Assembly (NCBI GenBank): GCA_902587565.1
Contig: CACILT010000005.1
Coordinates: forward strand, 10,461 to 74,460
DNA length: 64,000 nt
Origin: an uncultured Alphaproteobacteria bacterium
Lineage (GTDB): Bacteria; Pseudomonadota; Alphaproteobacteria; HIMB59; GCA-002718135
Reading direction: 5' to 3'
Shown: one piece after another, positions 1 through 64,000 of the stretch
Position numbering within the stretch: the first letter of the stretch is position 1
Layout of the letters: each line of letters starts with the position of its first letter
Made by a program: the position numbers and the translations under genes
The notes under the pieces: generated by a model
Databases searched by the model: none
Told to the model about the DNA's origin: nothing
What the model saw: the letters and a program-made list of their open reading frames with translations, nothing else

Positions 1-1223
1 CTTTTATTGCAATCTCTTTTACTGTAATTTCTTCTGTAGCTTCTGCAGAAATAACAATAACTTGGCCGTCTATTTGGGTTGGAAAAGACTCAAAGACTAC
101 AGTTATTGGAGAGCTAATAGATGAATTTAATGCAGCAAATGCAGGTTCAATAAAAGTAGTGGTTGAAGAACAAACTGACTACGACATTTATGCTCAAAAA
201 CTAACTGCTCAGATAGCGACAGGTGAATTACCTGACATAATGACAGTTGGTGCTCAGCTTTTAGATGTTTTACATAGAAGTGGGAAAGCAATGGATCTTG
301 CTCCTCATATAAATTCAGATCCACATTGGAATAATGTATATCCAGAAAATGCACTTCAATCTGCTATGACTGATGGAGTTCTTTCAGCATTGCCATACGA
401 ACTTTTCGTAACTCCTGTTACTTATAATAAAAAAATATTAAAGGAAGCAGGTTATGATGAGTTCCCTGACAATTATGATGATTTTTTCAAAATGTGTGAA
501 GCAGTTACTGCTAATGGTAAAGTTTGTACATCTCAAATGACTGGTAAAAATGGTTGGACATCAATGTTATGGTATTCACAAGCACTAGCTTCTGCAGGTG
601 GACCTGATATTTATGAAAAAGGTCTCGACCACCCAGCGTATGTCAAAGCTTTTGAAGTTATGGAAAAAATGTATCAATACACAACTAGTGATGCCATTGG
701 TGCAGATGCAGGTGTTTCAGGAGGTCATTTCCTAAATGAAAGAACTGCAGTATTTATGAATGGTCCTTGGTTTATTGCACGATACACTTCTGACGGTATA
801 CCTGGCCTACATGAAAATATAGGTGTCGCTGCTGCTCCCATGTTAATGGGTGGTGAAGGTTCACCTGGAGGTTATGTAGGTGGTAGACAATCATCATTAG
901 CTGCAGGTAAACAATCTGATCCTGCAAAAGAAGAAGCAATAGTTAAGTTTTTAAAGTGGTTAACTATTCCTGAAAATGTTGCAAGGCTATCTTATAGTTC
1001 AGGTGCGATGTTCATTGTTAATGCTGATCTACCTAATGATATGGATAGACTATTCATAGAAATGAAACAGGGAATAAGTGACGCTCCTTATGTTGCTCCT
1101 ATCTTTCAAAATGGAATTGGCTCTTTAGCGGTAGCTAGTGAATTTCCACAAGCATTGTCTGCTTTAGCTTTAGGTGATGTTACACCTGAAGGTGCAGTAG
1201 AAATGCTACAAGACGCTGAATAA
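1..1223 (+). CDS. ABC transporter substrate-binding protein, carbohydrate (family-1 SBP) type; 5' end cut by window edge
   Basis: The frame of ORF 159..1223 stays open back to nt 3. It reads FIAISFTVISSVASAEITITWPSIWVGKDSK, the end of a signal peptide plus a mature N-terminus, so the GTG at 159 is internal. Two MalF/MalG-type permease genes follow directly. Confidence 0.85.
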   Translation, partial: FIAISFTVISSVASAEITITWPSIWVGKDSKTTVIGELIDEFNAANAGSIKVVVEEQTDYDIYAQKLTAQIATGELPDIMTVGAQLLDVLHRSGKAMDLAPHINSDPHWNNVYPENALQSAMTDGVLSALPYELFVTPVTYNKKILKEAGYDEFPDNYDDFFKMCEAVTANGKVCTSQMTGKNGWTSMLWYSQALASAGGPDIYEKGLDHPAYVKAFEVMEKMYQYTTSDAIGADAGVSGGHFLNERTAVFMNGPWFIARYTSDGIPGLHENIGVAAAPMLMGGEGSPGGYVGGRQSSLAAGKQSDPAKEEAIVKFLKWLTIPENVARLSYSSGAMFIVNADLPNDMDRLFIEMKQGISDAPYVAPIFQNGIGSLAVASEFPQALSALALGDVTPEGAVEMLQDAE

Positions 1224-1234
1224 TAACTTAACAA

Positions 1235-1266
1235 CTATGAGGTATTTTTATACCTCATAGTTTTTT
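1235..1266 (+). terminator. Intrinsic-terminator-like hairpin between SBP and permease genes (likely attenuating/stabilising element)
   Basis: Arm ctatgaggtat (1235-1245), loop tttt, arm atacctcatag (1250-1260): a perfect 11-bp stem followed by tttttt (1261-1266). It sits in the 47-nt gap after the SBP stop codon. Confidence 0.6.
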
Positions 1267-1270
1267 ACCT

Positions 1271-2143
1271 ATGAAAATAAAAAAAGATGAGGTTGGTTGG
1301 TTATTATTATTTATTGCACCTACCTTAATTCTTTTCACACTTTTTTTTATTTTACCAATTTTATTTCTATTAGCGAGTAGCTTTACAAATTGGGATGGTA
1401 TTGATGCAGAATTTGTTGGGTTTGAAAACTACATTAAATTATTTAATAAAAAAAGCTTTGTAAGGGCAATTACAAATAACTTATATTGGTGCATCACTGC
1501 AGCACTTATTACCGTTCCGTTAGGTCTGATTATAGCATTACTCTTGTCTCATCGATCAAGGGGATGGAAAGTTTTTAGAACAGTCCTATTTGTGCCACAA
1601 GTTGTATCATCAGCAGCCATAGCGATGCTTTGGGCAGCTGTTTTTAATGCTGAATATGGACTATTAAATTTTATTTTGGATAACATAGGTTTATCTGATT
1701 ATAAAAACCATAATTGGTTAGGAAATGTAAGAACTGCAAATGCTGCATTAATTGGGTTTTCTTTGTGCTACGTTGGTTATTTTATGGTTATCATGTTAGC
1801 AAAAACAGCAAGCATATCAGAAGATTATTACGACGCCGCAAAGATAGATGGAGCAAGTCAAATTCAAAAAGATTTTTATATTACAGCTCCTTTAATTAAG
1901 AGCACATTTTTTCTTTGCATCATTTTAGCTGTAATCTTTAATTTAAGACAATTTGAATATGTTTATCTTATGACTGCTGGCGGTCCAGCAAATAAAACTC
2001 AAGTACTTGTAGTTTATATTTGGAATGAGTTAACTGTTCAAAGACTTGGAAGAGGAAGTGCCGCAGGAGTTATAATGATTGCATTGGGAGCTATGTTACT
2101 TCTTTTACTTCGTAGAATATTAAAAAGTGAGACTTATAACTAA
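1271..2143 (+). CDS. Carbohydrate ABC transporter permease (MalF/UgpA-like)
   Basis: 290 aa, multi-TM protein. It carries the EAA-loop-like region SEDYYDAAKIDGASQIQKDFYITAPL typical of CUT1 permeases, and sits in an operon with the SBP. Confidence 0.9.
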   Translation: MKIKKDEVGWLLLFIAPTLILFTLFFILPILFLLASSFTNWDGIDAEFVGFENYIKLFNKKSFVRAITNNLYWCITAALITVPLGLIIALLLSHRSRGWKVFRTVLFVPQVVSSAAIAMLWAAVFNAEYGLLNFILDNIGLSDYKNHNWLGNVRTANAALIGFSLCYVGYFMVIMLAKTASISEDYYDAAKIDGASQIQKDFYITAPLIKSTFFLCIILAVIFNLRQFEYVYLMTAGGPANKTQVLVVYIWNELTVQRLGRGSAAGVIMIALGAMLLLLLRRILKSETYN

Positions 2144-2144
2144 T

Positions 2145-2981
2145 ATGACTAAGGATAATTCTTTAAATTTCTATTCTATTTTTAAGTGGGTAATAATAAT
2201 TTCTTTTGTTGTATATGCAGTATTCCCATTTCTTTGGTTGGTACTTGCTTCTTTAAAAACAAATGCAGAATTACTTGATAATCCATTTAAGTTACCAAAA
2301 GTTTTCCAATTTCAAAACTATTCAAATGCAATTCAAGAAGCAGGTTTAATTCAACTAATAATTAATTCTTTAGTGATTAGCACCTGCGCTACTTTTTTAA
2401 ATATCCTTTTTGCTTCCATGTGTGCTTTTGCTATAGCCAGACATATTTTTTGGTGGAAAAATGTATTATTTTTAATGATAACAGCTGGTATTTTAGTTCC
2501 TTTAAATGCATTAATAATCCCTTATTATGCAATTATCAATTTTTTAAATCTTTATGACACAAGGCTTGGTCTAATTTTAGTTTACTGTGCAGTTGGACTA
2601 CCTGTATCTACATTTATCTTAACAGAATTTTTTAGAGGAATTCCAAAAGAAATAGAAGAAGCATCATATTTAGATGGTTGTAATTTTGTAGCTCGCTATT
2701 TTAGAATTATGTTGCCATTAGCTCTTCCTGGGTTAGCTACTGCAGGAACGTTTCAGTTCATTTTATGTTGGAATGAATTTATCTACGCAATGCTTTTAAC
2801 TTCTTCAACTGAAATAAGAACAATCCAGTTTGGTATAAGTTATTTTACAAATGAATTTTTCTCTGATTACGTTGGAATGTTTGCAGCAGTAGTAGTTAGT
2901 ATTTTGCCAAGCATTACTGTGTTTATACTTTTCCAAGAGAGAGTAATAACCGGCTTAACAGCTGGATCAGTTAAGGGATAG
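2145..2981 (+). CDS. Carbohydrate ABC transporter permease (MalG/UgpE-like)
   Basis: Multi-TM protein with the EAA loop EIEEASYLDGCNFVARYFRIMLPLALPG. I prefer the ATG at 2145 (MTKDNS), 1 nt after the upstream stop, over the track start at GTG 2127. Confidence 0.9.
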   Translation: MTKDNSLNFYSIFKWVIIISFVVYAVFPFLWLVLASLKTNAELLDNPFKLPKVFQFQNYSNAIQEAGLIQLIINSLVISTCATFLNILFASMCAFAIARHIFWWKNVLFLMITAGILVPLNALIIPYYAIINFLNLYDTRLGLILVYCAVGLPVSTFILTEFFRGIPKEIEEASYLDGCNFVARYFRIMLPLALPGLATAGTFQFILCWNEFIYAMLLTSSTEIRTIQFGISYFTNEFFSDYVGMFAAVVVSILPSITVFILFQERVITGLTAGSVKG

Positions 2982-2988
2982 ATATTTT

Positions 2989-4263
2989 TTGAAACATCCA
3001 AATATTATAAAGATTATTTGCCACGATATTGGAAGACACTTAGGTTGTTATGGAATAAAATCTATCAATTCAAATGCTATAGATACACTAGCCAAAAATG
3101 GTATCTTATTTAAAAACTCATTTTCAACAAGCCCTGGTTGTAGTCCAAGTAGAGCTGCGATAGCTACTGGAATGTATCCTCACAATACAGGTGTATTGGG
3201 GTTAGCACATGCACATTTTGGTTGGAGTCTTGATAAAAAAATTAATCACATCGCAAAATATTTTTCAAAAAATGGTTATACCTCAATACTTTTTGGATTA
3301 CAGCATGTCACCTATCATGAGAAAACACTTGGTTTTAACAAAATTTTTCCAGAGAGACCAGCTGATGAAGTGCTAAAAAATATTACAAAGAATATTGATA
3401 ATAAAATTTTCAAAAAACCTTTTTATGCTGAAGTTAATTTCTTTGAACCTCATCGTCCTTTTGATTATGGAGGTGTTAAGCCAGATAAATCTAAAGGTGT
3501 GTATATTCCTAAATATATACCAAAAAATATTTATAGCCGAAGAGAATTTGCAGAAATGCAAGGAGCAATTAAAAAAATGGATGATACAGTTTTTGAAATA
3601 ATAAACCTTCTAAAGAAAAAAAATCTTTATGAAAATACTATTATAGTTTTTACAACAGATCACGGGATTCCATTTCCCAGAGCAAAAGGAACCCTATATG
3701 ACTCTGGCATTGAAACTTGTCTTATAATTTCTTATCCAAAATTAAAAATAAAAAATAAAAAATTTAGCGAATTAATTACCAATATAGATATTCTACCAAC
3801 TCTATTAGATTTTGCAAAAATTAAAATTCCAAAAGAAATACAAGGTAAAAGTTTTTATCCACTAATATTAAATAAAAAATATTCTGAGAATAATGAAATT
3901 TTTGCTGAAAAAACTTATCATGATCTATTTGATCCAATGCGGTGTGTTCGAAATAAAAATTTTAAATTAATTATAAATTTTGATTCTGATAAAATTATAA
4001 GAGTACCAGGAGATATTATGATGGGGGATACATATAAAACTATGTTGGGGCAAATTATTAATATTCGAGAACGCTATGAATTATATGATATAAATAGAGA
4101 TAAATTTGAAAGAAAAAATTTAGCTAATAGTAAAAAATATAAAAGTATTAAGCGCGAACTATTGAGAAAAATTGTAAGATGGATGAAAAAAACTAAAGAT
4201 CCTTTATTGAAAAAGCAAATAAAATCACCTTTTTTCCTTGATACACTAAAGCAACTAAAATAG
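2989..4263 (+). CDS. Sulfatase family protein (Cys-type, formylglycine-dependent), no signal peptide
   Basis: The N-terminus PNIIKIICHDIG is the sulfatase metal-binding start. SPGCSPSRAAIATG matches the C-x-P-x-R maturation motif, and TTDHG is present. TTG start 7 nt after the permease stop. No hydrophobic leader. Confidence 0.85.
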   Translation: MKHPNIIKIICHDIGRHLGCYGIKSINSNAIDTLAKNGILFKNSFSTSPGCSPSRAAIATGMYPHNTGVLGLAHAHFGWSLDKKINHIAKYFSKNGYTSILFGLQHVTYHEKTLGFNKIFPERPADEVLKNITKNIDNKIFKKPFYAEVNFFEPHRPFDYGGVKPDKSKGVYIPKYIPKNIYSRREFAEMQGAIKKMDDTVFEIINLLKKKNLYENTIIVFTTDHGIPFPRAKGTLYDSGIETCLIISYPKLKIKNKKFSELITNIDILPTLLDFAKIKIPKEIQGKSFYPLILNKKYSENNEIFAEKTYHDLFDPMRCVRNKNFKLIINFDSDKIIRVPGDIMMGDTYKTMLGQIINIRERYELYDINRDKFERKNLANSKKYKSIKRELLRKIVRWMKKTKDPLLKKQIKSPFFLDTLKQLK

Positions 4264-4274
4264 ACTTTTAAGGT

Positions 4275-4967
4275 ATGAAATCATTTGTAAATAAAAAAAT
4301 ATTTATAGAATCAAATGAATACACTTATAGAGTTGAACATTTAACACTTGAGGGTACATGTTCAACTGATCATGGTCCAAGAAATGTTAAAATTAAAAAT
4401 TTGTTAGTTGATAAATATCCAGTCACTAATCAACAATATTCCTTTTTTTTAATAAAAACCGGTTATCAACCAAAAGACTCACAAAGATTTTTAGAACACA
4501 AACCAAATAAAAAAATATCTAATCTTCCTGTTGTGTTTGTTTCTCAAAATGATGCAATTGCATATGCTAAATGGGTTGGCGGACGTCTTCCAACTGATGA
4601 AGAATGGCAATATATTGCAGCTGGTCCAAAATATCTTGACTGGCCATGGGGTAACAAGTTTAATTCTTCATTATGTAATCATGATGGCAATAAACTTGAA
4701 TCCGTTAATGCATATAGAAAAGGAGAAAGTTGGTGTGGCTGTGTAGACATGAGTGGGAATTGTTGGGAGTGGACTGCAGGTATTCATGATGATGGTAATC
4801 ACCAATTTGCTTTATTAAGAGGAGGAAGTTATTTCTATGCACATGATCATTGGCATGTTGGAGGAGGTGCGAGAAAAAATAATTATCATTGGAAATTACA
4901 AATATTAAATGAAGGAATGAACAGGGCTGCCACTCTTGGTTTTCGATGTGTTTATGATGCAAAATAA
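4275..4967 (+). CDS. FGE-sulfatase (SUMF1/EgtB/PvdO) domain protein, non-canonical (catalytic Cys pair absent)
   Basis: Motifs present: YPVTNQQY, RLPTDEEWQY, PWGN, GNCWEWT, LLRGGSYF, LGFRCVYD. The segment after GGSYF reads YAHDHWHVGGG, where genuine FGEs carry C-x4-C. Confidence 0.8.
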   Translation: MKSFVNKKIFIESNEYTYRVEHLTLEGTCSTDHGPRNVKIKNLLVDKYPVTNQQYSFFLIKTGYQPKDSQRFLEHKPNKKISNLPVVFVSQNDAIAYAKWVGGRLPTDEEWQYIAAGPKYLDWPWGNKFNSSLCNHDGNKLESVNAYRKGESWCGCVDMSGNCWEWTAGIHDDGNHQFALLRGGSYFYAHDHWHVGGGARKNNYHWKLQILNEGMNRAATLGFRCVYDAK

Positions 4968-6765
4968 ATTTAAAGATAAAAAAAAGTTTATAGATTTTTC
5001 ATTAGGTAGTTTGAACTTATCCCTAGTTGTAGATAAAAACATTCTCTTAAAAAAATTAAATTTTATAAAAAATATTAATAATGAACTATTTAGTATTCGA
5101 GTTGAAAATAAATTAATTCCAAGAAATAAGTATAAAATAGAAAAAGTCTTTAAAAAAACTGATGTTAACTTCACCGTCATTTCAATAGATTTTTCACAAA
5201 ATTTTGGAAATGATTTCTTTAAAGGAAGAATATCTTTTGTTCAGAAGAAAAAAAATATTACTGACTTTATTTTTCAACTATCTGCTAGATGGCATAAAGA
5301 TATTCCGAAGAAAGTGCTCTTAAAATTTCCATTTCTAATTAACATGCATAAAAATAAAAATTTCTTAAAGCCAGGTGATATTTTTGATGGAAAAATAAGA
5401 ATAAATAAAGGCGTTTGGAATTTACACGAATATCCACCCTCAATAATATCTGATAATTTAGGAAATCAATGTTTAGGTTTTGAATTTTACGATCAATTCC
5501 CTTGGCAGGCGAACTATAATCTTGGGATTAGTGAAGCTATATCAAATGAAAATTTTGAAAAGCTTGAAACTGAAGTTCAATTAACACGTGAATTAACAGA
5601 TATCATTTTAATGAAAATTTACACAAGCTCTCAAGGAAGAGAAAAAATTTTCAGTCTTTGGAAAGAAAATACCAGAGAAAGATATGACCTAAGAAAATAC
5701 CATGATAGTCAAAATAGATGGATAAAAAAAAATTATCTTCAACACTTTATGTTTGCTTATGGAGAAGAGGCTTTTGATTATAAAAAAATGGAATTTAAAA
5801 TTATTCAAATCATTAAAGAAGGGAAAGAATTTGGTGGTTATGATTCAATTTTATTTTGGCACCAGTATCCGAGATTGGGTTTAGACGAAAGTAATCAATG
5901 GCAATTATATAAATATTTACCAAAAAATTATAAAACTATAAAAAAAATTGTTGATATTTGTCATTCATATAATATTAAATTTTTTATTCCTTTTAAACCA
6001 TGGGATATTAGATCTAATGAAAGCTTAGATAGTCACGCCAAATCTTTAGAAAAATTTATTAAAGCAACAAGTATCGATGGTTTTTTTCTTGATACAATGT
6101 CTTCTTTACCTGATTCATTTTTAAAAATTCAAAAAAAATTTCCTTCATTTGAATTTTGTTCAGAAGGTACACCTAGAGAACAAAGGCAAATTGAAACCTT
6201 AACAAGTTCATGGGATCAAATTGGTGATATTAGAAGGAATTTTACAGTTGAGATAAATTCAAATTTTTTTCGTTTTCTTTTTCCAGAACATCCGCTTAAT
6301 CTTGTTTCTCGATGGAGTGTTGGATCAGACAAGGACTTATTAATTAAAAGAGCAGCTTTTAATGGAATGGGAATGGTTATTTGGCAAGATATTTTTGGTT
6401 GCTGGCTTCCATTTAGTATTGAACAAAAAAAGAAGATAAAATCATTAAAATATATTCTTAAAAAATATCATAAATGTTTTTTTGGGAATAATTCAATTCC
6501 ATTAATACAAACTTTATCTAAAAAGATTATTTGCAATGAGTTTTCAAATTCATTTTCAAAACAAAAAATCTATTCTATTTATAACTTTGGTTCAAATAAA
6601 ATTAAAGGAAGAATTTTAAAACTTCCCTCAGCTGTAAAAGAATTTAAACAAATTTATGGAAAAGATGCAAATATTAAAATTGAAAAAAATCAAAATTTTT
6701 TTTATTTGTTAGCAAATCTAGATATTGATGATGTAATTCTTCTTAATATTAAATTTGATATTTGA
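4954..6765 (+). CDS. Hypothetical protein (~603 aa), possible TIM-barrel glycoside-hydrolase-like enzyme
   Basis: Long uninterrupted ORF. The ATG at 4954 overlaps the upstream stop by 14 nt, indicating translational coupling. No signal peptide. I recognise no family; the segment KATSIDGFFLDTMSS...FCSEG resembles barrel beta-strand motifs only loosely. Confidence 0.6.
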   Translation: MMQNKFKDKKKFIDFSLGSLNLSLVVDKNILLKKLNFIKNINNELFSIRVENKLIPRNKYKIEKVFKKTDVNFTVISIDFSQNFGNDFFKGRISFVQKKKNITDFIFQLSARWHKDIPKKVLLKFPFLINMHKNKNFLKPGDIFDGKIRINKGVWNLHEYPPSIISDNLGNQCLGFEFYDQFPWQANYNLGISEAISNENFEKLETEVQLTRELTDIILMKIYTSSQGREKIFSLWKENTRERYDLRKYHDSQNRWIKKNYLQHFMFAYGEEAFDYKKMEFKIIQIIKEGKEFGGYDSILFWHQYPRLGLDESNQWQLYKYLPKNYKTIKKIVDICHSYNIKFFIPFKPWDIRSNESLDSHAKSLEKFIKATSIDGFFLDTMSSLPDSFLKIQKKFPSFEFCSEGTPREQRQIETLTSSWDQIGDIRRNFTVEINSNFFRFLFPEHPLNLVSRWSVGSDKDLLIKRAAFNGMGMVIWQDIFGCWLPFSIEQKKKIKSLKYILKKYHKCFFGNNSIPLIQTLSKKIICNEFSNSFSKQKIYSIYNFGSNKIKGRILKLPSAVKEFKQIYGKDANIKIEKNQNFFYLLANLDIDDVILLNIKFDI

Positions 6766-6772
6766 TAAAAAA

Positions 6773-7957
6773 TTAGCTTACTGCTTTTATGATACCTCTC
6801 AATTCTGATAGCCCCATCATTCTTCCAATTGCTGTATAACCAGGATTTATAGATTTTTTAAATTGATCATCTAGCAAACAATGTCCATGATCCGGTCTCA
6901 TTGGAATTTCAACTTTTTTATTTTTACTTCTTCTTTTTTCTTCTTTTAAAATTAGTTTTATTAATTTGACAAAATCAACATCTCCACTTAGATGATTTGT
7001 CTCATAGAAACTTTTTCTATCTTTACCAATTTTTACATTTCTTAAATGAATAAAGTTTATTTTCTTTTTAAAAGTTTCAAAAATTTTGTAAATATTATTA
7101 TTAATGTTTGATGCTAGTGAACCTGAACAAAATGCCATACCATTTGATAGCGAATCATATGAATCTAAAATATACTTATAGTCTTTTAGATTAGAAGCAA
7201 TTTTGGGTATTCCAAAAAGTGCTACTGGTGGATCATCTGGATGAAGAGTCATTTTTACTTTACATTCCTCTGCAACGGGTATGATTTCTCTTACAAAATC
7301 AATTAAATTTTCTTGTAATTCTTTTTTTTGGTAATTTTTATATGCATCAATCATATTTTTAAATTCATTTATAGAGTATTTTTTTTCAGATGCTGGTAGT
7401 CCACCCATTACTGCAATCTTCAAATTTTGAATATCTTTTTTACTCATTTTCTTAAACATCATTTCAGCTTCTTTAATTTCTTTAGAAGAGTATCTAGATT
7501 CAACATCATTCAATTTTAAAATAAAAACTTCAAATATAATGATGTGTTGATAATTAAATTTTAAAGCTAAACCTTCTGTTGGAAGTTTAAAGTCTAATTG
7601 TGTTCTTGTCCAATCAACTATTGGCATAAAATTATAACAAATTGTTTTAATATTGTTTTTAGAAACATTTGATATAGAATCTTTGTAGTTATTAATTAGT
7701 TTTCTAAAATTTTTATGTCTTAATTTAATGTCATTATGAACTGGAATACTTTCAACTACATTCCATTTTAGATTAATATTATTTGCATTATTATATTTAT
7801 TTATAAAATCAATTCTCTTTCTAACATCATTTTTAGACCATTTTTCTCCATATGGAATTTGATGTAACGATGTTACAATATATTCAGCATTTGATTGCCT
7901 AATATCTGAAAGACTAACAGGGTCATCAGGTCCGTACCATCTAAAAGAATTTTGCAT
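6773..7957 (-). CDS. uxuA: Mannonate dehydratase
   Basis: The N-terminus MQNSFRWYGPDDPVSLSDIRQ closely follows the E. coli UxuA start (WRWYGPNDPVSLADVRQ). Also present: CYNFMPIVDWTRT, HPDDPP, PMRPDHGH, NPGYTAIGR. Length 394 aa, as in UxuA. Confidence 0.92.
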   Translation of the reverse strand: MQNSFRWYGPDDPVSLSDIRQSNAEYIVTSLHQIPYGEKWSKNDVRKRIDFINKYNNANNINLKWNVVESIPVHNDIKLRHKNFRKLINNYKDSISNVSKNNIKTICYNFMPIVDWTRTQLDFKLPTEGLALKFNYQHIIIFEVFILKLNDVESRYSSKEIKEAEMMFKKMSKKDIQNLKIAVMGGLPASEKKYSINEFKNMIDAYKNYQKKELQENLIDFVREIIPVAEECKVKMTLHPDDPPVALFGIPKIASNLKDYKYILDSYDSLSNGMAFCSGSLASNINNNIYKIFETFKKKINFIHLRNVKIGKDRKSFYETNHLSGDVDFVKLIKLILKEEKRRSKNKKVEIPMRPDHGHCLLDDQFKKSINPGYTAIGRMMGLSELRGIIKAVS

Positions 7958-8007
7958 AAGACTTTTATATCTGATAAATTTACATTTAAAATAACTTCTT
8001 TGAAAAT

Positions 8008-9006
8008 ATGCAAAAAAGAAATTTAGGTAATACAGATATTCAGCTTACATCAATTGGATTTGGTGGAGCGCCTCTTGGAAATTTATTTGAAGAACTTAAC
8101 GAGCCTGAATGTTTTAATATTGTTAAAAAATCCTATGAAATGAATATAAATCTTTTCGATACTTCACCTTTATATGGTTATGGTCTCAGTGAACATAGAC
8201 TTGGGAATTTTCTAAAAAGTATTGATCCAGATAAATACTATCTTTCTACAAAGGTAGGTAGATATCTCAGTCCAAAAAGAAATTATTTTAAGGAAGGAAA
8301 ATTTAAAGGTCACATAAATTTTGAACCCAATCTTGATTATTCATATGATGGAGTGATGAGATCATTTGATCAATCAATTCACCGCTTAGCAGTTTCTAAA
8401 ATTGATATTTGTTTAATTCATGATGTAGACAGATATAATTTTGGCAAAGATGTAGATGTATATTTCAAGCAAGCAATGGAAGGAGCTTACAAAGCATTAA
8501 ACTCACTTAAAGAACAAAAAGTTATTAAAGCTATTGGAGTTGGATTAAACGATGCAGATATCTGTGCAAAATTTGCTAATGAAGGAGATTTTGATTGTAT
8601 GTTACTTGCAGGAAGATACACGCTCATAGATCAAAGTGCTCTTGATGAATTTTTTCCAATAGCAAAAAAAAATAACATTGGAATAATTCTTGGAGGTGTA
8701 TTTAATTCAGGCATACTAGCAAAGGGTATTGGTGATAATGTAACTTATTGGTATGATAAAATACCACCTGAAATTAAAGAAAAATACAAAAAAATTTCTC
8801 TTGTTTGTCAAAACCATGATGTCCCTGTACCTGCTGCGGCTCTTCAATTTTCCTACTCTAATAAATTAATTTCATCTATGATATTAGGTATAGATAGAGT
8901 AGAACAATTAGAACAGAATTATAAGTATTTAAATTATCCTATTCCAAAAAAACTATGGAGTGATTTGATTAAAGAAAATCTTATTGATGAAAGATGTATG
9001 ATTTAA
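8008..9006 (+). CDS. Aldo/keto reductase family oxidoreductase
   Basis: 332 aa. It has the AKR N-terminus LGNTDIQLTSIGFGGAPLG, FDTSPLYGYGLSE, and a catalytic-region HD in ICLIHDVD. Confidence 0.85.
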   Translation: MQKRNLGNTDIQLTSIGFGGAPLGNLFEELNEPECFNIVKKSYEMNINLFDTSPLYGYGLSEHRLGNFLKSIDPDKYYLSTKVGRYLSPKRNYFKEGKFKGHINFEPNLDYSYDGVMRSFDQSIHRLAVSKIDICLIHDVDRYNFGKDVDVYFKQAMEGAYKALNSLKEQKVIKAIGVGLNDADICAKFANEGDFDCMLLAGRYTLIDQSALDEFFPIAKKNNIGIILGGVFNSGILAKGIGDNVTYWYDKIPPEIKEKYKKISLVCQNHDVPVPAAALQFSYSNKLISSMILGIDRVEQLEQNYKYLNYPIPKKLWSDLIKENLIDERCMI

Positions 9007-9944
9007 TTATTAACTTTTGTCATTGTACACAACATTTCAAAAGCAACTGAAGCTGCAACTAAAGAAGTCATATTATTTACATCAAATGGTGGTGATACCT
9101 CTACAACATCCCCACCTACAAAATTGATTTTATTTAGTGCTCTTATAATAGTTTGTGCCTCTCTCACATTAAAGCCTCCAACCTCGGGAGTTCCAGTACC
9201 AGGAGCAAAAGTTGGGTCTATTCCGTCTATATCAAATGTAAAGTAAGTATCTGTTGTGGCTAGAACTTCATATATTTTTTTAATACATTTATTAAATCCC
9301 ATTTCATAATAATCATCTATAGTAATTATAGTTACCCCCTGTTCTTTAGCCCATTTCATATCATCTGGATCATACAAAGATCCTCGAAGACCAAGGATTA
9401 CATATTTTTTGGGATCTATAAGATTTTCTTCAATAGCTCTTCTAAAAGGTGTTCCATGAGTATATTTGAAGCCTCCAAAATAAGTGTCCCAAGTATCAGA
9501 ATGAGAATCAAACTGAAATAAACCAATTGGTTTTTCTTTAGCAATACCTCTAAGAATTGGTAGGGTAATTAAATGATCACCTCCAATTGATAATGGTATT
9601 GTTTTGGAATTATAAATATTTGAGTAAAATTTTTCTATTTTATCTAAACTATCATTTAAGTCAGCTGGATTTACCGGGCAATCACCAATATCCGCAATAT
9701 TAAATTTATCATAAGGACTTTTAAGTGATACGGGATGATAAAGCCTTACAAGTGATGATGCATTTCTAATTTCTCTTGGCCCATGTCTAGCTCCAGGTCT
9801 ATTAGTAGTTCCTCCATCCCATGGAACACCTGCAATACAGTATTCTAATTTACTTAAATCTTTAACTATAGGTAATCGAAAAAAAGTAGCAACATCAGCA
9901 AAGCGAGGAGTTTGCATACTAGATAAAGGTTTAATTTGAGTCAT
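9003..9944 (-). CDS. Ureohydrolase family protein (agmatinase / guanidino-acid hydrolase)
   Basis: Arginase-fold Mn-ligand motifs are present: GGDHLITLP, FDSHSDTW (DxHxD) and FDIDGIDP (DxD). Substrate cannot be decided from sequence alone. Confidence 0.85.
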   Translation of the reverse strand: MTQIKPLSSMQTPRFADVATFFRLPIVKDLSKLEYCIAGVPWDGGTTNRPGARHGPREIRNASSLVRLYHPVSLKSPYDKFNIADIGDCPVNPADLNDSLDKIEKFYSNIYNSKTIPLSIGGDHLITLPILRGIAKEKPIGLFQFDSHSDTWDTYFGGFKYTHGTPFRRAIEENLIDPKKYVILGLRGSLYDPDDMKWAKEQGVTIITIDDYYEMGFNKCIKKIYEVLATTDTYFTFDIDGIDPTFAPGTGTPEVGGFNVREAQTIIRALNKINFVGGDVVEVSPPFDVNNMTSLVAASVAFEMLCTMTKVNN

Positions 9945-9992
9945 AAAAGTATCTTATGATATATAGAGTTAGATTATACAAGACAAATTAAT

Positions 9993-10535
9993 ATGGATTA
10001 TAGCAAATTTCCTAAACCGCAAAATGATGGAAAAGCTGATCATCTTTTAAATAAGTTTTTGCCAGATATTTCTCTTAAAAATCAACAGGGAAATCTATTA
10101 AAAATAAAAAGATCTGACACTTTTCGTTTAATTTTATATTTCTATCCTATGACAGGTAATCCAAATGAAAGTTTGCCTAAAAATTGGAATCAAACACCAG
10201 GAGCCATTGGCTGTACTGTAGAGACCTGCAGTTTTAGAGATAACTACGAAGAGTTAATTAAACTAAATGCGCTGCCTATAGGAGTATCGACTCAAACAAT
10301 AGATTATATTAAGGAAATGACAGATAGATTAGTAATCCCTTATGATGTTTTAAGCGATTCAGAAAATATTTTGCTCAATTCATTAAAAATGCCACATTTT
10401 GAAATTGAAAATAAAATTTATTTTAAAAGATTAACTCTTATTGTGGAAAAAAATATTGTTAAAAAAGTATTCTACCCTATTTTTCCTCCTAACAAACATA
10501 TAAATGAAATTCTACAATGGCTAAAATCAAACTAA
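9993..10535 (+). CDS. Peroxiredoxin, Bcp/AhpC-TSA-like
   Basis: Thioredoxin-fold protein with motif TPGAIGCTVETCSFRD (Bcp-type T-x-x-C with C-x4-C). There is an insertion, MTGNPNESLPKNWNQ, before the motif. Confidence 0.75.
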   Translation: MDYSKFPKPQNDGKADHLLNKFLPDISLKNQQGNLLKIKRSDTFRLILYFYPMTGNPNESLPKNWNQTPGAIGCTVETCSFRDNYEELIKLNALPIGVSTQTIDYIKEMTDRLVIPYDVLSDSENILLNSLKMPHFEIENKIYFKRLTLIVEKNIVKKVFYPIFPPNKHINEILQWLKSN

Positions 10536-10852
10536 CTATTTTTTTATTTTCTGTATTTTTGTTTTTTTCTAATCTATCAATAGCTAATCCAAATATAGAT
10601 CAATGGTTAGAATCAGAAAAGTCTTATAAGGATCTTATTAATGATGGATTTGAAGTAAAGAGTTACGCTATAAGTGATATAGAGGTTGGAAATGATTTAA
10701 TAATAATCTTATTTGTTACAGTTCTCCAAAAAGATAATGAATTATATGAGTGTCAGGAATATCAAACTATAGATAGAAATGTTGAGACTTTAGATATGAA
10801 CTTAATATGTAAAGAATTAGTTCAACCATATGAAAGAGGTATAGGAACTTAG
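10517..10852 (+). CDS. Hypothetical exported protein
   Basis: 111 aa with an N-terminal signal peptide (MAKIKLTIFLFSVFLFFSNLSIA|NP). No recognisable family. Overlaps the upstream gene by 19 nt. Confidence 0.5.
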   Translation: MAKIKLTIFLFSVFLFFSNLSIANPNIDQWLESEKSYKDLINDGFEVKSYAISDIEVGNDLIIILFVTVLQKDNELYECQEYQTIDRNVETLDMNLICKELVQPYERGIGT

Positions 10853-11430
10853 ATTCGTTCAATGTTTAAAAAAAACCATTGTAAAGCTATTAGTGTAAGT
10901 CCATTTAAAATTTCTTTTTTATTCATTTTTGTTTTTACTTCATCAAAACTATAACTTTTAACTAATATATCCTCATTTTCATTTTCTAGACCTCTTATTA
11001 TTTCTTTATCTGGAGCAATTACCTTGCCTAAAAAAAGATTATAAAAAGATTCAGATGATCCTGGGGCAGGAAAGTAACCTTGTATAGATGTAAGATTGCT
11101 CACTTCACATCCAGTTTCTTCCAAGCATTCTCTCTTTGCGGTATCTTCTGGAGTTTCACCAGGGTCAATTATTCCAGCAACTATTTCATCTAGATAATTT
11201 TCACTATCCTTAGAAATTGTCCCTGGCCTGAACTGTTGAATTAAAACAATTTTTTTATTAACAGGATCATATGGTAAGACTGCAGATACTTGTGCACCGC
11301 CAAATAATTCTCTTTTTATTTCATTACTCCAATTTCCATCATATTTTTTGTATTTAAGAGTAACTTCATTCATTTTAAAGAAACCGTCGTGAATATTCTT
11401 TTTATCTAAAATTTTAAATTTTGGACTCAT
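10849..11430 (-). CDS. NUDIX hydrolase (ADP-ribose pyrophosphatase-like)
   Basis: NUDIX box GIIDPGETPEDTAKRECLEETG (GX5EX7REUXEEXGU). 193 aa. Confidence 0.8.
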   Translation of the reverse strand: MSPKFKILDKKNIHDGFFKMNEVTLKYKKYDGNWSNEIKRELFGGAQVSAVLPYDPVNKKIVLIQQFRPGTISKDSENYLDEIVAGIIDPGETPEDTAKRECLEETGCEVSNLTSIQGYFPAPGSSESFYNLFLGKVIAPDKEIIRGLENENEDILVKSYSFDEVKTKMNKKEILNGLTLIALQWFFLNIERI

Positions 11431-11470
11431 AAAAATTGATATATTTTATATTACATATATATTTACAAGT

Positions 11471-11932
11471 ATGGAAAAAGCATTATTTGGTGCAGGTTGC
11501 TTCTGGGGTGTGGAAGAAACATTTTCTAAAACTCCTGGTGTAATAAATACCTTAGTTGGTTATTCTGGAGGTGATACTATTAACCCTTCTTATGAAAGTG
11601 TTTGCCAAGGAAATACAAATCATACTGAGGTTGTTTTAGTTGAATTTGATAATTCTAAAATATCTTATGAAGATCTTTTAATGGTTTTTTGGAAATGTCA
11701 TAATCCTACAACTTTAAACAGACAAGGTCCCGATATTGGAACACAATATAGGTCAGCGATATATTATTATAATGAAGATCAAAAAAATAAATCAATTAAT
11801 TCTAAAAATGAATACGCTAAAAGTGCAGGATTAAATATTGTTACTGAAATATCAATGGCTAAGGAATTCTATAAAGCTGAAGAATATCATCAAAAATATA
11901 TCCAAAAAACAGGTTTACACTGCACAATTTAG
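11471..11932 (+). CDS. msrA: Peptide-methionine (S)-S-oxide reductase
   Basis: Active-site motif GAGCFWGVE at the N-terminus, plus GNTNHTEVV and YHQKY. Confidence 0.92.
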   Translation: MEKALFGAGCFWGVEETFSKTPGVINTLVGYSGGDTINPSYESVCQGNTNHTEVVLVEFDNSKISYEDLLMVFWKCHNPTTLNRQGPDIGTQYRSAIYYYNEDQKNKSINSKNEYAKSAGLNIVTEISMAKEFYKAEEYHQKYIQKTGLHCTI

Positions 11933-11952
11933 ATTAATTCTTTAAGAAACCA

Positions 11953-12135
11953 ATGTCTGTAGATTTTTATTACGCATTTTTAACAGGCTGGTTAATACTT
12001 TTATTATTTTGGAGTACTATTGTTTTCTTTATATATTTGAGAAAACCTCCTAAATCCAAACTAACTAAAAGTTTTGTAATCAAATCCTATCTGTTTTTTT
12101 TGGCACTATTGTTTGTAATTTTATTTTTTCGGTAA
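11953..12135 (+). CDS. Small hypothetical membrane protein (60 aa)
   Basis: Two predicted hydrophobic helices. ATG 20 nt after msrA. No homology recognised, so it may be spurious. Confidence 0.35.
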   Translation: MSVDFYYAFLTGWLILLLFWSTIVFFIYLRKPPKSKLTKSFVIKSYLFFLALLFVILFFR

Positions 12136-12232
12136 ACCGATTCGTTTTTCTTATAAATTATGTATCAACATATAGTAGGTCAAAAAGATTAAGATACTAA
12201 CATATTGATAATTAACAACTTTTTTATATTTA

Positions 12233-12514
12233 ATGTTGAATACTGGTTTTTTCATAAATATAAACTACCTCGAAATTAATAAAATTATTATGTCTATATT
12301 AAAAAACTACTTTAAACAAAACAGTGTCATGCACAGTTTCTCAACTTGCCAATGGCCAATTGGAGATCCACAAGAGAAAGATTTTCATTTTTGTGAAGCT
12401 CATACCGTTGCTGGAAAGCCTTATTGTCAGAGTCACTGTGATGTTGCCTATATTGACGAAAAAGAGCTTAAAAAAGAAAAAGAAGCTCAAAAAAATCGTC
12501 GTATTGCTGCTTAA
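12233..12514 (+). CDS. GcrA C-terminal-domain protein (short; N-terminal DNA-binding domain absent)
   Basis: CQWPIGDPQEKDFHFCEAHTVAGKPYCQSHCDVAY matches the conserved GcrA C-terminal motif (C-x-WPIGDP..F.FCG...PYC..H...AY). The likely true start is ATG 12290 (MSILKNY). Only about 15-35 aa precede the domain. Confidence 0.65.
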   Translation: MLNTGFFININYLEINKIIMSILKNYFKQNSVMHSFSTCQWPIGDPQEKDFHFCEAHTVAGKPYCQSHCDVAYIDEKELKKEKEAQKNRRIAA

Positions 12515-12601
12515 GTCAAACTCTACAAATTATTTCCTCATTAAATGTTAATAATTTAGAGTTATTGACATAAGGGGTGTTTTTCTTAAAATAATAATAT
12601 T

Positions 12602-13786
12602 ATGTTATTCAGTGTACTGAAAAAACTTAACTTTGACGGAACATTAGAAATCATAGACTCTAATGATAAGATTTATAAATTTGGAAATTCAAATCCTCAC
12701 GTTTGTATAAGATTAAAAAACAAATCTATTGAAAGAAAGCTATTTTTAAATCCTAATCTTCATATAGGTGAAGCATATATGAATGAGGAGTTAGTTGTTG
12801 AAAAAGGCACTATAGAAGACTTTCTTAATTTAATAACTAATTGTTACGATGACTTCATTTCTAACAATAAGCTTTATAAATTTTATGAGTATTTATCTTC
12901 TATTTTTATGCCACTTCAGCAAATTAATCAGCTTGTAAATTCAAAAAAAAATGTAGCACACCACTACGATATAAATGAGGATTTATATAAGCTATTTCTC
13001 GATCAGGATATGCAATATTCTTGTGCATATTTTCACAATCCCAATATGAGCTTAGATCAAGCGCAGAAAGATAAAAAACAACATATAATTAAAAAACTAC
13101 AAATTACAGAAAATATGAATGTGCTTGATATTGGATGTGGTTGGGGTGGAATGGCAATTGAAATAGCAAAATCTACTGGAGCCAAAGTAAAGGGAATTAC
13201 ACTCTCAGAAAATCAATTTAAGACTGCTTCTGAAAGAGCACAAAAAGAGGGCTTGAGTGACAAAGTTTCTTTTGCATTACAAGATTATAGAAATGAGATT
13301 GAAAAATATGACCGTATAGTATCAGTTGGAATGTTTGAGCATGTTGGTGTAAAATATTTTAAAACTTATTTAAGTAAAGCTAATGAAATTCTGAAAGAAA
13401 ATGGTGTTTTTCTTTTACATACAATTGGTCAAAGAGGCAAACCAACAGCTACAAGTCCTTGGATAAGAAAATACATTTTTCCTGGTGGTTATATTCCATC
13501 ATTATCTGAAGTAATGAATGAAACACAAAAACTAAATATAAATGTTACAGATGTTGAAGTACTTAGACTACATTATGCTCACACACTTTCTAAATGGTAT
13601 CAAAATGTAATGGAAAATAAGGATAAAATTATAAAGATGTTTGATCAACGTTTCTTTAGAATGTGGGAGTTTTATCTTTTGGCAAGTAAGTATTCCTTTA
13701 TTAATATGGGCAATGTTGTTTTTCAAATACAAATAGCAAAGAATATTGACAATTTGCCTCTCACGAGAAATTATATCTACAATTAA
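12602..13786 (+). CDS. cfa: Cyclopropane-fatty-acyl-phospholipid synthase family SAM-dependent methyltransferase
   Basis: SAM motif VLDIGCGWGGMA, plus HYD..NE.Y..FLD..M.YSCAYF and MFEHVG, all typical of the CFA/mycolic-acid synthase family. 394 aa. Confidence 0.82.
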   Translation: MLFSVLKKLNFDGTLEIIDSNDKIYKFGNSNPHVCIRLKNKSIERKLFLNPNLHIGEAYMNEELVVEKGTIEDFLNLITNCYDDFISNNKLYKFYEYLSSIFMPLQQINQLVNSKKNVAHHYDINEDLYKLFLDQDMQYSCAYFHNPNMSLDQAQKDKKQHIIKKLQITENMNVLDIGCGWGGMAIEIAKSTGAKVKGITLSENQFKTASERAQKEGLSDKVSFALQDYRNEIEKYDRIVSVGMFEHVGVKYFKTYLSKANEILKENGVFLLHTIGQRGKPTATSPWIRKYIFPGGYIPSLSEVMNETQKLNINVTDVEVLRLHYAHTLSKWYQNVMENKDKIIKMFDQRFFRMWEFYLLASKYSFINMGNVVFQIQIAKNIDNLPLTRNYIYN

Positions 13787-13836
13787 GCTCTTTATATTTA
13801 TTGAATTTCCAATACAGGTGATGTAATCCTCTAATT

Positions 13837-14862
13837 ATGGCACAATCACTAAACAATTATATTATTAGAGCATCAATATTTTTAGTCGCTACTTTTGTTA
13901 TTGTTGTTTTATTATACCCAGTCTTACAAAATGCTTTTTTATCAAATATCTTTATTAATATTATAATTTTATTAGCCTTATTAACTGGAATTGTATTTAA
14001 TTTTTTTCATCTCATTAATTTAAATTATAAGTATATAGCTTATTCCAACTTCAATATTACTAACTCTATAGAAGCATTTTCAACATTAAGTGGTCAGGAT
14101 AAAAATATTTCTCTTGAATTAAAAAATATTGATGGAAAATTTCTTTTTAAAAGTTCATCAATAAATAGATTGATAGAAAATTCAGACATGACTTTAATTA
14201 GTATAAGAGAAACTTCTCGTTACTTAGTTGGACTGTTAGTCTTTTTAGGGCTTCTTGGAACCTTTTGGGGTCTACTTAAAACTATTGGATCTGTTGGTAA
14301 TGTTATTAGTGGTTTAGGAATAGACGATACAAATGTTGCAGGTTTTTTTAATTCCCTTAAAGATGGTTTAAATGCTCCACTAGAAGGAATGAGTATTGCC
14401 TTTAGTAGTTCATTGTTAGGTTTAGCAGGCTCTTTAATATTAGGATTACTTGACCTAAATCTTGGTCAAGCACAAAATAAATTTAGTCAATACTTTGAAA
14501 AAATACTAAATTCTAACTCATCTCCAGATTTTTCCAAAGTTGAAGATAAACCAACTGGTGAAGCAATTCAAAAAATTTATGATAACTTAGAAAATCTTTT
14601 AAATGCTTTTAAAAAATCATCTGAAAATCAAACTAAAATTTCGAAAAATTTAGATAAATTTAATGAAACACTTAATAAAATAAATTCAAATTCATCCAGT
14701 CTTGATAAACAATTATCAAATTTTTTATCTTCCCAGTTAAACACACAGTCTTCTCTTATGAACTTAACAGAAGCTTTAAGTAAAAATGGAATATTAGAAG
14801 CAAAAAAAGTTAAAGAGTATTTTCAGAATATTGAAAAAGAATTAAAGAAAATTAAAAAATAA
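13837..14862 (+). CDS. MotA/TolQ/ExbB-family proton-channel-like membrane protein with C-terminal coiled-coil tail
   Basis: 2+2 TM topology. Channel signatures LGLLGTFWGLLKT and GMSIAFSSSLLGLAGSLILGLL. About 130 aa of S/N/K/L-rich tail follows TM4. Confidence 0.75.
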   Translation: MAQSLNNYIIRASIFLVATFVIVVLLYPVLQNAFLSNIFINIIILLALLTGIVFNFFHLINLNYKYIAYSNFNITNSIEAFSTLSGQDKNISLELKNIDGKFLFKSSSINRLIENSDMTLISIRETSRYLVGLLVFLGLLGTFWGLLKTIGSVGNVISGLGIDDTNVAGFFNSLKDGLNAPLEGMSIAFSSSLLGLAGSLILGLLDLNLGQAQNKFSQYFEKILNSNSSPDFSKVEDKPTGEAIQKIYDNLENLLNAFKKSSENQTKISKNLDKFNETLNKINSNSSSLDKQLSNFLSSQLNTQSSLMNLTEALSKNGILEAKKVKEYFQNIEKELKKIKK

Positions 14863-14864
14863 TA

Positions 14865-16631
14865 ATGTCTACTAGGTCTTTAAGAAATAGACTTGCTGAT
14901 ACAACAAATATTTGGCCAGGTTTTGTAGATGTTTTAGCGACTTTACTGATTGTAATTATCTTTGTGTTAATGGTTTTTACAGTCTCACAAATATACTTAA
15001 GTGATGCTATATCAGGAAGAGATAAAGCACTCCAAGATTTAAGATCACAAATTAATGAACTTTCAAAAATATTAATTATTGAAACTAAAGACAAAGAAGA
15101 AGCCCTTTCAGATCTCTCAGAAACGGAGAAACAACTTGAAGATACGCAATCAAATTTACAAAGTGAACAGTTATTAAGTGAACAATTACAAACAGATGTA
15201 GCAAAAAAACGATCAGAAATATTTGTTCAAGAGCAGAATATCATTGCCTTATCAGAGCAAATTAGCAGTCTTCTTAAAGAGTTAAGAATAGTTGCAAATG
15301 CTTTAGAAACGTACGAAGGACAAGAAATTGCTTTACTCGAAACTGAAGGACTGGGAGAAAGAATCAATAAAGCACTAGCAACAAGGATTGATCAGCTTAA
15401 AATACTTAATCAAGAATTAGATAATGCTAATTATAAACTAATAGAAAGTGAAAAATCTCTTAAAGCAACAATTTCAGAATTAAATGAAAAGAATAATAAT
15501 TTAATGGCAATCAACGAAAGTTTGGGTTTAGAGGATGTAGGAATTGAAGAACAATTGTTGGCAATAAAAAACAAAAATGAGGAACTACTAAATTTAAATA
15601 ACGAGTTAGAGAAAACAAATATTGAATTGTCTTTAAGAGATGAAGAATTACAAAATCAAATATCTCAATATCAACAATTAATGAATGATCTATTAGAAAT
15701 TAATGATACTCTTGGCTTAAAAGATGCATCACTTAATGAACAACTTGATGCAATTAGATTTAAAAATGAAGAACTAGCAAGATTAAATAAAGACTTATTA
15801 AAGAAAGATAATACCATTTTTAATCTACGTGGAAAAATTTCTGAATTAAATAGTGTACTTTCTTTGTCTGAAGAAAAACAAAAACAGCAACTTGAAAAAC
15901 TTGAACTCCTCCAAAATGAAATTGCTTCATTAGAAGAAGAGAATCAAGCACAAAAAGAAACGTCAATTGAGGAAATTGAAAAAATGGAAATACAGGCTTC
16001 AAAAACATTAGAACAGGTAGAAATTCTTTCGGATCAAATTGATACTTTGCAAAAAGAAATAGCTTTACTTAATAGTGCTCTAGAAGCGAGTGAAAGTCAG
16101 GCTTTAATTAAGGATTTAGAAATTGAAGTACTCGGTGAAAAATTAAACAAAGCCCTTACATCTAAAGTATTTGAGCTCCAAAAATATAGATCTGAGTTTT
16201 TCGGAAAATTACAAGCTATTTTAGGTGAGAGAAAAGATATTAAAATTGTAGGAGATAGATTTATTTTTGAATCAGAGCTATTATTTGATTCTGCTTCAGC
16301 AGATTTACAACTAACTGGTAAAGAAAAGTTAAGTGAAATTGGCCTTACTTTAAAAGAGACTACTAATGATATCCCATCAGATATTGATTGGATTATAATG
16401 GTAGAAGGACATACTGACAAACGACCTATACAGACAATAAGATATCCATCTAACTGGGAACTATCTTCAGCTAGAGCTAATACAGTTTTAAAACTTCTTC
16501 TTGATCTTGGTTTTCCACCAAATAGATTAGCATCGGCAGGATATGGAGAGTTTTACCCTATAAGTGAAGGAGAAACTGAGAGTGATCTGCAGCAAAATAG
16601 AAGGATTGAATTAAAACTCACTTCTCGCTAA
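14865..16631 (+). CDS. MotB/OmpA-like peptidoglycan-binding protein with ~380-aa coiled-coil insert
   Basis: The N-terminal TM segment WPGFVDVLATLLIVIIFVLMVF is MotB-type with an Asp at residue 22. Residues ~50-440 are heptad-rich E/K/L/Q/N. The C-terminal OmpA domain carries RFIFESELLFDSASADL, VEGHTDKRP, SNWELSSARA and NRRIELKL. The ATG lies 2 nt after the upstream stop. Confidence 0.8.
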   Translation: MSTRSLRNRLADTTNIWPGFVDVLATLLIVIIFVLMVFTVSQIYLSDAISGRDKALQDLRSQINELSKILIIETKDKEEALSDLSETEKQLEDTQSNLQSEQLLSEQLQTDVAKKRSEIFVQEQNIIALSEQISSLLKELRIVANALETYEGQEIALLETEGLGERINKALATRIDQLKILNQELDNANYKLIESEKSLKATISELNEKNNNLMAINESLGLEDVGIEEQLLAIKNKNEELLNLNNELEKTNIELSLRDEELQNQISQYQQLMNDLLEINDTLGLKDASLNEQLDAIRFKNEELARLNKDLLKKDNTIFNLRGKISELNSVLSLSEEKQKQQLEKLELLQNEIASLEEENQAQKETSIEEIEKMEIQASKTLEQVEILSDQIDTLQKEIALLNSALEASESQALIKDLEIEVLGEKLNKALTSKVFELQKYRSEFFGKLQAILGERKDIKIVGDRFIFESELLFDSASADLQLTGKEKLSEIGLTLKETTNDIPSDIDWIIMVEGHTDKRPIQTIRYPSNWELSSARANTVLKLLLDLGFPPNRLASAGYGEFYPISEGETESDLQQNRRIELKLTSR

Positions 16632-16672
16632 TTTGCCTTAAATTTAACATAAACTGATCATAAAAAATCGAT

Positions 16673-17176
16673 ATGAGATTATTAATTTTTTTTATTTTTA
16701 GTTTCTTCAGCTCATTATCTGTATTTGCTGCTTGTAGTGATCAGCCAGCAAATGAGGTCGATTGGACAAATTGTAATTTTGTAGAAAATCTAGATCTTTC
16801 TGGTACTGGTTTGGCAAACTCTCAAATGTCAGGAGTAAATTTATCTTTATCTAATTTTGAAAAATCTCAGCTTAACAACTCAAATTTATCTATTGGTAAT
16901 TTTATATTCTCAAATTTTAGTAACTCCAATTTATATGCTTCAAATTTACAAGGAGCAAATTGCAATAATGCTAATTTTGACAATGCAAATCTTGCGAAAG
17001 TAAACTTTGAAGGATCTAACCTTTTTGGAGCAACTTTTAAAGGTGCAAATCTCTATGAGGCAAACCTACTCGGTGCTAATATTTCAGGTGCAATGTTTGA
17101 TGAAGCAAATTTGTCAAATGCAGTTTGGGTAGATGGTAAAAAATGTGCTCTTGGATCTATAGGCAGTTGCCAATAA
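16673..17176 (+). CDS. Exported pentapeptide-repeat protein (possible lipoprotein)
   Basis: Signal peptide MRLLIFFIFSFFSSLSVFAAC (Cys21 is a possible lipobox Cys). About 25 consecutive A(N/D)LxX pentapeptides follow, for example ANLYEANLLGANISGAMFDEANLSNA. Confidence 0.85.
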   Translation: MRLLIFFIFSFFSSLSVFAACSDQPANEVDWTNCNFVENLDLSGTGLANSQMSGVNLSLSNFEKSQLNNSNLSIGNFIFSNFSNSNLYASNLQGANCNNANFDNANLAKVNFEGSNLFGATFKGANLYEANLLGANISGAMFDEANLSNAVWVDGKKCALGSIGSCQ

Positions 17177-17304
17177 TTTTTCTGTTTCTTTTTTTAGCAA
17201 GTTGTAAAATGTCAACTGTGTCAGGAATTCAAAAAAATGATGATAATAAAGTTAACTTTAAAATCTCAGGTAGCAAAGAAACAGGAATCCAAATAAATAA
17301 CTAA
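17143..17304 (+). CDS. Small putative lipoprotein (53 aa), not in the ORF track
   Basis: My own translation from ATG 17143 gives MCSWIYRQLPIIFLFLFLASCKMSTVSGIQKNDDNKVNFKISGSKETGIQINN, ending at TAA 17302-17304. It has a basic residue, a hydrophobic core and an L-A-S-C lipobox. It fills an otherwise unusually long 174-nt gap. Confidence 0.4.
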   Translation: MCSWIYRQLPIIFLFLFLASCKMSTVSGIQKNDDNKVNFKISGSKETGIQINN

Positions 17305-17350
17305 AATATTAATTTACTTTTATTGTATTTAATGATTTGACCTTTTAATA

Positions 17351-18253
17351 ATGAGTCAAAATACTTATTTGTATGCTTTTTGTGTAGTTTTTCTTGCTGG
17401 AATTTTTTGGAGTTTTGGAGCGTTGACTGTAAGATATATGGTTGATGGTCATCAATATGTTTTTCAATATTTATTTTATAGGGGCTTAACTATTTCAATT
17501 ATACTTCTTATATATTTATTTTTTCGGGAAGGATTTGATTTTTATAAAAATTTTCTCAAAATAGGAATACCATCTATACTTGGAGGGTTATTCCTAGCAA
17601 CAGCTTTTACTGGATTCATTTTTTCTATTACTATGACGACCGCTGCCGTTACATTATTTATGTTAGCAGCCATGCCTTTCATTGCAGCCATTGTTGGTTA
17701 TTTTGTTCTTGGCGAAATACTAAAAAGATCAACATTAATTGCAATGGTTGTGGCATTTATAGGTGTGTGCGTGATGATTATAAATGACAGTATTTCTGGA
17801 ACTGCTTTAGGTGCAATAATAGGATTTATTTCTGCAACTGGTTTTGCGTTATACACGGTAACAATAAGATGGAAACCTGAAACACCAAAATTCACAACAG
17901 TTGTTTTAGCGGGAATATTTTGTACAATATTTGCGTTCTTTATTTTAGGTTTTTCTTTTGAACCTTTAATTTTGATGCCTGAAATAAATAGTTATTTGAG
18001 TATACTTCATGGAATAATTGTTGCAGTCGGCTTAATACTTTACAGTCTTGGAGCAAAATATCTACCCTCAGCTGAGCTAGCACTTTTATCGTTAATGGAA
18101 GTTGTTGGAGGAATTCTGTGGGTTTGGCTTCCTATTTTTGGAATAAATGAAGTACCAAGTACAACTGTAATAATTGGAGGTTTCATAATCACTTTAGCTG
18201 TAGTTTATTATGGTTTTGCTGCTAGGCAGATTGATATCAATATTAAAACTTAA
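17351..18253 (+). CDS. EamA/DMT-family transporter
   Basis: 300 aa with about 10 TM helices and a two-EamA-repeat architecture. Confidence 0.85.
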
Positions 18254-19485
18254 ATATTTGCTGTAACTTTATTAATATTTTTTCTTGGTAAATTATTTTT
18301 AGACCAAACTTTATCAAGAGCCTTAATCATTTTTTCGATATGCTCTTTTCTATGTTTTGGGGTAACAGTTATTCTTAGTCTTTCTGAACCTTTTGGTACA
18401 GTCGGGTAAAAAATTGGTTGTGCATAAATACCATGATCATCAATTAAATCTTTAGACACTTTTTTGCATAAAAAAGGATCATTAATTAATACTGCTACAA
18501 TATGAGAATTTGTATCCAAATAAGGGATTGCTAAGGAGTCTAAATTTTCTCTTATTAAAGATGCATTTTCTTTTATTCTTATTCTTAGTTGTTCTGCCAG
18601 AGAAACTATATCTATTGCTTTAGCTGCTCCTGCAGCAATTGATGGGCAGATTGAAGTTGTAAAAATAAAACCTGGAGCGAAACTTCTAATATAATCAATT
18701 ATTTCTGAACTAGCTGCAATATAACCTCCCATTTGACCATATGCTTTTGCTAAAGTTCCATTAATAATATCTATTTTATCTTCAACTCCCATCTCTACTG
18801 CAATACCTTTACCTTCTTTACCGTAAAGTCCAACTGAATGAACTTCATCCAGATATGTCATGCAGTTATATTTTTTTGCTAACTCTACAATTTTAACTAT
18901 AGGCGATCTTATACCTTCCATAGAGTATAAACTTTCAAAAACTATTAACTTAGGATTATCTATATTTGACTCTTTTAGTAACTGTTCTAAATGATCAATG
19001 TCATTGTGTTTAAATATATGACACTTAGCTCCACTATTCTTAATACCTTGTATTAAAGAGGCGTGATTTAATTCATCAGAAAATATCTCAATATCTTTAA
19101 TTTTTTTTCCTAAAGTCCATAAAGTAGATTGGTTTGCTGTATAAGCAGAAGCAAAAACTAATGCCGCCTCTTTATTATGAACATTTGCCAGTTTTTTTTC
19201 AAGTTCAGTATGATAGGTTGATGTACCAGAAATATTTCTTGTTCCACCTGAACCAGATCCATATTCGAGTAGTGTTTTTACAATTTCATTTACGACTTCT
19301 GGGTGCTGACTCATATTAAGATAGTCATTAGAGCACCAAACTTCAACTTCTCTTTCTTTATTTTTAAAACTTTCATCAGCATTTGGAAAACTTTTTATAG
19401 GTCTGTCTATGTTTCTAAAATCCCTATAAAGACCTTGTTCTTTAAGATTTTTTAATTCAGATTTAAAGAAGTTTTTATATTGCAT
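18250..19485 (-). CDS. hemA: 5-aminolevulinate synthase
   Basis: Alpha-oxoamine synthase fold with ALAS-specific N-terminal features ([38 protein letters not shown]). PLP-Lys region GTLAKAYG. 411 aa. Confidence 0.92.
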
Positions 19486-19540
19486 ATTTATTAGATATCT
19501 TAGACAATGTTTAATTGTAAGTGTTTAATTGAATGAATTG

Positions 19541-20119
19541 TCACACCTTATTTCTACTAAAAGACATTCTCTTCCAAACACCATATTTATCTTTAATTAT
19601 GAATCGATGATACAACGCTGCTGCAATATGAAGTGAAAAAAGAGCTGTTAATATAAGTGCTGAGTAATAATGTATAGCTAGAGCTTGAGGGTATAGAAAA
19701 AAGTTCTCTTCGATTAAAGGTGGTATTTTAATTAATCCCAAGAGATAAACATCCTCTCCTCCAAGCCATGTCATAAAGGTACCTTGAATAGGAATAAGAA
19801 TAACTAAACCATAAAGAACAAAATGGACTAAATTCGAAACCAATTTATGAAATAAAGGTATATTTTCATATTTAGGATGAGTGTTAAATATGTATTTCCA
19901 CATTAATCTAAGCACAACTAAACTAAAAACTAAGGTGCCAAAAAATTTATGAGTAATAATAAAACCCATTTTAAGAGGAGAAAATTCCATATTATGAAGG
20001 CTAATCCCTGTTGCAACTTGCCAAAAAAGCAGAAGTGCCAATGACCAATGAAAAAGTTTTGCAACTAAGCCCCAAGAAGATTTTGTACCTTTAAATTCAA
20101 TCATTACCAATTTTAACAT
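19541..20119 (-). CDS. Cytochrome b561 family protein
   Basis: 192 aa with four TM helices. Conserved His residues sit in TM helices (LFHWSLALLLF; ITHKFFGTL; ALAIHYYSAL; LHIAAALYH), typical of the CybB-like family. Confidence 0.8.
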   Translation of the reverse strand: MLKLVMIEFKGTKSSWGLVAKLFHWSLALLLFWQVATGISLHNMEFSPLKMGFIITHKFFGTLVFSLVVLRLMWKYIFNTHPKYENIPLFHKLVSNLVHFVLYGLVILIPIQGTFMTWLGGEDVYLLGLIKIPPLIEENFFLYPQALAIHYYSALILTALFSLHIAAALYHRFIIKDKYGVWKRMSFSRNKV

Positions 20120-20146
20120 ATAGTGCTATTTAAAATAATATAATCC

Positions 20147-21655
20147 ATGAAAATTAAAGTTTTATCGAGAAAAAGTGACTTGGCAATAATTCAAGCACGT
20201 GAATTTTCCGATTATTTGATTTCAAAACATCCTTTTGTAGAAATAGAATTTTTAACAAGAAGTACTTCAGGAGATAAAGATTTAAAAACACCTCTGTCTG
20301 AAATGCCAACTGAGGGAGTTTTTACCAATGATTTAAGGGATGAATTAATAAATAATAAATGTGATTTAATTGTTCACTCGTGGAAGGATCTTCCAATTGA
20401 AGTTGGTGATAAAACTAAAATAGCTGCAACATTAAAACGAGCCGACAAAAGAGATATATTATTTTTAAAAAAAAATAAAAAAATGGATAGTAAGAAAATT
20501 ACTATTCTTTGTTCATCACCAAGAAGACAATATAATTTAAAAAATTTTATTAAAAATTATATTCCACAAAAGTTTGATGAAGTTTGCTTTGAAAATATCA
20601 GAGGTAACATACCCACTAGATTTAAAAAATTTTTGGAAAACCCTGACAGTGATGGTTTTATTGTTGCTAAAGCAGCAATTGATAGATTACTTTTGAATAA
20701 TTATTCTGAATTCAATGAATTAAAAATAACTCTAAAAAAATATATTAACGAATGTCTATGGTCTGTTTTACCATTGTCTATAAACCCTTGTTCTCCTGGA
20801 CAAGGAGCTCTAGCGATTGAAACAAGAATTAAAGATAATAAACTTAACGAAATTTTAAATGAAATTAATATTTCCAAAGATTATTCCAATGTTATTCAAG
20901 AAAGAAAAATTTTAAAAAATTATGGAGGAGGATGTCACCAAAAAATAGGAGTATCTTACATCTCACATAAATTAGGATTAGTTGTATCTAAAAGAGGTGA
21001 AGATGAAAATGGTAATCATTTTGAGAGCTGGGATTTTATCGATCCAAAAGATATAGGTTTTTCTAGTAATACAACAGATGAAATTTATCCTGAAAATTTA
21101 AAAAATTATAAAATATTTTCTAGAAAACAATTAAATGAAAATGTTGATGATATAAATAATTTACAAAATAAATGTATTTATGTTTCACGAATTAGCTCAA
21201 TCCCGGATAATTCAAATATCCAATCAAATAATGTTATTTGGACTAGTGGTTTAAGAACATGGAAAAATTTATCTGAAAGAGGTATTTGGGTTAATGGAAC
21301 TTCAGATGGTTTGGGTGAGGATTTTGATAAAGATATTAATTCACTTACAAATAATCCTTGGGTTAAGTTAACTCATTCTCAATCTCCTGAAAGTTCGATA
21401 AAAAATAAAATTGAAACGTATCAATTGGAGTCTATTGATTTTGAAATAGATATAGAAAAGAAAAAGTACTTTTATTGGATGAGCAGTTCAGCTTTTAAGG
21501 CGAGTATTGATAAATATCCTAAAATTATAGAAAAATATCATTTTTGTGGCCCAGGAAATACTTACAATGAGATTAGCAAAATATTAGGTAATGATAAAAA
21601 TCTTTTTGTTGAGCTATCTTATGATAGTTGGAAGAAAAAATTACTAAAAGCCTAA
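20147..21655 (+). CDS. hemC: Hydroxymethylbilane synthase with ~200-aa C-terminal extension (HemD-like, tentative)
   Basis: Residues 1-~295 align to HemC (SRKSDLAIIQA, SGDKD, VHSWKDLP, SSPRRQ, RGNIPTRF, PGQGALAIE, cofactor Cys in GGGCHQKIGV). Typical HemC is ~310 aa; this protein is 502 aa. Confidence 0.85.
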   Translation: MKIKVLSRKSDLAIIQAREFSDYLISKHPFVEIEFLTRSTSGDKDLKTPLSEMPTEGVFTNDLRDELINNKCDLIVHSWKDLPIEVGDKTKIAATLKRADKRDILFLKKNKKMDSKKITILCSSPRRQYNLKNFIKNYIPQKFDEVCFENIRGNIPTRFKKFLENPDSDGFIVAKAAIDRLLLNNYSEFNELKITLKKYINECLWSVLPLSINPCSPGQGALAIETRIKDNKLNEILNEINISKDYSNVIQERKILKNYGGGCHQKIGVSYISHKLGLVVSKRGEDENGNHFESWDFIDPKDIGFSSNTTDEIYPENLKNYKIFSRKQLNENVDDINNLQNKCIYVSRISSIPDNSNIQSNNVIWTSGLRTWKNLSERGIWVNGTSDGLGEDFDKDINSLTNNPWVKLTHSQSPESSIKNKIETYQLESIDFEIDIEKKKYFYWMSSSAFKASIDKYPKIIEKYHFCGPGNTYNEISKILGNDKNLFVELSYDSWKKKLLKA

Positions 21656-21657
21656 AA

Positions 21658-22656
21658 ATGACAAATATTTTATTCCAAAATGCTCTCAAAAGAAATATTC
21701 AAAAAACACCACCCATTTGGTTCATGAGACAGGCTGGAAGGTACCATTCGCATTATCGTAAGCTCAAAGAAAAATATACTTTTGAAGAACTTTGTAAAAC
21801 TCCGGATCTAGCCGCAGAAGTCGCTTTTGGTCCAATACAAGAGTTTGATTACGATATTGCAATTTTATTTAGTGATATTTTATTTGTATTAGAGGGGTTA
21901 GGCTTAGAATTAAAGTTTGACCCAGGGCCTAAATTTAATTCTTTTATAAATTCAAAAAACATTAATGATTATAGTAATATTGATCGCGGAATTGAGCATA
22001 TGCAATTTCAATTTGAAGCAATTAAAATAACAAAAGAGAAATTGCCAAATAATAAAAGTTTAATTGGATTTGTTGGTGGACCTTGGACATTATCAAAATA
22101 TGCATTTGGAAATAATAACTCTGATTTAATAGAAACTAAAATGAATTTAGAATTTATTTCAAAAATTCTTTTACCCCTTTTAAAGAAAAATATTCAATTA
22201 CAATTAGATGCAGGTGTTGAACTTGTCATGGTTTTCGATAGCTCTTTGTATGATTTAGATAAAATAAATTTTCATGAAATTTATTCAAAATTTTTGCAAG
22301 AGATTGCAATTTCTTTTCCAAACAAAGTTGGCTATTATTCAAGAGGTAAGAGTTTAACAGATCTAAATTCTACCATCAATTATCCCTTTGCTGGTTTTGG
22401 TTATGATCACACAATAGATCTAACATCTATGTTTGAAAAGCAAAAGCATGGTTTTATTCAGGGAAATTTCAATGAACTATTAATGTTAAGTGAAACAGAT
22501 ACATTTCTTAAAGATTTAAAAGATTTTATTGAAAAAATGAAATCGATTGAAAATCTTAATGGCTGGATTTGCGGCCTTGGACATGGAATTAACAAAAATA
22601 CTCCAGAAAAAAATGTTCATTTATTTATAGAAAATATCAGAAAAGAATTTAGCTAA
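21658..22656 (+). CDS. hemE: Uroporphyrinogen decarboxylase
   Basis: PPIWFMRQAGRY motif near the N-terminus. I prefer the ATG at 21658 (MTNILFQ), 2 nt after the hemC stop, over the track start at 21628. Confidence 0.92.
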   Translation: MTNILFQNALKRNIQKTPPIWFMRQAGRYHSHYRKLKEKYTFEELCKTPDLAAEVAFGPIQEFDYDIAILFSDILFVLEGLGLELKFDPGPKFNSFINSKNINDYSNIDRGIEHMQFQFEAIKITKEKLPNNKSLIGFVGGPWTLSKYAFGNNNSDLIETKMNLEFISKILLPLLKKNIQLQLDAGVELVMVFDSSLYDLDKINFHEIYSKFLQEIAISFPNKVGYYSRGKSLTDLNSTINYPFAGFGYDHTIDLTSMFEKQKHGFIQGNFNELLMLSETDTFLKDLKDFIEKMKSIENLNGWICGLGHGINKNTPEKNVHLFIENIRKEFS

Positions 22657-22661
22657 TAGAT

Positions 22662-23687
22662 ATGGTAAAATATATAGGTGAAAAAGATTATGAGCACGGG
22701 AGTAAAGAAAAAATTGGTGTTTTAATTACTAACTTAGGGACTCCAGACGCTCCAAATAAAAAAGAACTAAAAGTTTATCTTAATCAATTTTTATCAGATC
22801 CTAGAGTAATCGAATTACCTAAAATCTTATGGCAAATTTTATTGAAGCTAGTAATTTTGCAGATAAGACCATCAAAGTCAGCAGAAGCATACAAACAAAT
22901 TTGGACTGATAAAGGTTCTCCACTTTTAGATATTGCGAACAGACAATTGAATAAAATTCAATCATCTTTTTCTTCAAAAAATGAAAATATAGTTTTTGAA
23001 GTTGGTATGCGTTATGGCAATCCATCTATCCCAGATGCTTTGTTAAAACTTCAAAAAAAACAAGTAAGAAGATTATTAGTCTTACCAATGTATCCGCAAT
23101 ATTGTGCTGCAACAACAGGAAGTACATTTGATGAGGTAACAAATGTATTGCAAAAATGGCGTTGGATACCTGAAATGCGTTTTATCAATCAATACTTTGA
23201 AGAAAAAGATTATATTGATGCATTGTCAAATTCTATAAAGTCATTTTGGAAAAAAAATCCTAAGCCACAAAAAATTATTTTTAGTTATCATGGTATACCA
23301 AAACGATACTTGACTAATGGTGATCCGTATCATTGCTTTTGTATTAAAACCACAAGACTGGTCAAAGAACATATGGGGTTATCTGATGATGAGATAATGA
23401 CTACTTTTCAAAGTAGATTTGGCAGGGAAGAATGGTTAAAGCCATATACAAGTGAAACTTTGAAAGAACTACCAAAACAAGGTATTAAAAATATACATAT
23501 AATATCTCCTGGTTTCAGTAGTGATTGTCTTGAAACACTTGAAGAACTTGAAGAAGAAAATAAAGAATATTTTATGGAGTCAGGTGGAGAAAATTACCAT
23601 TATATACCTTGCTTGAATGATCACGATGATCACATAGACGTTTTTGTAAATCTGATAAAAAAACATATTCAAGGTTGGCCATTATGA
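22662..23687 (+). CDS. hemH: Ferrochelatase
   Basis: GVLITNLGTPDAP, LPMYPQYCAATTGS, FSYHGIP and the SPGFSSDCLETLEELE motifs. Confidence 0.92.
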   Translation: MVKYIGEKDYEHGSKEKIGVLITNLGTPDAPNKKELKVYLNQFLSDPRVIELPKILWQILLKLVILQIRPSKSAEAYKQIWTDKGSPLLDIANRQLNKIQSSFSSKNENIVFEVGMRYGNPSIPDALLKLQKKQVRRLLVLPMYPQYCAATTGSTFDEVTNVLQKWRWIPEMRFINQYFEEKDYIDALSNSIKSFWKKNPKPQKIIFSYHGIPKRYLTNGDPYHCFCIKTTRLVKEHMGLSDDEIMTTFQSRFGREEWLKPYTSETLKELPKQGIKNIHIISPGFSSDCLETLEELEEENKEYFMESGGENYHYIPCLNDHDDHIDVFVNLIKKHIQGWPL

Positions 23688-24493
23688 TTGCTGATCCCAA
23701 ATTTAATACTGCAAAAGAATGGTTTGAAAAATTAAGAGATAACTTAGTTGAAACTATTCAAAGTATTGATGAAAAACAATTTGAAATAAGTTACTGGGAT
23801 CACAAAGGTGATGGTGGTGGTAAAATGAGTAAAATTAAAGGTAATATTATTGAAAAAGGTGGAGTAAACATTTCTACCGTCGCCGGTACATTTAATGAAA
23901 ATATGAGAGAAGTCATTCCAGGTGCTAAAGAAGATCCAAATTATAATGCAACTGGTATTAGTGTTGTTTTACACCCTGTATCACCAAAAATTCCTTCTAT
24001 GCATTTTAATACAAGATTTATTAAAACCACTCAGGAATGGTTTGGCGGAGGTATGGATATTACACCTTGTTTAATATTCGAGGATGAGGAAAAATATCAT
24101 CGTGGTTTAGAAGTTTTATGTAATAAATATGATACATCTTATTATCCTAAATTTAAAAAATGGTGTGATGACTATTTTTTTCTTAAACACAGAAACGAAC
24201 CAAGAGGTGTTGGAGGAATATTTTTTGATTACCTTCAAACTGGTGATTGGGGAAAAGATTTTGAATTTGTACAAGCCGTAGGTATTTATTTTCACCAGTT
24301 TATCAAAAATACTTTAATTTCACTAAAGGATAAGGAGTGGAATGAAGAAGAAAAAAAGATACAATTAATTAAGCGTAGTCGCTATGCTGAATTTAATTTA
24401 CTATATGATAGAGGTACAAAATTTGGTCTGGAGACTGGTGGGAATGTTGATGCTATATTAATGTCAATGCCTCCGCTCGCAGTATGGGAATAA
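23684..24493 (+). CDS. hemF: Oxygen-dependent coproporphyrinogen-III oxidase
   Basis: EKGGVNIS, SMHFNTRF, WFGGGMDITP, RGVGGIFFD and FNLLYDRGTKFGL motifs. The ATG at 23684 overlaps the hemH stop (ATGA). Confidence 0.92.
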   Translation: MIADPKFNTAKEWFEKLRDNLVETIQSIDEKQFEISYWDHKGDGGGKMSKIKGNIIEKGGVNISTVAGTFNENMREVIPGAKEDPNYNATGISVVLHPVSPKIPSMHFNTRFIKTTQEWFGGGMDITPCLIFEDEEKYHRGLEVLCNKYDTSYYPKFKKWCDDYFFLKHRNEPRGVGGIFFDYLQTGDWGKDFEFVQAVGIYFHQFIKNTLISLKDKEWNEEEKKIQLIKRSRYAEFNLLYDRGTKFGLETGGNVDAILMSMPPLAVWE

Positions 24494-24496
24494 ATC

Positions 24497-24916
24497 ATGT
24501 TATTTAATACTTTAAAAGTTGTTCATATTTTTAGCATCATAGCTTGGATGGCTGGGCTTTTGTATTTGCCACGTTTGTTTGTAAATCATGCTAATCCAGA
24601 AATTACGAAAGAAACCTCAGAAACATTTAAACTAATGGAAGGAAAATTATACAGAATAATAATGTTTCCAGCTTTTATAGTAACGTGGATATCGGGTTTT
24701 ACACTTACACATTATGTGGGTATTGATACTTGGTTGTTTTTAAAAATTTTATTCGTAGTTTTATTATCTGGCTATCATTTTTTTTGTTTAAAATGTCTTA
24801 ATGATTTTAAAAACGATAAAAATAAATACTCCACTAAATTTTTTAGAATAACAAATGAGATGCCAGCAGTAATATTAATTTTTATACTTATACTTGTTGT
24901 ATTTCAGCCTTTTTAA
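24497..24916 (+). CDS. hemJ: Protoporphyrinogen IX oxidase, HemJ type
   Basis: 139 aa, 4 TM. KVVHIFSIIAWMAGLLYLPRLFVNH matches the HemJ (UPF0093) signature. It is the last gene of the heme operon. Confidence 0.8.
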   Translation: MLFNTLKVVHIFSIIAWMAGLLYLPRLFVNHANPEITKETSETFKLMEGKLYRIIMFPAFIVTWISGFTLTHYVGIDTWLFLKILFVVLLSGYHFFCLKCLNDFKNDKNKYSTKFFRITNEMPAVILIFILILVVFQPF

Positions 24917-24919
24917 TTA

Positions 24920-25570
24920 CTACTTTTTTGTTTTGATAGGTTTTTTTCTCTTTGGATTGCAAACTTTGCATATTTCACACTCTAACCCATAGCAACTTCT
25001 TGCCTGACAAAATTCTCTTCCATAAAATATTATTTGTAAATGAAGTTTGTTCCAAGATTTTTTTGGAAAAAGATATTTTAAATCTTTTTCTGTTTGAACA
25101 ACATTTTTACCATTTGTTAAACCCCAACGTTGAGCTAAACGATGAATGTGTGTATCAACTGGAAATGCTGCATGACCAAATCCTTGAGACATAACAACAC
25201 TGGCTGTTTTGTGACCAACACCTGGCAATTTTTCTAATTCCTCAAAACTTTCTGGAACATTGCCTTTAAATTTTTTTACAAGAATTCTTGATAGTTCAAA
25301 AATTGCTTTTGATTTTTGAGGTGCTAAACCACAAGGTCGAATAATATTATAAATTGTTTTTTTTGGCACTTTTATCATTTTTATAGCTGTGTTTGCTTTT
25401 TTAAATAGTATTGGTGTAACTTGATTAACTCTTTCATCTGTACATTGAGCACTAAGAAGTACAGCTACAACTAATTCAAATTTATTTTTGTGGTTAAGAG
25501 GAATAGGTACTTTTCTGTATATGCGATTTAGTATTCTTGAGATCTCTTGTGCCTTCTCTATTTTTTTCAC
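24920..25570 (-). CDS. nth: Endonuclease III
   Basis: HhH-GPD motif LPGVGHKTASVVM, VDTHIHRL, and a C-terminal Cys cluster CQARSCYGLECEICKVC. Confidence 0.9.
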   Translation of the reverse strand: MKKIEKAQEISRILNRIYRKVPIPLNHKNKFELVVAVLLSAQCTDERVNQVTPILFKKANTAIKMIKVPKKTIYNIIRPCGLAPQKSKAIFELSRILVKKFKGNVPESFEELEKLPGVGHKTASVVMSQGFGHAAFPVDTHIHRLAQRWGLTNGKNVVQTEKDLKYLFPKKSWNKLHLQIIFYGREFCQARSCYGLECEICKVCNPKRKKPIKTKK

Positions 25571-25712
25571 TATATCAAGCCTCCTCCAAGCTGTAAGTCT
25601 AAATTAATTCTAATAATTATGACAAAATATAGCACTTATTAATACTAATAATATTGAATATTTCCATTGAAGTAGTATGGGTCTACCATCAAATTTCTAT
25701 GGAGGAAATAAT

Positions 25713-27287
25713 ATGAAAAAGACTTTAAGCATTGTTTTGTCTTTGCTTTTCATGGGTATTTTCTCACCAGCATTTGCAAATACTATTAAATGGTCAATGC
25801 CTGGTGACTCTTTAACTCTTGATCCGCATGCACAAAACGAAGGACCAACTCACATGGTTTCGCGTCAAGTATATGAAGGTTTAGTAACTCCAGGTATTAA
25901 TATGGAAATACTACCTCAGCTTGCTGAATCATGGAAAACAACTGCTGATGACACTTGGATATTTACAATTCGTAAGGGTGTAAAATTTCATGATGGATCA
26001 GATTTAACAGCTAGTGATATTGCTTTTAGTATCAATAGAGCAAAAACTGCCCCATCTGATATGGTAGATTTAATTAAAAGTATTAAATCAGCATCAGCAT
26101 TAACTGATCACACAGTTCAGATTGTAACAGATGGACCAAATCCAATTCTTTTAAATCAATTAACTCAGATATTTGTTATGTCTGAAGATTGGGCAAAAGC
26201 AAATGGTTGTGAAGTTTCATACAATTGGGATGCAGGTGAAACATCTTATTGTGCGTCTAATGCAAACGGAACTGGACCTTTCAAAATTACTTTTAGAGAA
26301 CAGGACGTAAGAACTGTTTTTGAAAAAAATAATGACTGGTGGGGCGATGATAGTACTTTTAATGTAGATACTATTGAATTACTTCCAATTGCTAATGATG
26401 CAACAAGAGTTGCAGCACTTCTATCTGGAGAAATTGACTACACAAACGTTGTTCCTGTTCAAGATATTGAGAGAATCAAATCTTCTGCTGGACATGGTGT
26501 AAAAATGACTCCTCAAAATAGAACAATATTTTTTGGAATGGATCAAGGTTCTACTGAATTAAATTCATCTAATATCAAAGGTAAAAATCCTTTTGCAGAT
26601 AAAAGAGTTCGTTTAGCTATGTACCATGCTTTAGATATGGAAGCTATTAAGGATAAGGTAATGAGAGGACAAAGTGTTCCTGCAGGAATTATCACTGCTC
26701 CTGGTGTAAACGGTCATACAGCTGCACGTGATGAAAGATTACCTTATGATCCAGAGCTATCAAAAAAACTATTAGCAGAAGCTGGTTATCCAGATGGATT
26801 TGAGGTTACACTAGATTGTCCAAATGATCGTTATATTAATGATGAAGCAATCTGTGTTGCTGCAATTGGTATGTTTGCTAAAATTGGAGTTGATGTAACT
26901 CTTGATGCAAAAACTAAAAGTCAACACTTCTCAGAAGTTAAAGAAGGTGACGCAAACGGTATGACAAGTGACATGTACATGTTAGGTTGGGGTGTTCCAA
27001 CTTTTGATAGTCATTACGTATACTCATACTTATTTGATAGTGCTGGTAGCTGGAATAAAGTTAATTTCAGTAATGCTAGAGTTGATGAGTTAGTAGCGGC
27101 AATGGGTGTTGAAACAGATCAAGATAAAAGAAATGCTATGATTGCTGAAGCTTGGGATATTACTCAAGATGATGTAACATATCTTCCTTTACATCACCAA
27201 GTTGTCAACCAAGCATCAAAAAGTAATGTCGATGTTCCAATTAGAATGAACAACGAGCCATTATTTAGATTTGCAAACGTAAACTAA
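25713..27287 (+). CDS. ABC transporter substrate-binding protein, family 5 (peptide/opine/nickel type)
   Basis: The ATG at 25713 is preceded by GGAGG (25701-25705). Signal peptide MKKTLSIVLSLLFMGIFSPAFA. Family-5 SBP features are present (LVTPG...LAESW, KFHDGS.LTA.D). Confidence 0.88.
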   Translation: MKKTLSIVLSLLFMGIFSPAFANTIKWSMPGDSLTLDPHAQNEGPTHMVSRQVYEGLVTPGINMEILPQLAESWKTTADDTWIFTIRKGVKFHDGSDLTASDIAFSINRAKTAPSDMVDLIKSIKSASALTDHTVQIVTDGPNPILLNQLTQIFVMSEDWAKANGCEVSYNWDAGETSYCASNANGTGPFKITFREQDVRTVFEKNNDWWGDDSTFNVDTIELLPIANDATRVAALLSGEIDYTNVVPVQDIERIKSSAGHGVKMTPQNRTIFFGMDQGSTELNSSNIKGKNPFADKRVRLAMYHALDMEAIKDKVMRGQSVPAGIITAPGVNGHTAARDERLPYDPELSKKLLAEAGYPDGFEVTLDCPNDRYINDEAICVAAIGMFAKIGVDVTLDAKTKSQHFSEVKEGDANGMTSDMYMLGWGVPTFDSHYVYSYLFDSAGSWNKVNFSNARVDELVAAMGVETDQDKRNAMIAEAWDITQDDVTYLPLHHQVVNQASKSNVDVPIRMNNEPLFRFANVN

Positions 27288-27300
27288 TAAATTTTATATT

Positions 27301-27324
27301 TTCTGGCCAGTAATCTGGCCAGAA
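27301..27324 (+). promoter_or_regulatory. Intercistronic stem-loop after SBP gene (no U-tract)
   Basis: ttctggccag taat ctggccagaa: a perfect 10-bp stem with a 4-nt loop, in the 45-nt gap between the SBP and the first permease. Confidence 0.45.
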
Positions 27325-27332
27325 ATTAAACC

Positions 27333-28310
27333 ATGTTTAGCTATTTCTTTAAAAGACTCTTTCAATCTATTCTTGTAATGATTGTTGTAGCTTTTGTTTC
27401 ATTTTCCTTATTTAATTTTGTTGGTGATCCAGTAAATAGTATGACTGGGGAAGATGCTTCAGATGAAAGACGTGCTGAGGTTAGAGAGGTATTGGGTTTA
27501 AATGATCCTGTTTACATTCAATTTTCACGTTTTATAGGCAATGTAATTCAAGGTGATTTTGGAATATCATACCAATTAAAAAGAGAAGTTTCAGACTTAA
27601 TTGCAGAAAGAATGCCTGCAACTTTAGAATTAGTTTTCGTCTCCGCTTTAATTGCAATCATCAGCGGTGTTATCTTGGGTGTATATACAGGAATTCATAG
27701 AGACAGTTTTATTTCTAATATTATTCTTGTGATTTCTCTAGCAGGGGTATCACTGCCAACATTTATTATAGGAATAATGTTAATTTATTTGTTTTCAGTA
27801 ATTTTAGGAGTTCTTCCATCCTTTGGAAGAGGTGAAGTCACACAATTAGGTTTTTGGACTACAGGATTTTTAACTACTTCTGGTTTAAAAGCACTGATAC
27901 TCCCATCTGTTACGTTAAGTTTATTTCAAATGACTTATGTTATTAGATTAGTTCGAGCTGAAATGATGGAAATTTTACAAACAGATTATATTAAATTTGC
28001 AAAAGCAAGAGGTATAAAAAGGCGTGTTATTAATTATAAGCATGCGCTCAAAAATGGATTAATTCCAGTTATTACAATTACAGGTATCAACATCGGAACA
28101 TTAATTGCTTTTTCAATTATTACAGAAACAGTTTTTCAATGGCCAGGCATGGGGTCATTATTTATCAAAGCAGTATACTTTGTCGATATTCCTATAATGT
28201 CAGCATATATGATCATGGTAGCTTTTATATTTGTTATGATAAATTTTATTGTAGACATCACATACTATTTTATTGATCCTAGAATTAGGTTGAAGGAAGA
28301 GGGTAGTTAA
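27333..28310 (+). CDS. ABC transporter permease (DppB/OppB-like)
   Basis: 325 aa, 6 TM. N-terminal FVGDPV motif and an EAA-like loop (DYIKFAKARGIKRRVI). Confidence 0.9.
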   Translation: MFSYFFKRLFQSILVMIVVAFVSFSLFNFVGDPVNSMTGEDASDERRAEVREVLGLNDPVYIQFSRFIGNVIQGDFGISYQLKREVSDLIAERMPATLELVFVSALIAIISGVILGVYTGIHRDSFISNIILVISLAGVSLPTFIIGIMLIYLFSVILGVLPSFGRGEVTQLGFWTTGFLTTSGLKALILPSVTLSLFQMTYVIRLVRAEMMEILQTDYIKFAKARGIKRRVINYKHALKNGLIPVITITGINIGTLIAFSIITETVFQWPGMGSLFIKAVYFVDIPIMSAYMIMVAFIFVMINFIVDITYYFIDPRIRLKEEGS

Positions 28311-28311
28311 G

Positions 28312-29235
28312 ATGCTACTTAAAACGTACAATAAAATATATGATACTGATATTGGATACAGTTTCTTTAATTCTAAATTAGCAGTAATTTCTTCAACAAT
28401 ATTTTTTATTATACTTTTTTGTTCTGTATTTGCTGGGATAGTCGCACCTTATAATCCTTTTGATCCAGCATCAGTTTCTTTAATGGATGCCTTTACCCCA
28501 CCAGTATGGTCGGAGGGAGGAAGTTTTAGTTTCATATTAGGAACTGATCAGCAGGGAAGAGATATGTTTTCAACAATGATTTATGGTTCAAGAATTTCAC
28601 TGATCGTTGGTTTTGCATCTATTATTTTTGCAATGATACTTGGAGTTTTTCTTGGAATAACAGCTGGATATATTGGCGGCAGATATGAGATTATTGTAAT
28701 GCGTCTTACAGATGTGCAGTTAACTATTCCAAGTATATTAATGGCTTTACTTGTTGATGGTATTGCAAGGGCAATTATCTCACAATCAATGCATGATGAA
28801 ATGGCAATTTATGTTTTGATTTTTGCCATTGGTATTTCTGAATGGCCTCAGTTTGCAAGAGTATCAAGAGCATCTACTTTAGTAGAAAAAAATAAAGAGT
28901 ATGTTTCGGCTTCAAGAATTATTGGATTATCAAATATATTAATTATGTTTAAGCATATTTTACCAAATATACTTCGGCCCATTTTAGTAATTGCGACAAT
29001 TGGATTAGCACTTGCAATTATTACAGAGTCCACATTAAGTTTTTTAGGTGTTGGCGTTCCACCAACAACACCTTCTCTTGGTACTCTTATAAGGTTTGGA
29101 AATAATTTTTTATTTTCAGGTGAGTGGTGGATTACTTTTTTTCCAGCAATTTTCTTAATTGTTTTAGCATTATCAATTAATTTATTAGGGGATTGGATGA
29201 GAGATGCTTTAAATCCAAAATTAAAAAAGAGATGA
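28312..29235 (+). CDS. ABC transporter permease (DppC/OppC-like)
   Basis: 307 aa. GTDQQGRDMFS motif and an EAA-like loop (EYVSASRIIGLSNILIMFKHILPN). Confidence 0.9.
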   Translation: MLLKTYNKIYDTDIGYSFFNSKLAVISSTIFFIILFCSVFAGIVAPYNPFDPASVSLMDAFTPPVWSEGGSFSFILGTDQQGRDMFSTMIYGSRISLIVGFASIIFAMILGVFLGITAGYIGGRYEIIVMRLTDVQLTIPSILMALLVDGIARAIISQSMHDEMAIYVLIFAIGISEWPQFARVSRASTLVEKNKEYVSASRIIGLSNILIMFKHILPNILRPILVIATIGLALAIITESTLSFLGVGVPPTTPSLGTLIRFGNNFLFSGEWWITFFPAIFLIVLALSINLLGDWMRDALNPKLKKR

Positions 29236-30950
29236 GTTTTTTAGAAGTTAAAAATTTAAACATAAGTTATCCAACACGAAAGGAAACTATTGTTGCAAGT
29301 AAAAATGTAGAATTTTCTTTAAAAAGAGGTGAAATATTAGGAATTGTCGGTGAGTCTGGATCTGGAAAATCTACAATTGCAAATGCGATAATTAACTTGA
29401 TTGATCCTCCAGGTGAAATTACAGATGGCTCAATAAAAATAGACAATATTGAATTAAGAAGTAATGAAGAAATAATTCAAAATATTAGAGGAAAAAAAAT
29501 AGGATTTGTCTTTCAAGACCCTCAAACTTCATTAAATCCACTATTTAAAATAAAAGATCAATTAATTGAAACTATTCAAGCTCACTTAAATTTAAGTTAT
29601 AAAGATTCACTTAAAAAATCAATTCAACTACTTAAAGAGGTTGGAATAGAGAATGCTGAAAAAAGAATTGAGGACTATCCACACCAATTCAGTGGTGGTA
29701 TGCGTCAAAGGGTTGTAATAGCTTTAGCAATAAGTTGTGAGCCTGACTTAATAATAGCAGATGAACCTACAACAGCTTTAGATGTTAGTATTCAATATCA
29801 GATATTAGAGCTTCTTAAGGATCTTACTAAGAAAAGAAATCTTGGAGTTATAATTATTACCCATGATATGGGAGTTATAGCAGAAACAACAGATAAAGTT
29901 ATTGTTATGCGATATGGCCTGATTGTAGAGCAAGGTGATACTAAAGAATTGCTAAAAAATCCAAAATCAACAGAAGCAAAAAGTTTAGTAATTTCAGTAC
30001 CACCAACAAATAAGAAAATTGATAGATTTAAATTGATTAGCCCAGATGGAAAAGAAATTACATCAAATTCTAAAAATCTTACAAAAAATATTATTAAAAC
30101 TTGGGGGGTAAGAGAAAATAAAAATCAAAAACTACTAGAGCTTAAAGATGTTACAAAAATATTTGATGATCAGTCTTTAGGTAGTTTTTTTCCATTTAGT
30201 TCTAAAAATAAAATTCGTGATCAATTGGTTAAAGCAGTCGACAATGTATCATTTGATTTAATTGAAGGTGAAACACTCGGATTAGTAGGTGAATCTGGTT
30301 CTGGTAAATCAACTATTGCAAAAATTATTACAGGACTAGTAAATCCAAATAATGGAAATATTAAGTATAATAATGAGTCATTGTATAACTCCAACAATAA
30401 ATATCAAATTCATAAGAGTAGAGGACAAATTCAAATGATTTTTCAAGATCCTTACTCATCTTTAAACCCAAGATTTAAAGTTAGGGATATAATTTCTGAA
30501 CCAATTAAATTTTTTCAAAAAAATATTAATAATAATAAACTTTTACAAAATATTCATGATTTGATTGATATAGTTGGTATGACACGTAAATCTTTAGATC
30601 GATACCCACATGAGTTTTCTGGAGGACAAAGACAAAGGATATCAATTGCTAGAGCTTTAGCAACAAGACCAAGGTTATTAATTTGTGACGAACCCACTTC
30701 AGCTTTGGATGTAAGTATTCAGGCTCAAATTTTAAATTTATTGAAAGATATACAAGATGAACTTCATTTAACAATGCTTTTTATTAGTCACGATCTTCCT
30801 GTAATACGTCAGATGTGTAATAGAATTGTAGTGCTTAAAAATGGATTAGTATGCGAAAGCAATGAAACTGAAAGTTTGTTTAATAATCCTCAGCACAATT
30901 ATACTAAACAGTTAATTAACTTAATGCCAAAAATAGAATCAATTATTTAG
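29232..30950 (+). CDS. Fused double-NBD ABC ATPase (DppD-DppF type)
   Basis: Two Walker A motifs (GESGSGKST, twice), two [16 protein letters not shown] signatures and two Walker B motifs. The ATG at 29232 overlaps the permease stop (ATGA). It lacks the Cys-rich C-terminal tail seen in the other ATPases here. Confidence 0.9.
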   Translation: MSFLEVKNLNISYPTRKETIVASKNVEFSLKRGEILGIVGESGSGKSTIANAIINLIDPPGEITDGSIKIDNIELRSNEEIIQNIRGKKIGFVFQDPQTSLNPLFKIKDQLIETIQAHLNLSYKDSLKKSIQLLKEVGIENAEKRIEDYPHQFSGGMRQRVVIALAISCEPDLIIADEPTTALDVSIQYQILELLKDLTKKRNLGVIIITHDMGVIAETTDKVIVMRYGLIVEQGDTKELLKNPKSTEAKSLVISVPPTNKKIDRFKLISPDGKEITSNSKNLTKNIIKTWGVRENKNQKLLELKDVTKIFDDQSLGSFFPFSSKNKIRDQLVKAVDNVSFDLIEGETLGLVGESGSGKSTIAKIITGLVNPNNGNIKYNNESLYNSNNKYQIHKSRGQIQMIFQDPYSSLNPRFKVRDIISEPIKFFQKNINNNKLLQNIHDLIDIVGMTRKSLDRYPHEFSGGQRQRISIARALATRPRLLICDEPTSALDVSIQAQILNLLKDIQDELHLTMLFISHDLPVIRQMCNRIVVLKNGLVCESNETESLFNNPQHNYTKQLINLMPKIESII

Positions 30951-31854
30951 TTACATCAAATGAATTGTCTAATTCATTTTTTACCAAATTTATAAAATCT
31001 TCAGTAAATTTTTTTAATTTATTTTTTTTTGAAACTACTATTCCAACTTTATTATCTAAAAATAATTTGTGATTAACTTTTTTAAATACTAATTTTTTAC
31101 TTTCAATTTCTTTTACTGATCCCGCACTTGTAAAAAAAGTTAAATAATTACTGTCTTCAATTAGATAGTTTTTTATAAAAGAAAAAGAGTTTGAAATCAG
31201 ATTTGGATTTATTGAATATAATTTTTCTCCTACATCTCTTTGTATAGAATTCCAAAAAGTAACTGTTCCAGGATGAAAAATTAATGGAAACTTAAAACAA
31301 TCCTCTAGATTAATCTCTGATTTACTAGACAGAATATGTTTAGATGAGCACAACACGCCCATAGGAAAATTATATAAGTAAAGCACCTTTAATGTTTTAG
31401 GTAAATCTTTTGCAAATGTAATGCCAAAATCAGTTTTATTTGTGATCAGATTGTCTAAAATTGTATCAGGTTGCCTTGATGATATTTTTATTTTAATATC
31501 AGGATATTCTTTTCTAAATTTTGAAATTATAGGTGATAAAAATTGAACAGCAAATGTTTCACCTGTTGAAATATTAATTTCTCCAGATGTAGAAGTTTTA
31601 TTTTGTTTTAAATCTGATAAGAAATTATGATTAGTCTCATTTTGAACTTTTAGATGATCAAATAATAATTTTCCTTCATTTGTTAATTCTAATCCTCTAG
31701 CATTTCTTATAAATAATTTTGTTTGAAGTCTGTCTTCTAATTTTTGGATCTGTCTTACTATAGCTGATGAATTAATATTTAAATTTTGAGAAGCTTTTCT
31801 AATAGAGCTATCAAGCGCAGATTGATAAAAATATCTGTACTCAATTGATAACAT
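30943..31854 (-). CDS. LysR-family transcriptional regulator
   Basis: wHTH region SIRKASQNLNINSSAIVRQIQKLEDRL..LFIR. I prefer the Met at 31854 (MLSIEYRYF), which gives the canonical LysR N-terminus and a 92-nt divergent intergenic region. The track start at 31920 would add 22 aa. Confidence 0.85.
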   Translation of the reverse strand: MLSIEYRYFYQSALDSSIRKASQNLNINSSAIVRQIQKLEDRLQTKLFIRNARGLELTNEGKLLFDHLKVQNETNHNFLSDLKQNKTSTSGEINISTGETFAVQFLSPIISKFRKEYPDIKIKISSRQPDTILDNLITNKTDFGITFAKDLPKTLKVLYLYNFPMGVLCSSKHILSSKSEINLEDCFKFPLIFHPGTVTFWNSIQRDVGEKLYSINPNLISNSFSFIKNYLIEDSNYLTFFTSAGSVKEIESKKLVFKKVNHKLFLDNKVGIVVSKKNKLKKFTEDFINLVKNELDNSFDVTK

Positions 31855-31946
31855 ATAAATATTATAAATAAGCGTTGAGAAATTGTCATCACAAAATTGA
31901 TTATATTCTACTTTTGGCATGTAAATTTCTCTGTTAAAAAATCATT

Positions 31947-32438
31947 ATGGACTACAGAGAAAGAGCTAGATTAAATCAGGACAAATCAATTCGTATAAAA
32001 CATATGGCATTTGCAGTAAAAAGTGTAGATGAGGCTCTTGTAAATTATCAATCTTTATTATCTGTTTCTGAAAAAACTGAAAAGGTTATATGGGAGAAAG
32101 CAGAAACAAAAGTAGCAATTTTTTATATTAACGATATCGAGTACCAACTATGTGAGTCTTTAAATAAAAATGGAAGATTCACAGAATGGATAGAGAAATA
32201 TGGAGAAGGTCTCCATCATATCTGTTATGAAGTAGATAATATTGATAAAGCACTTGAACATGCTCAAAAACATAATGCTAAATTAAGAATTTGTGAGGCA
32301 TGTAATGTTTATGGAAGTCATGCCCATCCAGAGGGTTTTGTGGCTTTTCTTGATGATGAAGCCGCAGGAACTGAAATTGAATTTATGCAAGTATACACAG
32401 AAGAAGAATTAAAAAAATACAAAGTAACGGGAGTATAA
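31947..32438 (+). CDS. VOC/glyoxalase-family protein (methylmalonyl-CoA-epimerase-like)
   Basis: IKHMAFAVKSVDEAL and GLHHICYEVDNIDKAL are paired beta-alpha-beta-beta-beta module motifs. Paralog of 60861..61343. Confidence 0.75.
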   Translation: MDYRERARLNQDKSIRIKHMAFAVKSVDEALVNYQSLLSVSEKTEKVIWEKAETKVAIFYINDIEYQLCESLNKNGRFTEWIEKYGEGLHHICYEVDNIDKALEHAQKHNAKLRICEACNVYGSHAHPEGFVAFLDDEAAGTEIEFMQVYTEEELKKYKVTGV

Positions 32439-32440
32439 AA

Positions 32441-33424
32441 ATGTCTAAAACAATTGAAATTGGATCAGCAATTGCTGAACCTGGAAGAATAGCAGAGGGA
32501 AATATTTTTGTTGAAAAATTAGCTGGCGGAAGCGAACTAACAATTCCAGTTACTATAATCAATGGTTCAAAACCTGGACCTTGTTTTTGGATCAACGGAG
32601 GTATTCATGGAGATGAACCTGAAGGTATTCTCACGTGTACACTATTAAAAGAAAAAATTAAACCAGATGATCTTTCAGGTTCAATTGTTATGATACCTGT
32701 TATGAATGTACCCGCAATGGAAGCGGCAGAACGCGGCAATCCATTAGATACCTTCTCATACGATATGAATAGAATTTATCCTGGAAAAAAAGATGGATAC
32801 TTGAGTGAAAGGATTGCACATGTTCATAAAGAATGGATGATTAAATATGCTGATATGGAAATCTCTATTCATTCAGGAGGCGCCCATTCTTATCTTGCAG
32901 AGGCTATGTTTGCAGCCAAAGATGATAAAACGCAAGAACTTGCAAGAGCAATGGGTGAAGATTGGAAAGTATGTCTGTATTCTAATATAACATCGAAAAG
33001 TCCAATGGCAGTAATGGCTGAAAATGGTAAACCAGCACTTACTGTTGAGCTAGGTGGACGATCTTCCACTGCCCCTGGAGCATTTCTCAAAGTAGGACAA
33101 ACATTATTAAAAGCATGTATAAATATTTTAACTCATTATAAAATGATTGAAGGCACACCGCATTATCCTGAAATAAGATATAAAGGCTTTCAGCAAGCTC
33201 TTTTAGCTCCTAAGAGTGGTGTATTTCTTCCTAATCCAAATATTAAATTTTTAACTATGATGAAAAAAAATGATGAGATAGCAAAAATCATTGATTATCA
33301 AGGTAAAGAATTATGTATATTAAAGGCACCAGAAGATGGAATGTTTTTTGGTTTGCGAGCTTTACCAAATGTTACAATAGGGGATTGGTGTTGTTTTTAT
33401 GCTATAATCGAAGGCGAATGGTAA
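32441..33424 (+). CDS. Succinylglutamate desuccinylase/aspartoacylase (AstE/AspA, M14-like) family deacylase
   Basis: Zn motif GGIHGDEPEG, plus DMNRIYPG and SIHSGG. Confidence 0.8.
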   Translation: MSKTIEIGSAIAEPGRIAEGNIFVEKLAGGSELTIPVTIINGSKPGPCFWINGGIHGDEPEGILTCTLLKEKIKPDDLSGSIVMIPVMNVPAMEAAERGNPLDTFSYDMNRIYPGKKDGYLSERIAHVHKEWMIKYADMEISIHSGGAHSYLAEAMFAAKDDKTQELARAMGEDWKVCLYSNITSKSPMAVMAENGKPALTVELGGRSSTAPGAFLKVGQTLLKACINILTHYKMIEGTPHYPEIRYKGFQQALLAPKSGVFLPNPNIKFLTMMKKNDEIAKIIDYQGKELCILKAPEDGMFFGLRALPNVTIGDWCCFYAIIEGEW

Positions 33425-33433
33425 AAAAAATTA

Positions 33434-34339
33434 ATGAAATCTTTTGACAGAGACTTAGTAGGGTATGGTCATTCAAGTCCAAATCCTAGATGGCCAAAAA
33501 AATCAAAACTAGCTATCAATTTTATAGTAAACGTAGAAGAAGGATCAGAGTATTCTCCTTTACTTGGAGATAAAAAATCTGAGTCAGGTCTTTCAGAAGT
33601 TCCAGGCGGAAGACACAAAGAAAATCAAAGAGATTTAGGAATTGAGTCAATTTATGAATATGGTTCAAGAGTAGGTTTTTGGAGATTAACCAGTCTTTTT
33701 GATAAATACAGGATTCCACACACCTATTTTGTGTGTGCATTAACTTTACTTCAAAATAAAGAAATATGTAATTATATTAAAAAATCTCAAAATGATATTT
33801 GTTGTCATGGTTACCGGTGGGAAGAGCATTATAAATTAACTAAAAAAAAAGAAAAAAATCAAATTAGCAAAGCTTTTAATTTAATACAAAAATTGACAAA
33901 TAAAGCTCCAAGAGGCTGGTATTGTAGATATGCCCCAAGTGAAAACACCCGAGAACTAATAGTGCAAAATGGAAACTTCTTATACGATAGCGATGCTTAC
34001 AATGATGATTTGCCCTATTGGGTCAATGTGAATAAGAAAAAACACTTAGTTGTTCCTTATTCACTTGATACAAATGATGTTCATTTCAAACTTCCTTCTG
34101 GTTTTAGTGGATCAAATCAATTTTATGAATATGTTTGTGATACTATAAATTATTTATACAAAGAAGGCGCTCATAAACCAAAAATGTTAAATATTGGCCT
34201 TCATCCAAGACTAATAGGACGACCTGGAAGAATTGTTGCAGTTGAAAAAATAATAAATCATATTAAAAAACTAGATAAGGTCTGGATTTGTAACAGAGAA
34301 GAAATAGCATCTCACTGGATTAAAAACTTCAATGAATGA
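33434..34339 (+). CDS. Polysaccharide-deacetylase-fold hydrolase, PuuE (allantoinase)-like
   Basis: The N-terminus RDLVGYGHSSPNPRWPKKSKLAINFIVNVEEGSE closely follows the PuuE-type signature as I recall it (RDLVGYG..P...WP......V.FV.N.EEG.E). 301 aa. Confidence 0.75.
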   Translation: MKSFDRDLVGYGHSSPNPRWPKKSKLAINFIVNVEEGSEYSPLLGDKKSESGLSEVPGGRHKENQRDLGIESIYEYGSRVGFWRLTSLFDKYRIPHTYFVCALTLLQNKEICNYIKKSQNDICCHGYRWEEHYKLTKKKEKNQISKAFNLIQKLTNKAPRGWYCRYAPSENTRELIVQNGNFLYDSDAYNDDLPYWVNVNKKKHLVVPYSLDTNDVHFKLPSGFSGSNQFYEYVCDTINYLYKEGAHKPKMLNIGLHPRLIGRPGRIVAVEKIINHIKKLDKVWICNREEIASHWIKNFNE

Positions 34340-35579
34340 TACTAAGTACACAAAATATCTTTTTGATTCTGTAAAAAAAATCTCTTTTGCTAATCCTGGT
34401 GTAATAAGAGATACTTATGGAAAGGGCGAAAATTTAACACATGATTTTTTAATAAAAGAAGCAAATAAATTTACCAAAGATATTATTATTGATTATGGAG
34501 GTAACTTTCTAGCCACCTACCCTGGAAAATTGAAAAAAAAAATTGTCATTGGATCACATCTAGATAGTCAAAAACATGGTGGAAATTTTGATGGACTTAC
34601 TGGCGTGATAATGGGTCTAGTATTAATAAAATTCTTTTTTGAGAATAACATAAGACCAAAATATTCAATATCAGTGATGGGTATTAGAGGAGAGGAAAGT
34701 TGTTGGTTTCCATACAGTTATATCGGAAGTAAAATTGCAGTTGGAAAATTTGACAAGAAACTATTAGATTCTTTAAAAAGATCAGATACTAAAAAATCTC
34801 TTTCATATCATATAAACAAATCAGGTTTTAATGCTAAGAAAGTATCTAAAAAAAAAATAAAATTCGATATTAAAAATTTTAAATTTTTTATTGAGCCTCA
34901 TATAGAACAAGGTCCAGTGCTTGAAAAAAAGAAAATACCCCTAGGTATAGTTACAGGAATAAGAGGAAGTTTTAGATTCAGAGATGCTTTTTGTAAAGGT
35001 GAATATTTACATTCTGGAGCGACTCCTTATGATTATAGGAAAGATTCTGTTGTTGCAGTATCCAATTTAGTAAATGAAATGAATATTTTTTGGAAAGCAC
35101 AACTAAAAAAAAATAAAGATTTAGTTATAACCTTTGGTCAATTTTTTACTGATAATGAGGAGCATTCTTTTGCAAAAAGCTCTGGTCTTGTTAATTTTTG
35201 TATAGATGTAAGAAGCAATTCAAAAAATACACTTGAATATACCAAAAAAATTTTAATCAAAAAAATTAAATTAATTGAAAAACAAACAAAGACAAAATTT
35301 TTTTTAGGTAAGGAAACAAATTCAGAACCAGCATTAATGGATAAAAAATTAATAAAAAAGTTTCAAATCTATTCCAAAATGATTTCGATGAAATTTGAAA
35401 CTATGGCAAGTGGAGCAGGGCATGATGCTAGTGTTTTTGCAAATCATGGCATACCTTCTTTAATGTTATTTATAAGAAATAAGAATGGGAGCCACAATCC
35501 AAAAGAATATATGAGTATTAAAAATTTTGAAGAAGTTTTTAAAGTCTTAAAAGGTATTATTAAGGATAATTATATCTAA
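34332..35579 (+). CDS. M20-family amidohydrolase (allantoate amidohydrolase / N-carbamoyl-amino-acid hydrolase type)
   Basis: GSHLDSQKHGGNFDGLTGV and a C-terminal SGAGHDA motif. 415 aa. Confidence 0.85.
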   Translation: MNDTKYTKYLFDSVKKISFANPGVIRDTYGKGENLTHDFLIKEANKFTKDIIIDYGGNFLATYPGKLKKKIVIGSHLDSQKHGGNFDGLTGVIMGLVLIKFFFENNIRPKYSISVMGIRGEESCWFPYSYIGSKIAVGKFDKKLLDSLKRSDTKKSLSYHINKSGFNAKKVSKKKIKFDIKNFKFFIEPHIEQGPVLEKKKIPLGIVTGIRGSFRFRDAFCKGEYLHSGATPYDYRKDSVVAVSNLVNEMNIFWKAQLKKNKDLVITFGQFFTDNEEHSFAKSSGLVNFCIDVRSNSKNTLEYTKKILIKKIKLIEKQTKTKFFLGKETNSEPALMDKKLIKKFQIYSKMISMKFETMASGAGHDASVFANHGIPSLMLFIRNKNGSHNPKEYMSIKNFEEVFKVLKGIIKDNYI

Positions 35580-35739
35580 TTACAATTAACACAACACTGG
35601 TCGACCCAATGTCCTGGCTCTACTTCAATCAAACCCATTTCAATATTACCTCCTTTACAATCTATACCAGGGTTTGGACATCGTGTTCGAAAAACACAAC
35701 CTGAAGGAGGATTAATAGGACTGGGAATATCACCTTTAA
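35576..35739. repeat. 164-bp direct repeat, copy 1 (3' end of ATPase gene)
   Basis: Matches 46856..47019 with only 2 mismatches (35588-35589 aa versus 46868-46869 tg). Identity drops sharply beyond 35739/47019. Confidence 0.9.
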
Positions 35740-37414
35740 TTAATATTTTTTCTTTATTTTTTCCTTTTACTTTTGGTACTGCAGATAAAAGTGCTCGAGT
35801 GTAAGAATGTTTAGGACTGTTAAATAACTTTGATACTGGTGCTATCTCTACGATATGACCCAAATACATAACTGCAACTTTATCACAAAAAAATTCAATT
35901 ACGCTTAAATCATGTGAAATAAAAATCATTGTTAGATTATAAGTTTTTTTTAATTTTTCTAATAAATTTAAAACCTGTGCCTGAATAGAAACATCTAAAG
36001 CAGAGACAGGCTCATCAGCTACAATAAATTCTGGCTTAAGTACTAAAGCCCTTGCAATACCAATTCTCTGTCTTTGTCCCCCAGAAAATTCATGAGGAAA
36101 TCTTCTTAGACTTTCTATAGGCAATCCTACGTCGTTAATTATTTCTTTAATATAATTAATAGCTTCATTTTTTTTCATTAAATTATGTACAAGTATAGGT
36201 TCAATCAATGTATCTAAAATATTTTTTCTTGGATTTAAACTTGCAAAAGGATCTTGAAAAATCATTTGCATTTTTTGTCTTATTTTAATCATTTGTTTAT
36301 TTGAATATTCTGAAATATTTTCATTATTAAAATAAATTTGACCTCTAGAGGGTTGTAATAATTTAATTATAGATTTACCTAAAGTTGATTTACCTGAACC
36401 TGATTCTCCAACTAAACCTAACACTTCATTTTTCTTTACATTCAATGAAATATTCTGAACAGCTTTTACAGTTTCATTTGATTCTTTAAAAAAACCTTTT
36501 TCTACAGGGAACTCTTTAAATAAATTTTCTATTTTTAGTATTATTTCATTATCATCAACTTTAGTTTGTTTATTATCATCTTTTTTAGTTAATTTGCGTT
36601 CTTCCAATTTAAATTCGGGTAATGATTGAATAAGATTTCTAGTGTACGAATGTTTAGGATTATCAAATACTTCTTTAACTTGACCCTCTTCCACAATTTC
36701 ACCATGATACATAACAATAACTCTATCAGCTAATTCCCGAACAATACCAAGGTCATGTGTAATAAATAAAATACTAGTTTTAGATACAATTGAATTTTTT
36801 AACTTCATTAATAATTGTAATAACTGAGCTTGAATGGTGACATCTAATGCAGATGTAGGCTCATCAGCAATTATCAGTTTAGGAGTACATGCTAGAGCAA
36901 TTGAAATCATTACTCTTTGTCTCATTCCACCAGAGAGTTGATGTGGATACTCCCTAGCTCTTTGAGTTGGATCAGGTATTTCAACTAGACCCAATAAATC
37001 AATCATTTCTTTAACTGCTTTGGTTTTAGAGATTTTTTTGTGATTTAGAATAACCTCAACTATTTGATCACCAATAGTCATAGTTGGATTAAGACATGTC
37101 ATTGGTTCTTGGAAAACCATTGAAATATCATTTCCTCTTATCAAGTTATGTTTATCATCAGTAAGTTTTAAAATATTTACTTGATTATTTTTTTTATCAA
37201 TTAAATTTATATTACCTTCTTGAATATAGGCATTGTTGGGTAGAAGGCCCATAATGGAGAGGCTGGTAACAGTTTTGCCTGAACCTGATTCTCCAACTAA
37301 AGCAAGAACTTCTCCTTCATTAATCTTAAAGGAAATATTTTTTAAAGCTTGTTTTGATCCATAATCGGACTGAAAGGCAGTACTTAAATTTGAAACATTC
37401 AAAATTTCTACCAT
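35576..37414 (-). CDS. Fused double-NBD ABC ATPase (DppD-DppF type) with Cys-rich C-terminal tail
   Basis: Two Walker A motifs ([17 protein letters not shown]) and two signature motifs. The tail reads [43 protein letters not shown]. Confidence 0.9.
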   Translation of the reverse strand: MVEILNVSNLSTAFQSDYGSKQALKNISFKINEGEVLALVGESGSGKTVTSLSIMGLLPNNAYIQEGNINLIDKKNNQVNILKLTDDKHNLIRGNDISMVFQEPMTCLNPTMTIGDQIVEVILNHKKISKTKAVKEMIDLLGLVEIPDPTQRAREYPHQLSGGMRQRVMISIALACTPKLIIADEPTSALDVTIQAQLLQLLMKLKNSIVSKTSILFITHDLGIVRELADRVIVMYHGEIVEEGQVKEVFDNPKHSYTRNLIQSLPEFKLEERKLTKKDDNKQTKVDDNEIILKIENLFKEFPVEKGFFKESNETVKAVQNISLNVKKNEVLGLVGESGSGKSTLGKSIIKLLQPSRGQIYFNNENISEYSNKQMIKIRQKMQMIFQDPFASLNPRKNILDTLIEPILVHNLMKKNEAINYIKEIINDVGLPIESLRRFPHEFSGGQRQRIGIARALVLKPEFIVADEPVSALDVSIQAQVLNLLEKLKKTYNLTMIFISHDLSVIEFFCDKVAVMYLGHIVEIAPVSKLFNSPKHSYTRALLSAVPKVKGKNKEKILIKGDIPSPINPPSGCVFRTRCPNPGIDCKGGNIEMGLIEVEPGHWVDQCCVNCN

Positions 37415-37416
37415 AA

Positions 37417-38271
37417 CTACACTTTACCTTTATCTACTGATTGTCTCGCATCAAGTGCAATACTTAGCCTATCACCTAGTAAGTTAACCGACATAACAGT
37501 TAAAAATAAAAAAAGTCCTGGATAAATCATAGTCCAGGGCGCATATCGCATATACTCTCTTCCTGAACTCAACATGGCACCCCATTCGGGTTCAGGAGGT
37601 TGTGCACCTAATCCAAGAAAACTTAAGGATGCTATAGAAATTATAGCACCACCTAAATCCATAGTTGCAATAACTATGATTATTGGAAATATATTTGGAA
37701 GAATATGATTAAACATTATTCTTATTTTTCCAAAACCCATATTTACACATGCTTCAATATAAGGTTGCTCTTTAACTTGTAGTGCCGCTGAACGAATAAT
37801 TCTTGCAAAATGTGGAATACTTGCCAATCCTACTGCGAACACGACATTCCATAAACCAACACCAATTATTGCAACAACTAAAAGAGACAAAAGGAAGGAT
37901 GGGAAACCAAACATAACATCAATTATTCTTGACCCAATAATATCCACTCTACCACCGATATATGCTATTGTTATTCCAAAAATACTACCAGCAATTATAC
38001 CAAATAAAACTGAAATCACACCCACACTTAAAGAATATCGCGCTCCATAAACAATTCTAGAAAATACATCTCTCCCATGAATATCTGTGCCAAATAAAAA
38101 ATCCCAACTAGGTGGGGCTAATCTTGGCCCAGTATCAACTTCATTCCAATTATATGGAGCAATCAATGGTGCAAAAATTGCTCCAATAATTATAATTAAA
38201 AGAAATATTCCGCCAAAAGCTGATCCTTTATTCAATAAAAATCTTTTTAAAATAATTGAAAAATTTTTCAT
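37417..38271 (-). CDS. ABC transporter permease (DppC/OppC-like)
   Basis: 284 aa. GTDIHGRDVFSR motif, 6 TM. Confidence 0.9.
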   Translation of the reverse strand: MKNFSIILKRFLLNKGSAFGGIFLLIIIIGAIFAPLIAPYNWNEVDTGPRLAPPSWDFLFGTDIHGRDVFSRIVYGARYSLSVGVISVLFGIIAGSIFGITIAYIGGRVDIIGSRIIDVMFGFPSFLLSLLVVAIIGVGLWNVVFAVGLASIPHFARIIRSAALQVKEQPYIEACVNMGFGKIRIMFNHILPNIFPIIIVIATMDLGGAIISIASLSFLGLGAQPPEPEWGAMLSSGREYMRYAPWTMIYPGLFLFLTVMSVNLLGDRLSIALDARQSVDKGKV

Positions 38272-39200
38272 TACCCTCTATTTCTTTCTAGTCTGATTCT
38301 TGGATCAATAATTCCATAAGTAAAATCTACTATCAAATTTAAAAAAATATACACTGCTGTCATATAAACAACTAGCGCTTGAACTAATGGTATATCTTTT
38401 GCCAAAATAGCTTGAAGCAATAATTGACCAAGTCCTGGTCTTGCAAATACTTCTTCTGTAATTACAGCTCCCGTAATAAGTAACCCAAATTGTATACCAA
38501 GTAATGTTACTGGAGGTATCATTGCATTTCTTAATGAATGTCTTAATACTATTCTATATTTGGATATTCCTTTTGAACGTGCTGTTCTTATATAATCTTG
38601 ATTTAATACATCTACTAAACTTGATCTTGTTAATCTTGCCATTCCTCCAGCAAAAAATAAGCCGACTGTAATAGATGGTAAAATTAAAGAAACAAAGCCC
38701 TCACCTACAATTGGTACCCATCCCAAAGTTGTACCAAATATATAAATCAGCATCATCCCTATCCAAAAACTAGGAAGAGAAATGCCACAAAGAGCAATAA
38801 TCATTGAAAAAGTATCACGCATTGAATTAGGTTTGGTTCCAGCAAATATTCCAAAAAAGACACCAAAAAAAACTCCAAATATTAAACCTCCTATAGAAAG
38901 TTCTATTGTAGGCATCATGTTTTCTTTAATCATTGTTGTTACAGGTTGCCTAGTGAGATATGATTTTCCTAAATCACCCTTAGTTGCATTAATTAAGAAT
39001 GAGGTATATCTCTCAAAAACAGGTTTATCTAAACCTAAATTCTTCCTAACATTTTCTCTTACTTCATCTGATGCGGGTCGTCCGCCAAGCATTAAATTTA
39101 CTGGATCTCCAGGAATAATATTTAGTGTTACAAAAACTACTGTCCAAGCAATGTACAAAGTGGGTATTACAATGAGGAGTTTTTTTATAAAAAAATTCAT
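38271..39200 (-). CDS. ABC transporter permease (DppB/OppB-like)
   Basis: 309 aa. IPGDPV motif and an EAA-like loop (DYIRTARSKGISKYRIV). Confidence 0.9.
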   Translation of the reverse strand: MNFFIKKLLIVIPTLYIAWTVVFVTLNIIPGDPVNLMLGGRPASDEVRENVRKNLGLDKPVFERYTSFLINATKGDLGKSYLTRQPVTTMIKENMMPTIELSIGGLIFGVFFGVFFGIFAGTKPNSMRDTFSMIIALCGISLPSFWIGMMLIYIFGTTLGWVPIVGEGFVSLILPSITVGLFFAGGMARLTRSSLVDVLNQDYIRTARSKGISKYRIVLRHSLRNAMIPPVTLLGIQFGLLITGAVITEEVFARPGLGQLLLQAILAKDIPLVQALVVYMTAVYIFLNLIVDFTYGIIDPRIRLERNRG

Positions 39201-39206
39201 AATTTT

Positions 39207-39230
39207 TTAGCCACCTTTAAAGGTGGCTAA
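39207..39230 (-). promoter_or_regulatory. Intercistronic stem-loop after SBP gene (perfect 24-bp palindrome)
   Basis: ttagccaccttt/aaaggtggctaa: 12-bp arms, in the 44-nt gap between the SBP stop (39245) and the permease start (39200). No U-tract on the transcribed strand. Confidence 0.45.
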
Positions 39231-39244
39231 ATTTAATCAATTAA

Positions 39245-40828
39245 TTATTTTTTTCGTACATCATACATACGCATTTGCCAATTACCATTGGCAAATCTCA
39301 CACCCTCTAAATCAGGATTGTATGCAACTGTTTGTACTTGATCGTGAATTGCAAGAAAAATTGCTTGATCCATTATATGTTTTTGAATTTGCATATATAG
39401 ATCATCTTTAACCTCCTGTGTTTCTGCACTTTCAGCATCTTCAAGAAGTTGATCAAGTTCTGCATTAGCATATCTAGCCCAGTTAAATTTGAATTTACCT
39501 GGTTGTGGAATATTTCTAGAGTGGAAAGGAATAATTAATACTCCTGGATCTAGAGAAACCCATCTAATAACTAGCATATCGTAACCGTTAGCAAAGATTA
39601 ATTCATCTTGTCTTGCTTTCATTACTACTTCAACATTAACATCAAATCCTACCTTGTTTGCATAGCCTTGTATTGCAACACAAGTATCAGGTTCTAGTAA
39701 GCATGGAAAAAATACAGTAAGTTTTTCACCATTTTTTTCTCTAACACCATCAGAGCCCATTTTCCAACCTGCTTCATCTAATAAAGCAGCTGCACCTTCA
39801 GGGTTGTAAGGATAATAATCTTCATTACCACTCCAATAACTTGGTGTTGAGCTACTAATTGGACCAAATGCTGCTTCGGCATATCCAAAAAATAAATCAC
39901 TTGTCATTTTTATTCTATCAAGTGAATGGAAAAATGCTTTTCTAACATTAACATCTTGGAAGACACCAGTAGTTGTGTTCAAGAAAGCTGAGTAAGGTAA
40001 ACCAGATACTGTTCCTGTAACAGTACTTAGATCTCCACTAGAATCAAATCTACGCATATCAAGCGGAGGTACTAATTCTGCGATATCAACTTCACCAGCC
40101 TCTAGAGCAGCAACTCTAGTACTAGTATCTTTAATCAATCTATATGTTAAATTTGCAACTTGAGAAGGACCACTCCCATCCATATATTCAGGAGCCCAGT
40201 TATAATCAGGATTTCTTACTAACTCTACTTTTTTGTTAGCCTCCCAATTTTTAAACATAAATGGTCCAGTACCCACAGGAGCCATTCCAAATCCTTCATT
40301 ACCTAGTTTGTCTAGAGCTGTTGGACTAACAATTGATAACTCTGTTTCTGTAAATGCAGTTATTGCAGATCCATAACGTCTTTCAAAAACTACTTTTGCA
40401 GTAAAATCGTCTATAACAATTGTTTCCTTATAAGGCCCTAAAATATCTACTGCACCTTGTGATCCAGTTTCTGGATCTACAATGCTATCAAATGTTGCTT
40501 TGACAGCTGCAGCATTAAATTTTGTTCCATCATGGAAACTTACATCATCTCTTAAGCTGAATGTATATTCTAACCCATCACTAGAGACATCCCATGATGT
40601 TGCAAGACCAGGATATATATTTCCTTCTGAGTCAGCTGATATTAATTGATCAAACATATTTACAATTAACATTTCTTCATGTCTTGACTGTGTTATTCTT
40701 GGATCTAGTGTTCTCAAATCTGGTCTATCCTCTGCAAAAACAATATCCAATGCGTTCGCAGTATTAATAAAAGAAAGACTTGAGAATATAAAAGTTATAC
40801 CAAGAGCAATTTTTAATAATATTCTCAT
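39245..40828 (-). CDS. ABC transporter substrate-binding protein, family 5
   Basis: Signal peptide MRILLKIALGITFIFSSLSFINTANA. An AAAGGAGA RBS lies upstream. Family-5 features are present (LATSWDVS.DG..YTF.LR.DV.FHDG). Confidence 0.9.
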   Translation of the reverse strand: MRILLKIALGITFIFSSLSFINTANALDIVFAEDRPDLRTLDPRITQSRHEEMLIVNMFDQLISADSEGNIYPGLATSWDVSSDGLEYTFSLRDDVSFHDGTKFNAAAVKATFDSIVDPETGSQGAVDILGPYKETIVIDDFTAKVVFERRYGSAITAFTETELSIVSPTALDKLGNEGFGMAPVGTGPFMFKNWEANKKVELVRNPDYNWAPEYMDGSGPSQVANLTYRLIKDTSTRVAALEAGEVDIAELVPPLDMRRFDSSGDLSTVTGTVSGLPYSAFLNTTTGVFQDVNVRKAFFHSLDRIKMTSDLFFGYAEAAFGPISSSTPSYWSGNEDYYPYNPEGAAALLDEAGWKMGSDGVREKNGEKLTVFFPCLLEPDTCVAIQGYANKVGFDVNVEVVMKARQDELIFANGYDMLVIRWVSLDPGVLIIPFHSRNIPQPGKFKFNWARYANAELDQLLEDAESAETQEVKDDLYMQIQKHIMDQAIFLAIHDQVQTVAYNPDLEGVRFANGNWQMRMYDVRKK

Positions 40829-40971
40829 ATTATCTCCTTTGTTAAGAAAATTAGAAATAGTTTAAATCATTTAGAAATTACAAAAAGTTTAAAATTAGCA
40901 TTTTTGTAATGCTTTTTAGACATCACTCAAAAAACCATATTTTAAAGGATTTTTAAAGAAATTTGTTAGAA

Positions 40972-42210
40972 TTAAATACTATTTTCTAATAGCTTACCGT
41001 CTTTAAAAACTTTTATATTTTTTTTATCGCTTAAAATTTTTATATTTTTTGAAGGGTCACCTTGTATAACAAGGATATCTGCTTTTTGACCCTCTTCAAT
41101 AGTACCCACATTTATTCCTAAAAGTTCACCACCAATTCTAGTTGCAGATATTATTGCTTCCATATTTGTCATACCTCCTTGAACCAAGTATTCTAATTCT
41201 CTGTAGTTCATTTCTCCATGTGGCAGCATAAAACCTGCATCTGTTCCGGTTGCTATTTTAATATTAGATTTAATTGCTTTTTTTAAAGAAACCCATTTTG
41301 CCTCTCTAGATAATTCTAACCACTTCCAATTTTTAGAAGATTTAAATTTTTCGTTTTCTTTAAAATCAAAATTTCTTTCATTGACTAAAAGTGTAGGAAC
41401 ATAAAAAGTATTATTTTTTTTCATCAAATCAACAGTTTTATTATCAAGCCAATGCCCATGTTCAACTGAATGCAATCCACATTCAACTGCTTTTGTGATA
41501 GCAGAACCACCAGAGGTATGAGATGCTACTTTAATATTTAACATTTTTGTAATTCTTGCGACTGCTTCAATTTCTTCGTTACTCATCTCTTGTTTATAAG
41601 GTTTTTTTAGATCATAAGTTGAACTTACACATAAATTTGTTTTAATAAAATCAGCACCTGCTTTTAATTGAGTTCTAACACCTTTAATAAATTCATCTGG
41701 TCCATCACATGGATAAGTCATATCTTTAAAATTTACATGACTCCCCCATCCTGGTTGATCCATATGGCCACCGGTTACTGACAATCCTAGTCCGCAGGCT
41801 AAAATGTTAGGTCCTTTTAATTTATTATTTTTAATCATGTTTCTAATATTAATTGCAACATTTCCTGGAGCATTCATATCTCTAATACTTGTGAATCCAT
41901 AATTTAGATGATCTAATGCAAATGAATAACCTCTTAAAGCTTGAGCTCCATAATCAAGATCAGCAGACTCTGCTCTAAATGATCTATTATTTGTTATTCC
42001 TGAGAATGCCAAATGAACATGGACATCAACCATGCCAGGCATAACCACTTCTTTGTTAAAATTATAAACCTTGTCACCTTTTTTATCTTTAAAATTTTTT
42101 AAATCTAAAACTTTTGTAATTTTTCCATTTTCAATTATGATACATTTGTTTTCTAAAATTTTTTTACTTACACCATTTATTAGTTTTTTGGTTTTAATTA
42201 TTTTTCTCAT
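40972..42210 (-). CDS. Amidohydrolase-superfamily metal-dependent hydrolase (COG1228-like)
   Basis: MPGMVDVHVHL (HxH), internal His residues and a GTDAG motif. Paralog of 52781..54016. Confidence 0.85.
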   Translation of the reverse strand: MRKIIKTKKLINGVSKKILENKCIIIENGKITKVLDLKNFKDKKGDKVYNFNKEVVMPGMVDVHVHLAFSGITNNRSFRAESADLDYGAQALRGYSFALDHLNYGFTSIRDMNAPGNVAINIRNMIKNNKLKGPNILACGLGLSVTGGHMDQPGWGSHVNFKDMTYPCDGPDEFIKGVRTQLKAGADFIKTNLCVSSTYDLKKPYKQEMSNEEIEAVARITKMLNIKVASHTSGGSAITKAVECGLHSVEHGHWLDNKTVDLMKKNNTFYVPTLLVNERNFDFKENEKFKSSKNWKWLELSREAKWVSLKKAIKSNIKIATGTDAGFMLPHGEMNYRELEYLVQGGMTNMEAIISATRIGGELLGINVGTIEEGQKADILVIQGDPSKNIKILSDKKNIKVFKDGKLLENSI

Positions 42211-42217
42211 ATCTATA

Positions 42218-42964
42218 TTAATTCAATTTATATTTATGCTTAATTTTTTTTGTTAATTGCCAAGCATCAATATATTTATTATTTATAACACTTTTTGTTT
42301 GTACTCCTAAATGAAGAAACGCTGGTGAAATTAAATATGGATCTTTCCATATTTTTCTCTTTTCATCTGAATAAGTTTTTTTACTCATAGAAGTTTTAAT
42401 AGGAGTTCCAGGAGTTATTGTATTTACAAATACATTATATTTTTTGCATTCTTCATATAGAGACCTACTTAATCCTTCAATCCCAAATTTTGAGGCACAG
42501 TATGCAGTTTCATCTAATCCACCAAACTTAGCAGCTCTGCTAGATACATTTATAATGGAACCTTTTTTATTTTTTTTCATAGAAGGGGCAATAAGTTTAC
42601 AGCTTATAAAAGTACCAGTTAAATTTACATCGATAATTTTTTTCCAAAAATCAATTGTACTTTTTTCAATACTTTTAAAATCAATAATACCTGCACAATT
42701 AATAAGGACATCAATTCTTTTAGATTTTTTTAATATTTTTTTTACAATCAAACTCATCTTTTTGTAGTTCTGAACATTACAATTATGAAACTCAAAATTT
42801 TTAAATTGTAAATTTAAACTTTTATTATTTTTATTATCAATACCATATACAATCGAACCTCTCTCTAAATATGCTTTGGATACTGCATGTCCAATCCCAC
42901 TGGAAGTACCTGTAATAAAAACTTTTAAATTTTTAAAAGTACTATGTTGCAGCTCTACCACCAT
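42218..42964 (-). CDS. Short-chain dehydrogenase/reductase (SDR)
   Basis: TGTSSGIGHA cofactor motif, NCAG, and catalytic YCASK (YxxxK). Confidence 0.85.
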   Translation of the reverse strand: MVVELQHSTFKNLKVFITGTSSGIGHAVSKAYLERGSIVYGIDNKNNKSLNLQFKNFEFHNCNVQNYKKMSLIVKKILKKSKRIDVLINCAGIIDFKSIEKSTIDFWKKIIDVNLTGTFISCKLIAPSMKKNKKGSIINVSSRAAKFGGLDETAYCASKFGIEGLSRSLYEECKKYNVFVNTITPGTPIKTSMSKKTYSDEKRKIWKDPYLISPAFLHLGVQTKSVINNKYIDAWQLTKKIKHKYKLN

Positions 42965-43706
42965 CCACTAAAAGACCTACGCCTGTTATAAAAGATGACA
43001 TATCAGATGAAAGAAAAAGAACAGTTTGGGCTAATTCATATGGACTCGCAACTCTTCCTAAAGGTGTAATCGTTTTCCATTTACTAATAAGCTCTTTTTT
43101 ATTTTTTGTTTTTTTTAAATTTCTTTCATTCATAGGAGTATCTATTACTCCGGGACAAACAGCATTTACTCTTATATTATTTTTTGCATACTCAATAGCC
43201 AAGACTCTTGTGAGTGACATCACTCCTCCTTTTGAAGCTGCATAACTAAGATTGCCACCTACATTTGCAAAAGCACTTATTGAACTATTATTCACAATTG
43301 AACCTTTTTTATTTTTTAACAAAATAGGTAAGGCATGCTTACAAGATAAAAATATTCCCTTAAGATTTATATCAATAATTTTTTCAAATATTTTTATATT
43401 TAATTTATGTGATGGAGTAACTGCTTGTTCTATACCAGCATTATTAAAAACAGTATCTAAAGTTTTAAAATTTTTAGTTACATATTTGTATAAATTAATA
43501 ATATCTTTTTCCTTTGATACATCAGCTTTTACAAAATAAGTTTTCAAACCTTTTTTATGAAGCTCCTTTTGAGTTTTTTCACCCTCATTTTTGTTTACAT
43601 CACAAAAAATAACTGTTGCACCCTGTAATGCAAATGTTTCTACTGTAGCTTTTCCAATACCAGTTGCTCCACCAGTTATTACTGATATTTTATCTTTTAA
43701 AATCAT
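42942..43706 (-). CDS. Short-chain dehydrogenase/reductase (FabG-like)
   Basis: TGGATGIGKA, NNAG, YAASKGG and PGVIDTPM motifs. Confidence 0.88.
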   Translation of the reverse strand: MILKDKISVITGGATGIGKATVETFALQGATVIFCDVNKNEGEKTQKELHKKGLKTYFVKADVSKEKDIINLYKYVTKNFKTLDTVFNNAGIEQAVTPSHKLNIKIFEKIIDINLKGIFLSCKHALPILLKNKKGSIVNNSSISAFANVGGNLSYAASKGGVMSLTRVLAIEYAKNNIRVNAVCPGVIDTPMNERNLKKTKNKKELISKWKTITPLGRVASPYELAQTVLFLSSDMSSFITGVGLLVDGGRAAT

Positions 43707-43845
43707 ATTTGTAAGTTAATTAAAATTCAAAAATAAATAAATAAACAAATTGTATAGTTGTTGTTGACATTTTGTATACACTTTAAATGAATTACCATTA
43801 TGTAATACTTTAAAAAAGCTAAAAAATAGTATTTACTAAAATAAT

Positions 43846-44946
43846 ATGTACGACCTAAAAAAACATTTTCTAGCTGATAAAAAAATTATTTTATCAAAAA
43901 TTGAAAATGTCCTTAGCAAAGGTGTTTTGGAAATGGGTGAGGAGGTAGAGAAATTTGAAGAGAATTTTAAAAAATATTGTAATGTTAAATATTGTGTAAC
44001 TGTATCTTCTGGATCTATGGGGTTACTTTTAGCCCTTAAAACTTTAGACTTAAAAAAAAATGATGAAGTTATAACTGTATCTAATTCTGACATTCCAACA
44101 AGTCACGCAATTACTCTTGTTGGAGCAAAAATTAAATGGGTTGATATTAATGAAGATTCTTTAAATATTGATGAGAACAAAATCGAAAAAAATATAACAA
44201 AGAATACCAGGGCAATCTTACCTGTGCATTTATTTGGAAATCCATGTAATATTTCGAAAATATCATCTATTGCAAAAAAACATAAATTAAAAATTATTGA
44301 AGATGCGTGCTTGGCAACTGGTGCAGAGTACAAAAATAAAAAAATTGGTTCATTAAGTGATTTAACAGTTTTTAGTACTAATCCAGGTAAAATATTAGAT
44401 GGTATAGGCCCAGGTGGTATTATTACAACTAACAGTAAAAATTTGTATCTTCAGTTACTTCAGCTTCGTGATTATGGAAGAAAAGAGAGGCCTAAAAAAT
44501 GGCCAGTAAAATCTTATACAATAGGTTATAATTCAAAATTAAGTACAATAAGTGCCGCAATTCTTAATATTAGATTAGAAAAACTTGATGAATATATACA
44601 AATTAGAAATTATAACGCAGAACTGTACAAAGAAATTTTATTCTCTAAAAAAATAAAATTTCAAAAAACTCTTAAAGATGCAAAATCCTCCTGGAGAAAT
44701 TTTCCAATAAGAATAAAAAATAGAAATAAAATATATGATAAATTAAATTCTATAAATTCATTAGTAAAACTCAATTATTTACCGCCTAATCATCAAGATG
44801 AATGTTATAAAAATTTTAAACATAATTTTGATTTAAAAATTACAGAAAAAGTTAATTCTGAGATTCTAAATCTTCCATGTCATCAATATATGACAAAAAA
44901 TGAAATTGAAACTTTATCAAATCATCTACTAAATCTAATTAATTAG
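43846..44946 (+). CDS. DegT/DnrJ/EryC1/StrS-family PLP-dependent aminotransferase
   Basis: FE..F..Y...YCV.VSSGS..L, ILPVHLFGNP, and a PLP-Lys region FSTNPGKIL. 366 aa. Confidence 0.8.
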   Translation: MYDLKKHFLADKKIILSKIENVLSKGVLEMGEEVEKFEENFKKYCNVKYCVTVSSGSMGLLLALKTLDLKKNDEVITVSNSDIPTSHAITLVGAKIKWVDINEDSLNIDENKIEKNITKNTRAILPVHLFGNPCNISKISSIAKKHKLKIIEDACLATGAEYKNKKIGSLSDLTVFSTNPGKILDGIGPGGIITTNSKNLYLQLLQLRDYGRKERPKKWPVKSYTIGYNSKLSTISAAILNIRLEKLDEYIQIRNYNAELYKEILFSKKIKFQKTLKDAKSSWRNFPIRIKNRNKIYDKLNSINSLVKLNYLPPNHQDECYKNFKHNFDLKITEKVNSEILNLPCHQYMTKNEIETLSNHLLNLIN

Positions 44947-45938
44947 TATTTTAATTTAATAACTTTATTTATATTTATCGACTTATAAATTGCATCAACA
45001 ACTAAGACAGAATTTATTCCATCTTGTATTTTGATAAAAGGTTGGGTTTTTTTCTTTAGTGCATCAACATATGATTTTGCTTGAGTATAAAAATTATAGT
45101 TTAGACCATTCTTATTATAATATTTTGAATAATCATATGTTGTTATTTTATTTTTTGATCTTAGCTCTAATCCTTTTCTAATATTAATATCTATTTGTCC
45201 AGACGTGCCAAATATTTTTGTTTCCCATTTTGGAGTAGTCACATATGGCACAAAAGTTGCTATTAACTGAGCAGTTATTCCATTTTTAAACTTCATTGAA
45301 ATTGAAATTATATCTTCAACATCTATTTTGTTGTTTATATTTATTTTTTTTGCATAAACCTCATGAATTTTAGATTTAGCTAAGTATGAAATCTTATCTA
45401 AACTATGAATCGCATTGTATAGTAAAACACCTCCACCAGAATATTTCTTAACATCTATCCATTTTGGTAAAGATTTGTTTTTTTGAGAAATCATTGTTTC
45501 AGAAATAAATTTTATTTTCCCGATTTTTGAATTCTGTATCAGTTTGTAAGCAGTAAATACTTCTTTTCTGTATCGATGAACAAAACTAATTGTATGGGTA
45601 ATATTTTTTTTTAATATATATTTTTTTATAGAACTTAGCTCATTACTATTCAAAACTAATGGTTTTTCTATCAAAAGATTTATTTTATTTTTACAACACT
45701 CTAATATTGGTTCTATTCTCAAAAAATGTGGTAGTGCGATAACTATAAAATCAGGTTTTAACATTATAAGTTCATTAATATTATTGAAATGCTCTATATT
45801 GTTTAATTTTTTAAATTTATTAGCTTTTTTCAAATCATATTCTGTAAATCCAATTAATTTTAAATTTCTAATTTTTTTAAAAGCCTCAAAATGTCTTAAA
45901 CCTGCTTGACCAATTCCTAGTAAACCATATCTCATCAA
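44943..45938 (-). CDS. Gfo/Idh/MocA-family oxidoreductase
   Basis: N-terminal Rossmann motif YGLLGIGQAG and the EKPL motif (LIEKPLVL). Confidence 0.8.
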   Translation of the reverse strand: MMRYGLLGIGQAGLRHFEAFKKIRNLKLIGFTEYDLKKANKFKKLNNIEHFNNINELIMLKPDFIVIALPHFLRIEPILECCKNKINLLIEKPLVLNSNELSSIKKYILKKNITHTISFVHRYRKEVFTAYKLIQNSKIGKIKFISETMISQKNKSLPKWIDVKKYSGGGVLLYNAIHSLDKISYLAKSKIHEVYAKKININNKIDVEDIISISMKFKNGITAQLIATFVPYVTTPKWETKIFGTSGQIDINIRKGLELRSKNKITTYDYSKYYNKNGLNYNFYTQAKSYVDALKKKTQPFIKIQDGINSVLVVDAIYKSININKVIKLKY

Positions 45939-46834
45939 TAATTTGAAATAAGTTTATCAACTTTTTTAGTTTTTAGTAAGCTATTCTTATTAATTGCTTC
46001 TCTATAAGCTATAAAGAGAATTGATGAGAATATTATAGAAGCTCCTATCCATGTCCAAATATCAGGCACTTCCATAAAAAAGAAATATCCAATTAAAGAC
46101 AGCCAAATTAGTTTTGTAAATTGTATTGGCATTATAAATGTTGTTTCAGCCATTTTTAAACATTGAGCAAAACTGAACTGTGTTATAAATCCCGCAATAG
46201 CAACAAATATAAATAATAAAAATTGATTTATATTAATGCTTTCCCAAAAGAACAACGCAATAAAAAATGTCGGAGGAACCATGAAAGCCATTTGGTAAAA
46301 AGCAGTCGTTAAACTTGAATCCTTTTCAGTAAGTTTTTTTACAATTATTATTACTATTGAAAAAGTTATTGCTGCTGATAAAAGCCATAAAGCTCCACTC
46401 TCAAAAGGTATATACCCAGGCCTTATAACAACCAAAATTCCTATAAAGCCAACAATTAGTGCAGTAATTCTTTGAATTCTAATTACTTCACCTAAAAAAA
46501 TAATTGCGAGGATGGTAGTAAATAGTGGAGTAGTAAAACCTATAGCTGCTGCTTTTTCTAGTTGTAATGTTCCTATAGCTGTAAACCAGCTTATCATTGA
46601 ATAAACATTAATCGCAGATCTCACAAACTGTAGTTTTATGTTATGAGTTTTCCAAGCTTCTGGGTAATTATAAATCATAAAAGGTAACATAATAATAACC
46701 CCAAACAGACATCTGTAAAATGCAATTATGAAAGGGTTTAAATCTTGTGAAAGTAGTTTTATTCCTGAAACCATAATTGCTGCTGTACCAGTACCTAATA
46801 AAGATAACAAAATTACAAATAGTTTTTTATTCAT
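45935..46834 (-). CDS. EamA/DMT-family transporter
   Basis: 299 aa, 10 TM, with two EamA repeats. Its stop overlaps the downstream gene's start by 4 nt. Confidence 0.85.
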   Translation of the reverse strand: MNKKLFVILLSLLGTGTAAIMVSGIKLLSQDLNPFIIAFYRCLFGVIIMLPFMIYNYPEAWKTHNIKLQFVRSAINVYSMISWFTAIGTLQLEKAAAIGFTTPLFTTILAIIFLGEVIRIQRITALIVGFIGILVVIRPGYIPFESGALWLLSAAITFSIVIIIVKKLTEKDSSLTTAFYQMAFMVPPTFFIALFFWESININQFLLFIFVAIAGFITQFSFAQCLKMAETTFIMPIQFTKLIWLSLIGYFFFMEVPDIWTWIGASIIFSSILFIAYREAINKNSLLKTKKVDKLISNY

Positions 46835-46855
46835 ATTCTTAAAAATGTAATTTAA

Positions 46856-47019
46856 CTAATTACAATTTGCACAACACTGGTCGACCCAATGTCCTGGCTC
46901 TACTTCAATCAAACCCATTTCAATATTACCTCCTTTACAATCTATACCAGGGTTTGGACATCGTGTTCGAAAAACACAACCTGAAGGAGGATTAATAGGA
47001 CTGGGAATATCACCTTTAA
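46856..47019. repeat. 164-bp direct repeat, copy 2 (3' end of ATPase gene)
   Basis: See copy 1. The offset between copies is 11280 bp. A third, diverged copy lies at about 47818-47990. Confidence 0.9.
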
Positions 47020-47821
47020 GTAGAGTTTTCTTTTTATTTTTTCTAAATATTTGTGGAGCAGTTTCAATAAGAGATCTAGTATAAGGATGTTGAGGATTTG
47101 AGAATAAATTACTTGTATTTGCAACTTCTACTATATGACCTAAATACATCACCATAACTCTATCAGCTATTTGATTTATTACTGAAAGATCATGAGAAAT
47201 AAATAGAATTGTTAAAGAATACTTTTTTTTAAGTTCTAAAATTAAATTTAGAATTTGGGCTTGAATGGTTACATCTAAAGCTGACACTGGTTCATCAGCT
47301 ATTATGAATTTTGGATTAAGAACTAACGCTCTAGCTATACCAATGCGCTGTCTCTGTCCCCCCGAAAATTCATGAGGATACCTATTTAAATGTTCTTTTT
47401 GCAAACCAACATCTTGAATTATTTCTTCTACCTTTTGATTAATAGAATTTTTATCCATTTTTTCATGAACTTTGAGACCTTGAGATATAATGTCATAAAT
47501 TTTTTTTCTAGGATCTAAGCTAGCATATGGATCTTGAAAAATTATTTGAAAATCTTTTCGTAATTTTCTCATTTCACTATCTGATAATTTTGTAATATTC
47601 TTATTTTTATAAAAAATATTTCCCTGAGTAGGCTCAATTAATCTAATGATTGCTCTTCCGAGAGTGCTTTTGCCGGATCCAGATTCTCCGACAAGACCAA
47701 GAATTTCTCCTTCTGGAATTTCAAAGCTAACGTTTTCAACTGCTTTTACATCTCCCGATTTATTGTTAAAAAATCCATCTTTTATTGGGAAATATTTTTT
47801 TATATTTTCTACTCTAATCAC
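46856..47821 (-). CDS. ABC ATPase, DppF/OppF type, with Cys-rich C-terminal tail
   Basis: Walker [10 protein letters not shown], signature FSGGQRQR, Walker B IIADEP. The C-terminal 54 aa are identical, apart from one residue, to those of 35576..37414. Confidence 0.9.
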
Positions 47822-48807
47822 GTTTGATTACACTCATAACAACATCTATCAACCCAGTGTCCTGGTTTGGCTTCAATCAAACCCATCTCAATATCTCCAC
47901 CTTTACAGCCTATACCAGGATTAGGACATCTAGTCCTAAAAACACAACCAGAAGGTGGGTTTGTTGGGCTAGGAATTTCACCTCTTAGTACCTTAATTTC
48001 TCTTTTTTCATCCGAAATTTGAGGCGCTATATCAATTAATGACTTAGTGTATGAATGCAGCGGATTATTAAATAATTCTGATGTTTCTGCAATTTCCATA
48101 ACATTACCCAAATACATTACCATTACATGATCTGATATTTCAGAAACAACTCCAAGATCATGAGTAATAAATATAATCGACATCCCAAGTTTTTTTTGCA
48201 GTTCTTGCATTAGGTCTATAATTTGAGCTTGTATTGTAACATCAAGAGCAGTTGTAGGTTCATCAGCAATTAAAATTTTAGGATTACAACTTAAAGCCAT
48301 CGCGATCATTGCCCTTTGTCTCATTCCACCAGATAATTCATGAGGGTAGGAGTCAATTCTTTTTTGAGGCTCAGGTATGCCTACAAGATCTAGCATTTCA
48401 ATAGCAATTTTTCTTGCTTGTTCTTTGCTTTTCTTTTGGTGAAGAATAATTGTTTCTGAAATCTGAAAAGATAAATCATAAACTGGATTTAGGCTTGTCA
48501 TAGGTTCTTGAAAAATCATAGAGATTCTATTTCCTCTAATTTTTCTCATTTCATTTTCTTCAAGATCAATTAAGTTTTTATTATCAAATAATATTTCACC
48601 TCGTTCAGTTTGTGCTAAGTTATTCGGTAACAAGCCCATAATAGATAATGCTGTAATAGATTTACCTGAGCCTGATTCCCCAACTATCGCAAAAGTTTTT
48701 CCTGCTTCTAAATTAAAAGAAACACCATCAACAGCTTTAACAACTGATTCACCAACAGTAAAATGTGTTTTTAAATTCTTTATACTTAATAAGTTTTCAC
48801 TAATCAT
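47818..48807 (-). CDS. ABC ATPase, DppD/OppD type, with Cys-rich C-terminal tail
   Basis: Walker A GESGSGKS, signature LSGGMRQR, Walker [12 protein letters not shown]. The tail reads [45 protein letters not shown]. Confidence 0.9.
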
Positions 48808-48814
48808 ATTAATT

Positions 48815-50206
48815 TTATCTTATTGGAGATACAAAATTATTCATATTTCTATTCCTATAAAATTTTTTTCCATCATAAACCACTTTTCCATTAACTATAG
48901 TTTTATTTATCTTTCCTTTTATTTTTTCCCCAAAATATAGATGAGCACAGTTTTTTCCTTTTGAAACAAGGGTATTTCTATCCACAGTCCATTTCTTATT
49001 CATATCTAAAATAACTATATCTGCATCAGATCCTCTTTTAATTAAACCTTTATTTGGAAAAATATTAAATCTTTTTGCCGGATTAATACACATCAGTTCA
49101 ATTACTTTTTCTAATTTGATTTTTTTTTCTGAAACAGCTTTTAGCATAAGTGGTAACATTAATTCACCACTAGGCGCACCTGGAGGAGCTTTAAGAAAAT
49201 TTTTTTCCCCCTTTATTTTCTCATTGTATGAAAAAGAAGCATGATCAGAGGCTATAATATCAAGAGTTTTATTTTTAAGAGCTGACCATAATTTTTTTTG
49301 ATCTTTTTGTTTCCTTATTGGTGGATTAATTTTTCCAAATGGACCTGATTTAATTACATCTCTTTCATTTTTAAATAAATAGTGTGGACATGTTTCCGCA
49401 GTTATACTCTGACCTTTACTTTTAAATTTAGAAATTACTTCTAAAGATAATTCTGAAGTCACATGAGCAATATGAATTTTAGTTTTAACAATTGAATTCA
49501 ACCTTAGTATCTTTTCAATTGCACTTGCTTCTACAACAGCAGGTCTCATAGCATTATGTATTGCTGGATTATTTTTTTTAAAATTTTTTTGATTTTTCTC
49601 AAAATGATCAAGTAAATTCTGATCTTCAGCATGAAATATTGTCGTTAAATTTGATTTTTTTGCATGTATTAATGCTTTGAGAATATTTTTTTCTTCAGTA
49701 AAACACAATCCTTCAAATTCACTTTTTCTATCAAGTGGAGGAGCAATTGTAAAAACTTTAAAAGCAATAGCTCCACTATTTATTAATCCATTTAGATTTT
49801 TATCATTGAATTTTCCTAAAGCAGGAATCATAGCAAAATTAATGTAAGTATTTTCATCAAAATGTTTTTTTCTATGGTTGAGCACCTTAGCATTTGACAT
49901 GCACGGATTACTTATAGGCATTTCAAAAAGTGTAGTTATTCCACCCTTTGCGGCGGCTTTAGTTTCACTTTGAACTGTACCTCTTTGAGGAAATGATGGC
50001 GCTCTAACATGAAAATGAATATCAATTATTCCAGGAATAACAATTTTTTTATCAGCATTGATAATTTTTTTGGACTTAAATGATTTTATATTTTTTGTTA
50101 GCTTAAAAATTTTACCATCTTTGATTACAATATGGTTTTTTTTAAATTTATTTTCCTCAAAAACTTTTCCATTTTTTATAATCAAATCACAGTTAGTAAT
50201 CATCAT
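48815..50206 (-). CDS. Cyclic amidohydrolase (allantoinase / hydantoinase / dihydroorotase-like)
   Basis: PGIIDIHFHVR (HxH), GGITTLFEMP, AFKVF (carboxylated-Lys region), FHAED, HIAHVTS, ASDHA. 463 aa. Confidence 0.85.
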   Translation of the reverse strand: MMITNCDLIIKNGKVFEENKFKKNHIVIKDGKIFKLTKNIKSFKSKKIINADKKIVIPGIIDIHFHVRAPSFPQRGTVQSETKAAAKGGITTLFEMPISNPCMSNAKVLNHRKKHFDENTYINFAMIPALGKFNDKNLNGLINSGAIAFKVFTIAPPLDRKSEFEGLCFTEEKNILKALIHAKKSNLTTIFHAEDQNLLDHFEKNQKNFKKNNPAIHNAMRPAVVEASAIEKILRLNSIVKTKIHIAHVTSELSLEVISKFKSKGQSITAETCPHYLFKNERDVIKSGPFGKINPPIRKQKDQKKLWSALKNKTLDIIASDHASFSYNEKIKGEKNFLKAPPGAPSGELMLPLMLKAVSEKKIKLEKVIELMCINPAKRFNIFPNKGLIKRGSDADIVILDMNKKWTVDRNTLVSKGKNCAHLYFGEKIKGKINKTIVNGKVVYDGKKFYRNRNMNNFVSPIR

Positions 50207-51627
50207 TCAAAAATTTTTAGTTCTTTTAATGCTTTTGCAACTCCATCAAGATTTGACAGTTTCATAGATGCATAATTTGGCGACAACACAATCCCTTTTC
50301 CTCCAGCATTATACGTTGCTAAAACTGATCTATAAGCAATATCTGGTGTACAGATTGCTTGTTCTTTTGATGATCGAGGTGCATCAATACCAATACCCAT
50401 ATATACTTTAGATTCACCATCAACACCTCTAACTGCATCCGCACATTGAGTATAAATATATGTATCTGGATCTAATCCTCTTTCTATTAGATTATTTAAG
50501 CTAGTTTCATTAATTCCTAAAATTTTAGAAAAAGATGAAACCAACTCAGAATTAGATAATTCATTTAAAATTGTTTTTCCAAATATGTTTATTTCTCTGT
50601 GGAATATTTCACCAGATTGATGTTGATAAGTTATAGGCTTTACCCAATCCGAATAATCTACCTGTTCTTTCCAAGGCCACTGTATTTTTCTAATAAAATT
50701 AAAATGATTTCTATTCCAAACGTTTAATCCAAAAGACAAATTAGGTTTGATCCATTTAACTAAACCATAAATTTCTTTATCTAAGTCTTTATTTCTTTTA
50801 AGCCAAAATTTTTCCCACTCTAAAATTTCAGGTTTATCAAATAGTATTCTAAAAAATTCAATTAAGTTTCCATCAACAAAATTTTTTCCATCCAATGTTT
50901 TTTGAAAGAACTCATATAATGACAACAAAGAGTCTCTTATTTTTTCAATATTTAAATTAAAAGTTTTGGCTTCTAGTAAAAAATCTTCTGAAAAATCACC
51001 AGGTGCATTTCCTTGAAATAACTGATCTAGAGGTGAATATCTTTCATTACACCACATAACGCCATCAATATCATAATTAGCAACTTGATCTTCAATCATT
51101 GATAAGATCCAATTTCTATAATTTTTATTACTTGTAGAAGGTGATTTGCTAATTTTTCCAAAGACATCTACTTCCATACATTGAACTAAATTTGGAATGT
51201 CTACTCCTGTAGCCGAGCCATGACCTGCATAATTGAAAAATGGTTCCATTAATTCAATAAAAATTTTCATTCCTCTTTCTCTTGCTTTAGGAATAACCAT
51301 TTTTAAAATATCTTTATTTTTCATTTCTTTGTCTTGGGCTTTAAAATCTTTTATAAAAGTTTTATTATAAAATTTGGGATCTGGATCAAAATATGCTCCA
51401 CCTTTCATTGAAAATGGTTCTGGAATTCCATGATCTGGCCAACCATCTATTTCCCAAGACACTGATCTTCCTGATTTTAATCCAAGCCATGAAACAGTCC
51501 CAATTAGTAGAACATTTACACCAACACGTTTTTGTAAAGTATCCAATACATTATCAATTCCCTCATCAATAAATGAAATTGGACTTATTTGAATTCCAAC
51601 AAATTTATCTTTTTCTTTTTTAATCAT
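50203..51627 (-). CDS. Hypothetical protein (474 aa), family not recognised
   Basis: Clean ORF with 4-nt overlaps to both neighbours in the operon. No TM segment or signal peptide. YDIDGVMWCNER is a possible barrel beta4-NE motif; this is weak. Confidence 0.6.
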   Translation of the reverse strand: MIKKEKDKFVGIQISPISFIDEGIDNVLDTLQKRVGVNVLLIGTVSWLGLKSGRSVSWEIDGWPDHGIPEPFSMKGGAYFDPDPKFYNKTFIKDFKAQDKEMKNKDILKMVIPKARERGMKIFIELMEPFFNYAGHGSATGVDIPNLVQCMEVDVFGKISKSPSTSNKNYRNWILSMIEDQVANYDIDGVMWCNERYSPLDQLFQGNAPGDFSEDFLLEAKTFNLNIEKIRDSLLSLYEFFQKTLDGKNFVDGNLIEFFRILFDKPEILEWEKFWLKRNKDLDKEIYGLVKWIKPNLSFGLNVWNRNHFNFIRKIQWPWKEQVDYSDWVKPITYQHQSGEIFHREINIFGKTILNELSNSELVSSFSKILGINETSLNNLIERGLDPDTYIYTQCADAVRGVDGESKVYMGIGIDAPRSSKEQAICTPDIAYRSVLATYNAGGKGIVLSPNYASMKLSNLDGVAKALKELKIFE

Positions 51628-52781
51628 CTTAAAAAATTATTAATCCTTGTCATTGACTCTTCTATTTTTTCAAGAGGTTGTAAATAAGACAAACGTATAT
51701 ATTTATCTTCTTCATCGCCAAACAAAGTACCAGGAAACATAAGAACACCTGTATTAATAAGTAATTCCTTACAAAAAGTTGAAGCAGTCATATTTGAATT
51801 TGATACATTTGTATAAATATAAAAAGCACCTCCTGGATCACCATATGTAAAACCAATATCACTAAGGGCCTTCATGCTAAACTTTCTTCTTTCATTATAT
51901 TCATTTTTCATTTTATTAAACTCTTCTTGAGGACCATCTAAAGCAGCTAAAGCTCCATATTGAGAAAATGTACATGTATTTATTGATAAGGCATGTCTTA
52001 TTTCTGTCATTTTATTTATAATATCTTTTGGACCTGCAATATATCCAACTCTCCAGCCAGTCATAGCATAAGTTTTAGAAAAACCATTTAGTGTTAATGT
52101 TCTTTCCTTCATTTTTTCAAGTGAACCAATTGATAGATGCTCATGCGAATCATAAATTAAGTCAGCATAAATCTCATCTGATATTACAATTAAATTATTA
52201 TCTATTGCTATCTGAGCAATTTTTTTAATATTATTTGGAGGTGTTACAGCTCCTGTAGGATTATTTGGTGAAACAAGAACAAGCAACTTAGTTTTTTTAG
52301 TAATTTTTTGCTCAATTAATTCTGGCATTAATGCAAAATTATCTTTTTCGTATGTGTGAACAGGTACAGGTTTAGCATTACACATCCTTACTGTTAAATC
52401 ATATGTAGTAAATCTTGGTGAGGTAATTAAGACTTCATCATCTGCTTTTAATAATGAAATCATTGCGAGAGCAATACTTTCTTGAACACCAGCTGTGATA
52501 ATTATTTCATCTTCAGAATAATCTAAATTATATTTTAGCTCAAAATTTTTAGATATAGATTTTCTCAATTCTGGCAGTCCAGTTGGAGGTGTGTAATGAT
52601 GTTTGTTTTCATCAAGGGCTTTTTTCGCAGCCTCAACTATATGTTGTGGTGTGTGAAAATCTGGATCTCCTCTTCCTAAAGCTATTACATTATCCATACC
52701 CGAAGCTATTTTTAAAAGATCTGATCTTAATGTCTCATCGTCTAGTGATATTTCTTTAGATTTATTAAAAACTATGCTCAT
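51624..52781 (-). CDS. Class I/II PLP-dependent aminotransferase (AspC-like)
   Basis: NPNNPTG, DEIY, and PLP-Lys region NGFSKTYAMTGWRVGY. Paralog of 59701..60864. Confidence 0.9.
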   Translation of the reverse strand: MSIVFNKSKEISLDDETLRSDLLKIASGMDNVIALGRGDPDFHTPQHIVEAAKKALDENKHHYTPPTGLPELRKSISKNFELKYNLDYSEDEIIITAGVQESIALAMISLLKADDEVLITSPRFTTYDLTVRMCNAKPVPVHTYEKDNFALMPELIEQKITKKTKLLVLVSPNNPTGAVTPPNNIKKIAQIAIDNNLIVISDEIYADLIYDSHEHLSIGSLEKMKERTLTLNGFSKTYAMTGWRVGYIAGPKDIINKMTEIRHALSINTCTFSQYGALAALDGPQEEFNKMKNEYNERRKFSMKALSDIGFTYGDPGGAFYIYTNVSNSNMTASTFCKELLINTGVLMFPGTLFGDEEDKYIRLSYLQPLEKIEESMTRINNFLR

Positions 52782-54016
52782 TATATTAATCTACTTCCAT
52801 GAATATAAACTTGTTTTACATTAGATAAGTCATCTATATTTTCATCAGGTTTGCCTTGTACAATAATAAGATCTGCATCTTTACCAATTTCAATTGATCC
52901 TAATTTGTCTTCAATTTTATTTACTTTTGCTGCTCTATAAGTAGCAGATTGAATAGCATCTAAATTATCTTTAACTACACCAAGATCAATCATAAACTTC
53001 ATTTCAGGAACTATAGCATCATGTGGTACAACTGGTGACCCTGCATCTGTTCCAAAAATTATATCAATGCCTGCTTTACTTGCTTTAACAAGTGAATCAA
53101 ATCTCGATTTATCTTTAACAATTTTTTGTCGTTCTTTTATTTTCCATTCAGGAATATTATACTGTCTTGCAATTTCTTCCTTACTTTGCATTACTACTGG
53201 TGAAAAAGTTGTACATATTGGAATATTTTTTTTTGCAACTTTTTCAATTGTTGCATCTGTCATAGGCCCCCCATGTTCAATACAATCTATTCCAAAATCA
53301 GTAACTCTATTAATTGCTGCATCAAAAGTAGCATGTGCGGTAATATATAATCCATTTCGATGAGTCTCATCGATAACTGCCTCTAATTCTTCATCAGTAA
53401 ATTCAAGAGTATCATGGCACGCCATAATTTTAATTAGATCTGCACCACTTCCAACTTGTTCTCGTACTGCTCTTCGCATTTCATCAGCTCCAGAAGCTTC
53501 ACGACAACACCAATATGTATGTCCTGCAGTTTGTACTATAGCTTCTCCACATATTTTTAATCTTGGACCTGGATATATACCTTGTTCTATTGCTTGCTTA
53601 GCAAAAATATTAGACTTGTTCATTCCTAAATCTCTTACAAGAGTTACACCTGCCCTCAATGATTTCAACATATTCGCACAAGATTTATAAGCTGAAATTT
53701 CAGATGGATCATCAAGTGACTGCTGAGCTAAATCATGTGTTCCATCCCAAGCAAGATGGGCATGCGAATTCATTAGTCCAGGTAAAATTGTATGATCCTT
53801 AAGTTCTAAAACTTTTTTGGAATTTGCGCTACTGTCTAAATCAGATTGAGAACCTGCTTTTATTATTTTACCATTATCTATTTCGACAAATCCATTTTCA
53901 ATTACTTTAAGAGATTTAGTTTCAATTACCCTGCATTTAAATAATATGTTCTCTTTTTGTAAATCAAAAAGTGGTTTAATTATTTTTCTAAATTTCCAAG
54001 GTGCTGCTTCTGGCAT
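52781..54016 (-). CDS. Amidohydrolase-superfamily metal-dependent hydrolase (COG1228-like)
   Basis: LPGLMNSHAHL (HxH), ITAHA, IEHG and GTDAG motifs. 411 aa. Confidence 0.85.
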   Translation of the reverse strand: MPEAAPWKFRKIIKPLFDLQKENILFKCRVIETKSLKVIENGFVEIDNGKIIKAGSQSDLDSSANSKKVLELKDHTILPGLMNSHAHLAWDGTHDLAQQSLDDPSEISAYKSCANMLKSLRAGVTLVRDLGMNKSNIFAKQAIEQGIYPGPRLKICGEAIVQTAGHTYWCCREASGADEMRRAVREQVGSGADLIKIMACHDTLEFTDEELEAVIDETHRNGLYITAHATFDAAINRVTDFGIDCIEHGGPMTDATIEKVAKKNIPICTTFSPVVMQSKEEIARQYNIPEWKIKERQKIVKDKSRFDSLVKASKAGIDIIFGTDAGSPVVPHDAIVPEMKFMIDLGVVKDNLDAIQSATYRAAKVNKIEDKLGSIEIGKDADLIIVQGKPDENIDDLSNVKQVYIHGSRLI

Positions 54017-54028
54017 AAATTTTATCCT

Positions 54029-55222
54029 TTAGTTTAAGTTTATAATTCTATGATCAATACTTTTATCTAAAAAGCTTGATATTTGTTTTCCATTATTTAC
54101 GCCCACAATCATTGAGCTAATAGTTCTATATCCATCAATATTAGGTCTATAAATACCTGGCTCATTTGAAAAAATCATATTTTTTTTTAATATGGTTTTA
54201 TCTCCAGGCGATAACCAAGGAGCTTCATGTCCTTCAAATCCCATACCATGTCCTATGCGATGTCTCACAAATTCGAAATAACCACTTTCCTTGTATATTG
54301 CTGTTGCAATTTCATTAATATTTTCACATTCAGTTCCTTCTTTAAGGTTTTTAATTACCTCATCATTAACTTCTTTCATTGTTTTTATAATATTCATTTG
54401 ATCATGACTTGGCTCACCAAGAATAAAAGTTACTCCAGATTCAGCGTATAAACCACCAACACAAGCTCCAACACCACAAATTAATGTTTCATTTCTTTTT
54501 GGAACTCTGCTTAATGATTTGCCATGAGGAAATGCTCCTCTTGGTCCTGAATGAATAGTGGCTACTACATTACATGGTGTTTCATCAAAATCAGCCGGTA
54601 AGTTTTTTAACATTTCTTTTTTTGCTTCTTCAGTACAAATTTTCACTAATTCTCTTTCATTTGTTTCGCTATTGATCAATTCCTTCCCATTTTCTTTTAA
54701 ATATTCAAGGGTTAAATCAGCATACTTTGCTGCTTCAGTAATTATATCGATCTCTTCTTTTAGTTTTTGATATCTGAAATAATTTATATTGACTTTATAA
54801 TCTAGTATTTCAAATCTGTTTTTGAGTAATTCTATAATATCTATATTATTTATGTCTGTACCAATTTTTTTTTCATTAATATTTTGAGCCATAAATGAAT
54901 AAGGATTTATCTTTCCTGGATATTCTTCATAGATTAATATTTCATCTATAATTGTGTTTTCTGAATTTTCTTTTTCTAATAGAGGAATAAACAATTTACT
55001 TTTATTTTCTTTACTTAAAAAAAAACCTGATGGTCTTTCGTTAGTTACATAAAAGAAACCTGTAAAATAAAAAATATTTGCAGGGTTAGTAATAAGAAAT
55101 CCATCTAGATCTTTTTCTTCTATTAGTCTGAGCAACATTTTTCTTGTCTGATTATAAAAATTATTACTTAATGGTTTTATTTCTTTAAATTCATTCATTT
55201 TATTAAATTTTAAGTTTATCAA
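54029..55222 (-). CDS. M24-fold (creatinase/prolidase-like) hydrolase with degenerate metal site
   Basis: A creatinase_N-like N-terminal half precedes a pita-bread C-terminal half (HRIGHGMGFEGHEAP, FSNEPGIY). The positions of the first Asp and last Glu metal ligands appear substituted (CGVGA; RTISS). An alternative start is the Met at 55198. Confidence 0.78.
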   Translation of the reverse strand: MINLKFNKMNEFKEIKPLSNNFYNQTRKMLLRLIEEKDLDGFLITNPANIFYFTGFFYVTNERPSGFFLSKENKSKLFIPLLEKENSENTIIDEILIYEEYPGKINPYSFMAQNINEKKIGTDINNIDIIELLKNRFEILDYKVNINYFRYQKLKEEIDIITEAAKYADLTLEYLKENGKELINSETNERELVKICTEEAKKEMLKNLPADFDETPCNVVATIHSGPRGAFPHGKSLSRVPKRNETLICGVGACVGGLYAESGVTFILGEPSHDQMNIIKTMKEVNDEVIKNLKEGTECENINEIATAIYKESGYFEFVRHRIGHGMGFEGHEAPWLSPGDKTILKKNMIFSNEPGIYRPNIDGYRTISSMIVGVNNGKQISSFLDKSIDHRIINLN

Positions 55223-56258
55223 TATTTAAATCTTTTGCTAAAATGTTAAAAGAATCTATTACTTCACAATCAATTAGTATTCCTTTTTCTAATTTTTCTT
55301 TAACTCTTTTATTCTCAAGATCGCCAGGAACTAAAATTTCATCAAATCCAGGTCTAAGTGGCAATTTTTTAAGCGTATCAACAAAATCATTTATGCGTGA
55401 ATAGAAATCAGAAATTTCCATAAACCACTCTATATTTATCGCTGTTAATGAATGAGAAACATCTAGTTTTTTTGGATCGGAGTAAGGTATTAATCCATAT
55501 CCACCACCGCTTATAACTCCTGTTAAGATATCAGTCATAAACGATAAACCATAACCTTTATATTTTCCAATACCTAATAAAAAACCATCCATAGCATCAG
55601 AAGGATTGGTTGTTTCTTCACCTTCTTTAGTGAGAGCCCAATCGTTTGGCATTGGTATTTGCTCTCTTTCATGCCATCTCATCATTCCTTTGCCAGCTGT
55701 TGTTAATGCTATATCTAAAATTAAAGGATAACCTCTATTAGTAGGACAAGAAATACCCCATGGATTTGTTCCAACACCTCCACTTCTAGATCCCCATGGG
55801 GCCATTTCGGGTCCTGCATTTGTATACGCAATTCCAATACAATTTTTTTTTGTTGCTCTTACTGCATGAACTGAACTAGAACCAAAGTGAGTTGAATTTT
55901 TTATAATTACTTGACCTATGCCTTCATTCTTTGCTTTTGTAATCGCAATATCCATACATTTAGATGCTTGTACTGTTCCAATTCCATTTTTTGCATCTAC
56001 CAAAGCTAAGGAAGAACTTTCTTTTAGAATATCTAAATCAATATTTATGTTTACTTCTTTATTTTTAATTCTTTTGTAATATGTTGTTATTCTTTGAACC
56101 CCTTGACCTTGACCGCTATGAAATCTCAGTTCTGAAAACATCAAAGCGTCAGTAAAAATTTTTGCATCTTCATTTCTTAATCCCATTGCTAAAAAAGAAT
56201 TAAGTACAAAATTTTCTAAATTTTTAAAGTTGACTAATGTCATATCTATATTTTGCAT
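55203..56258 (-). CDS. Ldh2-family (malate/L-lactate/ureidoglycolate dehydrogenase type 2) oxidoreductase
   Basis: 351 aa. HFGSSS, NPWGI, AGKGM and KGYGLSF motifs are typical of the Ldh_2 family. Confidence 0.85.
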   Translation of the reverse strand: MQNIDMTLVNFKNLENFVLNSFLAMGLRNEDAKIFTDALMFSELRFHSGQGQGVQRITTYYKRIKNKEVNINIDLDILKESSSLALVDAKNGIGTVQASKCMDIAITKAKNEGIGQVIIKNSTHFGSSSVHAVRATKKNCIGIAYTNAGPEMAPWGSRSGGVGTNPWGISCPTNRGYPLILDIALTTAGKGMMRWHEREQIPMPNDWALTKEGEETTNPSDAMDGFLLGIGKYKGYGLSFMTDILTGVISGGGYGLIPYSDPKKLDVSHSLTAINIEWFMEISDFYSRINDFVDTLKKLPLRPGFDEILVPGDLENKRVKEKLEKGILIDCEVIDSFNILAKDLNIDKLKI

Positions 56259-56262
56259 AAAA

Positions 56263-57141
56263 TTATTTTTTAAATTTTAAATAATTTACAATATTTGCGT
56301 TACTGTTTAATTTTGGAATTCCATCATTTGTTTTTGAAGACATTAATATAGTAAGACCCGGTCCATAACCGGCTCTTGGACCATTAGTTTGACCTACAAT
56401 ACCTATTGACCAAGCTTTTCTTAAGAAACCATGTTGATAACTGCTATCATAATTTTCTACGTATACAAAGTCACCCAAACGCAAATTATTAAGTTTATAC
56501 TTTTTCATTTCATTTAGATCTGTTGTTTGAATGTGTAAAGAACCTGATTCACTTGTTAATCCTGAACCAGCTCCAACTAAGTGCTCTGGTATGATGTGTG
56601 TGACTGGTATGTTTAGTTTTTTATTTTTAATCTTGATATTCATTTTATTAAAAATTTGAGGTGATAAACTTTTGCAGAAAATATTTTCAAAATTTTTTAT
56701 TTTTAAACCTACGCCCAATGACTTTATTAAAATTTTATCATTAATTGAAATCCTCTCCCTTACTTTTTTTTCGAAATGTATAATTATTTGTTCAGAGAAT
56801 CTACCTGACTTGCCAGATACAAACCCAACTGAATTTTTAGCTTCACCATTCATTATAATTGCTTCATTACCAACACATGATAAAATATTTAAACCTCTGT
56901 TACCTCCTTCACTAGGATATTTAATAGAAACACCTGGATGAATACAATCAGCTTCCCAACCAAATGCAGAATCGCCAACAGATACATTATGAACTATGGA
57001 TCCCCATGTAGGTAAAAGAAAAGGAATACCGTCAGAGTCTAAGCGGTACGGTTCAGCAGGCAAACCTTGGAAATTTGGTTGACACACAGATCCCATTACA
57101 CTGACATTAACTAATAAATTTTCGTTAGTTTCTATCTTCAT
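56263..57141 (-). CDS. Uncharacterised protein, tandem paralog B (292 aa)
   Basis: Shares VGD[SN]AFGW..D...PGVSI, GN[EK]AI...GEAK, G[AS]G, LGD and GPG[IL].I[LM] blocks with 57138..58001. Possibly DUF4438-like; that is from memory and unverified. Confidence 0.65.
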   Translation of the reverse strand: MKIETNENLLVNVSVMGSVCQPNFQGLPAEPYRLDSDGIPFLLPTWGSIVHNVSVGDSAFGWEADCIHPGVSIKYPSEGGNRGLNILSCVGNEAIIMNGEAKNSVGFVSGKSGRFSEQIIIHFEKKVRERISINDKILIKSLGVGLKIKNFENIFCKSLSPQIFNKMNIKIKNKKLNIPVTHIIPEHLVGAGSGLTSESGSLHIQTTDLNEMKKYKLNNLRLGDFVYVENYDSSYQHGFLRKAWSIGIVGQTNGPRAGYGPGLTILMSSKTNDGIPKLNSNANIVNYLKFKK

Positions 57142-58001
57142 ATTTTTATTTTTAATAAATTTTTGATGTTTGCTTTTTTATTAATTTTCCAACTTAAATC
57201 TTTTTTTTTGCCTGTCATTATAGTCATAATTCCAGGACCGTGACCTGACATTACAGAATCTCCATGAATGCAAATTGCAATGCTAACATAATCTTTTTTA
57301 TATGATCTTCCCCACCTGTGATCAGCATGATTTATAGCGATTAAATCACCAAGTTTCATTTGATCAATTTTTAATTTTTTCATTAAGGCTCGATCACCAG
57401 ACATCAGATCTTGATCTACGTATTCAGAATTCAACTCTGCTCCAGATCCCATAATACGTATTGGTAATTCGATTGCGACATCGACTATTAATTTTTTTTT
57501 AACAATTTTTAAAAATAAAGATTTTAAAAGTTTTGGATCAATTTTTTTAATTTCAATATTTGGAAAATCTAATAATTTTAATCCTCTACCATGAGTTATG
57601 ATATCAATTTGATCACCTATGCAAATCTTATCTAGAATTTTATTTTCGAAATGTATTAAATTTCTTGCATGCTCCCCAGTCACTATGCCAATTGCACCTT
57701 TAGCTTCACCCGATCTAACTATAGCCTTATTGCCAGTGCATACCAAATAATGCAAAGCAAAATGCTCATTAGGATTTTCAGAGTCTATCGAAACACCTGG
57801 TTCAACGTGATCTCCAGCCCAACCAAATGCATTATCTCCTACTTTAATATTATTTACTACACCAAACATTCCTGGATAAATCACAGCCTGTCCATCATTA
57901 TTTGGAATATATCCAGGATTTTTAAAAGAGGGTTGCGTTGCAAAACCCCCAATTGACATTTTTATTAAATTTTTCTCATTAGTTTTTAAATTTGAAATCA
58001 C
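57138..58001 (-). CDS. Uncharacterised protein, tandem paralog A (287 aa)
   Basis: First gene of the minus-strand operon. Overlaps paralog B by 4 nt (ATGA). No TM segment or signal peptide. Confidence 0.65.
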   Translation of the reverse strand: MISNLKTNEKNLIKMSIGGFATQPSFKNPGYIPNNDGQAVIYPGMFGVVNNIKVGDNAFGWAGDHVEPGVSIDSENPNEHFALHYLVCTGNKAIVRSGEAKGAIGIVTGEHARNLIHFENKILDKICIGDQIDIITHGRGLKLLDFPNIEIKKIDPKLLKSLFLKIVKKKLIVDVAIELPIRIMGSGAELNSEYVDQDLMSGDRALMKKLKIDQMKLGDLIAINHADHRWGRSYKKDYVSIAICIHGDSVMSGHGPGIMTIMTGKKKDLSWKINKKANIKNLLKIKI

Positions 58002-58166
58002 ATTGAGAGGAATATCTTGTTTAATTTAAATAAAGAATAACAAAATTGTCATTACAGTGTTGATAAAATGTAATCTAAAAAATACTCGTATATTGCAAAA
58101 TAATCACCACCAAAATGATAAATTATCTATTTCTTAAATTATAAAAACAATTTAGATACGATTTTT

Positions 58167-59708
58167 ATGGGAACTTCATTTGAAAATTTAAATAATGAAA
58201 TTAAAAAATTTAATGATGTCTTAAACACTATGAATATTTTGATTTGGGATTCTAGAACTAAAATGCCAAAAAAAGGAGCATCTGGAAGAGGTTCACAGAT
58301 AGGAAGTCTTACATCTGTAGCAAGAGAAATATTACTATCTTCAAAAATGAGAAAATTATTGGATGAATCTGATAATGAAACTCATAATTTAGATGATGAT
58401 ACTTTTGAAAGAAAAACACTTAAACATTTAGGTGAGGCTATTGAGTATCATGATAAAATACCAGAAAAAATTCAAGTTAGAAAAGCTGAAATTGAACCTT
58501 TAGCCCATAATGCTTGGGCTGAAGCAAGAGAAAAAAAAGATTTTAGCATTTTTAAACCACTCTTACAGGAGCAAGTTGATATAGCAATTGAGCAAGCTCA
58601 CTGTATCGGTTTTAAAGAGCATCCATACGATGCATTAATGCAAAGATTTGAACCAGGTGAGTCTGTAAAATCACTTAAAAAATTATTTGATGTATTAAAG
58701 TCAGGCCTTGGAGAAATACTTAAAGAAACCTCAAAAGTAGCAAAACCAAATAAAAGTTTTTTATATAAAAATTATCCTGTAGAAAAACAAATTGAGTTCT
58801 CTACAAAAATTGCAAGTAAGTTTGGATATGATTTTGACAGGGGAAGATTAGATAGCACTGTTCATCCTTTCGAAATTTCTTTTACTAGAGATGATGTAAG
58901 AATTACCACAAGATATTATGAAGATTTTATAAATCCATCTTTATTTGGTACTTTACATGAAGCAGGTCACGGAATTTATGAACAAAATATTAATGAAAAA
59001 TACACTCGCTCAGCAATGACAACAGATTTTTTAAGCTTTTATGCTGTTGGTGGAGTTAGTTTTGGTGCTCACGAGTCCCAGTCAAGATTATATGAAAATC
59101 ATATTGGTAGAAGTAAAATTTTTTGGGAAAACCACTTTGGTGATTTAAAAGATTGCTTTCCGGAAGCATTAAAAAATGTTTCTGCTGAAGACTTTTTTAG
59201 AGCAGTAAATGTAGTTGAACCAAGTCTTATAAGAGTAGAGTCTGATGAATCTACGTACGATTTTCATATCATGTTAAGAGTTGATATAGAAAGTATGCTA
59301 ATTGATAAAAGTTTAAAAGTAGCAGATTTACCAATTGTTTGGAATGAACAAATAAAACAATATTTAGATCTCGAAGTACCTGATGACAGTCAAGGTGTCT
59401 TACAAGATATTCATTGGTCAGGTGGTCAATTTGGTACTTTTTGTAATTATACAATTGGAAATGTTATGGCTGCTCAGCTAATGGAAATAATGAAAAAAAC
59501 AAACCCAGAAATACAAAATGATATTAATCAAGCTAATTATGAGCCACTACTCAATTGGTTAACATCAAACATTCATACTCATGGAAGACGATACACAAGA
59601 AACGAATTATTAGAAAGGTCTACTGGAGAAACTCTAAATCCTTTACCTTATATTAATTATCTTAAAGGCAAGGCCAGCCAAGTTTATGGAGTAAAATTTA
59701 ATGATTAA
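58167..59708 (+). CDS. M32 carboxypeptidase (Taq-type metallocarboxypeptidase)
   Basis: HEAGHGIYE (HExxH), TVHPFEISF, IRVESDESTY and DIHWSGGQFG motifs. 513 aa. Confidence 0.9.
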   Translation: MGTSFENLNNEIKKFNDVLNTMNILIWDSRTKMPKKGASGRGSQIGSLTSVAREILLSSKMRKLLDESDNETHNLDDDTFERKTLKHLGEAIEYHDKIPEKIQVRKAEIEPLAHNAWAEAREKKDFSIFKPLLQEQVDIAIEQAHCIGFKEHPYDALMQRFEPGESVKSLKKLFDVLKSGLGEILKETSKVAKPNKSFLYKNYPVEKQIEFSTKIASKFGYDFDRGRLDSTVHPFEISFTRDDVRITTRYYEDFINPSLFGTLHEAGHGIYEQNINEKYTRSAMTTDFLSFYAVGGVSFGAHESQSRLYENHIGRSKIFWENHFGDLKDCFPEALKNVSAEDFFRAVNVVEPSLIRVESDESTYDFHIMLRVDIESMLIDKSLKVADLPIVWNEQIKQYLDLEVPDDSQGVLQDIHWSGGQFGTFCNYTIGNVMAAQLMEIMKKTNPEIQNDINQANYEPLLNWLTSNIHTHGRRYTRNELLERSTGETLNPLPYINYLKGKASQVYGVKFND

Positions 59709-60864
59709 GAAAAATTTTGTCGCTTCAAGAATTAAAGATCATAAATCTAATATTGTAACAAAAATGTGGAATATTCAACAAAAATTAGATGATGTAATTG
59801 CAATGGGAAGAGGTGATACTGATTTAGATACACCAAGACATATCATAGATGCAGGTATAAATGCTCTAAACAATGGAGCAACACATTATACACATCCTAT
59901 GGGTATGCCAGAATTAAGAAATGAAATTTGTAACGATATATTAAAGAATGGAGGAGCAAAATATAACGATGACGAAATAGTTGTTACAGCTGGAGGTCAG
60001 GAAGCAATGTTTGCAATTGCTTTAGGTATATTAAATGCTGGTGATGAAATGATTGCTGTAGCTCCTGGCTACAATCCATATTTTCAGGCAGCTGAATTAG
60101 CAGAAGCAAAGCCAGTTATGGTTAAGACTTATATTGATAATAATTTTGCAATGACTGCTGAAGCTGTTGAACCCTTAATAACTGATAAAACTAAAATTAT
60201 GGTTATTATCAATCCTTGCAATCCAACTGGTGCAGTTACACCTTATGAAGAAGTACTTAAATTATCACAATTAGCAATAAAACATGATCTTATAGTAATA
60301 TCTGATGAGATCTATTCTCGTCTTACTTTTGGAAATCATACAGCACAACCTGTTGCAGCTTTACCAGAAATGTTTGAAAGAACTATAACTTTAAATGGAT
60401 TTTCAAAGTCATATTGTATGACCGGATGGAGAGTAGGATATTTTGCTGCACCAAAAAATTTGATAACTCATTTAGGTGAGATTCATCATGGATTTGCAAT
60501 ATGCGCTCCTGCAGTTAGTCAACATGCAGCTCTTGCAGCTCTTAAGGGTTCTCAGGATTGTGTAAAAGAAATGCAGCAAATCATGCAGGAAAGATGTGAA
60601 ATATTATGCAATGGACTTGATGAAATTAATATACCTTATTCAGAACCACAAGGAGGATATTACGTATATGCCAATGTTTCAAAAACAGGCATGAATGCTA
60701 CAGATTTTTGTCTGAAATTATTGGAAGAGGGAAAAGTTATAATTTACCCTGGAGGTTTATATGGTGATCACTGTGATGATTTTGTAAGATTTTCTCTAAC
60801 TCAACCAGCAAATAAAATTAAAGAAGCAGTATCCAGAATAAAAAAAGTTGTATCAACAATATGA
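59701..60864 (+). CDS. Class I/II PLP-dependent aminotransferase
   Basis: NPCNPTG, DEIYS and NGFSKSYCMTGWRVGY. Overlaps the upstream gene by 8 nt. Confidence 0.9.
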   Translation: MIKKNFVASRIKDHKSNIVTKMWNIQQKLDDVIAMGRGDTDLDTPRHIIDAGINALNNGATHYTHPMGMPELRNEICNDILKNGGAKYNDDEIVVTAGGQEAMFAIALGILNAGDEMIAVAPGYNPYFQAAELAEAKPVMVKTYIDNNFAMTAEAVEPLITDKTKIMVIINPCNPTGAVTPYEEVLKLSQLAIKHDLIVISDEIYSRLTFGNHTAQPVAALPEMFERTITLNGFSKSYCMTGWRVGYFAAPKNLITHLGEIHHGFAICAPAVSQHAALAALKGSQDCVKEMQQIMQERCEILCNGLDEINIPYSEPQGGYYVYANVSKTGMNATDFCLKLLEEGKVIIYPGGLYGDHCDDFVRFSLTQPANKIKEAVSRIKKVVSTI

Positions 60865-61343
60865 ATGCCAAATTAAAAAATGAGGTTTTAGAAATAAAAC
60901 ACATGGCATTTGCTGTAGAAGATATTGAACAATCACTAAAATATTATAAAAAATTTATGGGCGTATCAAATGATATAGAAATTCAAGATATGCCAAAATC
61001 ACGTACAAGAGTTGCTGTTTTTAATATTGGAGATATAGAATATCAACTCTGTCAATCACAAGATCCTGATGGAAGATTTAATAAATGGATAAAAGAAAGA
61101 GGAAGAGGTGGCTTGCACCATATTTGTTACGTAGTTAAAAATTTAGATGAGTCAATAAAGGTAATGACAGACGAAGGTGCTACTCTTAGGGAATGTAAGG
61201 CATGTAAAGTAGTTGGAAATCATCCTCACCCTGAAGGTTTTATTGCATTTTTAGATAATGAGGTTGATAATATTGAAGTAGAATTAATGCAAGTTTACAC
61301 AGATCAAGAATTAGAAAAATATAAATCTTATCAAGGAATATAA
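60861..61343 (+). CDS. VOC/glyoxalase-family protein (methylmalonyl-CoA-epimerase-like), paralog of 31947..32438
   Basis: IKHMAFAVEDIEQSL, GLHHICYVVKNLDESI, and the shared C-x-A-C...HPHPEGF segment. Confidence 0.75.
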   Translation: MNAKLKNEVLEIKHMAFAVEDIEQSLKYYKKFMGVSNDIEIQDMPKSRTRVAVFNIGDIEYQLCQSQDPDGRFNKWIKERGRGGLHHICYVVKNLDESIKVMTDEGATLRECKACKVVGNHPHPEGFIAFLDNEVDNIEVELMQVYTDQELEKYKSYQGI

Positions 61344-61345
61344 AT

Positions 61346-62233
61346 ATTAAATCAATTTATATCACGGGTGCTGGAGGCTTTTTAGGATCTGAATTAGTCA
61401 ATGGACTTTCATTATTAAATTATCAAATTTATGCAAATGATATAAATTTTTCTTATAAAATAAATAAAAATAAAAAAATAATTCTTCTTAAAGAAAACTT
61501 ATTACCTAACAAACACAAGATTAATATTAACAATTGTGACATTTTTATTCATGCATGTGCGTTGACTAAAACATATAAAGATAAAAATAAAAACTTATTT
61601 AAAGTTAATACGAAATTGACTAGGAAAGCATTAATTTTAGCTAAGCAACTTAATTGTAAAAATTTTTTTTTTATAAGCTCAACTTCTGTCTATAGAAAAT
61701 TCTCAAAATACAAATATAATGAAAAATCAAAAACTTCTGGACAAGATAGTTATTCTAAATCAAAATTAAAAGGTGAAAAAATATCAAAAGATTTTTGTAA
61801 CAAACATAAGATTAAACTTACTATATTGAGAATAGGTAATATTTATAGTGGTCATGAGAAAATAAAATGGAGTAGATTAAATGTATCACAAATTCAGAAA
61901 TGGATTAATGATAACAAAAAAAATAAAATCTTAAAAACAAGTAATTTTGATACCTTAAGAGATTGGACATATGTTAAAGATATACCCAAAGCTTTAAATA
62001 GCATAATTATAAATAATCAAAATTTTAAGATACTCAATTTAGTATCTCCTTATTGTTATAAAGATATCTATTTAATGAAAAAAATATCTAAAAATAATAA
62101 ACTAATTAATTCATTAGAAAATAATAATAATAATAATGCGAGTTATTCAATTTATATTGATAAAATATTATTTAAAAAATGGACTACTTTTCAAAGAGCA
62201 TTTAACTTAATTAAAAATTATGAAAACTTATAA
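61346..62233 (+). CDS. NAD-dependent epimerase/dehydratase (extended SDR); apparent non-canonical (ATT) start
   Basis: The track starts at TTG 61562, but the frame is open from 61325 and encodes the Rossmann motif ITGAGGFLGS at 61361-61390. IFIHACA, SSTSVY and YSKSK (YxxxK) follow. There is no ATG/GTG/TTG between 61325 and 61361. The ATT at 61346 would give MKSIYITGAGGF. Confidence 0.65.
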   Translation: MKSIYITGAGGFLGSELVNGLSLLNYQIYANDINFSYKINKNKKIILLKENLLPNKHKININNCDIFIHACALTKTYKDKNKNLFKVNTKLTRKALILAKQLNCKNFFFISSTSVYRKFSKYKYNEKSKTSGQDSYSKSKLKGEKISKDFCNKHKIKLTILRIGNIYSGHEKIKWSRLNVSQIQKWINDNKKNKILKTSNFDTLRDWTYVKDIPKALNSIIINNQNFKILNLVSPYCYKDIYLMKKISKNNKLINSLENNNNNNASYSIYIDKILFKKWTTFQRAFNLIKNYENL

Positions 62234-63221
62234 GGTGGTATTAGTTGGCTACGGCCCAAGAGGTAAAATATGGTCTAAAATTTTAAAAAAAAACAAAAAT
62301 GTGAAGTTGGTTGCAATATGTGACATCAATTTAAAAACCAAAAATAAAGACTCAAAGAAAATTCCTTTTTACTTAAAGATTGAAAATGCCATTTTTGAAA
62401 ATAATCCAGATTTTATTGTCTTATCAACACCTCCAGCATCAAGAATGAAAGATTTAAAAGTTTGCGCAAAATATAAATTGCCTGTTTTAGTTGAAAAGCC
62501 ACTTGCTGTTAATATTAATGAGGCAAAAAAATTAGTGAGATTTATGAACCGAAATAAATTATTAATGATGGTCGGTTTAAATTTTCGATATCTTCCTTCA
62601 ACAATTGAAAAAATAAAATTAATTAAATTAAATAAAGTCGGAAAACCAAATTTTGCAAGATTTGTTTATGAGAGATGGCGAGATGGAAAGCTTAAGCGAT
62701 TAAATAAATACCCTCTTTTAATGGATCAACCAATGCTTTGGGAGCAATCAATTCATCATTTTGATTTAATACGATATGTATACAATTCAGAAATAAAAAG
62801 CGTATATGCTACGACGTCAAATCCACCTTGGTCAATGTATAAAGATGATACAAATGTTAATGCAATACTCGAATTAAAAAATAAAATAATAATAAATTAC
62901 GTAGGTAATTGGCAGAGTAATTCAAAGTCATTAAATTTTGAATGGAGAACTGATTGTGAAAATGGAATAATAATTCAAAAAAAACAATTTGAAGACTTAT
63001 ATTACAGACATTTCAAATCTAAAGTAGAAAAAAAAATCAAACTTAAAAAAATAAAAATGTGGTTCGACGATGCTAATCTATTATTAAATGATTTTTTAGA
63101 CTCTCTTCGAAAGAAAAAGGATATTTACAAAATAAACTCTGATCATTTAAAATCATTAGCTGTTGTAGATGCTTGTATAAAATCTTCTAAAACTGGAAAA
63201 AAAGTAAGGATATTAAGCTAA
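62220..63221 (+). CDS. Gfo/Idh/MocA-family oxidoreductase
   Basis: VVLVGYGPRG Rossmann start and the EKPL motif (LVEKPLAV). Overlaps the upstream gene by 14 nt. Confidence 0.8.
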   Translation: MKTYKVVLVGYGPRGKIWSKILKKNKNVKLVAICDINLKTKNKDSKKIPFYLKIENAIFENNPDFIVLSTPPASRMKDLKVCAKYKLPVLVEKPLAVNINEAKKLVRFMNRNKLLMMVGLNFRYLPSTIEKIKLIKLNKVGKPNFARFVYERWRDGKLKRLNKYPLLMDQPMLWEQSIHHFDLIRYVYNSEIKSVYATTSNPPWSMYKDDTNVNAILELKNKIIINYVGNWQSNSKSLNFEWRTDCENGIIIQKKQFEDLYYRHFKSKVEKKIKLKKIKMWFDDANLLLNDFLDSLRKKKDIYKINSDHLKSLAVVDACIKSSKTGKKVRILS

Positions 63222-63357
63222 TAATTATTAATAATTTTTTGCAATACTATTAAATAATACATGACATATAGTCATCACTGATATGACTTATTTACTATTT
63301 CAAATATTCTAAATTTCTTTTATTCCTTCATTAATCATATTTTCTAATGGAGGTTGT

Positions 63358-64000
63358 ATGAAAAAATTAATAACTGGAGTAGCAGTTGTATTTGGTTTGA
63401 TATTCCCATCAACTTTTACAATAGCCGCTCCACCAGACGATACTTTCGTTGTTGGATTGCCGACAGATACAATCGGTTTGGAACCTGCCCAAATTAGTTC
63501 AAGACATACTGCGAATATAATGAAGCATATTTTTGGACAACTATATTCAGTTTCTGAAACAGGTTCAATCGATCCTAACTTAGCTGAGAGTTATAAAATT
63601 TCTGATGATGGAAAAGAATATACATTTACATTAAAGGAAGGTTTAACTTGTCACGATGGTGAGGCGCTAACAGCAGAAGATGCTGCATATTCATTTAATA
63701 GAGTAGCAGATGAAGATCTTGCGTTTACTGGTAACTCAGCAGGTTTTGTTTATAAATCTATAGACTTTAAAGAAGCTAGAGCAGACAGTGAAAGAGAAGT
63801 TACTATTGTTCTCGGTGGACCTAATCACATTGCTTTAGGTTTGATTGCAGAAGTTTACGTACACTGTAAAGATTCTTATGAAAAAATGTCTAAAGATGAA
63901 GCAGCGTCAAACCCAATAGGTTCCGGACCTTATGAATTTGTTAAATGGGATAAAGGTAGTCAGATTGTTCTAAAAAAAGCTGCTAATCCACCTATACCGA
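63358..64000 (+). CDS. ABC transporter substrate-binding protein, family 5; 3' end cut by window edge
   Basis: Not in the ORF track because there is no stop in the window. GGAGG (63349-63353) precedes ATG 63358. Signal peptide MKKLITGVAVVFGLIFPSTFTIAA. LAESYKISDDGKEYTFTLKEGLTCHDGE is a typical family-5 SBP segment. Confidence 0.85.
   Translation, partial: MKKLITGVAVVFGLIFPSTFTIAAPPDDTFVVGLPTDTIGLEPAQISSRHTANIMKHIFGQLYSVSETGSIDPNLAESYKISDDGKEYTFTLKEGLTCHDGEALTAEDAAYSFNRVADEDLAFTGNSAGFVYKSIDFKEARADSEREVTIVLGGPNHIALGLIAEVYVHCKDSYEKMSKDEAASNPIGSGPYEFVKWDKGSQIVLKKAANPPIP

Follow-up and report, generated by a model that had tools for sequence, protein, structure and literature searches.

Recurrent gene conversion as the very probable source of shared Cys-rich tails in paralogous Opp/Dpp-type ATPase genes of an uncultured marine alphaproteobacterium

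The locus described here raises the question of how two ATPase genes that differ along most of their length came to end in nearly the same DNA, and what this means for the block that lies between the two ends. Within the window (the whole 64,000-nucleotide stretch of DNA that was analyzed), the shared ends lie on the minus strand at 35576..35739 (tail copy A) and 46856..47019 (tail copy B). Each opens at the TAG stop of an Opp/Dpp-type ATPase gene and comprises that stop codon and the last 53-54 codons, copy A encoding a 53-residue peptide. The two copies are 164 nt long and agree at 162/164 bases, with a longest exact run of 150 nt. Their sole differences are at 35588..35589 (minus strand), where AA faces TG at 46868-46869, and the minus-strand codon accordingly reads GTT (Val) in A and GCA (Ala) in B. 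With the register kept (offset 11,280), A and B are 20-40% identical left of the stop codon; on the other side, the gene bodies average ~68% over the next ~800 nt (364/536 in the 536 nt measured), after which similarity is gone. Third codon positions are equal at 54/55 sites (98%) in the tract versus 99/179 (55%) in the body, and against a background identity of 68%, a 150-nt exact run would have a chance probability of ~0.68^150, or roughly 1e-25. The initial annotation had described a near-identical direct repeat at the stop codons of two genes that are mere paralogs upstream of it, and both statements agree with these measurements.

Copy A closes gene A (35576..37414, minus strand), which encodes a fused two-NBD Opp/Dpp-type ATPase of 612 aa with the Cys-rich tail on its second NBD only. 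Copy B closes gene B (46856..47821, minus strand), encoding an OppF/DppF-like ATPase of 321 aa whose body is ~68% identical in nucleotide sequence to the second half of gene A. The adjacent gene C (47818..48807, minus strand; OppD/DppD-like, 329 aa) overlaps gene B by 4 nt. The third, more diverged copy that had been reported at its end was found at 47818..47982 (minus strand); it has the same Cys motif and nearly the same peptide as the A and B tails, with a nucleotide identity to them of 78% over 144 nt. The fusion of gene A, with its two domains in 612 aa, had been overlooked in the initial annotation.

All three products were assigned by Pfam an ABC_tran NBD followed by an oligo_HPY C-terminal region, and the best PDB relatives of gene A are the fused M. 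tuberculosis OppD (8j5q) and E. coli OppF/DppF. The Cys spacing of the tail, C-x5-C-x6-C plus a distal Cys, aligns with that of the E. coli Opp protein, and all four Cys ligand positions are present when the tail (a 15-residue stretch and, further on, QCC) is aligned to E. coli OppF. The [4Fe-4S] ligands of E. coli DppD/DppF have been given, and in E. coli, the cluster is bound by these Cys, on which the complex depends to remain assembled (PMC12136057). Judged from its sequence, the repeated tract is the entire C-terminal Cys-rich module, which is putatively [4Fe-4S] binding. No permease or binding-protein gene adjoins genes B and C, and no Opp-type permease set without its own ATPase, as a partner for B/C, was found within the window. 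No record was returned for the exact protein sequence of either the 612-aa product of gene A or the M20 peptidase.

The 11.28-kb arrangement recurs at ~98% identity in ~30 independent assemblies, which include single-cell genomes (SAGs), Tara scaffolds, and pilon-polished long-read contigs (27-110 kb), the contigs having been reached via the permease and the glyoxalase gene. Gene order in these assemblies is constant, running from gene B and the EamA gene through the permeases to gene A and the M20 peptidase gene. Identity between the A and B bodies is 66-69% in all compared genomes, whatever the identity of the tails, which is 116/164 in L026 (the unconverted outgroup), 130-137 in L016, L018, and L020, 146 in the SAG L011, 155-162 in several further genomes, and 164/164 in L019, L022, and L028. 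Equal identity along the entire genes is therefore not what related strains show, since their bodies remain at 66-69%. In the identity matrices, bodies cluster by ortholog (A, 79-100%; B, 81-100%; C, 72-99%; cross-paralog, 57-68%), whereas tails cluster by genome, with 100% between the A and B tails of the window versus 72% between the B tails of the window and L026. The comparison of tails with the rest of the genes that had been suggested earlier thus yields incongruent groupings, ortholog-wise for bodies and genome-wise for tails. Gene C is also affected: between the window and L016, its tail is 70% identical and its body 92%, and the C tail itself has been replaced in part of the population.

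Variants within the tract are shared by the two copies of a genome. Haplotypes common to A and B are G-127, C-58, and A-55 in L028; T-148, A-73, T-25, and A-22 in L022; and A-93, T-25, and A-22 in L019; in L011, both copies carry the patch A-48, A-43, and T-40 despite 18 other differing sites. A and B tails differ by a mean of 3.0 positions within a genome versus 5.3 between genomes (permutation p = 5e-5). Restricted to SAGs, the true A/B pairing is the minimum of all 720 permutations, and in the cleanest subset, four SAGs that retain A/B differences, it is 1/24 permutations. The codon site at 35588-35589 is itself polymorphic in the population, with the B state (CA) found in the A genes of L018, L019, L022, L028, and L109. 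Diversity is 0.030 in the B tail versus 0.0065 in the B body, as would be expected if variants were imported from A. As a control, 29 tail pairs from 71 loci in unrelated taxa were compared, and tail identity was never above body identity in any of them, which rules out high tail identity as a general property of Opp/Dpp ATPases.

We therefore consider it very probable that paralogous Opp/Dpp-type ATPase genes of a single chromosome have undergone recurrent ectopic (interlocus) gene conversion at their 3' ends and that this gave rise to the repeat. Exchange probably ran in both directions, and gene C is involved as well. Recent conversion with a sharp boundary had been proposed in the initial annotation and is favored by the confinement of synonymous identity to the tract, by the grouping of tails by genome and bodies by ortholog, by shared polymorphisms that co-vary within genomes, and by tail identity that varies over a constant body. 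The resulting pattern is concerted evolution of a single protein module.

Two other explanations would dispense with copying between the genes. The identical stretch, or the whole 11.3-kb arrangement, might have been made by collapsed or duplicated reads: an exact repeat of 150 nt exceeds the usual k-mers, so assembly or polishing could homogenize the copies, as far as can be inferred about assemblers, and one public contig (L100, discussed below) has an odd join at this very repeat. We regard such an artefact as very improbable, given that gene order is constant in ~30 independent assemblies that include SAGs and long-read contigs of 27-110 kb, that the window and several SAGs retain 2 to 18 A/B differences and their copies must therefore have been resolved, and that collapse by an assembler presupposes copies that were already nearly identical. 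The pilon-polished long-read contigs already point to two distinct loci with near-identical tails. Assembly could nevertheless account for some of the 164/164 cases and for part of the covariation within genomes, since near-identical repeats longer than k may be collapsed or bubble-popped by De Bruijn graph assemblers and strains can be mixed in metagenome contigs. Purifying selection on the nucleotide sequence itself, through an embedded RNA or DNA element or extreme codon constraint, could be argued from the fact that no protein motif of these ATPases is more conserved than the one encoded by the tract, and yet we find it barely credible. Polymorphism in the tract (pi, 0.023-0.030) is equal to or above that of the gene bodies, and its bases are thus not constrained, even though changes occur jointly in both copies; copy C has only 78% nucleotide identity for nearly the same peptide; and in the 29 pairs from other taxa, conservation of the tails does not exceed that of the bodies. 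An embedded RNA or terminator was likewise ruled out, as the tract has no Rfam match (E<=1; the sole subthreshold match in the scanned region was an unrelated U12 at 39127-39274), its fold is not significant (z-score, -1.1), and no terminator was found in it.

The remaining explanation concerns the block rather than the tails. The DNA between the repeats (35740..46855) forms an 11,280-bp unit together with one repeat copy and, in agreement with the gene list given earlier, was found by Pfam to contain the body of gene A, two permeases, an SBP_bac_5 binding protein, an amidohydrolase, two SDRs, a DegT aminotransferase (on the plus strand), a Gfo/Idh/MocA oxidoreductase, and an EamA transporter. 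It could be a recently acquired island, brought in by a Campbell-type single crossover in an ATPase tail or bounded by att-like repeats and still excising. The geometry suits this, as the repeats are direct and excision would leave an intact B-type ATPase, and exactly the predicted junction is seen in L100 (PYIJ01382490.1), a metagenome contig of 1,092 bp that was found in a scan with the deletion junction as the query and that runs from the B body through the tail into sequence downstream of gene A that includes the M20 peptidase gene. We nonetheless judge this origin to be quite unlikely. Region 29243-50772 is wholly syntenic in L026 at 77% identity, with A/B tails of only 116/164 there; as synteny is thus combined with unconverted tails, the block is ancestral rather than inserted, and the present tail identity is secondary. 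The Pfam search of the ten block genes and their neighbors returned transport and metabolic families only and no integrase, recombinase, or transposase; there is no tRNA in the window; and the GC content of the block (24-33%) matches that of the flanks (26-33%). On these grounds, a mobile island was rejected, and the block is ancestral chromosome; the notion of a recent insert is contradicted by the synteny in a relative at 77% identity. As to loss rather than gain, recombination between the repeats that excises the block and leaves an intact chimeric ATPase, as the initial annotation envisaged, is mechanistically possible, but the one supporting observation is L100, which is short, carries a homopolymer frameshift, and may be a chimeric assembly, explicable as a path through the repeat. 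The block is retained in 20/20 long contigs reached via flanking genes, and deletion between the direct repeats, though possible, appears rare or absent in nature.

Under gene conversion, the exchanged unit would be exactly the C-terminal Cys-rich, putative [4Fe-4S]-binding module. Its 5' limit appears to be set by the onset of strong protein conservation, at the codons for a 14-residue stretch preceded by a poorly conserved linker; as strong protein conservation begins there, so does nucleotide similarity. Homology does not extend past the stop codon, which therefore appears to form the 3' limit. A first event would make the tails alike, and the 150-nt identity would then ease further homologous exchange, presumably RecA dependent, such that concerted evolution of the tails would go along with divergence in the remainder of the genes. 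As a counterpoint, classical conversion requires homology on both sides, and a tract that extends to the final base of homology is unusual for it. The data fit selection for identical tails as well as neutral homogenization.

An allelic cassette of ~1.27 kb that consists of the C tail and all of gene B (46787..48061, minus strand) is also present at this locus. In the metagenome contigs that carry it (L016, L018, and L020), it is ~82% identical to the window, its flanks are 97-100% identical, and the B tail is not A-like (130-137/164). A more speculative and, in our view, unlikely reading would join these observations: the tail may be a selected, interchangeable Fe-S cassette that docks a shared partner, with the tails serving also as recombination anchors that occasionally delete the 11.3-kb block. 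If this were true, docking to that partner would be the reason why all three ATPase genes retain one and the same tail. The partner might be the block's single permease set, with the "orphan" pair of B/C ATPases possibly serving these permeases as well, or else some joint input for redox or Fe-S sensing; the tails would bound the segregating 1.27-kb cassette; and deletion of an uptake and catabolic block would leave a streamlined ocean bacterium with presence/absence variation.

Taken by itself, gene conversion between the tails is a known process in a new place and reveals no new mechanism. It provides a clean natural case of concerted evolution limited to one protein module, with the process visible under way in single-cell genomes from the wild, in an uncultured marine alphaproteobacterium related to HIMB59. 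The C-termini of Opp/Dpp ATPases in these genomes are misleading for trees and ortholog calls, assemblers and variant callers are prone to mis-phase or mis-join at this repeat, and loss of an 11-kb block for transport and catabolism has a permanent substrate in this repeat. That direct repeats can recombine in a RecA-dependent deletion is established bacterial genetics. As in that process, the 150 nt of exact identity 11.28 kb apart is a sufficient substrate, and the product would be an in-frame B-type ATPase; unlike in known cases, no reliable deletion variant was seen here, one ambiguous short contig standing against 20 long contigs that retain the block.

For the module itself, the Fe-S ATPase comparators were E. 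coli DppD/DppF (8z1v, PMC12136057), E. coli OppF (8z21), M. tuberculosis OppD (8j5q), and T. tengcongensis DppD (4fwi). Like E. coli OppF, the window proteins combine ABC_tran with oligo_HPY, and the GC-x5-C-x6-C motif and the distal Cys align residue for residue. Unlike those of E. coli OppF and the other comparators, their tails are longer and have three further terminal Cys (CCxNC), and cluster binding is predicted. The gene A tail is on the second NBD of the fusion, whereas the Cys-motif region of M. tuberculosis OppD aligns with the first NBD.

The tufA and tufB genes of Salmonella and E. coli are bacterial paralogs in concerted evolution by gene conversion. The same holds for rRNA operons (PMC8022953), and 26 prokaryotic genes with recurrent concerted evolution have been reported (PMC6053082). 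Our literature search for prior gene conversion in ABC ATPase tails returned general concerted-evolution papers only, and the terms "ABC," "oligopeptide," and "dipeptide" have no occurrence in PMC6053082; the genes described here encode ABC importer ATPases, a class not mentioned there. As with tufA/tufB and the rRNA operons, two paralogs of the same genome resemble each other more than orthologs of different genomes do, and by analogy homogenization would be recurrent over long periods and exchange homology dependent and nonreciprocal. Unlike in known concerted evolution, only a terminal module of 164 bp is homogenized here, while the remaining ~800 nt stay at ~68%, and the observations, unlike those in earlier cases, were made on wild populations of a marine bacterium that is AT-rich and uncultured.

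Two minus-strand ATPase genes of the window end in nearly the same 164 nt, at 35576-35739 (tail A) and 46856-47019 (tail B), as described in the initial annotation. Both copies start at the TAG stop, and their sole differences are AA at 35588-35589 versus TG at 46868-46869; read on the coding strand (minus), the codon is GTT (Val) in tail A and GCA (Ala) in tail B. The sharp boundary of identity was likewise confirmed. At a constant offset of 11,280 nt, the tails match at 162/164 positions and the adjoining part of the genes at a mean of ~68% (364/536), with no match farther upstream; past the stop codon, identity is only background (20 to 40%). At third codon positions, the two genes agree at 54 of 55 sites within the tract versus 99 of 179 (55%) in the body (the gene outside the tail), and, given a 68% background, the 150-nt exact run has a chance probability near 1e-25. 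The third, diverged copy (tail C, 47818-47982) does end the adjacent gene.

Gene A (35576-37414, minus strand) encodes a 612-aa ATPase with two fused NBDs and the tail on its second half only, gene B (46856-47821, minus) an OppF/DppF-like protein of 321 aa, and gene C (47818-48807, minus) an OppD/DppD-like protein of 329 aa. All three contain ABC_tran and oligo_HPY domains, and their closest solved relatives are OppD and DppD of M. tuberculosis and OppF, DppF, OppD, and DppD of E. coli. The A/B tract peptide ends in GHWVDQCC(V/A)NCN before the stop, and its motif GC-x5-C-x6-C lines up with E. coli OppF position by position. The four corresponding Cys of DppD and DppF from E. coli are [4Fe-4S] ligands, and their mutation disassembles the transporter (PMC12136057). 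Because of this motif match and the role of the Cys in DppD and DppF, the converted unit is, judging from sequence, the whole of a putative Fe-S module with predicted cluster binding. In L026 (2787-3926 and 15084-15243), a relative with 77% identity used as the outgroup, the B and C tails are without the third Cys of C-x5-C-x6-C (RCPHASKDNKEAN, RCPNASSNEKKES) and the A tail retains it; the window lineage has the A-type motif, including this Cys, in both its B tail and its C tail.

The B/C pair (46856-48807) adjoins no permease or binding-protein gene and forms the end of a long minus-strand gene run (DUF4438, Ldh_2, M24 peptidase, amidohydrolase, and aminotransferase); nearby, Opp-type permeases occur only in systems with their own fused ATPase. 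A third fused Opp/Dpp-type ATPase, encoded on the plus strand (29193-30950, 585 aa), lacks a Cys tail, and its oligo_HPY region is truncated; it accounts for a 70% inverted repeat (30405-30505/36195-36295) as ordinary paralogy. In single-cell genome (SAG) AG-913-B05 (L011), gene A (10858-12697, 99% identical) is called as two open reading frames (ORFs) of 309 and 289 aa; the gene is either truly split there or affected by a sequencing error in its linker.

Across related genomes, A/B body identity is 66 to 69% in every case; hence, related strains do not show equal identity along the entire genes, the observation that the initial annotation had set against conversion. Tail identity, unlike body identity, varies between genomes, from 116/164 in the outgroup through 130 to 137/164 (L016, L018, and L020), 146/164 (L011), 155/164 (L017), 156/162 (L014), 159/164 (L012), 161/164 (L013), and 162/164 (the window and L015) to 164/164 (L019, L022, and L028). 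In identity matrices, bodies cluster by ortholog (A, 79 to 100%; B, 81 to 100%; C, 72 to 99%; cross-paralog, 57 to 68%), and tails do not: the window A and B tails are 100% identical, versus 72% for the B tails of the window and the outgroup. The C tail was replaced as well, since the C genes of the window and L016 share 70% identity in the tail versus 92% in the body. A mosaic is suggested by comparison of the tail ends: the central PNPGI[D/E]C.GG of the tract has the A-type form of the outgroup A genes, and the NCN end has the B-type form of L026 B. From this pattern, exchange in both directions may be deduced. A 1.27-kb allelic cassette (46787-48061) spans the entire gene B together with the C tail, from a left edge ~80 nt upstream of the C tail to a right edge immediately downstream of the B tail. 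Three metagenome contigs (L016, L018, and L020) with flanks at 97 to 100% identity carry it at ~82% identity to the window, and the L011 allele is intermediate (91%).

The same variants occur in A and B copies at the 58 variable tail sites. Private haplotypes are common to both tails of L028 (G-127, C-58, A-55), L022 (T-148, A-73, T-25, A-22), and L019 (A-93, T-25, A-22), as are A-93 in L015 and the rare C-73 in L012. The L011 tails differ at 18 sites, so that the assembler certainly resolved the two copies, and yet they have a short patch (A-48, A-43, T-40) in common. A/B tails differ on average at 3.0 sites within a genome versus 5.3 between genomes (permutation p = 5e-5), although graph assemblers may merge near-identical repeats whose length exceeds k and contigs from metagenomes may mix strains, so that part of this covariation and some perfect identities may be inflated. 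Among SAGs only, the true A/B pairing gives the lowest value of all 720 permutations, as it does of 24 for the four SAGs with retained A/B differences. The basic tail-body contrast is independent of both assembly effects. B-tail diversity (0.030) exceeds that of the B body (0.0065) ~4.6-fold, as import of A variants would lead one to expect.

Tail-body contrast, tail grouping, and shared variants thus support recent gene conversion, the main reading of the initial annotation, and show that the terminal module has been repeatedly homogenized among paralogs within genomes. A control set of 29 tail pairs, drawn from 71 unrelated loci, contained none in which the tail was better conserved than the body; therefore, the homogenization is specific to this lineage. 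Selection on the nucleotide sequence fails as an explanation because the tract is also polymorphic; the tract contains no significant RNA fold (z = −1.1), no terminator, and no Rfam family match, the sole subthreshold match in the 34000-49500 scan being at 39127-39274. Selection may also favor identical tails, e.g., via a shared docking partner. Conversion itself would proceed by homologous, probably RecA-dependent, nonreciprocal exchange, anchored 5' in highly conserved codons of a 19-residue stretch and 3' in the GHWVD.CC codons and stop, and presumably blocked by the divergent linker upstream and unrelated intergenic DNA downstream. Every conversion would raise identity and ease the next.

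The ~11.3-kb block between tails A and B holds the genes previously listed for it: the gene A body, two permeases, an SBP_bac_5 binding protein, an amidohydrolase, two SDRs, a DegT aminotransferase, a Gfo/Idh/MocA oxidoreductase, and an EamA transporter. Exact-protein look-ups retrieved many independent assemblies that share ~98% identity with the window (GORG-type single-cell genomes, Tara scaffolds, and pilon-polished long-read contigs of ≤110 kb), all with the order C - B - EamA ... permeases - A - M20 peptidase, which rules out an assembly artifact as the source of the arrangement. Eight related loci among species-representative genomes are titled "uncultured Alphaproteobacteria" or MarineAlpha5_Bin12; MarineAlpha5 has been described as HIMB59-related (PMC8879329). 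The outgroup, one of these eight loci, is syntenic over 29243-50772 despite its DNA identity of only 77%, no integrase, transposase, or tRNA was found in the block, and its GC content equals that of the flanks, all of which argues against recent insertion; the block is ancestral chromosome. L011 is locally diverged at 3100-3900 (about 44370-45170 of the window; 80 to 92% versus about 97% around) in the Gfo/Idh/MocA-DegT region, suggesting other recombined alleles inside the block. A 474-aa ORF (50203-51627) in the amidohydrolase/aminotransferase operon has no Pfam match and keeps its position in all related contigs; ORFs at 4936-6765 (609 aa, following genes for a sulfatase and a sulfatase-modifying enzyme) and 13837-14862 (341 aa) match no Pfam family at E ≤ 1e-6.

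Excision of the block, also proposed initially, was searched for in JGI/NCBI metagenome contigs with a deletion-junction query (32 B-body-specific nt, a 164- to 170-nt gap, and 23 nt specific to DNA downstream of A). The one match, PYIJ01382490.1 (1,092 bp), joins B body (1-245, 96% identical to window B, with a frameshift in an A-run at the contig 5' end) through a tail of known variants with A-type GTT at its end (246-409) to the M20 peptidase gene (410-1092, 93%); its flanks, at 93 to 96%, are more diverged than the usual ~98%. This is the structure that excision would give, but a mistraversed repeat node in a low-coverage short-read assembly would look the same. Moreover, the block is kept in 20/20 long contigs reached via genes outside it (B and glyoxalase), so that excision is possible but at most rare.

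The tuf genes are known for concerted evolution by gene conversion. So are rRNA operons (PMC8022953), and recurrent cases are surveyed in PMC6053082, which makes no mention of ABC or peptide transporters. The tail conversion described here belongs to this class of bacterial concerted evolution but is a new instance with two particular traits: it is limited to one small functional module, and it has been caught in progress in wild single-cell genomes.

Follow-up and report, generated by a model that had tools for sequence, protein, structure and literature searches.

What compound is processed by the divergent operon pair that occupies positions 44943 to 63221 of the window, the whole 64,000-nucleotide stretch analysed here? 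A preliminary description took the pair to be catabolic, matching no characterised pathway, and its substrate to be peptide-like or N-heterocyclic. We incline, with modest confidence, towards a SAR11 copy of a horizontally shared catabolic cassette with its own importer, mineralising one specific conjugate. All 17 ORFs of the pair (12 minus, 5 plus) were found where they had been placed, and the family assignments of both operons were upheld by Pfam. The 12 minus-strand ORFs run from 58001 down to 44943 in the ORF listing, with spacings, taken in order of position from GFO at 44943 up to DUF4438 at 58001, of -4, 21, -4, 7, -4, -4, -1, 12, -20, 4 and -4 nt; the largest gap equals the 21-nt maximum given before. 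No minus-strand terminator-like site lies inside this operon. To judge by spacing, the genes of each operon would be co-transcribed.

The first two minus-strand genes, formerly unknown paralogs, are indeed paralogous and can now be named. Both encode DUF4438 N+C proteins, subunit a (57138-58001; Pfam PF14505 and PF20999) and subunit b (56263-57141; Pfam), 36% identical to each other. Subunit a retains the family-invariant H65, E67, H111, D196, D198, H246 and H254 (conserved in 65/65 orthologs). Subunit b carries fixed alternatives, C65, H67, S111, A186, S196, H198, Q/A/S246 and Y/F254, invariant in 67 of 67 orthologs; the two residue sets, conserved yet distinct, are fixed across phyla. In the PDB subunit a matches TM1086 (3DCL/3N99, 3.6e-60), which was also the only Foldseek match of its predicted model (pLDDT 82.6), and none of the papers searched mentions DUF4438. 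Both genes lie directly upstream of Ldh2, and the a/b pair may form a heteromeric enzyme of a new type that feeds the Ldh2 step.

Ldh2 itself (55203-56258, minus) is an Ldh_2-family NAD(P) oxidoreductase (PF02615, 313 bits) nearest to type-2 malate and L-sulfolactate dehydrogenases (PDB 1V9N, 2X06), with NCBIfam values (score/cutoff throughout) of 227/500 for sulfolactate dehydrogenase and 156/356 for ureidoglycolate dehydrogenase. The adjoining Creatinase_N + M24 "pita-bread" hydrolase (54029-55222, minus; Pfam) has prolidases and aminopeptidase P as its closest PDB entries. In all its orthologs the dinuclear metal site is incomplete, three of its five canonical ligands being absent: alignment with E. 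coli MetAP revealed D97 replaced by G, D108 by E and E235 by I, with H171, H178 and E204 retained, in 68/68 sequences. The 411-residue COG1228-type amidohydrolase (Amh411; 52781-54016, minus; Pfam Amidohydro_1) is related to Xaa-Pro dipeptidases, Arg carboxypeptidases and ochratoxinase-type amidases (PDB 2QS8, 3BE7, 3MTW, 4C5Y; NCBIfam XaaProDiPepCaul 208/500), and its metal ligands are intact (HxH, K, H, H and D motifs). Next comes AT1 (51624-52781, minus; Pfam Aminotran_1_2), a class-I aminotransferase resembling aspartate and aromatic aminotransferases (best NCBIfam 356/620; PDB 1GD9, 1DJU, 1J32). The cyclic amidohydrolase Hyd (48815-50206, minus; Pfam, NCBIfam and PDB) belongs to the hydantoinase/allantoinase/dihydroorotase family, with L- and D-hydantoinase as PDB relatives and values of 343/650 for ErtD, 300/358 for allantoinase and 288/279 for the pyrC_multi domain; it is accessory, being missing in many Gemmatimonadota loci. 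Amh411, Hyd, M32, AstE and M20 all show metal-ligand motifs and are plausibly active as hydrolases.

The plus-strand operon, 58167 to 63221, begins with an M32 (Taq-type) carboxypeptidase (58167-59708; Pfam 558 bits; HEAGH and HES motifs), the divergent partner kept in most loci. It continues with the class-I aminotransferase AT2 (59701-60864; Pfam Aminotran_1_2), the VOC/Glyoxalase_4 protein VOC2 (60861-61343; Pfam), which is methylmalonyl-CoA-epimerase-like (NCBIfam 61/115), an NAD-dependent epimerase/dehydratase-family protein (61346-62233; Pfam Epimerase and translation) and the GFO/IDH/MocA oxidoreductase GFO2 (62220-63221; Pfam). The epimerase probably starts at a non-canonical ATT codon at 61346, which gives spacings of -8, -4, 2 and -14 nt. 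In 15 SAR11 loci its 5' end has a conserved AAGGAA followed by an ATT or ATA start, and no ATG, GTG or TTG precedes the Rossmann motif; a start at TTG 61562 was rejected, the ORF being too short and the motif lying upstream at ~61364-61393. The 165-bp divergent intergenic region (58002-58166) is presumably the shared control region of both operons; its inverted repeats are weak and AT-rich only, and a promoter scan gave no enrichment over shuffles.

Comparison with allantoin, hydantoin, pyrimidine, hydroxyproline and ectoine catabolism in NCBIfam and Pfam matched no pathway, as the preliminary description had supposed. With the equivalog cutoff as the criterion for a known-pathway enzyme, every tested equivalog model missed, and no core enzyme reached it for allantoin, hydantoin, ectoine, ergothioneine or dihydropyrimidine enzymes. 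The allantoin pathway models AllB (300/358), AllD (145/496) and PuuE (358/425), ergothioneine ErtD (343/650) and ectoine DoeA (39/575) and DoeB (95/403) all fell below cutoff. Among the ORFs scanned from 30.9 to 63.2 kb there was no proline racemase, DAO, DHDPS or aldehyde dehydrogenase of the hydroxyproline pathway.

The gene order did recur elsewhere, and is more than a chance arrangement. VOC-AT2-M32 / DUF4438a-DUF4438b-Ldh2-M24-Amh-AT1-GHL-(Hyd)-DppD-DppF was shared by over 60 independent loci, out of 85, and these represent six bacterial groups, SAR11 (Pelagibacterales), Rhodobacterales, Rhizobiales, Gemmatimonadota, Deinococcota and Acidobacteriota. A Pelagibacterales origin of the window is supported by loci 96-100% identical to it in SAR11 single-cell genomes and one Pelagibacteraceae MAG; the synteny extends to at least four phyla. 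Devosia enhydra ATCC 23634, Limimaricola pyoseonensis DSM 21424 and Pelagibacterium lentulum are among the culturable carriers. In locus L080, from Trueperaceae, the genes stand in a scrambled order, yet the same families co-occur (PuuE-like, Amh, Hyd, AT, GHL, SBP, M32, M20, Ldh2). The pathway is not uniform among carriers, since some loci lack Hyd, some M24 and some the DUF4438 pair. The GHL proteins of Gemmatimonadota are 73% identical to those of Rhizobiales and 78% to those of Acidobacteriota, versus 63% between SAR11 and Rhodobacterales; such identities, at odds with the species tree, indicate that the cassette moved between phyla by horizontal transfer. The EamA transporter (45935-46834, minus; Pfam) and the GFO/IDH/MocA oxidoreductase GFO1 (44943-45938, minus; Pfam) are accessory, SAR11-specific additions: neither occurred in any non-SAR11 locus compared, and they are missing from some SAR11 loci too (GFO1 in L006, L007, L016 and L017). 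Outside SAR11, Truepera alone has weak matches to the epimerase and GFO2, the GFO2 counterparts beside the cassette being 38-40% identical.

The most conserved cassette protein is the 474-residue GHL (50203-51627, minus), with homologs 62-67% identical across phyla. This copy has no Pfam match at E<=0.001, and its homologs give weak PF02638 matches. From its predicted model (pLDDT 81, pTM 0.85), Foldseek and homologs, it is assigned as a remote GHL10 member, a cytoplasmic glycoside-hydrolase-like (beta/alpha)8 barrel. The nearest folds are glycoside hydrolase families (Cwp19, 1.8e-11; PgaB GH153; GH42/35/164), and a W-C-N-E-R motif is invariant at the end of strand 4. Distant members of the family, which comprises only 729 50%-clusters, are located in glycan and glycopeptide loci; they adjoin beta-helix proteins (which make up 13 of the 110 ORFs in their neighbourhood), a GHL6/GH42-like protein, a SusC/D locus, and an operon with GH127 and hydroxyproline genes. 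GHL could instead catalyse a non-glycosidic reaction, an alternative favoured by its identity of only 10-15% to real glycosidases and by the lack of an identified catalytic nucleophile. We regard a glycosyl role as the probable one, which would add to the substrate a sugar or glycosyl element that the preliminary description did not consider.

The family-5 solute-binding protein gene reported after the plus operon was found (SBPc, plus, from translation); its 5' part, with a signal peptide, spans ~63358-64000 and the ORF runs off the window end, so that the island extends past both the limits first drawn and the window. The genes for its permeases fall past the window end; downstream of SBPc in locus L089 come DppB and DppC, then a third GFO gene and an SDR gene. 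The comparison identifies SBPc as the cognate binding protein, not a bystander, with the "orphan" ATPases DppD (47818-48807) and DppF (46856-47821; both minus, Pfam ABC_tran + oligo_HPY) completing the same importer. In Rhodobacteraceae, orthologs of SBPc share 57-62% identity with it, and in Truepera/Trueperaceae 51-53%. Identities of 57-65% were obtained for SBPc, DppBc and DppCc in other taxa, where they adjoin DppD/DppF, as they do in Rhodobacteraceae, and DppD/DppF orthologs (51-60%) stand at the end of the cassette in the other phyla. The two further Dpp-type systems of the window reach only 23-40% identity to these permeases and SBPs. Transporter a (SBP, DppB, DppC and fused DppDF; 25677-30950, plus) was recognised by BLASTP paralogy to system b (permeases 38% and 40%, fused ATPase 42%). 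It was rejected as the cognate importer: ORFs labelled SBPa in other phyla are only 24-27% identical to SBPa and 57-62% to SBPc.

Two neighbouring blocks complete the picture. A LysR regulator (30943-31920, minus; Pfam) is accompanied by an operon of VOC1 (31947-32438), an AstE/AspA-type deacylase (32441-33424), a PuuE-like CE4-fold hydrolase (33434-34339; PuuE 358/425) and an M20 carbamoylase-family amidase (34332-35579), all Pfam assignments, with NCBIfam DoeB 95/403 and TIGR01879 231/204 listed for the block. This block (30943-35579) is a detached part of the cassette system: it adjoins the cassette in L006, L007, L016 and L017, the AstE and/or PuuE-like gene directly follows VOC in L023, L029, L032-L034 and L065, and VOC1-AstE precedes Ldh2 in L014. 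Accessory block b (35576-43706, minus; Pfam), comprising SDR2, SDR1, a 412-residue COG1228 amidohydrolase, SBPb, DppBb, DppCb and fused DppDF, is an indel among SAR11 genomes, absent in L006, L007, L016 and L017. The SDR1+SDR2 pair recurs beside the cassette in Rhizobium and Devosia, with the Amh412 gene in Devosia YR412. SDR2, which passes a glucose-1-dehydrogenase subfamily model (233/215), lies with the cassette in 11-12 loci outside SAR11; as a sugar-oxidation partner it was counted in favour of the reading given here. The genes of the conserved core include no sugar-catabolic route. Calling the island partly duplicated was an overstatement: four paralog pairs exist, and they are old (AT1/AT2 43% identical, VOC1/VOC2 49%, the 411/412-residue amidohydrolases 28%, GFO1/GFO2 25%). 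AT1 and AT2 are both present in nearly all loci, fixed cassette members in every phylum; the VOC duplication alone looks lineage-specific.

From the observed gene content, synteny, cognate transporter, family and fold assignments and residue patterns, we infer every reaction and the type of compound consumed. That compound is probably small, nitrogen-rich, peptide-like and possibly sugar-carrying; the peptide-like or N-heterocyclic substrate first suggested is compatible with this evidence and lacked the sugar element. The hydrolase assortment could serve several substrates. Under the single-conjugate reading that we favour, the Nik/Dpp-type ABC importer (SBPc, two permeases, DppD/DppF) would bring in one small conjugate, whose amide bonds would be cleaved in the cytoplasm by M32, the COG1228 amidohydrolase, the M24-like hydrolase with its altered metal site and the AstE/AspA-type deacylase. 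In most lineages the hydantoinase-like, PuuE-like and M20 carbamoylase-type enzymes would open a cyclic amide or ureido group, and GHL would probably remove a sugar or sugar-like moiety. The two class-I aminotransferases would deaminate the freed amino acids, and Ldh2 would interconvert the resulting 2-oxo acid and 2-hydroxy acid (or cyclic imine). The cassette, some 15-20 genes that include a dedicated ABC importer, is a discrete unit present in at least four phyla and no SAR11 peculiarity; its carriers would recover nitrogen and carbon from an amino-acid or short-peptide conjugate that is N-blocked or glycosylated.

The DNA between 44943 and 63221 carries two divergent operons, and the layout drawn for them in the preliminary description agrees exactly with our list of open reading frames: 12 genes on the minus strand, from 58001 down to 44943, and five on the plus strand, from 58167 to 63221. 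Counted from the 44943 end to the 58001 end, the minus-strand junctions measure -4, 21, -4, 7, -4, -4, -1, 12, -20, 4 and -4 nt, the largest being the 21 nt that had been given as the upper bound. Every family named earlier was recovered by Pfam and the paralogous pairs by BLASTP, at 43% identity for the aminotransferases (AT1/AT2), 49% for VOC1/VOC2, 28% for the COG1228 amidohydrolases and 25% for the GFO/IDH/MocA oxidoreductases (GFO1/GFO2). From gaps of no more than 21 nt we infer that a single transcript probably spans the 12 minus-strand genes. A terminator scan revealed no terminator-like site on the minus strand within this operon; the promoter and terminator scan and the intergenic repeats are, for their part, uninformative in DNA of 29% GC, which is about the composition of the window. 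At the far end of the operon the convergent genes for DegT (43846-44946, +) and GFO1 (44943-45938, -) share 4 nt at the stop codons, so that a terminator cannot fit between the two. On the plus strand, no ATG, GTG or TTG stands ahead of the Rossmann motif (TGAGGFLG) of the epimerase-family gene (61333-61393), which gene callers shorten to 205-223 aa. Fifteen SAR11 loci (L006-L018, L089-L091), with several divergent alleles, conserve AAGGAA, a spacing of about 7 nt, ATT or ATA (in one allele probably ATC) and then Lys, which implies a non-canonical AUU/AUA start 2 nt past the VOC2 stop. The first 25 kb of the window is unrelated (a sugar ABC system, sulfatase and FGE, UxuA, heme synthesis). There, an overlapping 609-aa ORF without a Pfam match comes after genes for a sulfatase and an FGE-sulfatase-type maturase (2989-6765), a 341-aa ORF with no Pfam match precedes a 588-aa protein with a C-terminal OmpA domain only (13837-16631), and a 502-aa ORF that matches porphobilinogen deaminase in residues 3-234 only, its C-terminal half being unassigned, may be a fusion (20147-21655).

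We scanned one genome per species, which gave 271 relatives, fetched 80 loci and mapped the window proteins onto them. In more than 60 loci the gene order is the same: VOC, AT2 and the M32 carboxypeptidase, with M32 innermost, diverge from DUF4438a, DUF4438b, Ldh2, M24, Amh411 (a COG1228 amidohydrolase; 52781..54016, -), AT1, GHL (a 474-aa glycoside-hydrolase-like barrel; 50203..51627, -), an optional Hyd (the cyclic amidohydrolase; 48815..50206, -), DppD and DppF. The comparison across Pelagibacterales that had been recommended thus finds this order kept in the SAR11 loci, and it extends far beyond them, to Rhodobacterales, other Alphaproteobacteria, Rhizobiales (Rhizobium, Neorhizobium, Devosia, Pelagibacterium, Aureimonas), Gemmatimonadota/Longimicrobiales, Trueperaceae and one Vicinamibacterales MAG, from marine, soil and soda-lake habitats. 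The arrangement is real and far from chance. The window cassette is 96-100% identical to loci of SAR11 single-cell genomes and similar to that of a Pelagibacteraceae MAG; elsewhere its proteins are mostly 50-66% identical to the SAR11 copies. GHL is 73% identical between Gemmatimonadota and Rhizobiales and 78% between Gemmatimonadota and Acidobacteriota, compared to 63% between SAR11 and Rhodobacterales, and AT1, Amh411, Ldh2, DUF4438a and M32 follow the same pattern, the SAR11 copy being the most diverged. Because these group-wise identities contradict the species tree, we conclude that the cassette moved between phyla. A search of the plasmid collection turned up two distant GHL homologs and nothing orthologous to the cassette.

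The cassette also varies in its parts. Hyd is lacking in many Gemmatimonadota loci, M24, the least conserved member, in a few loci, and the DUF4438 pair in three (L014, L029, L032), while a rearranged Trueperaceae locus (L080) retains the PuuE-like, Amh, Hyd, AT, GHL, SBP, M32, M20 and Ldh2 genes. EamA and GFO1 are SAR11 additions; the epimerase and GFO2 have weak counterparts in Truepera only. Neighbour clustering, in which greedy gene selection replaced a first version swamped by spurious antisense ORFs in high-GC loci, returned as recurrent extras only GntR, an M14 peptidase (8 loci), an ABC exporter pair, and HyuA/B and a creatininase-like gene, the last two beside the cassette in a few loci. 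In two JGI metagenome contigs (L089, L090) M32, DUF4438b, Ldh2, M24, Hyd and SBP are called in 2-3 pieces; these look like assembly frameshift errors rather than pseudogenes, since a third contig (L091) and the single-cell genomes are intact.

DppD and DppF carry the ABC_tran and oligo_HPY domains of Pfam and seem at first to be orphan ATPases. On SAR11 metagenome contigs that run past the end of the window, the genes after GFO2 encode SBPc (the family-5 binding protein with a signal peptide that starts at about 63358, +; 519 aa), DppB, DppC, a third GFO protein and an SDR; one such contig is L089, where the binding protein, of the SBP_bac_5 family, lies at 3077-4636 ahead of the two permeases. 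In 16-17 Rhodobacteraceae loci SBPc, DppB and DppC have orthologs at 57-65% identity, which adjoin DppD/DppF. SBPc is conserved at 57-62% across orders, as in Limimaricola pyoseonensis and Wenxinia saemankumensis, and its orthologs in Truepera/Trueperaceae (L022, L035, L080) are 51-53% identical. The two other Dpp-type systems of the window (system a, 25677..30950, and system b, within 35576..43706) are only 23-40% identical to SBPc, DppB and DppC. The binding protein at about 63358 is therefore the cognate one, and DppD/DppF complete its importer, whose genes SAR11 splits over two divergent operons. The set is that of a Dpp/Opp/Nik-type importer: a family-5 binding protein, two permeases and two oligo_HPY-tailed ATPases, encoded together. 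The ATPases of systems a and b are fused (585-612 aa; 29193-30950 and 35576-37414), whereas those of the cognate system are separate. The permeases score nearest to Nik and Opp types among NCBIfam models, below cutoff (score/cutoff: Opp2B 304/350, Opp4C 288/350), and SBPc has no named specificity (Opp4A 127/650, NikA 106/393, GsiB 101/594, DppA 74/1005, CntA 68/800), falling far below the cutoff of all eight NCBIfam family-5 models that it matched, among which there was no murein-peptide (MppA-type) model. The published survey of SAR11 binding proteins contains no family-5 ligand. The E. coli ddpXABCDF and gsiABCD loci and the opine/agrocinopine loci of Agrobacterium have the same parts (family-5 binding protein, two BPD_transp_1 permeases, two oligo_HPY ATPases), and ddp, gsi and the opine loci also encode hydrolases for the imported compound alongside, as the cassette does. 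The cassette differs from them in having no equivalog, in its split transporter genes (in SAR11) and in a far larger enzyme set with families absent there.

The enzymes themselves have generic relatives. PDB sequence searches with seven enzymes and two binding proteins returned only superfamily relatives, and for one enzyme no significant match. The nearest relatives of Ldh2 are type-2 malate and sulfolactate dehydrogenases, not DpkA, those of the aminotransferases are AspATs, those of M24 among characterised proteins are prolidases and aminopeptidase P, and both Amh411 and Amh412 lie nearest to prolidases and Xaa-Pro dipeptidases. M24 has the pita-bread fold, scoring above the Pfam gathering threshold (PF00557, 121 bits; PF01321, 53 bits). 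Yet at the positions of the methionine aminopeptidase ligands 97, 108, 171, 204 and 235, all 68 sequences (loci L001-L085 and the window) have G, E, H, E and I, where the E. coli MetAP reference has the canonical D97, D108, H171, E204 and E235. The dinuclear centre therefore appears incomplete, and on these residues the M24 of the cassette is predicted to be a distinct subfamily, not a standard prolidase; the other hydrolases keep their metal-ligand motifs.

These findings bear on two readings. A general oligopeptide island, in which broad peptidases and transaminases serve no single dedicated substrate, would accommodate the three Dpp-type systems within 40 kb, the M32, M24-like, COG1228 and M20 enzymes and the two broad AspAT-like transaminases. 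Peptides, however, have no need of the glycosidase-like barrel, the DUF4438 pair, Ldh2 and VOC, which are the most faithfully conserved members; the canonical site is missing from every M24 ortholog; and the conservation of SBPc across orders argues for one defined ligand. We regard such an island as very unlikely. Least probable of all is an ectoine-like pathway for some other cyclic amidine or amino-acid-derived solute, where M24 would open the ring, an AstE/AspA-type enzyme deacylate the product, and an aminotransferase and a dehydrogenase finish, in the manner of DoeA, DoeB, DoeD and DoeC. Counterparts of all four reaction types are present, the logic being common to the DoeABCD/EutDE systems; M24 matches DoeA weakly and has a non-canonical metal site, and AstE matches DoeB at 95 bits. 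Against this, the scores are far from orthology (DoeA 39/575, a second DoeA model 27/613, DoeB 95/403), neither protein reaching the equivalog level; the aminotransferase class, dehydrogenase family and transporter differ; M24 is missing from several loci; and GHL, DUF4438, M32 and the COG1228 enzyme are left without a role.

The two paralogs left as unknowns by the preliminary description are DUF4438 proteins (PF14505 and PF20999), homologous to the structural-genomics protein TM1086 (PDB 3DCL/3N99), solved in 2008. Both domains of both proteins pass the Pfam gathering scores (151+136 and 153+116 bits), and the TM1086 fold was recovered by Foldseek (TM 0.88 against 3DCL), which found no other PDB relative. 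DUF4438a keeps the family-invariant H65, E67, H111, S186, D196, D198, H246 and H254 in all 65 orthologs. DUF4438b has C65, H67, S111, A186, S196, H198, Q/A/S246 and Y/F254 in 67 of 67, a residue set that indicates a fixed alternative site rather than decay and suggests that the two proteins form an obligate heteromer. The DUF4438 genes of Thermotoga, Caloranaerobacter and Zhenhengia are single-copy, with housekeeping neighbours and no catabolic context, and so offer no hint of function. A literature search for DUF4438 returned nothing, and one for TM1086 only unrelated C. elegans strains.

The 474-aa GHL protein of the window matches no Pfam family at E<=0.001 and does not reach the gathering score of GHL10 (PF02638), to which its orthologs, 62-67% identical in Rhizobium, Pelagibacterium, Rhodobacteraceae, Longimicrobiales and Trueperaceae, carry only weak precomputed matches. 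Its AlphaFold model (pLDDT 81, pTM 0.85) is a (beta/alpha)8 barrel of the glycoside-hydrolase type; the best Foldseek matches, at 10-15% identity, are Cwp19 (GHL10; 1.8e-11), the C-terminal domain of PgaB (GH153), GH42, GH35 and GH164. The loops are highly conserved and poorly modelled. A W-C-N-E-R motif follows strand 4, and its Glu-Arg is invariant even in 30%-identical relatives. The fold is shared with GHL10 (Cwp19 of C. difficile and DogH of Deinococcus, the only two enzymes found in the GHL10 literature) at a TM of about 0.5-0.63, but identity is 14-15%, and the window copy is cytoplasmic and forms, with its relatives, a small separate family (729 clusters at 50% identity). Distant members (25-40% identity, some about 30-55 residues longer at the N-terminus) lie beside Dpp permeases and two amidohydrolases; beside a family-5 binding protein, an FGGY kinase and a sugar-isomerase-type TIM protein; or beside a GHL6/GH42-like protein. 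A SusC/D locus of Parabacteroides has two homologs with GH43, BglX and a prolyl-oligopeptidase-family gene. From these neighbourhoods the family looks carbohydrate-active and repeatedly tied to peptide-type transport or peptidases, its putative glycosidase activity resting on the context of distant homologs and on the invariant Glu-Arg. In 80 soil-metagenome loci (L100-L179) GHL genes are most often accompanied by one for a right-handed beta-helix protein, which accounts for 13 of 110 neighbouring ORFs. There, members of a GHL subfamily that shares about 44-45% identity with the Granulicella protein regularly have a beta-helix protein of about 500 aa (Beta_helix/DUF1565/NosD) encoded ahead of them on the same strand, a pair that looks like an undescribed two-gene glycan-active module.

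The Granulicella protein, encoded on pACIX901 of G. tundricola, is a full-length GHL homolog with 32% identity and an N-terminal extension of about 40 residues that may be a signal peptide. Its operon combines GH127 with a full hydroxyproline pathway (proline-racemase-family, three-subunit FAD dehydrogenase, DHDPS-family, aldehyde dehydrogenase) and with M1 peptidase, PPIase, aminopeptidase P and a GntR regulator. The cassette might serve proline/hydroxyproline (glyco)peptides, such as pieces of collagen or of the hydroxyproline-rich glycoproteins of algae or plants: Xaa-Pro/Hyp peptides would be imported, the M24-like, COG1228 and M32 enzymes would free the imino acid, GHL would cut the O-linked sugar, and the DUF4438 pair and Ldh2 would process the imino acid through a pyrroline-2-carboxylate-type intermediate. 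The prolidase-type relatives of M24, Amh411 and Amh412, the Granulicella arrangement, repeated in two soil contigs, and the Parabacteroides locus fit this proposal, and GHL-family proteins, aminopeptidase-P/prolidase-type enzymes and GntR co-occur in Hyp clusters (Lhp/Hyp and the Granulicella GH127 operon) as they do with the cassette. Ldh2-family proteins serve as pyrroline-2-carboxylate reductases in some hydroxyproline/D-proline clusters (HypS of S. meliloti, DpkA/LhpD of Pseudomonas). The cassette, however, contains none of the defining enzymes: the Pfam families of proline racemase, D-Hyp dehydrogenase, DHDPS-type deaminase and KGSA dehydrogenase are absent from the ORFs scanned at 30.9-63.2 kb. 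Its Ldh2 is closest to dehydrogenases other than DpkA, imino acids are no substrate for aminotransferases, and the ureide-type hydrolases would have no role. Of 82 distant loci, moreover, only 3 show the link, all of them close to Granulicella, and it recurs in only 2 of the 80 further, soil loci. Thus, it is a lead, not a rule, and we keep this proposal as a rival, unlikely but the most credible of the specific ones, rather than as the main reading.

The preliminary description had called for comparison with allantoin, hydantoin, ectoine and hydroxyproline clusters, and that comparison gave no one-to-one orthology. No core enzyme reached an NCBIfam equivalog cutoff: score against cutoff was 343/650 for ErtD, 300/358 for the allantoinase AllB (TIGR03178), 275/393 for D-hydantoinase (Hyd), 358/425 for PuuE (TIGR03212), 318/399 for allantoate amidohydrolase, 214/520 for ErtE, 145/496 for AllD (TIGR03175), 227/500 for L-sulfolactate dehydrogenase and 208/500 for Caulobacter-type Xaa-Pro dipeptidase. 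Those passed were subfamily or domain models only (M20 against the carbamoylase-family TIGR01879, 231/204; Hyd against pyrC_multi, 288/279; SDR2 against glucose-1-dehydrogenase, 233/215). With the equivalog cutoffs missed, the hydroxyproline families absent and the SAR11 purine/allantoin operon (PMC11698098) made of different genes, the cassette is not a one-to-one copy of a known cluster. The cautious interpretation offered earlier, uptake and mineralisation of a peptide-like or N-heterocyclic compound, is partly supported; the view that no known pathway matches stands, and the interpretation can be sharpened to a widespread, transferred cassette with a cognate importer.

The N-heterocyclic side of that interpretation would be catabolism of a ureide, hydantoin or other cyclic amide (allantoin-, dihydroorotate- or hydantoin-carboxylate-like), in which Hyd or the PuuE-like enzyme would open the ring, M20 would decarbamoylate, AT and Ldh2 would finish, and the peptidases would be secondary. 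The island shares with the allantoin, hydantoin and ergothioneine systems (AllB/PuuE, AllC, AllD; Hyu; ErtD/ErtE) a cyclic amidohydrolase resembling ErtD, allantoinase and hydantoinase, a PuuE-like CE4-fold hydrolase, an M20 carbamoylase-family amidase and Ldh2, which has ureidoglycolate-dehydrogenase relatives, and HyuA/B and creatininase-like genes join the cassette in a few loci. Pathway-specific cutoffs are nevertheless all missed, including those for allantoin degradation (AllB/PuuE-AllC-AllD) and for ErtD/ErtE, and allantoicase, ureidoglycolate lyase, dihydropyrimidine dehydrogenase, hydantoin racemase (no such family among the scanned ORFs) and ErtA-C-type families were not found in the region. 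The ring hydrolases are accessory across lineages, Hyd being lacking in many Gemmatimonadota loci, and within 10-kb flanks, mostly ending at VOC, M20 adjoins the cassette in SAR11 only, apart from a 25%-identity M20-type ORF in L080. The most conserved members (GHL, DUF4438, M32, the COG1228 amidohydrolase) and the Nik/Dpp-type importer go unexplained. We consider a ureide substrate improbable and rank it below hydroxyproline peptides.

The PuuE-like and M20 genes belong to a neighbouring operon (31947-35579) with a second VOC and an AstE/AspA-type gene, beside a LysR gene. Directly after VOC, loci of other phyla (L023, L029, L032-34, L065) have an AstE/AspA-type deacylase gene, a PuuE-like gene or both, and in four SAR11 loci (L006, L007, L016, L017) an operon of this type abuts the cassette; the 35.6-43.7 kb block, with SDR2, SDR1, the second COG1228 amidohydrolase and transporter b, and GFO1 are therefore an indel among SAR11 genomes. 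About 9 kb, within 35576-43706 plus GFO1 (44943-45938), is present or absent among otherwise syntenic genomes, and the DegT allele differs in this comparison (79% against 91-99%). The SDR pair lies beside the cassette in Rhizobium and Devosia too (43%/54-56% identity).

In SAR11 there are, in addition, three iolG-like GFO genes, an epimerase and DegT, which is a PseC-like sugar aminotransferase. Such genes would suit the scavenging of cell-wall or thiol glyco-amino acids (muropeptides, bacillithiol- or mycothiol-like compounds), a speculative proposal in which GHL would cut an amino-sugar glycoside, amidases would free amino acids, AT and Ldh2 would take aspartate/malate-type products, and the extra GFO/IDH/MocA, DegT, epimerase and SDR genes of SAR11 would deal with the amino sugar or cyclitol. 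Cwp19, the top structural match to GHL, cleaves peptidoglycan, the malate-dehydrogenase and AspAT relatives of Ldh2 and the ATs agree, the marine, soil and soda-lake carriers fit a ubiquitous bacterial product, and M14 occurs in eight loci. But the cluster has no AmpD, NagZ, MurQ, AnmK, LdcA, LmbE/Mca-type amidase, racemase or D-amino-acid enzyme, the PuuE-like protein is far nearer allantoinase than peptidoglycan deacetylase, and SBPc scores far below the eight models it matched, none of them MppA-type. We find this origin doubtful and place it after the ureides.

These specific proposals each explain only part of the conserved set and rank below a more general one. Given the gene content, synteny, transporter assignment and residue patterns described here, the best-supported reading is a dedicated importer with hydrolysis of one conjugate; its substrate and reactions, which we infer, would run as follows. 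The importer would bring in one small conjugate, and in the cytoplasm M32, the AstE-type deacylase, the M24-like enzyme and the COG1228 amidohydrolase would hydrolyse its amide bonds. Hyd, the PuuE-like enzyme and M20 would, in most lineages, open a cyclic amide or ureido group. GHL would cleave a glycosidic or similar bond, SDR2 possibly oxidising the freed sugar. Amino-acid products would be transaminated, Ldh2 would interconvert 2-oxo and 2-hydroxy acids, and the DUF4438 pair may supply a step just upstream of Ldh2. A bolder proposal, held tentatively and at less than even probability, is that the cassette encodes an undescribed pathway that breaks down a conjugate of an amino acid or peptide, glycosylated or N-blocked, with the DUF4438 heteromer a new enzyme with two sites (H/E/H/D/D/H/H and C/H/S/S/H), the cytoplasmic GHL-type barrel a new glycosidase family, and the whole a new SAR11 route to dissolved organic nitrogen.

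The cassette is a catabolic gene cluster linked to a transporter, and the literature searched contains no characterisation of it. It gives a testable functional context to two function-less families, DUF4438 and the small GHL-like barrel family, and with several culturable carriers, among them Devosia enhydra ATCC 23634, Pelagibacterium lentulum, Neorhizobium galegae and Rhodophyticola porphyridii, and one conserved binding protein the substrate is approachable by ligand screening. The cassette has passed between bacteria of several phyla that live in the sea, in soil and in soda lakes, which points to a widespread compound whose turnover no known process yet explains. As SAR11 genomes are streamlined, their keeping about 20-38 kb for such a system, dedicated high-affinity importer included, implies that the substrate is important in the sea, and a glycosylated or N-blocked conjugate, if that proposal is true, would give the ocean's most abundant heterotroph a new route to a specific pool of dissolved organic nitrogen.

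Follow-up and report, generated by a model that had tools for sequence, protein, structure and literature searches.

What do two adjacent paralogous genes of no assigned function contribute at the head of a long string of catabolic genes, and do their products act together? The two genes lie on the minus strand of the 64,000-nt stretch of DNA that was analysed (hereafter the window). The upstream gene encodes DUF4438 subunit A (57138-58001; 287 aa, GTG start, A-type subfamily) and the downstream gene DUF4438 subunit B (56263-57141; 292 aa, ATG start, B-type subfamily). They overlap on the minus strand at positions 57138-57141, where, in the sequence AAAATATGAAGATAG, the four letters ATGA contain both the stop of A (TGA) and the start of B (ATG), an arrangement typical of translational coupling. 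The two lengths and the overlap had been given in a sequence-only reading of this DNA, and the ORF coordinates and the sequence itself agree with them. That reading had also put the identity between the two products, by eye, at roughly one-third. BLASTP gave 36% identity and 57% positives over 289 columns (E 1e-55), so that the paralogy is real and full-length and chance is ruled out, and every one of the shared blocks that had been quoted (VGDxAFGW..D..PGVSI, C.GN.AI, GSG/GAG, LGD and GPG) was found. The GTG start of A is supported by the alignment with the Thermotoga maritima homologue TM1086 discussed below, which begins at A residue 4.

A DUF4438 assignment, offered only tentatively in the first reading, proved to be right. 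Protein A matches PF14505 with 151.4 bits (profile positions 1-135 of 135) and PF20999 with 135.6 bits, and protein B matches them with 152.5 and 115.5 bits, respectively, the Pfam gathering scores being 24.9 bits for PF14505 (N-terminal domain) and 27 bits for PF20999 (C-terminal domain). That is, A and B are full-length DUF4438 proteins (PF14505 + PF20999). The view that neither belongs to a characterised enzyme family also stands, as a search of NCBIfam with A and B returned 0 families and the only significant matches in the PDB were to the uncharacterised protein TM1086 (sequence E-values of 3.6e-60 for A and 4.5e-57 for B). The AF2 models (pLDDT 96.2 for A and 92.8 for B) matched the TM1086 structure 3DCL in Foldseek with E 2e-36 and TM 0.93 for A, and with E 5e-34 and TM 0.92-0.95 for B; beyond TM1086, the next PDB matches reached TM values of at most 0.21 (A) and about 0.2 (B).

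The Pfam architecture and length of A and B recur in TM1086 (3DCL, 3N99) and in the DUF4438 proteins that single genes encode in Clostridia, Atribacteria and other groups. The TM1086-type proteins share the fold of the pair (TM 0.92-0.95, rmsd 1.4-1.5 Å) at 35-40% sequence identity, and the motifs VGDxAxGWxxDHxEPGVS, CxGN, GKHGG-like, MGSGxG, LGDxV and GHGPG are common to A and TM1086. The genetic settings differ: TM1086-like proteins are encoded by single genes in unrelated and variable contexts, whereas the window carries an A+B pair within a conserved catabolic cluster. Since TM1086 is a structural-genomics structure without known function, the comparison is informative on fold and family but not on mechanism. 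In the literature searched, DUF4438 was not mentioned, and TM1086 appeared only in a crystallisation-methods paper. A single mention of 'PF14505' concerns another family and looks like a misprint. Crystals of TM1086 contain 5 or 30 copies per asymmetric unit, >1 MDa (PMC2661377), which is a hint of an oligomer; these numbers are multiples of five and, if the assembly were a pentamer, it would not be compatible with a simple ring in which A and B alternate 1:1. The family as a whole comprises about 770 representatives (766 at E <=0.001, clustered at 50% identity), and no annotated homologue was found among 72,556 plasmids.

The diversity of the pair was sampled by means of a 50%-representative search, two profile searches, look-ups of the encoding contigs and a metagenome scan. 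A genome-contig scan with the A/B alignment picked low-complexity Lys-rich patterns and gave close relatives only (16 loci). In 80 metagenome loci, all 63 B-type genes with upstream sequence (63/63) are directly preceded by an A-type gene on the same strand and no lone B was seen, in a sampling that was centred on B-types and leaves room for A-types with no B partner. An A gene is likewise directly upstream of B in 15/15 close relatives, and A-B pairing was found in four of the five loci fetched from distant B-type proteins. Among 62 distant A-B pairs, the genes overlap by 4 nt in 21 and by either 4 nt or 1 nt in 24, and are separated by 0-40 nt in 27. The order is always A then B, and this adjacency is constant while the other genes of the cluster are shuffled between lineages. 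Homologues standing singly in unrelated contexts, which the sequence-only reading had named as a finding that would speak against its proposal, do exist in the wider family (6/6 TM1086-like loci), but not in the A and B subfamilies.

In a neighbour-joining tree the A-types form one clade and the B-types another, and the distance between A and B is about the same as that between A and the single-gene members. Pairwise distances among A proteins and among their partner B proteins are strongly correlated (mirror tree, r = 0.92; maximum of 0.15 in 500 permutations). A mirror-tree correlation of this kind, together with adjacency, is also expected of two sequential enzymes encoded in one operon. 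The mean distance is 0.71 among B proteins and 0.67 among A proteins; B evolves about as slowly as A and is thus under selection. Judged from these comparisons, A and B represent two subfamilies, both of them ancient and each monophyletic, which stem from one duplication and have been inherited as a pair ever since.

The two proteins differ sharply at the positions most conserved in the family. A retains the family-conserved residues D56, H65, E67, C88, N91, H111, D130, S186, D196, D198, D219, H246, H254 and N278. Among 53 A-type sequences (50 from paired loci and 3 representatives), the His and Glu of DHxEP, the His of GKHGG, the two Asp, and the His of HGDS and of GHGPG are 100% conserved. 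At positions that are conserved in the single-gene members and invariant (100%) in A-types, B-types carry other residues; in place of the conserved His/Asp/Glu set, B has C66, H68, S112, A191, S201, H203, Q251 and Y259. Compared with TM1086, B is thus without the His/Asp/Glu set, and A has additional invariant residues that are specific to A-types (H84, Y85, E110, E189, H228 and R232). B is a DUF4438 member by domain and fold, but degenerate. In the B-type motifs GKSGRF and GAGxGLxSExGxIxIQ, most positions are invariant or ≥90% conserved. The invariant polar residues of B could form a different active site.

In 77 other family representatives, the presence or absence of the residues of the H65/E67/H111/D196/D198/H246/H254 type is strongly correlated (Fisher p 1e-4 to 1e-10, from tests that ignore phylogenetic non-independence), and C88, N91, D219 and N278 are retained regardless of this co-varying set. 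Going by its residue types, the simplest interpretation of the set in A is an active site that binds a metal or works by acid-base chemistry. As every conserved His/Asp/Glu residue has been lost from B, A and B would not be equivalent enzyme subunits, and for B the likelier role is that of a partner that is non-catalytic or confers specificity. A natural fusion protein of 636 aa (n=1), in which a degenerate DUF4438 unit is joined to a canonical one, provides an independent precedent for canonical + degenerate pairing. Degenerate DUF4438 lineages other than the B-types make up roughly a quarter of the representatives. Two other candidate chemistries were considered and rejected, namely pyruvoyl self-cleavage at the G-S of MGSG and a Ser-His-Asp triad: the Ser is only 57% conserved and is absent from many members with intact His residues.

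The sequence-only reading had proposed that the two proteins make up a hetero-oligomeric enzyme. The ordered pairing in 63/63 cases, the mirror trees and the complementary conservation give this idea strong but indirect backing, and we regard the chances as about even that A and B together form an obligate two-subunit DUF4438 enzyme complex in a conserved catabolic cluster. An alternative is that they are separate homo-oligomeric enzymes that catalyse different consecutive or parallel reactions, with the site of B built from its own invariant residues. The polar motifs GKSGRF, SExGxIxIQ and DxDS of B, which are mostly invariant or ≥90% conserved, the equally slow evolution of the B-types and the fact that many components of the pathway come in twos (for example, two aminotransferase paralogues) speak for it, and adjacency and mirror trees are equally expected within one pathway. 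Against this, A precedes B without exception and their stop and start codons often overlap, when all other cluster genes are shuffled, B has lost the whole co-varying set as other degenerate lineages did, and one degenerate unit is fused to a canonical unit. Taken together, these observations make two separate enzymes a serious but rather unlikely explanation.

Twelve minus-strand genes, from position 58001 down to 44943, follow one another closely, neighbours overlapping by up to 20 nt or lying at most 21 nt apart, a spacing that fits one operon and bears out the claim that A and B head a tightly packed catabolic gene string. Directly after B comes an Ldh_2-family NAD(P)H dehydrogenase (55203-56258; Pfam 314 bits), the closest solved relatives of which are an archaeal malate dehydrogenase and an L-sulfolactate dehydrogenase (PDB 1v9n, 2x06), and all the NCBIfam matches of which are below equivalog cut-offs. 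The M24/Creatinase_N hydrolase that follows (54029-55222) has an incomplete set of metal ligands: in an alignment with E. coli MetAP, ligand D108 corresponds to Glu and E235 is opposite a gap, whereas H171 and E204 are retained, in agreement with the earlier description of its metal site as degenerate. Next are an amidohydrolase-superfamily protein (52781-54016), whose best match is a Caulobacter-type Xaa-Pro dipeptidase model at a score below the cut-off, the first copy of a class I/II (aspartate-aminotransferase-like) aminotransferase (51624-52781), and a 474-aa protein without confident family (50203-51627), which is a conserved member of the cluster with homologues in 15/37 loci. No Pfam, NCBIfam or PDB match was obtained for the latter; it has a faint glycoside-hydrolase-like similarity (GHL10/GHL6), with weak GHL10 matches in 12/14 homologues.

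Further along the same strand there is a dihydroorotase/allantoinase/hydantoinase-like cyclic amidohydrolase (48815-50206), which scores 288 bits against pyrC_multi (a broad domain model; cut-off 279) and falls below the cut-offs of ErtD (343 bits against 650) and allantoinase (300-308 bits; the cut-off is 358 for the score of 300). Two Opp/Dpp-type ABC ATPase genes (47818-48807 and 46856-47821), an EamA transporter (45935-46834) and a GFO/IDH/MocA oxidoreductase (44943-45938), all on the minus strand, complete the string. The identities that had been given to the neighbours of the pair (Ldh_2, M24 + Creatinase_N, Amidohydro_1, Aminotran_1_2 and a dihydroorotase-like Amidohydro_1) all agree with the family searches. 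On the plus strand, a divergent arm begins with an M32 carboxypeptidase (58167-59708) and continues with the second copy of the class I/II aminotransferase (59701-60864) and a Glyoxalase_4/VOC protein (60861-61343). The 165-bp intergenic region between A and the M32 gene (58002-58166) presumably holds the promoters of both cluster arms; a promoter scan of this region gave weak consensus matches at best, in numbers that did not exceed those in shuffled sequence, and no Rfam riboswitch or leader element was found upstream of A. Probable cluster members also lie beyond the far end of the string, as judged by family searches: a DegT aminotransferase (43846-44946, plus strand), two SDR genes (42218-43706), a second Xaa-Pro-dipeptidase-like amidohydrolase (40972-42210), an SBP_bac_5 binding protein (39245-40828) and two permeases (37417-39200). 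The families of the genes in 37417-44946 recur near A-B pairs in other phyla.

The neighbourhood of the pair was counted in 37 loci of at least 8 kb. The family most often found is that of the class I/II aminotransferases (31/37), which are present in two copies in most loci, usually in tandem outside the SAR11-like arrangement. Apart from these, Ldh_2 is the most constant neighbour of the pair (30/37), followed by Glyoxalase_4 (25/37), the dihydroorotase-like cyclic amidohydrolases (20/37), the dipeptidase-like amidohydrolases (17/37), M24 (16/37), AstE (15/37) and M32 (13/37). Components of an Opp-type transporter were found at similar frequencies (OppDF ATPases in 16/37, SBP_bac_5 in 15/37 and OppBC permeases in 14/37), and an HTH-cupin regulator is a separate gene in all 3/37 loci where it was detected. 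The twelve-gene operon that had been proposed is not conserved as an exact unit; the cluster recurs in shuffled form across the 37 loci, and it also takes in the divergent M32, aminotransferase and glyoxalase genes. The EamA and GFO/IDH/MocA genes at the tail of the string do not accompany the pair elsewhere. In one locus (L012), the divergent arm stays with A-B although the downstream operon differs: the pair is directly followed by a PuuE-type allantoinase-like gene and an M20 amidase of the hydantoinase/carbamoylase family, for which a broad hydantoinase/carbamoylase model passes its cut-off.

When the same scan was applied to six single-gene control loci, none of the core cluster families was found; it gave an unrelated SDR beside fatty-acid-synthesis genes in one locus (L019) and one ABC ATPase in another (L020). 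Several single-gene members directly follow membrane protein or transporter genes. Given these unrelated contexts, the ancestral role of the family need not be catabolic. Another reading is that the pair is a non-enzymatic structural or ligand-binding assembly that merely chances to be encoded with the pathway, e.g. a scaffold, an oligomer for storage or sensing, or a chaperone of one of the enzymes encoded nearby. Such a role would suit single-gene members without enzymatic neighbours, a fold to which no solved enzyme is related, a construction from small beta-barrel units with GD motifs of a structural kind (as read from sequence and secondary structure) and the very large assemblies in which TM1086 packs in crystals. 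It would not easily account for four His, two Asp and one Glu that co-vary, are conserved across phyla and to 100% in A-types, and are typical of catalytic or metal sites, nor for a pair that sits among enzymes in every lineage, with the HTH-cupin regulator encoded separately, and we consider it improbable. An ordinary, recent and redundant tandem duplication, to which the shared family, length and fold of A and B might point, is effectively refuted and has hardly any likelihood left, as the two are just 36% identical, form separately monophyletic subfamilies that co-occur across phyla, always paired, and are as distant from each other as from single-gene members, and the residue loss in B is systematic.

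If A and B do form an obligate enzyme complex, A would be the catalytic subunit by way of H65, E67, H111, D196, D198, H246 and H254, with S186, and B would be an ancient same-fold paralogue without this site, serving as a structural, specificity-giving or regulatory partner through an invariant surface of its own (GKSGRF, GAGxGLxSExGxIxIQ). The Opp-type ABC system may import a peptide-like, N-acylated or ureido/cyclic-amide nitrogen compound, which the amidohydrolases (dihydroorotase/allantoinase-like, Xaa-Pro-dipeptidase-like, M24, AstE/AspA and M32) would open or deacylate. The released amino acid could then be converted to a 2-oxo acid by the two class-I aminotransferases and further to a 2-hydroxy acid by Ldh_2, a 2-hydroxyacid dehydrogenase and the SDR. 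A/B might act, as a hydrolase or a lyase, on an intermediate that arises after amide cleavage and before the aminotransferase/dehydrogenase steps, which is a guess; the pathway substrate is likewise a guess, because no neighbour reaches an NCBIfam equivalog cut-off. In this scheme we infer the physical association of A and B, catalysis, metal binding, the class of substrate and the reaction, whereas the paralogy, the family, the fold, the ordered pairing, the co-inheritance, the conservation of the cluster and the way in which residues were lost are observed. A further, tentative and on balance doubtful proposal is that the pair represents a new kind of enzyme, built on a fold that has no further relative in the PDB and consisting of a metal-dependent A and a pseudo-enzyme B, that supplies a missing step in an undescribed catabolism of ureido, N-acyl or peptide-like nitrogen compounds common to abundant marine SAR11-like Alphaproteobacteria, marine Chloroflexi, and Dormibacterota and other high-GC lineages that come from varied metagenomes.

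Known ureide and hydantoin clusters include those for allantoin (AllB/PuuE-AllC-AllD), hydantoinase/carbamoylase and ergothioneine (ErtD/ErtE), and the Ldh_2 family includes the ureidoglycolate dehydrogenase AllD. The window resembles them in its dihydroorotase/allantoinase/ErtD-like cyclic amidohydrolase and its Ldh_2 gene, as does L012 in the PuuE-type gene and M20 amidase right after the pair. Unlike the A/B cluster, however, the ureide pathways are without peptidase-like, aminotransferase, VOC and sugar-type genes. AllD models gave 146-156 bits in the window against cut-offs of 356-496, and the NCBIfam equivalog cut-offs for ureide-pathway models were reached by no neighbour there. The likeness is a resemblance of enzyme classes, not pathway membership. 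No ureide pathway with a DUF4438 protein appeared in the literature searched, and to our knowledge none has been described. The possibility that A/B is the N-carbamoylase of the pathway is weakened by L012, in which a gene of the M20 carbamoylase family adjoins A-B.

Another parallel is found in heteromeric enzymes that are composed of a catalytic subunit and a degenerate paralogue, i.e. the pseudoenzyme-partner principle. As in these, A and B go back to a tandem duplication of great age, their genes keep a fixed order and seem to be translationally coupled, and A keeps the site whereas B loses it yet remains under purifying selection. The analogy is one of genetic architecture only.

DUF4438 has had a crystal structure since 2008 while function and literature have been absent, and what is new here is the recognition, in one of its branches, of an obligate A/B pair with a fixed order and a clear asymmetry of conserved residues, set in a cross-phylum gene cluster. 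This turns a bare domain of unknown function into a testable proposal, with a catalytic candidate, specific residues, a partner and neighbouring enzymes. Should the pair be non-catalytic, the result would still be a useful annotation of a paired pseudo-paralogue system. As the cluster is present in abundant oligotrophic marine bacteria, the pathway substrate may be a component of marine dissolved organic nitrogen, in which case the cluster would represent a new pathway, and a new enzyme fold, for marine nitrogen cycling. The carriers belong to the Alphaproteobacteria, Chloroflexi and Dormibacterota, and the GC content of the loci ranges from 30% (window) to 73%. Pair-bearing clusters were found in both marine and soil bacteria.

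The ORF listing places A at 57138-58001 (minus strand, 287 aa, GTG start) and B at 56263-57141 (minus strand, 292 aa, ATG start), confirming the positions given in the sequence-only reading, and the stop codon of A and the start codon of B do share the ATGA reported there. The claimed paralogy is real, since BLASTP aligned the two proteins over their full length with 36% identity (E 1e-55), and the kinship with DUF4438 tentatively proposed there turned out to be right: both are complete DUF4438 proteins, with an N-terminal PF14505 domain (151-152 bits) and a C-terminal PF20999 domain (116-136 bits). Membership is established by these scores together with the fold. AlphaFold models built from diverse alignments (pLDDT 96.2 for A and 92.8 for B) superposed with TM 0.92-0.95 on 3DCL, which with 3N99 represents the sole solved relative of the pair, TM1086 of Thermotoga maritima (E 1e-57 to 1e-60). 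The alignment with TM1086 starts at residue 4 of A, which favours the GTG start over the internal Met14. B departs from the conserved residues of DUF4438 and is a degenerate member. Foldseek against the PDB gave nothing beyond TM1086, the next matches having E values of at least 0.008 and TM of about 0.2, and no NCBIfam model matched A or B. TM1086 was a structural-genomics target, and text on it was found only in a crystallisation-methods paper, as a case where the asymmetric unit exceeds 1 MDa (PMC2661377). DUF4438 is a small family, with 766 representatives (50% identity) among 1.84 billion, was not found in 72,556 plasmids, and is not mentioned in the literature searched; nor did we find a characterised family, solved enzyme or paper that accounts for the A/B pair.

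Among the family representatives, P0122, P0124 and P0133 resemble A, whereas P0129, P0143 and P0158 resemble B, and the two subfamilies, A-type and B-type, occur together. Pairing holds in each of the window's 15 close relatives. A profile of distant B-types retrieved about 1000 B-type proteins, from Chloroflexi/Anaerolineaceae, Dormibacterota and metagenome bins, and an A-type gene lay immediately upstream in four of the five such loci looked up; in the fifth (L025) B stood alone, and the neighbouring genes there were split into fragments. A metagenome scan with a B-type alignment yielded 80 loci (GC 37-73%, against about 30% in the window), in 63 of which an A-type gene directly preceded B on the same strand, the upstream sequence being absent and pairing not assessable in the other 17; no B without A was thus found among the 63 loci with upstream sequence. 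In every pair the order was A, then B, with the 4-nt overlap of the window in 21 of 62 pairs, a 1-nt overlap in three and a gap of 0-40 nt in 27.

Neighbour joining of 183 sequences placed all 50 A's in one clade and all 50 B's in another, each of which took in only three further representatives, already assigned to that type; as the tree carries no bootstrap support, monophyly of each type is only indicative. A-A distances correlated with those between the partner B's (r = 0.92; permutation maximum 0.15), and the A-B distance (1.20) was about equal to that between A and single members (1.28). Taken together, this indicates that one ancient duplication gave rise to the pair, which has been passed on, by inheritance or transfer, as a unit ever since. 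We consider it very likely that A and B are functionally coupled.

Homologues occurring singly in unrelated contexts, named beforehand as counting against a new enzymatic step, are indeed the rule in DUF4438 at large but not in the A/B subfamilies. Six TM1086-like members (in Zhenhengia, Acidaminobacter, two Atribacteria-like contigs, a Clostridiaceae genome and a 728-kb contig) were all single genes with unrelated neighbours; the identical neighbour-labelling procedure found none of the core cluster families in these six loci, its sole labels being an unrelated SDR and one ABC ATPase. A membrane protein gene on the same strand often precedes the single gene by 20-70 nt (loci L017, L020, L106 and L108): EamA in the two Atribacteria-like contigs, MFS in one, and an Rce1-like protease in Zhenhengia. 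The window operon likewise has an EamA gene.

A column-by-column comparison of 53 A-types, 53 B-types and 77 other representatives separated three classes of residues. Class (i), kept in all three groups, comprises many Gly, C88, N91, N8, N278 and three hGDxhxh motifs (D56, D130, D219), which, by comparison with small beta-barrels, we take to be structural. Class (ii) is conserved in other members and in 100% of A-types and replaced in B-types: H65 (motif DHxEP; C, L, M, N or T in B-types), E67 (same motif; H or Q in most B-types, Glu in some), H111 (GKHGG; invariably Ser, as GKSGRF), D196, D198, H246, and H254 (GHGPG; Tyr in 75%). Class (ii) residues are also missing, in a correlated manner, from about a quarter of the 77 other representatives (H246-H254, p = 3e-10; D196-H246, p = 5e-8; E67-H111, p = 3e-7; H65-H254, p = 3e-6; shared ancestry is ignored, so that these values overstate independence), while class (i) stays irrespective of these losses. 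The pattern is clear even so: class (ii) acts as a single functional unit, kept or lost whole by lineages, and the B-types are one instance of its loss. Those losers outside A/B, among representatives P0121-P0270, would be other "B-like" degenerate lineages. P0121 itself, a natural fusion in a 636-aa single ORF (L109, 865-2775, plus strand, on one 3.2-kb JGI metagenome contig), carries a degenerate unit (GDRATFG) followed by a canonical one (DHVEP) and falls in neither subfamily; it is a separate precedent for degenerate plus canonical pairing. Its N-terminus is hydrophobic and signal-peptide-like, ahead of the two DUF4438 units.

Class (iii) is type-specific: H84, Y85, E110, E189, H228 and R232 are invariant in A-types, and GKSGRF, GAGxGLxSExGxIxIQ and DxDS mark B-types. 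That A and B are two independent enzymes we regard as rather unlikely. We favour a reading in which A and B would form one complex, A bearing an active site made up of the His/Asp/Glu residues that co-vary, in the simplest case a metal or acid-base site, and B being a non-catalytic or specificity-giving partner. A physical hetero-oligomer is somewhat probable, and for a catalytic A with a degenerate B we find the case evenly balanced. The TM1086 crystals contain five (3DCL) and 30 (3N99) chains, copy numbers that are multiples of five; if the unit is a pentamer, a 1:1 alternating A/B ring is impossible and the hetero-oligomer would have to take a form such as A5 and B5 rings stacked on each other. 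A non-enzymatic assembly seems quite improbable. That B is a meaningless duplicate is hardly conceivable. B is not decaying, its evolution being about as slow as that of A (mean distance 0.71 among B's versus 0.67 among A's).

In the window, the 12 minus-strand genes that begin with A and end at 44943 either overlap or lie at most 21 nt apart, a string that looks like an operon by its spacing; a promoter scan gave sites no commoner than in shuffled sequence. Protein A is 100% identical in the single-cell genome AG-916-I08 (uncultured marine alphaproteobacterium), and the window's relatives carry the labels MarineAlpha5 and Pelagibacteraceae. Recurrent neighbours across 37 loci, each 8 kb or longer, were class-I/II aminotransferases (31 loci, usually two), Ldh_2 (30), Glyoxalase_4 (25), dihydroorotase-like (20) and Xaa-Pro-dipeptidase-like (17) amidohydrolases, Opp ATPases and M24 (16 each), AstE/AspA-type deacylase, SBP_bac_5, SDR and a 470-490-aa protein without family (15 each), M32 (13), D-2-hydroxyacid dehydrogenase (11) and DegT (8); EamA and GFO were not recurrent in these loci. 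At least five gene orders occur, with A-B adjacency as the sole invariant, and the divergent M32/aminotransferase/Glyoxalase_4 arm of the window is part of the cluster. In arrangements other than the SAR11-like one, the paralogous class-I aminotransferase genes nearly always sit side by side in tandem (L022-L024, L028, L031, L033, L044, L054, L060, L066, L075-L077, L091 and L094); this second conserved pair might be a heterodimer.

The chemistry of the cluster's enzyme families is established, and from it, taken together, we infer a route for this cluster that would begin with the import of a peptide-like, N-acyl or ureido/cyclic-amide compound and continue with amide cleavage, transamination to a 2-oxo acid and reduction to a 2-hydroxy acid. 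The A/B complex would act between the amide-cleaving enzymes and the aminotransferase and Ldh_2 steps, and its assignment to a hydrolytic or lyase-type reaction is doubtful. As to function, association and catalysis of the pair, we still infer rather than observe. In enzyme classes the cluster is like both ureide/hydantoin and N-acyl-amino-acid utilisation systems, but it fails their equivalog tests and therefore belongs to neither. DUF4438 is already known as a family, though uncharacterised; the obligate A/B architecture, the conserved-residue asymmetry and the conserved cross-phylum cluster appear to be new, none being found in the literature searched. The pair is a concrete, well-supported enzyme-discovery lead in abundant marine bacteria.

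None of the A/B neighbours in the window reached an NCBIfam equivalog cut-off. Ldh_2 is closest to archaeal malate dehydrogenase and L-sulfolactate dehydrogenase, the aminotransferases to aspartate aminotransferases, and the cyclic amidohydrolase to ErtD, allantoinase and dihydroorotase. The M24/Creatinase_N protein (54029-55222, minus strand) has an incomplete canonical metal-ligand set, with D108 replaced by Glu, E235 absent and H171 and E204 kept relative to a MetAP sequence, which fits a creatinase-like or otherwise atypical hydrolase better than a standard prolidase. A 474-aa protein (50203-51627, minus strand) matched nothing in Pfam, NCBIfam or the PDB and adds a second conserved but uncharacterised member to the cluster: homologues of 459-487 aa occur in 15 of the 37 clusters across phyla, and 12 of 14 homologues show faint GHL10/GHL6 glycoside-hydrolase-like similarity. 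A Pelagibacteraceae MAG locus (L012) keeps A-B and the divergent M32/aminotransferase/glyoxalase arm, and has after B (7300-9442, plus strand), where the window has the Ldh_2...Opp string, genes for two proteins, one allantoinase-like and of PuuE type, which scores 351 bits against a cut-off of 425, the other an M20 amidase of the hydantoinase/carbamoylase family, whose 237 bits exceed the cut-off of 204. This gene content hints at ureide-type chemistry. A 223-aa ORF (61562-62233, plus strand) may have lost its N-terminal part or been given the wrong start, as it has a TTG start and matches only the C-terminal two-thirds (82-227/240) of the NAD-dependent epimerase/dehydratase profile. The window also holds a full Opp/Dpp-type system (35576-40828, minus strand) that consists of SBP_bac_5, two permeases and a 612-aa fused double ATPase, and a second Opp-type ATPase gene pair (46856-48807, minus strand) lies inside the A/B operon without permeases of its own.
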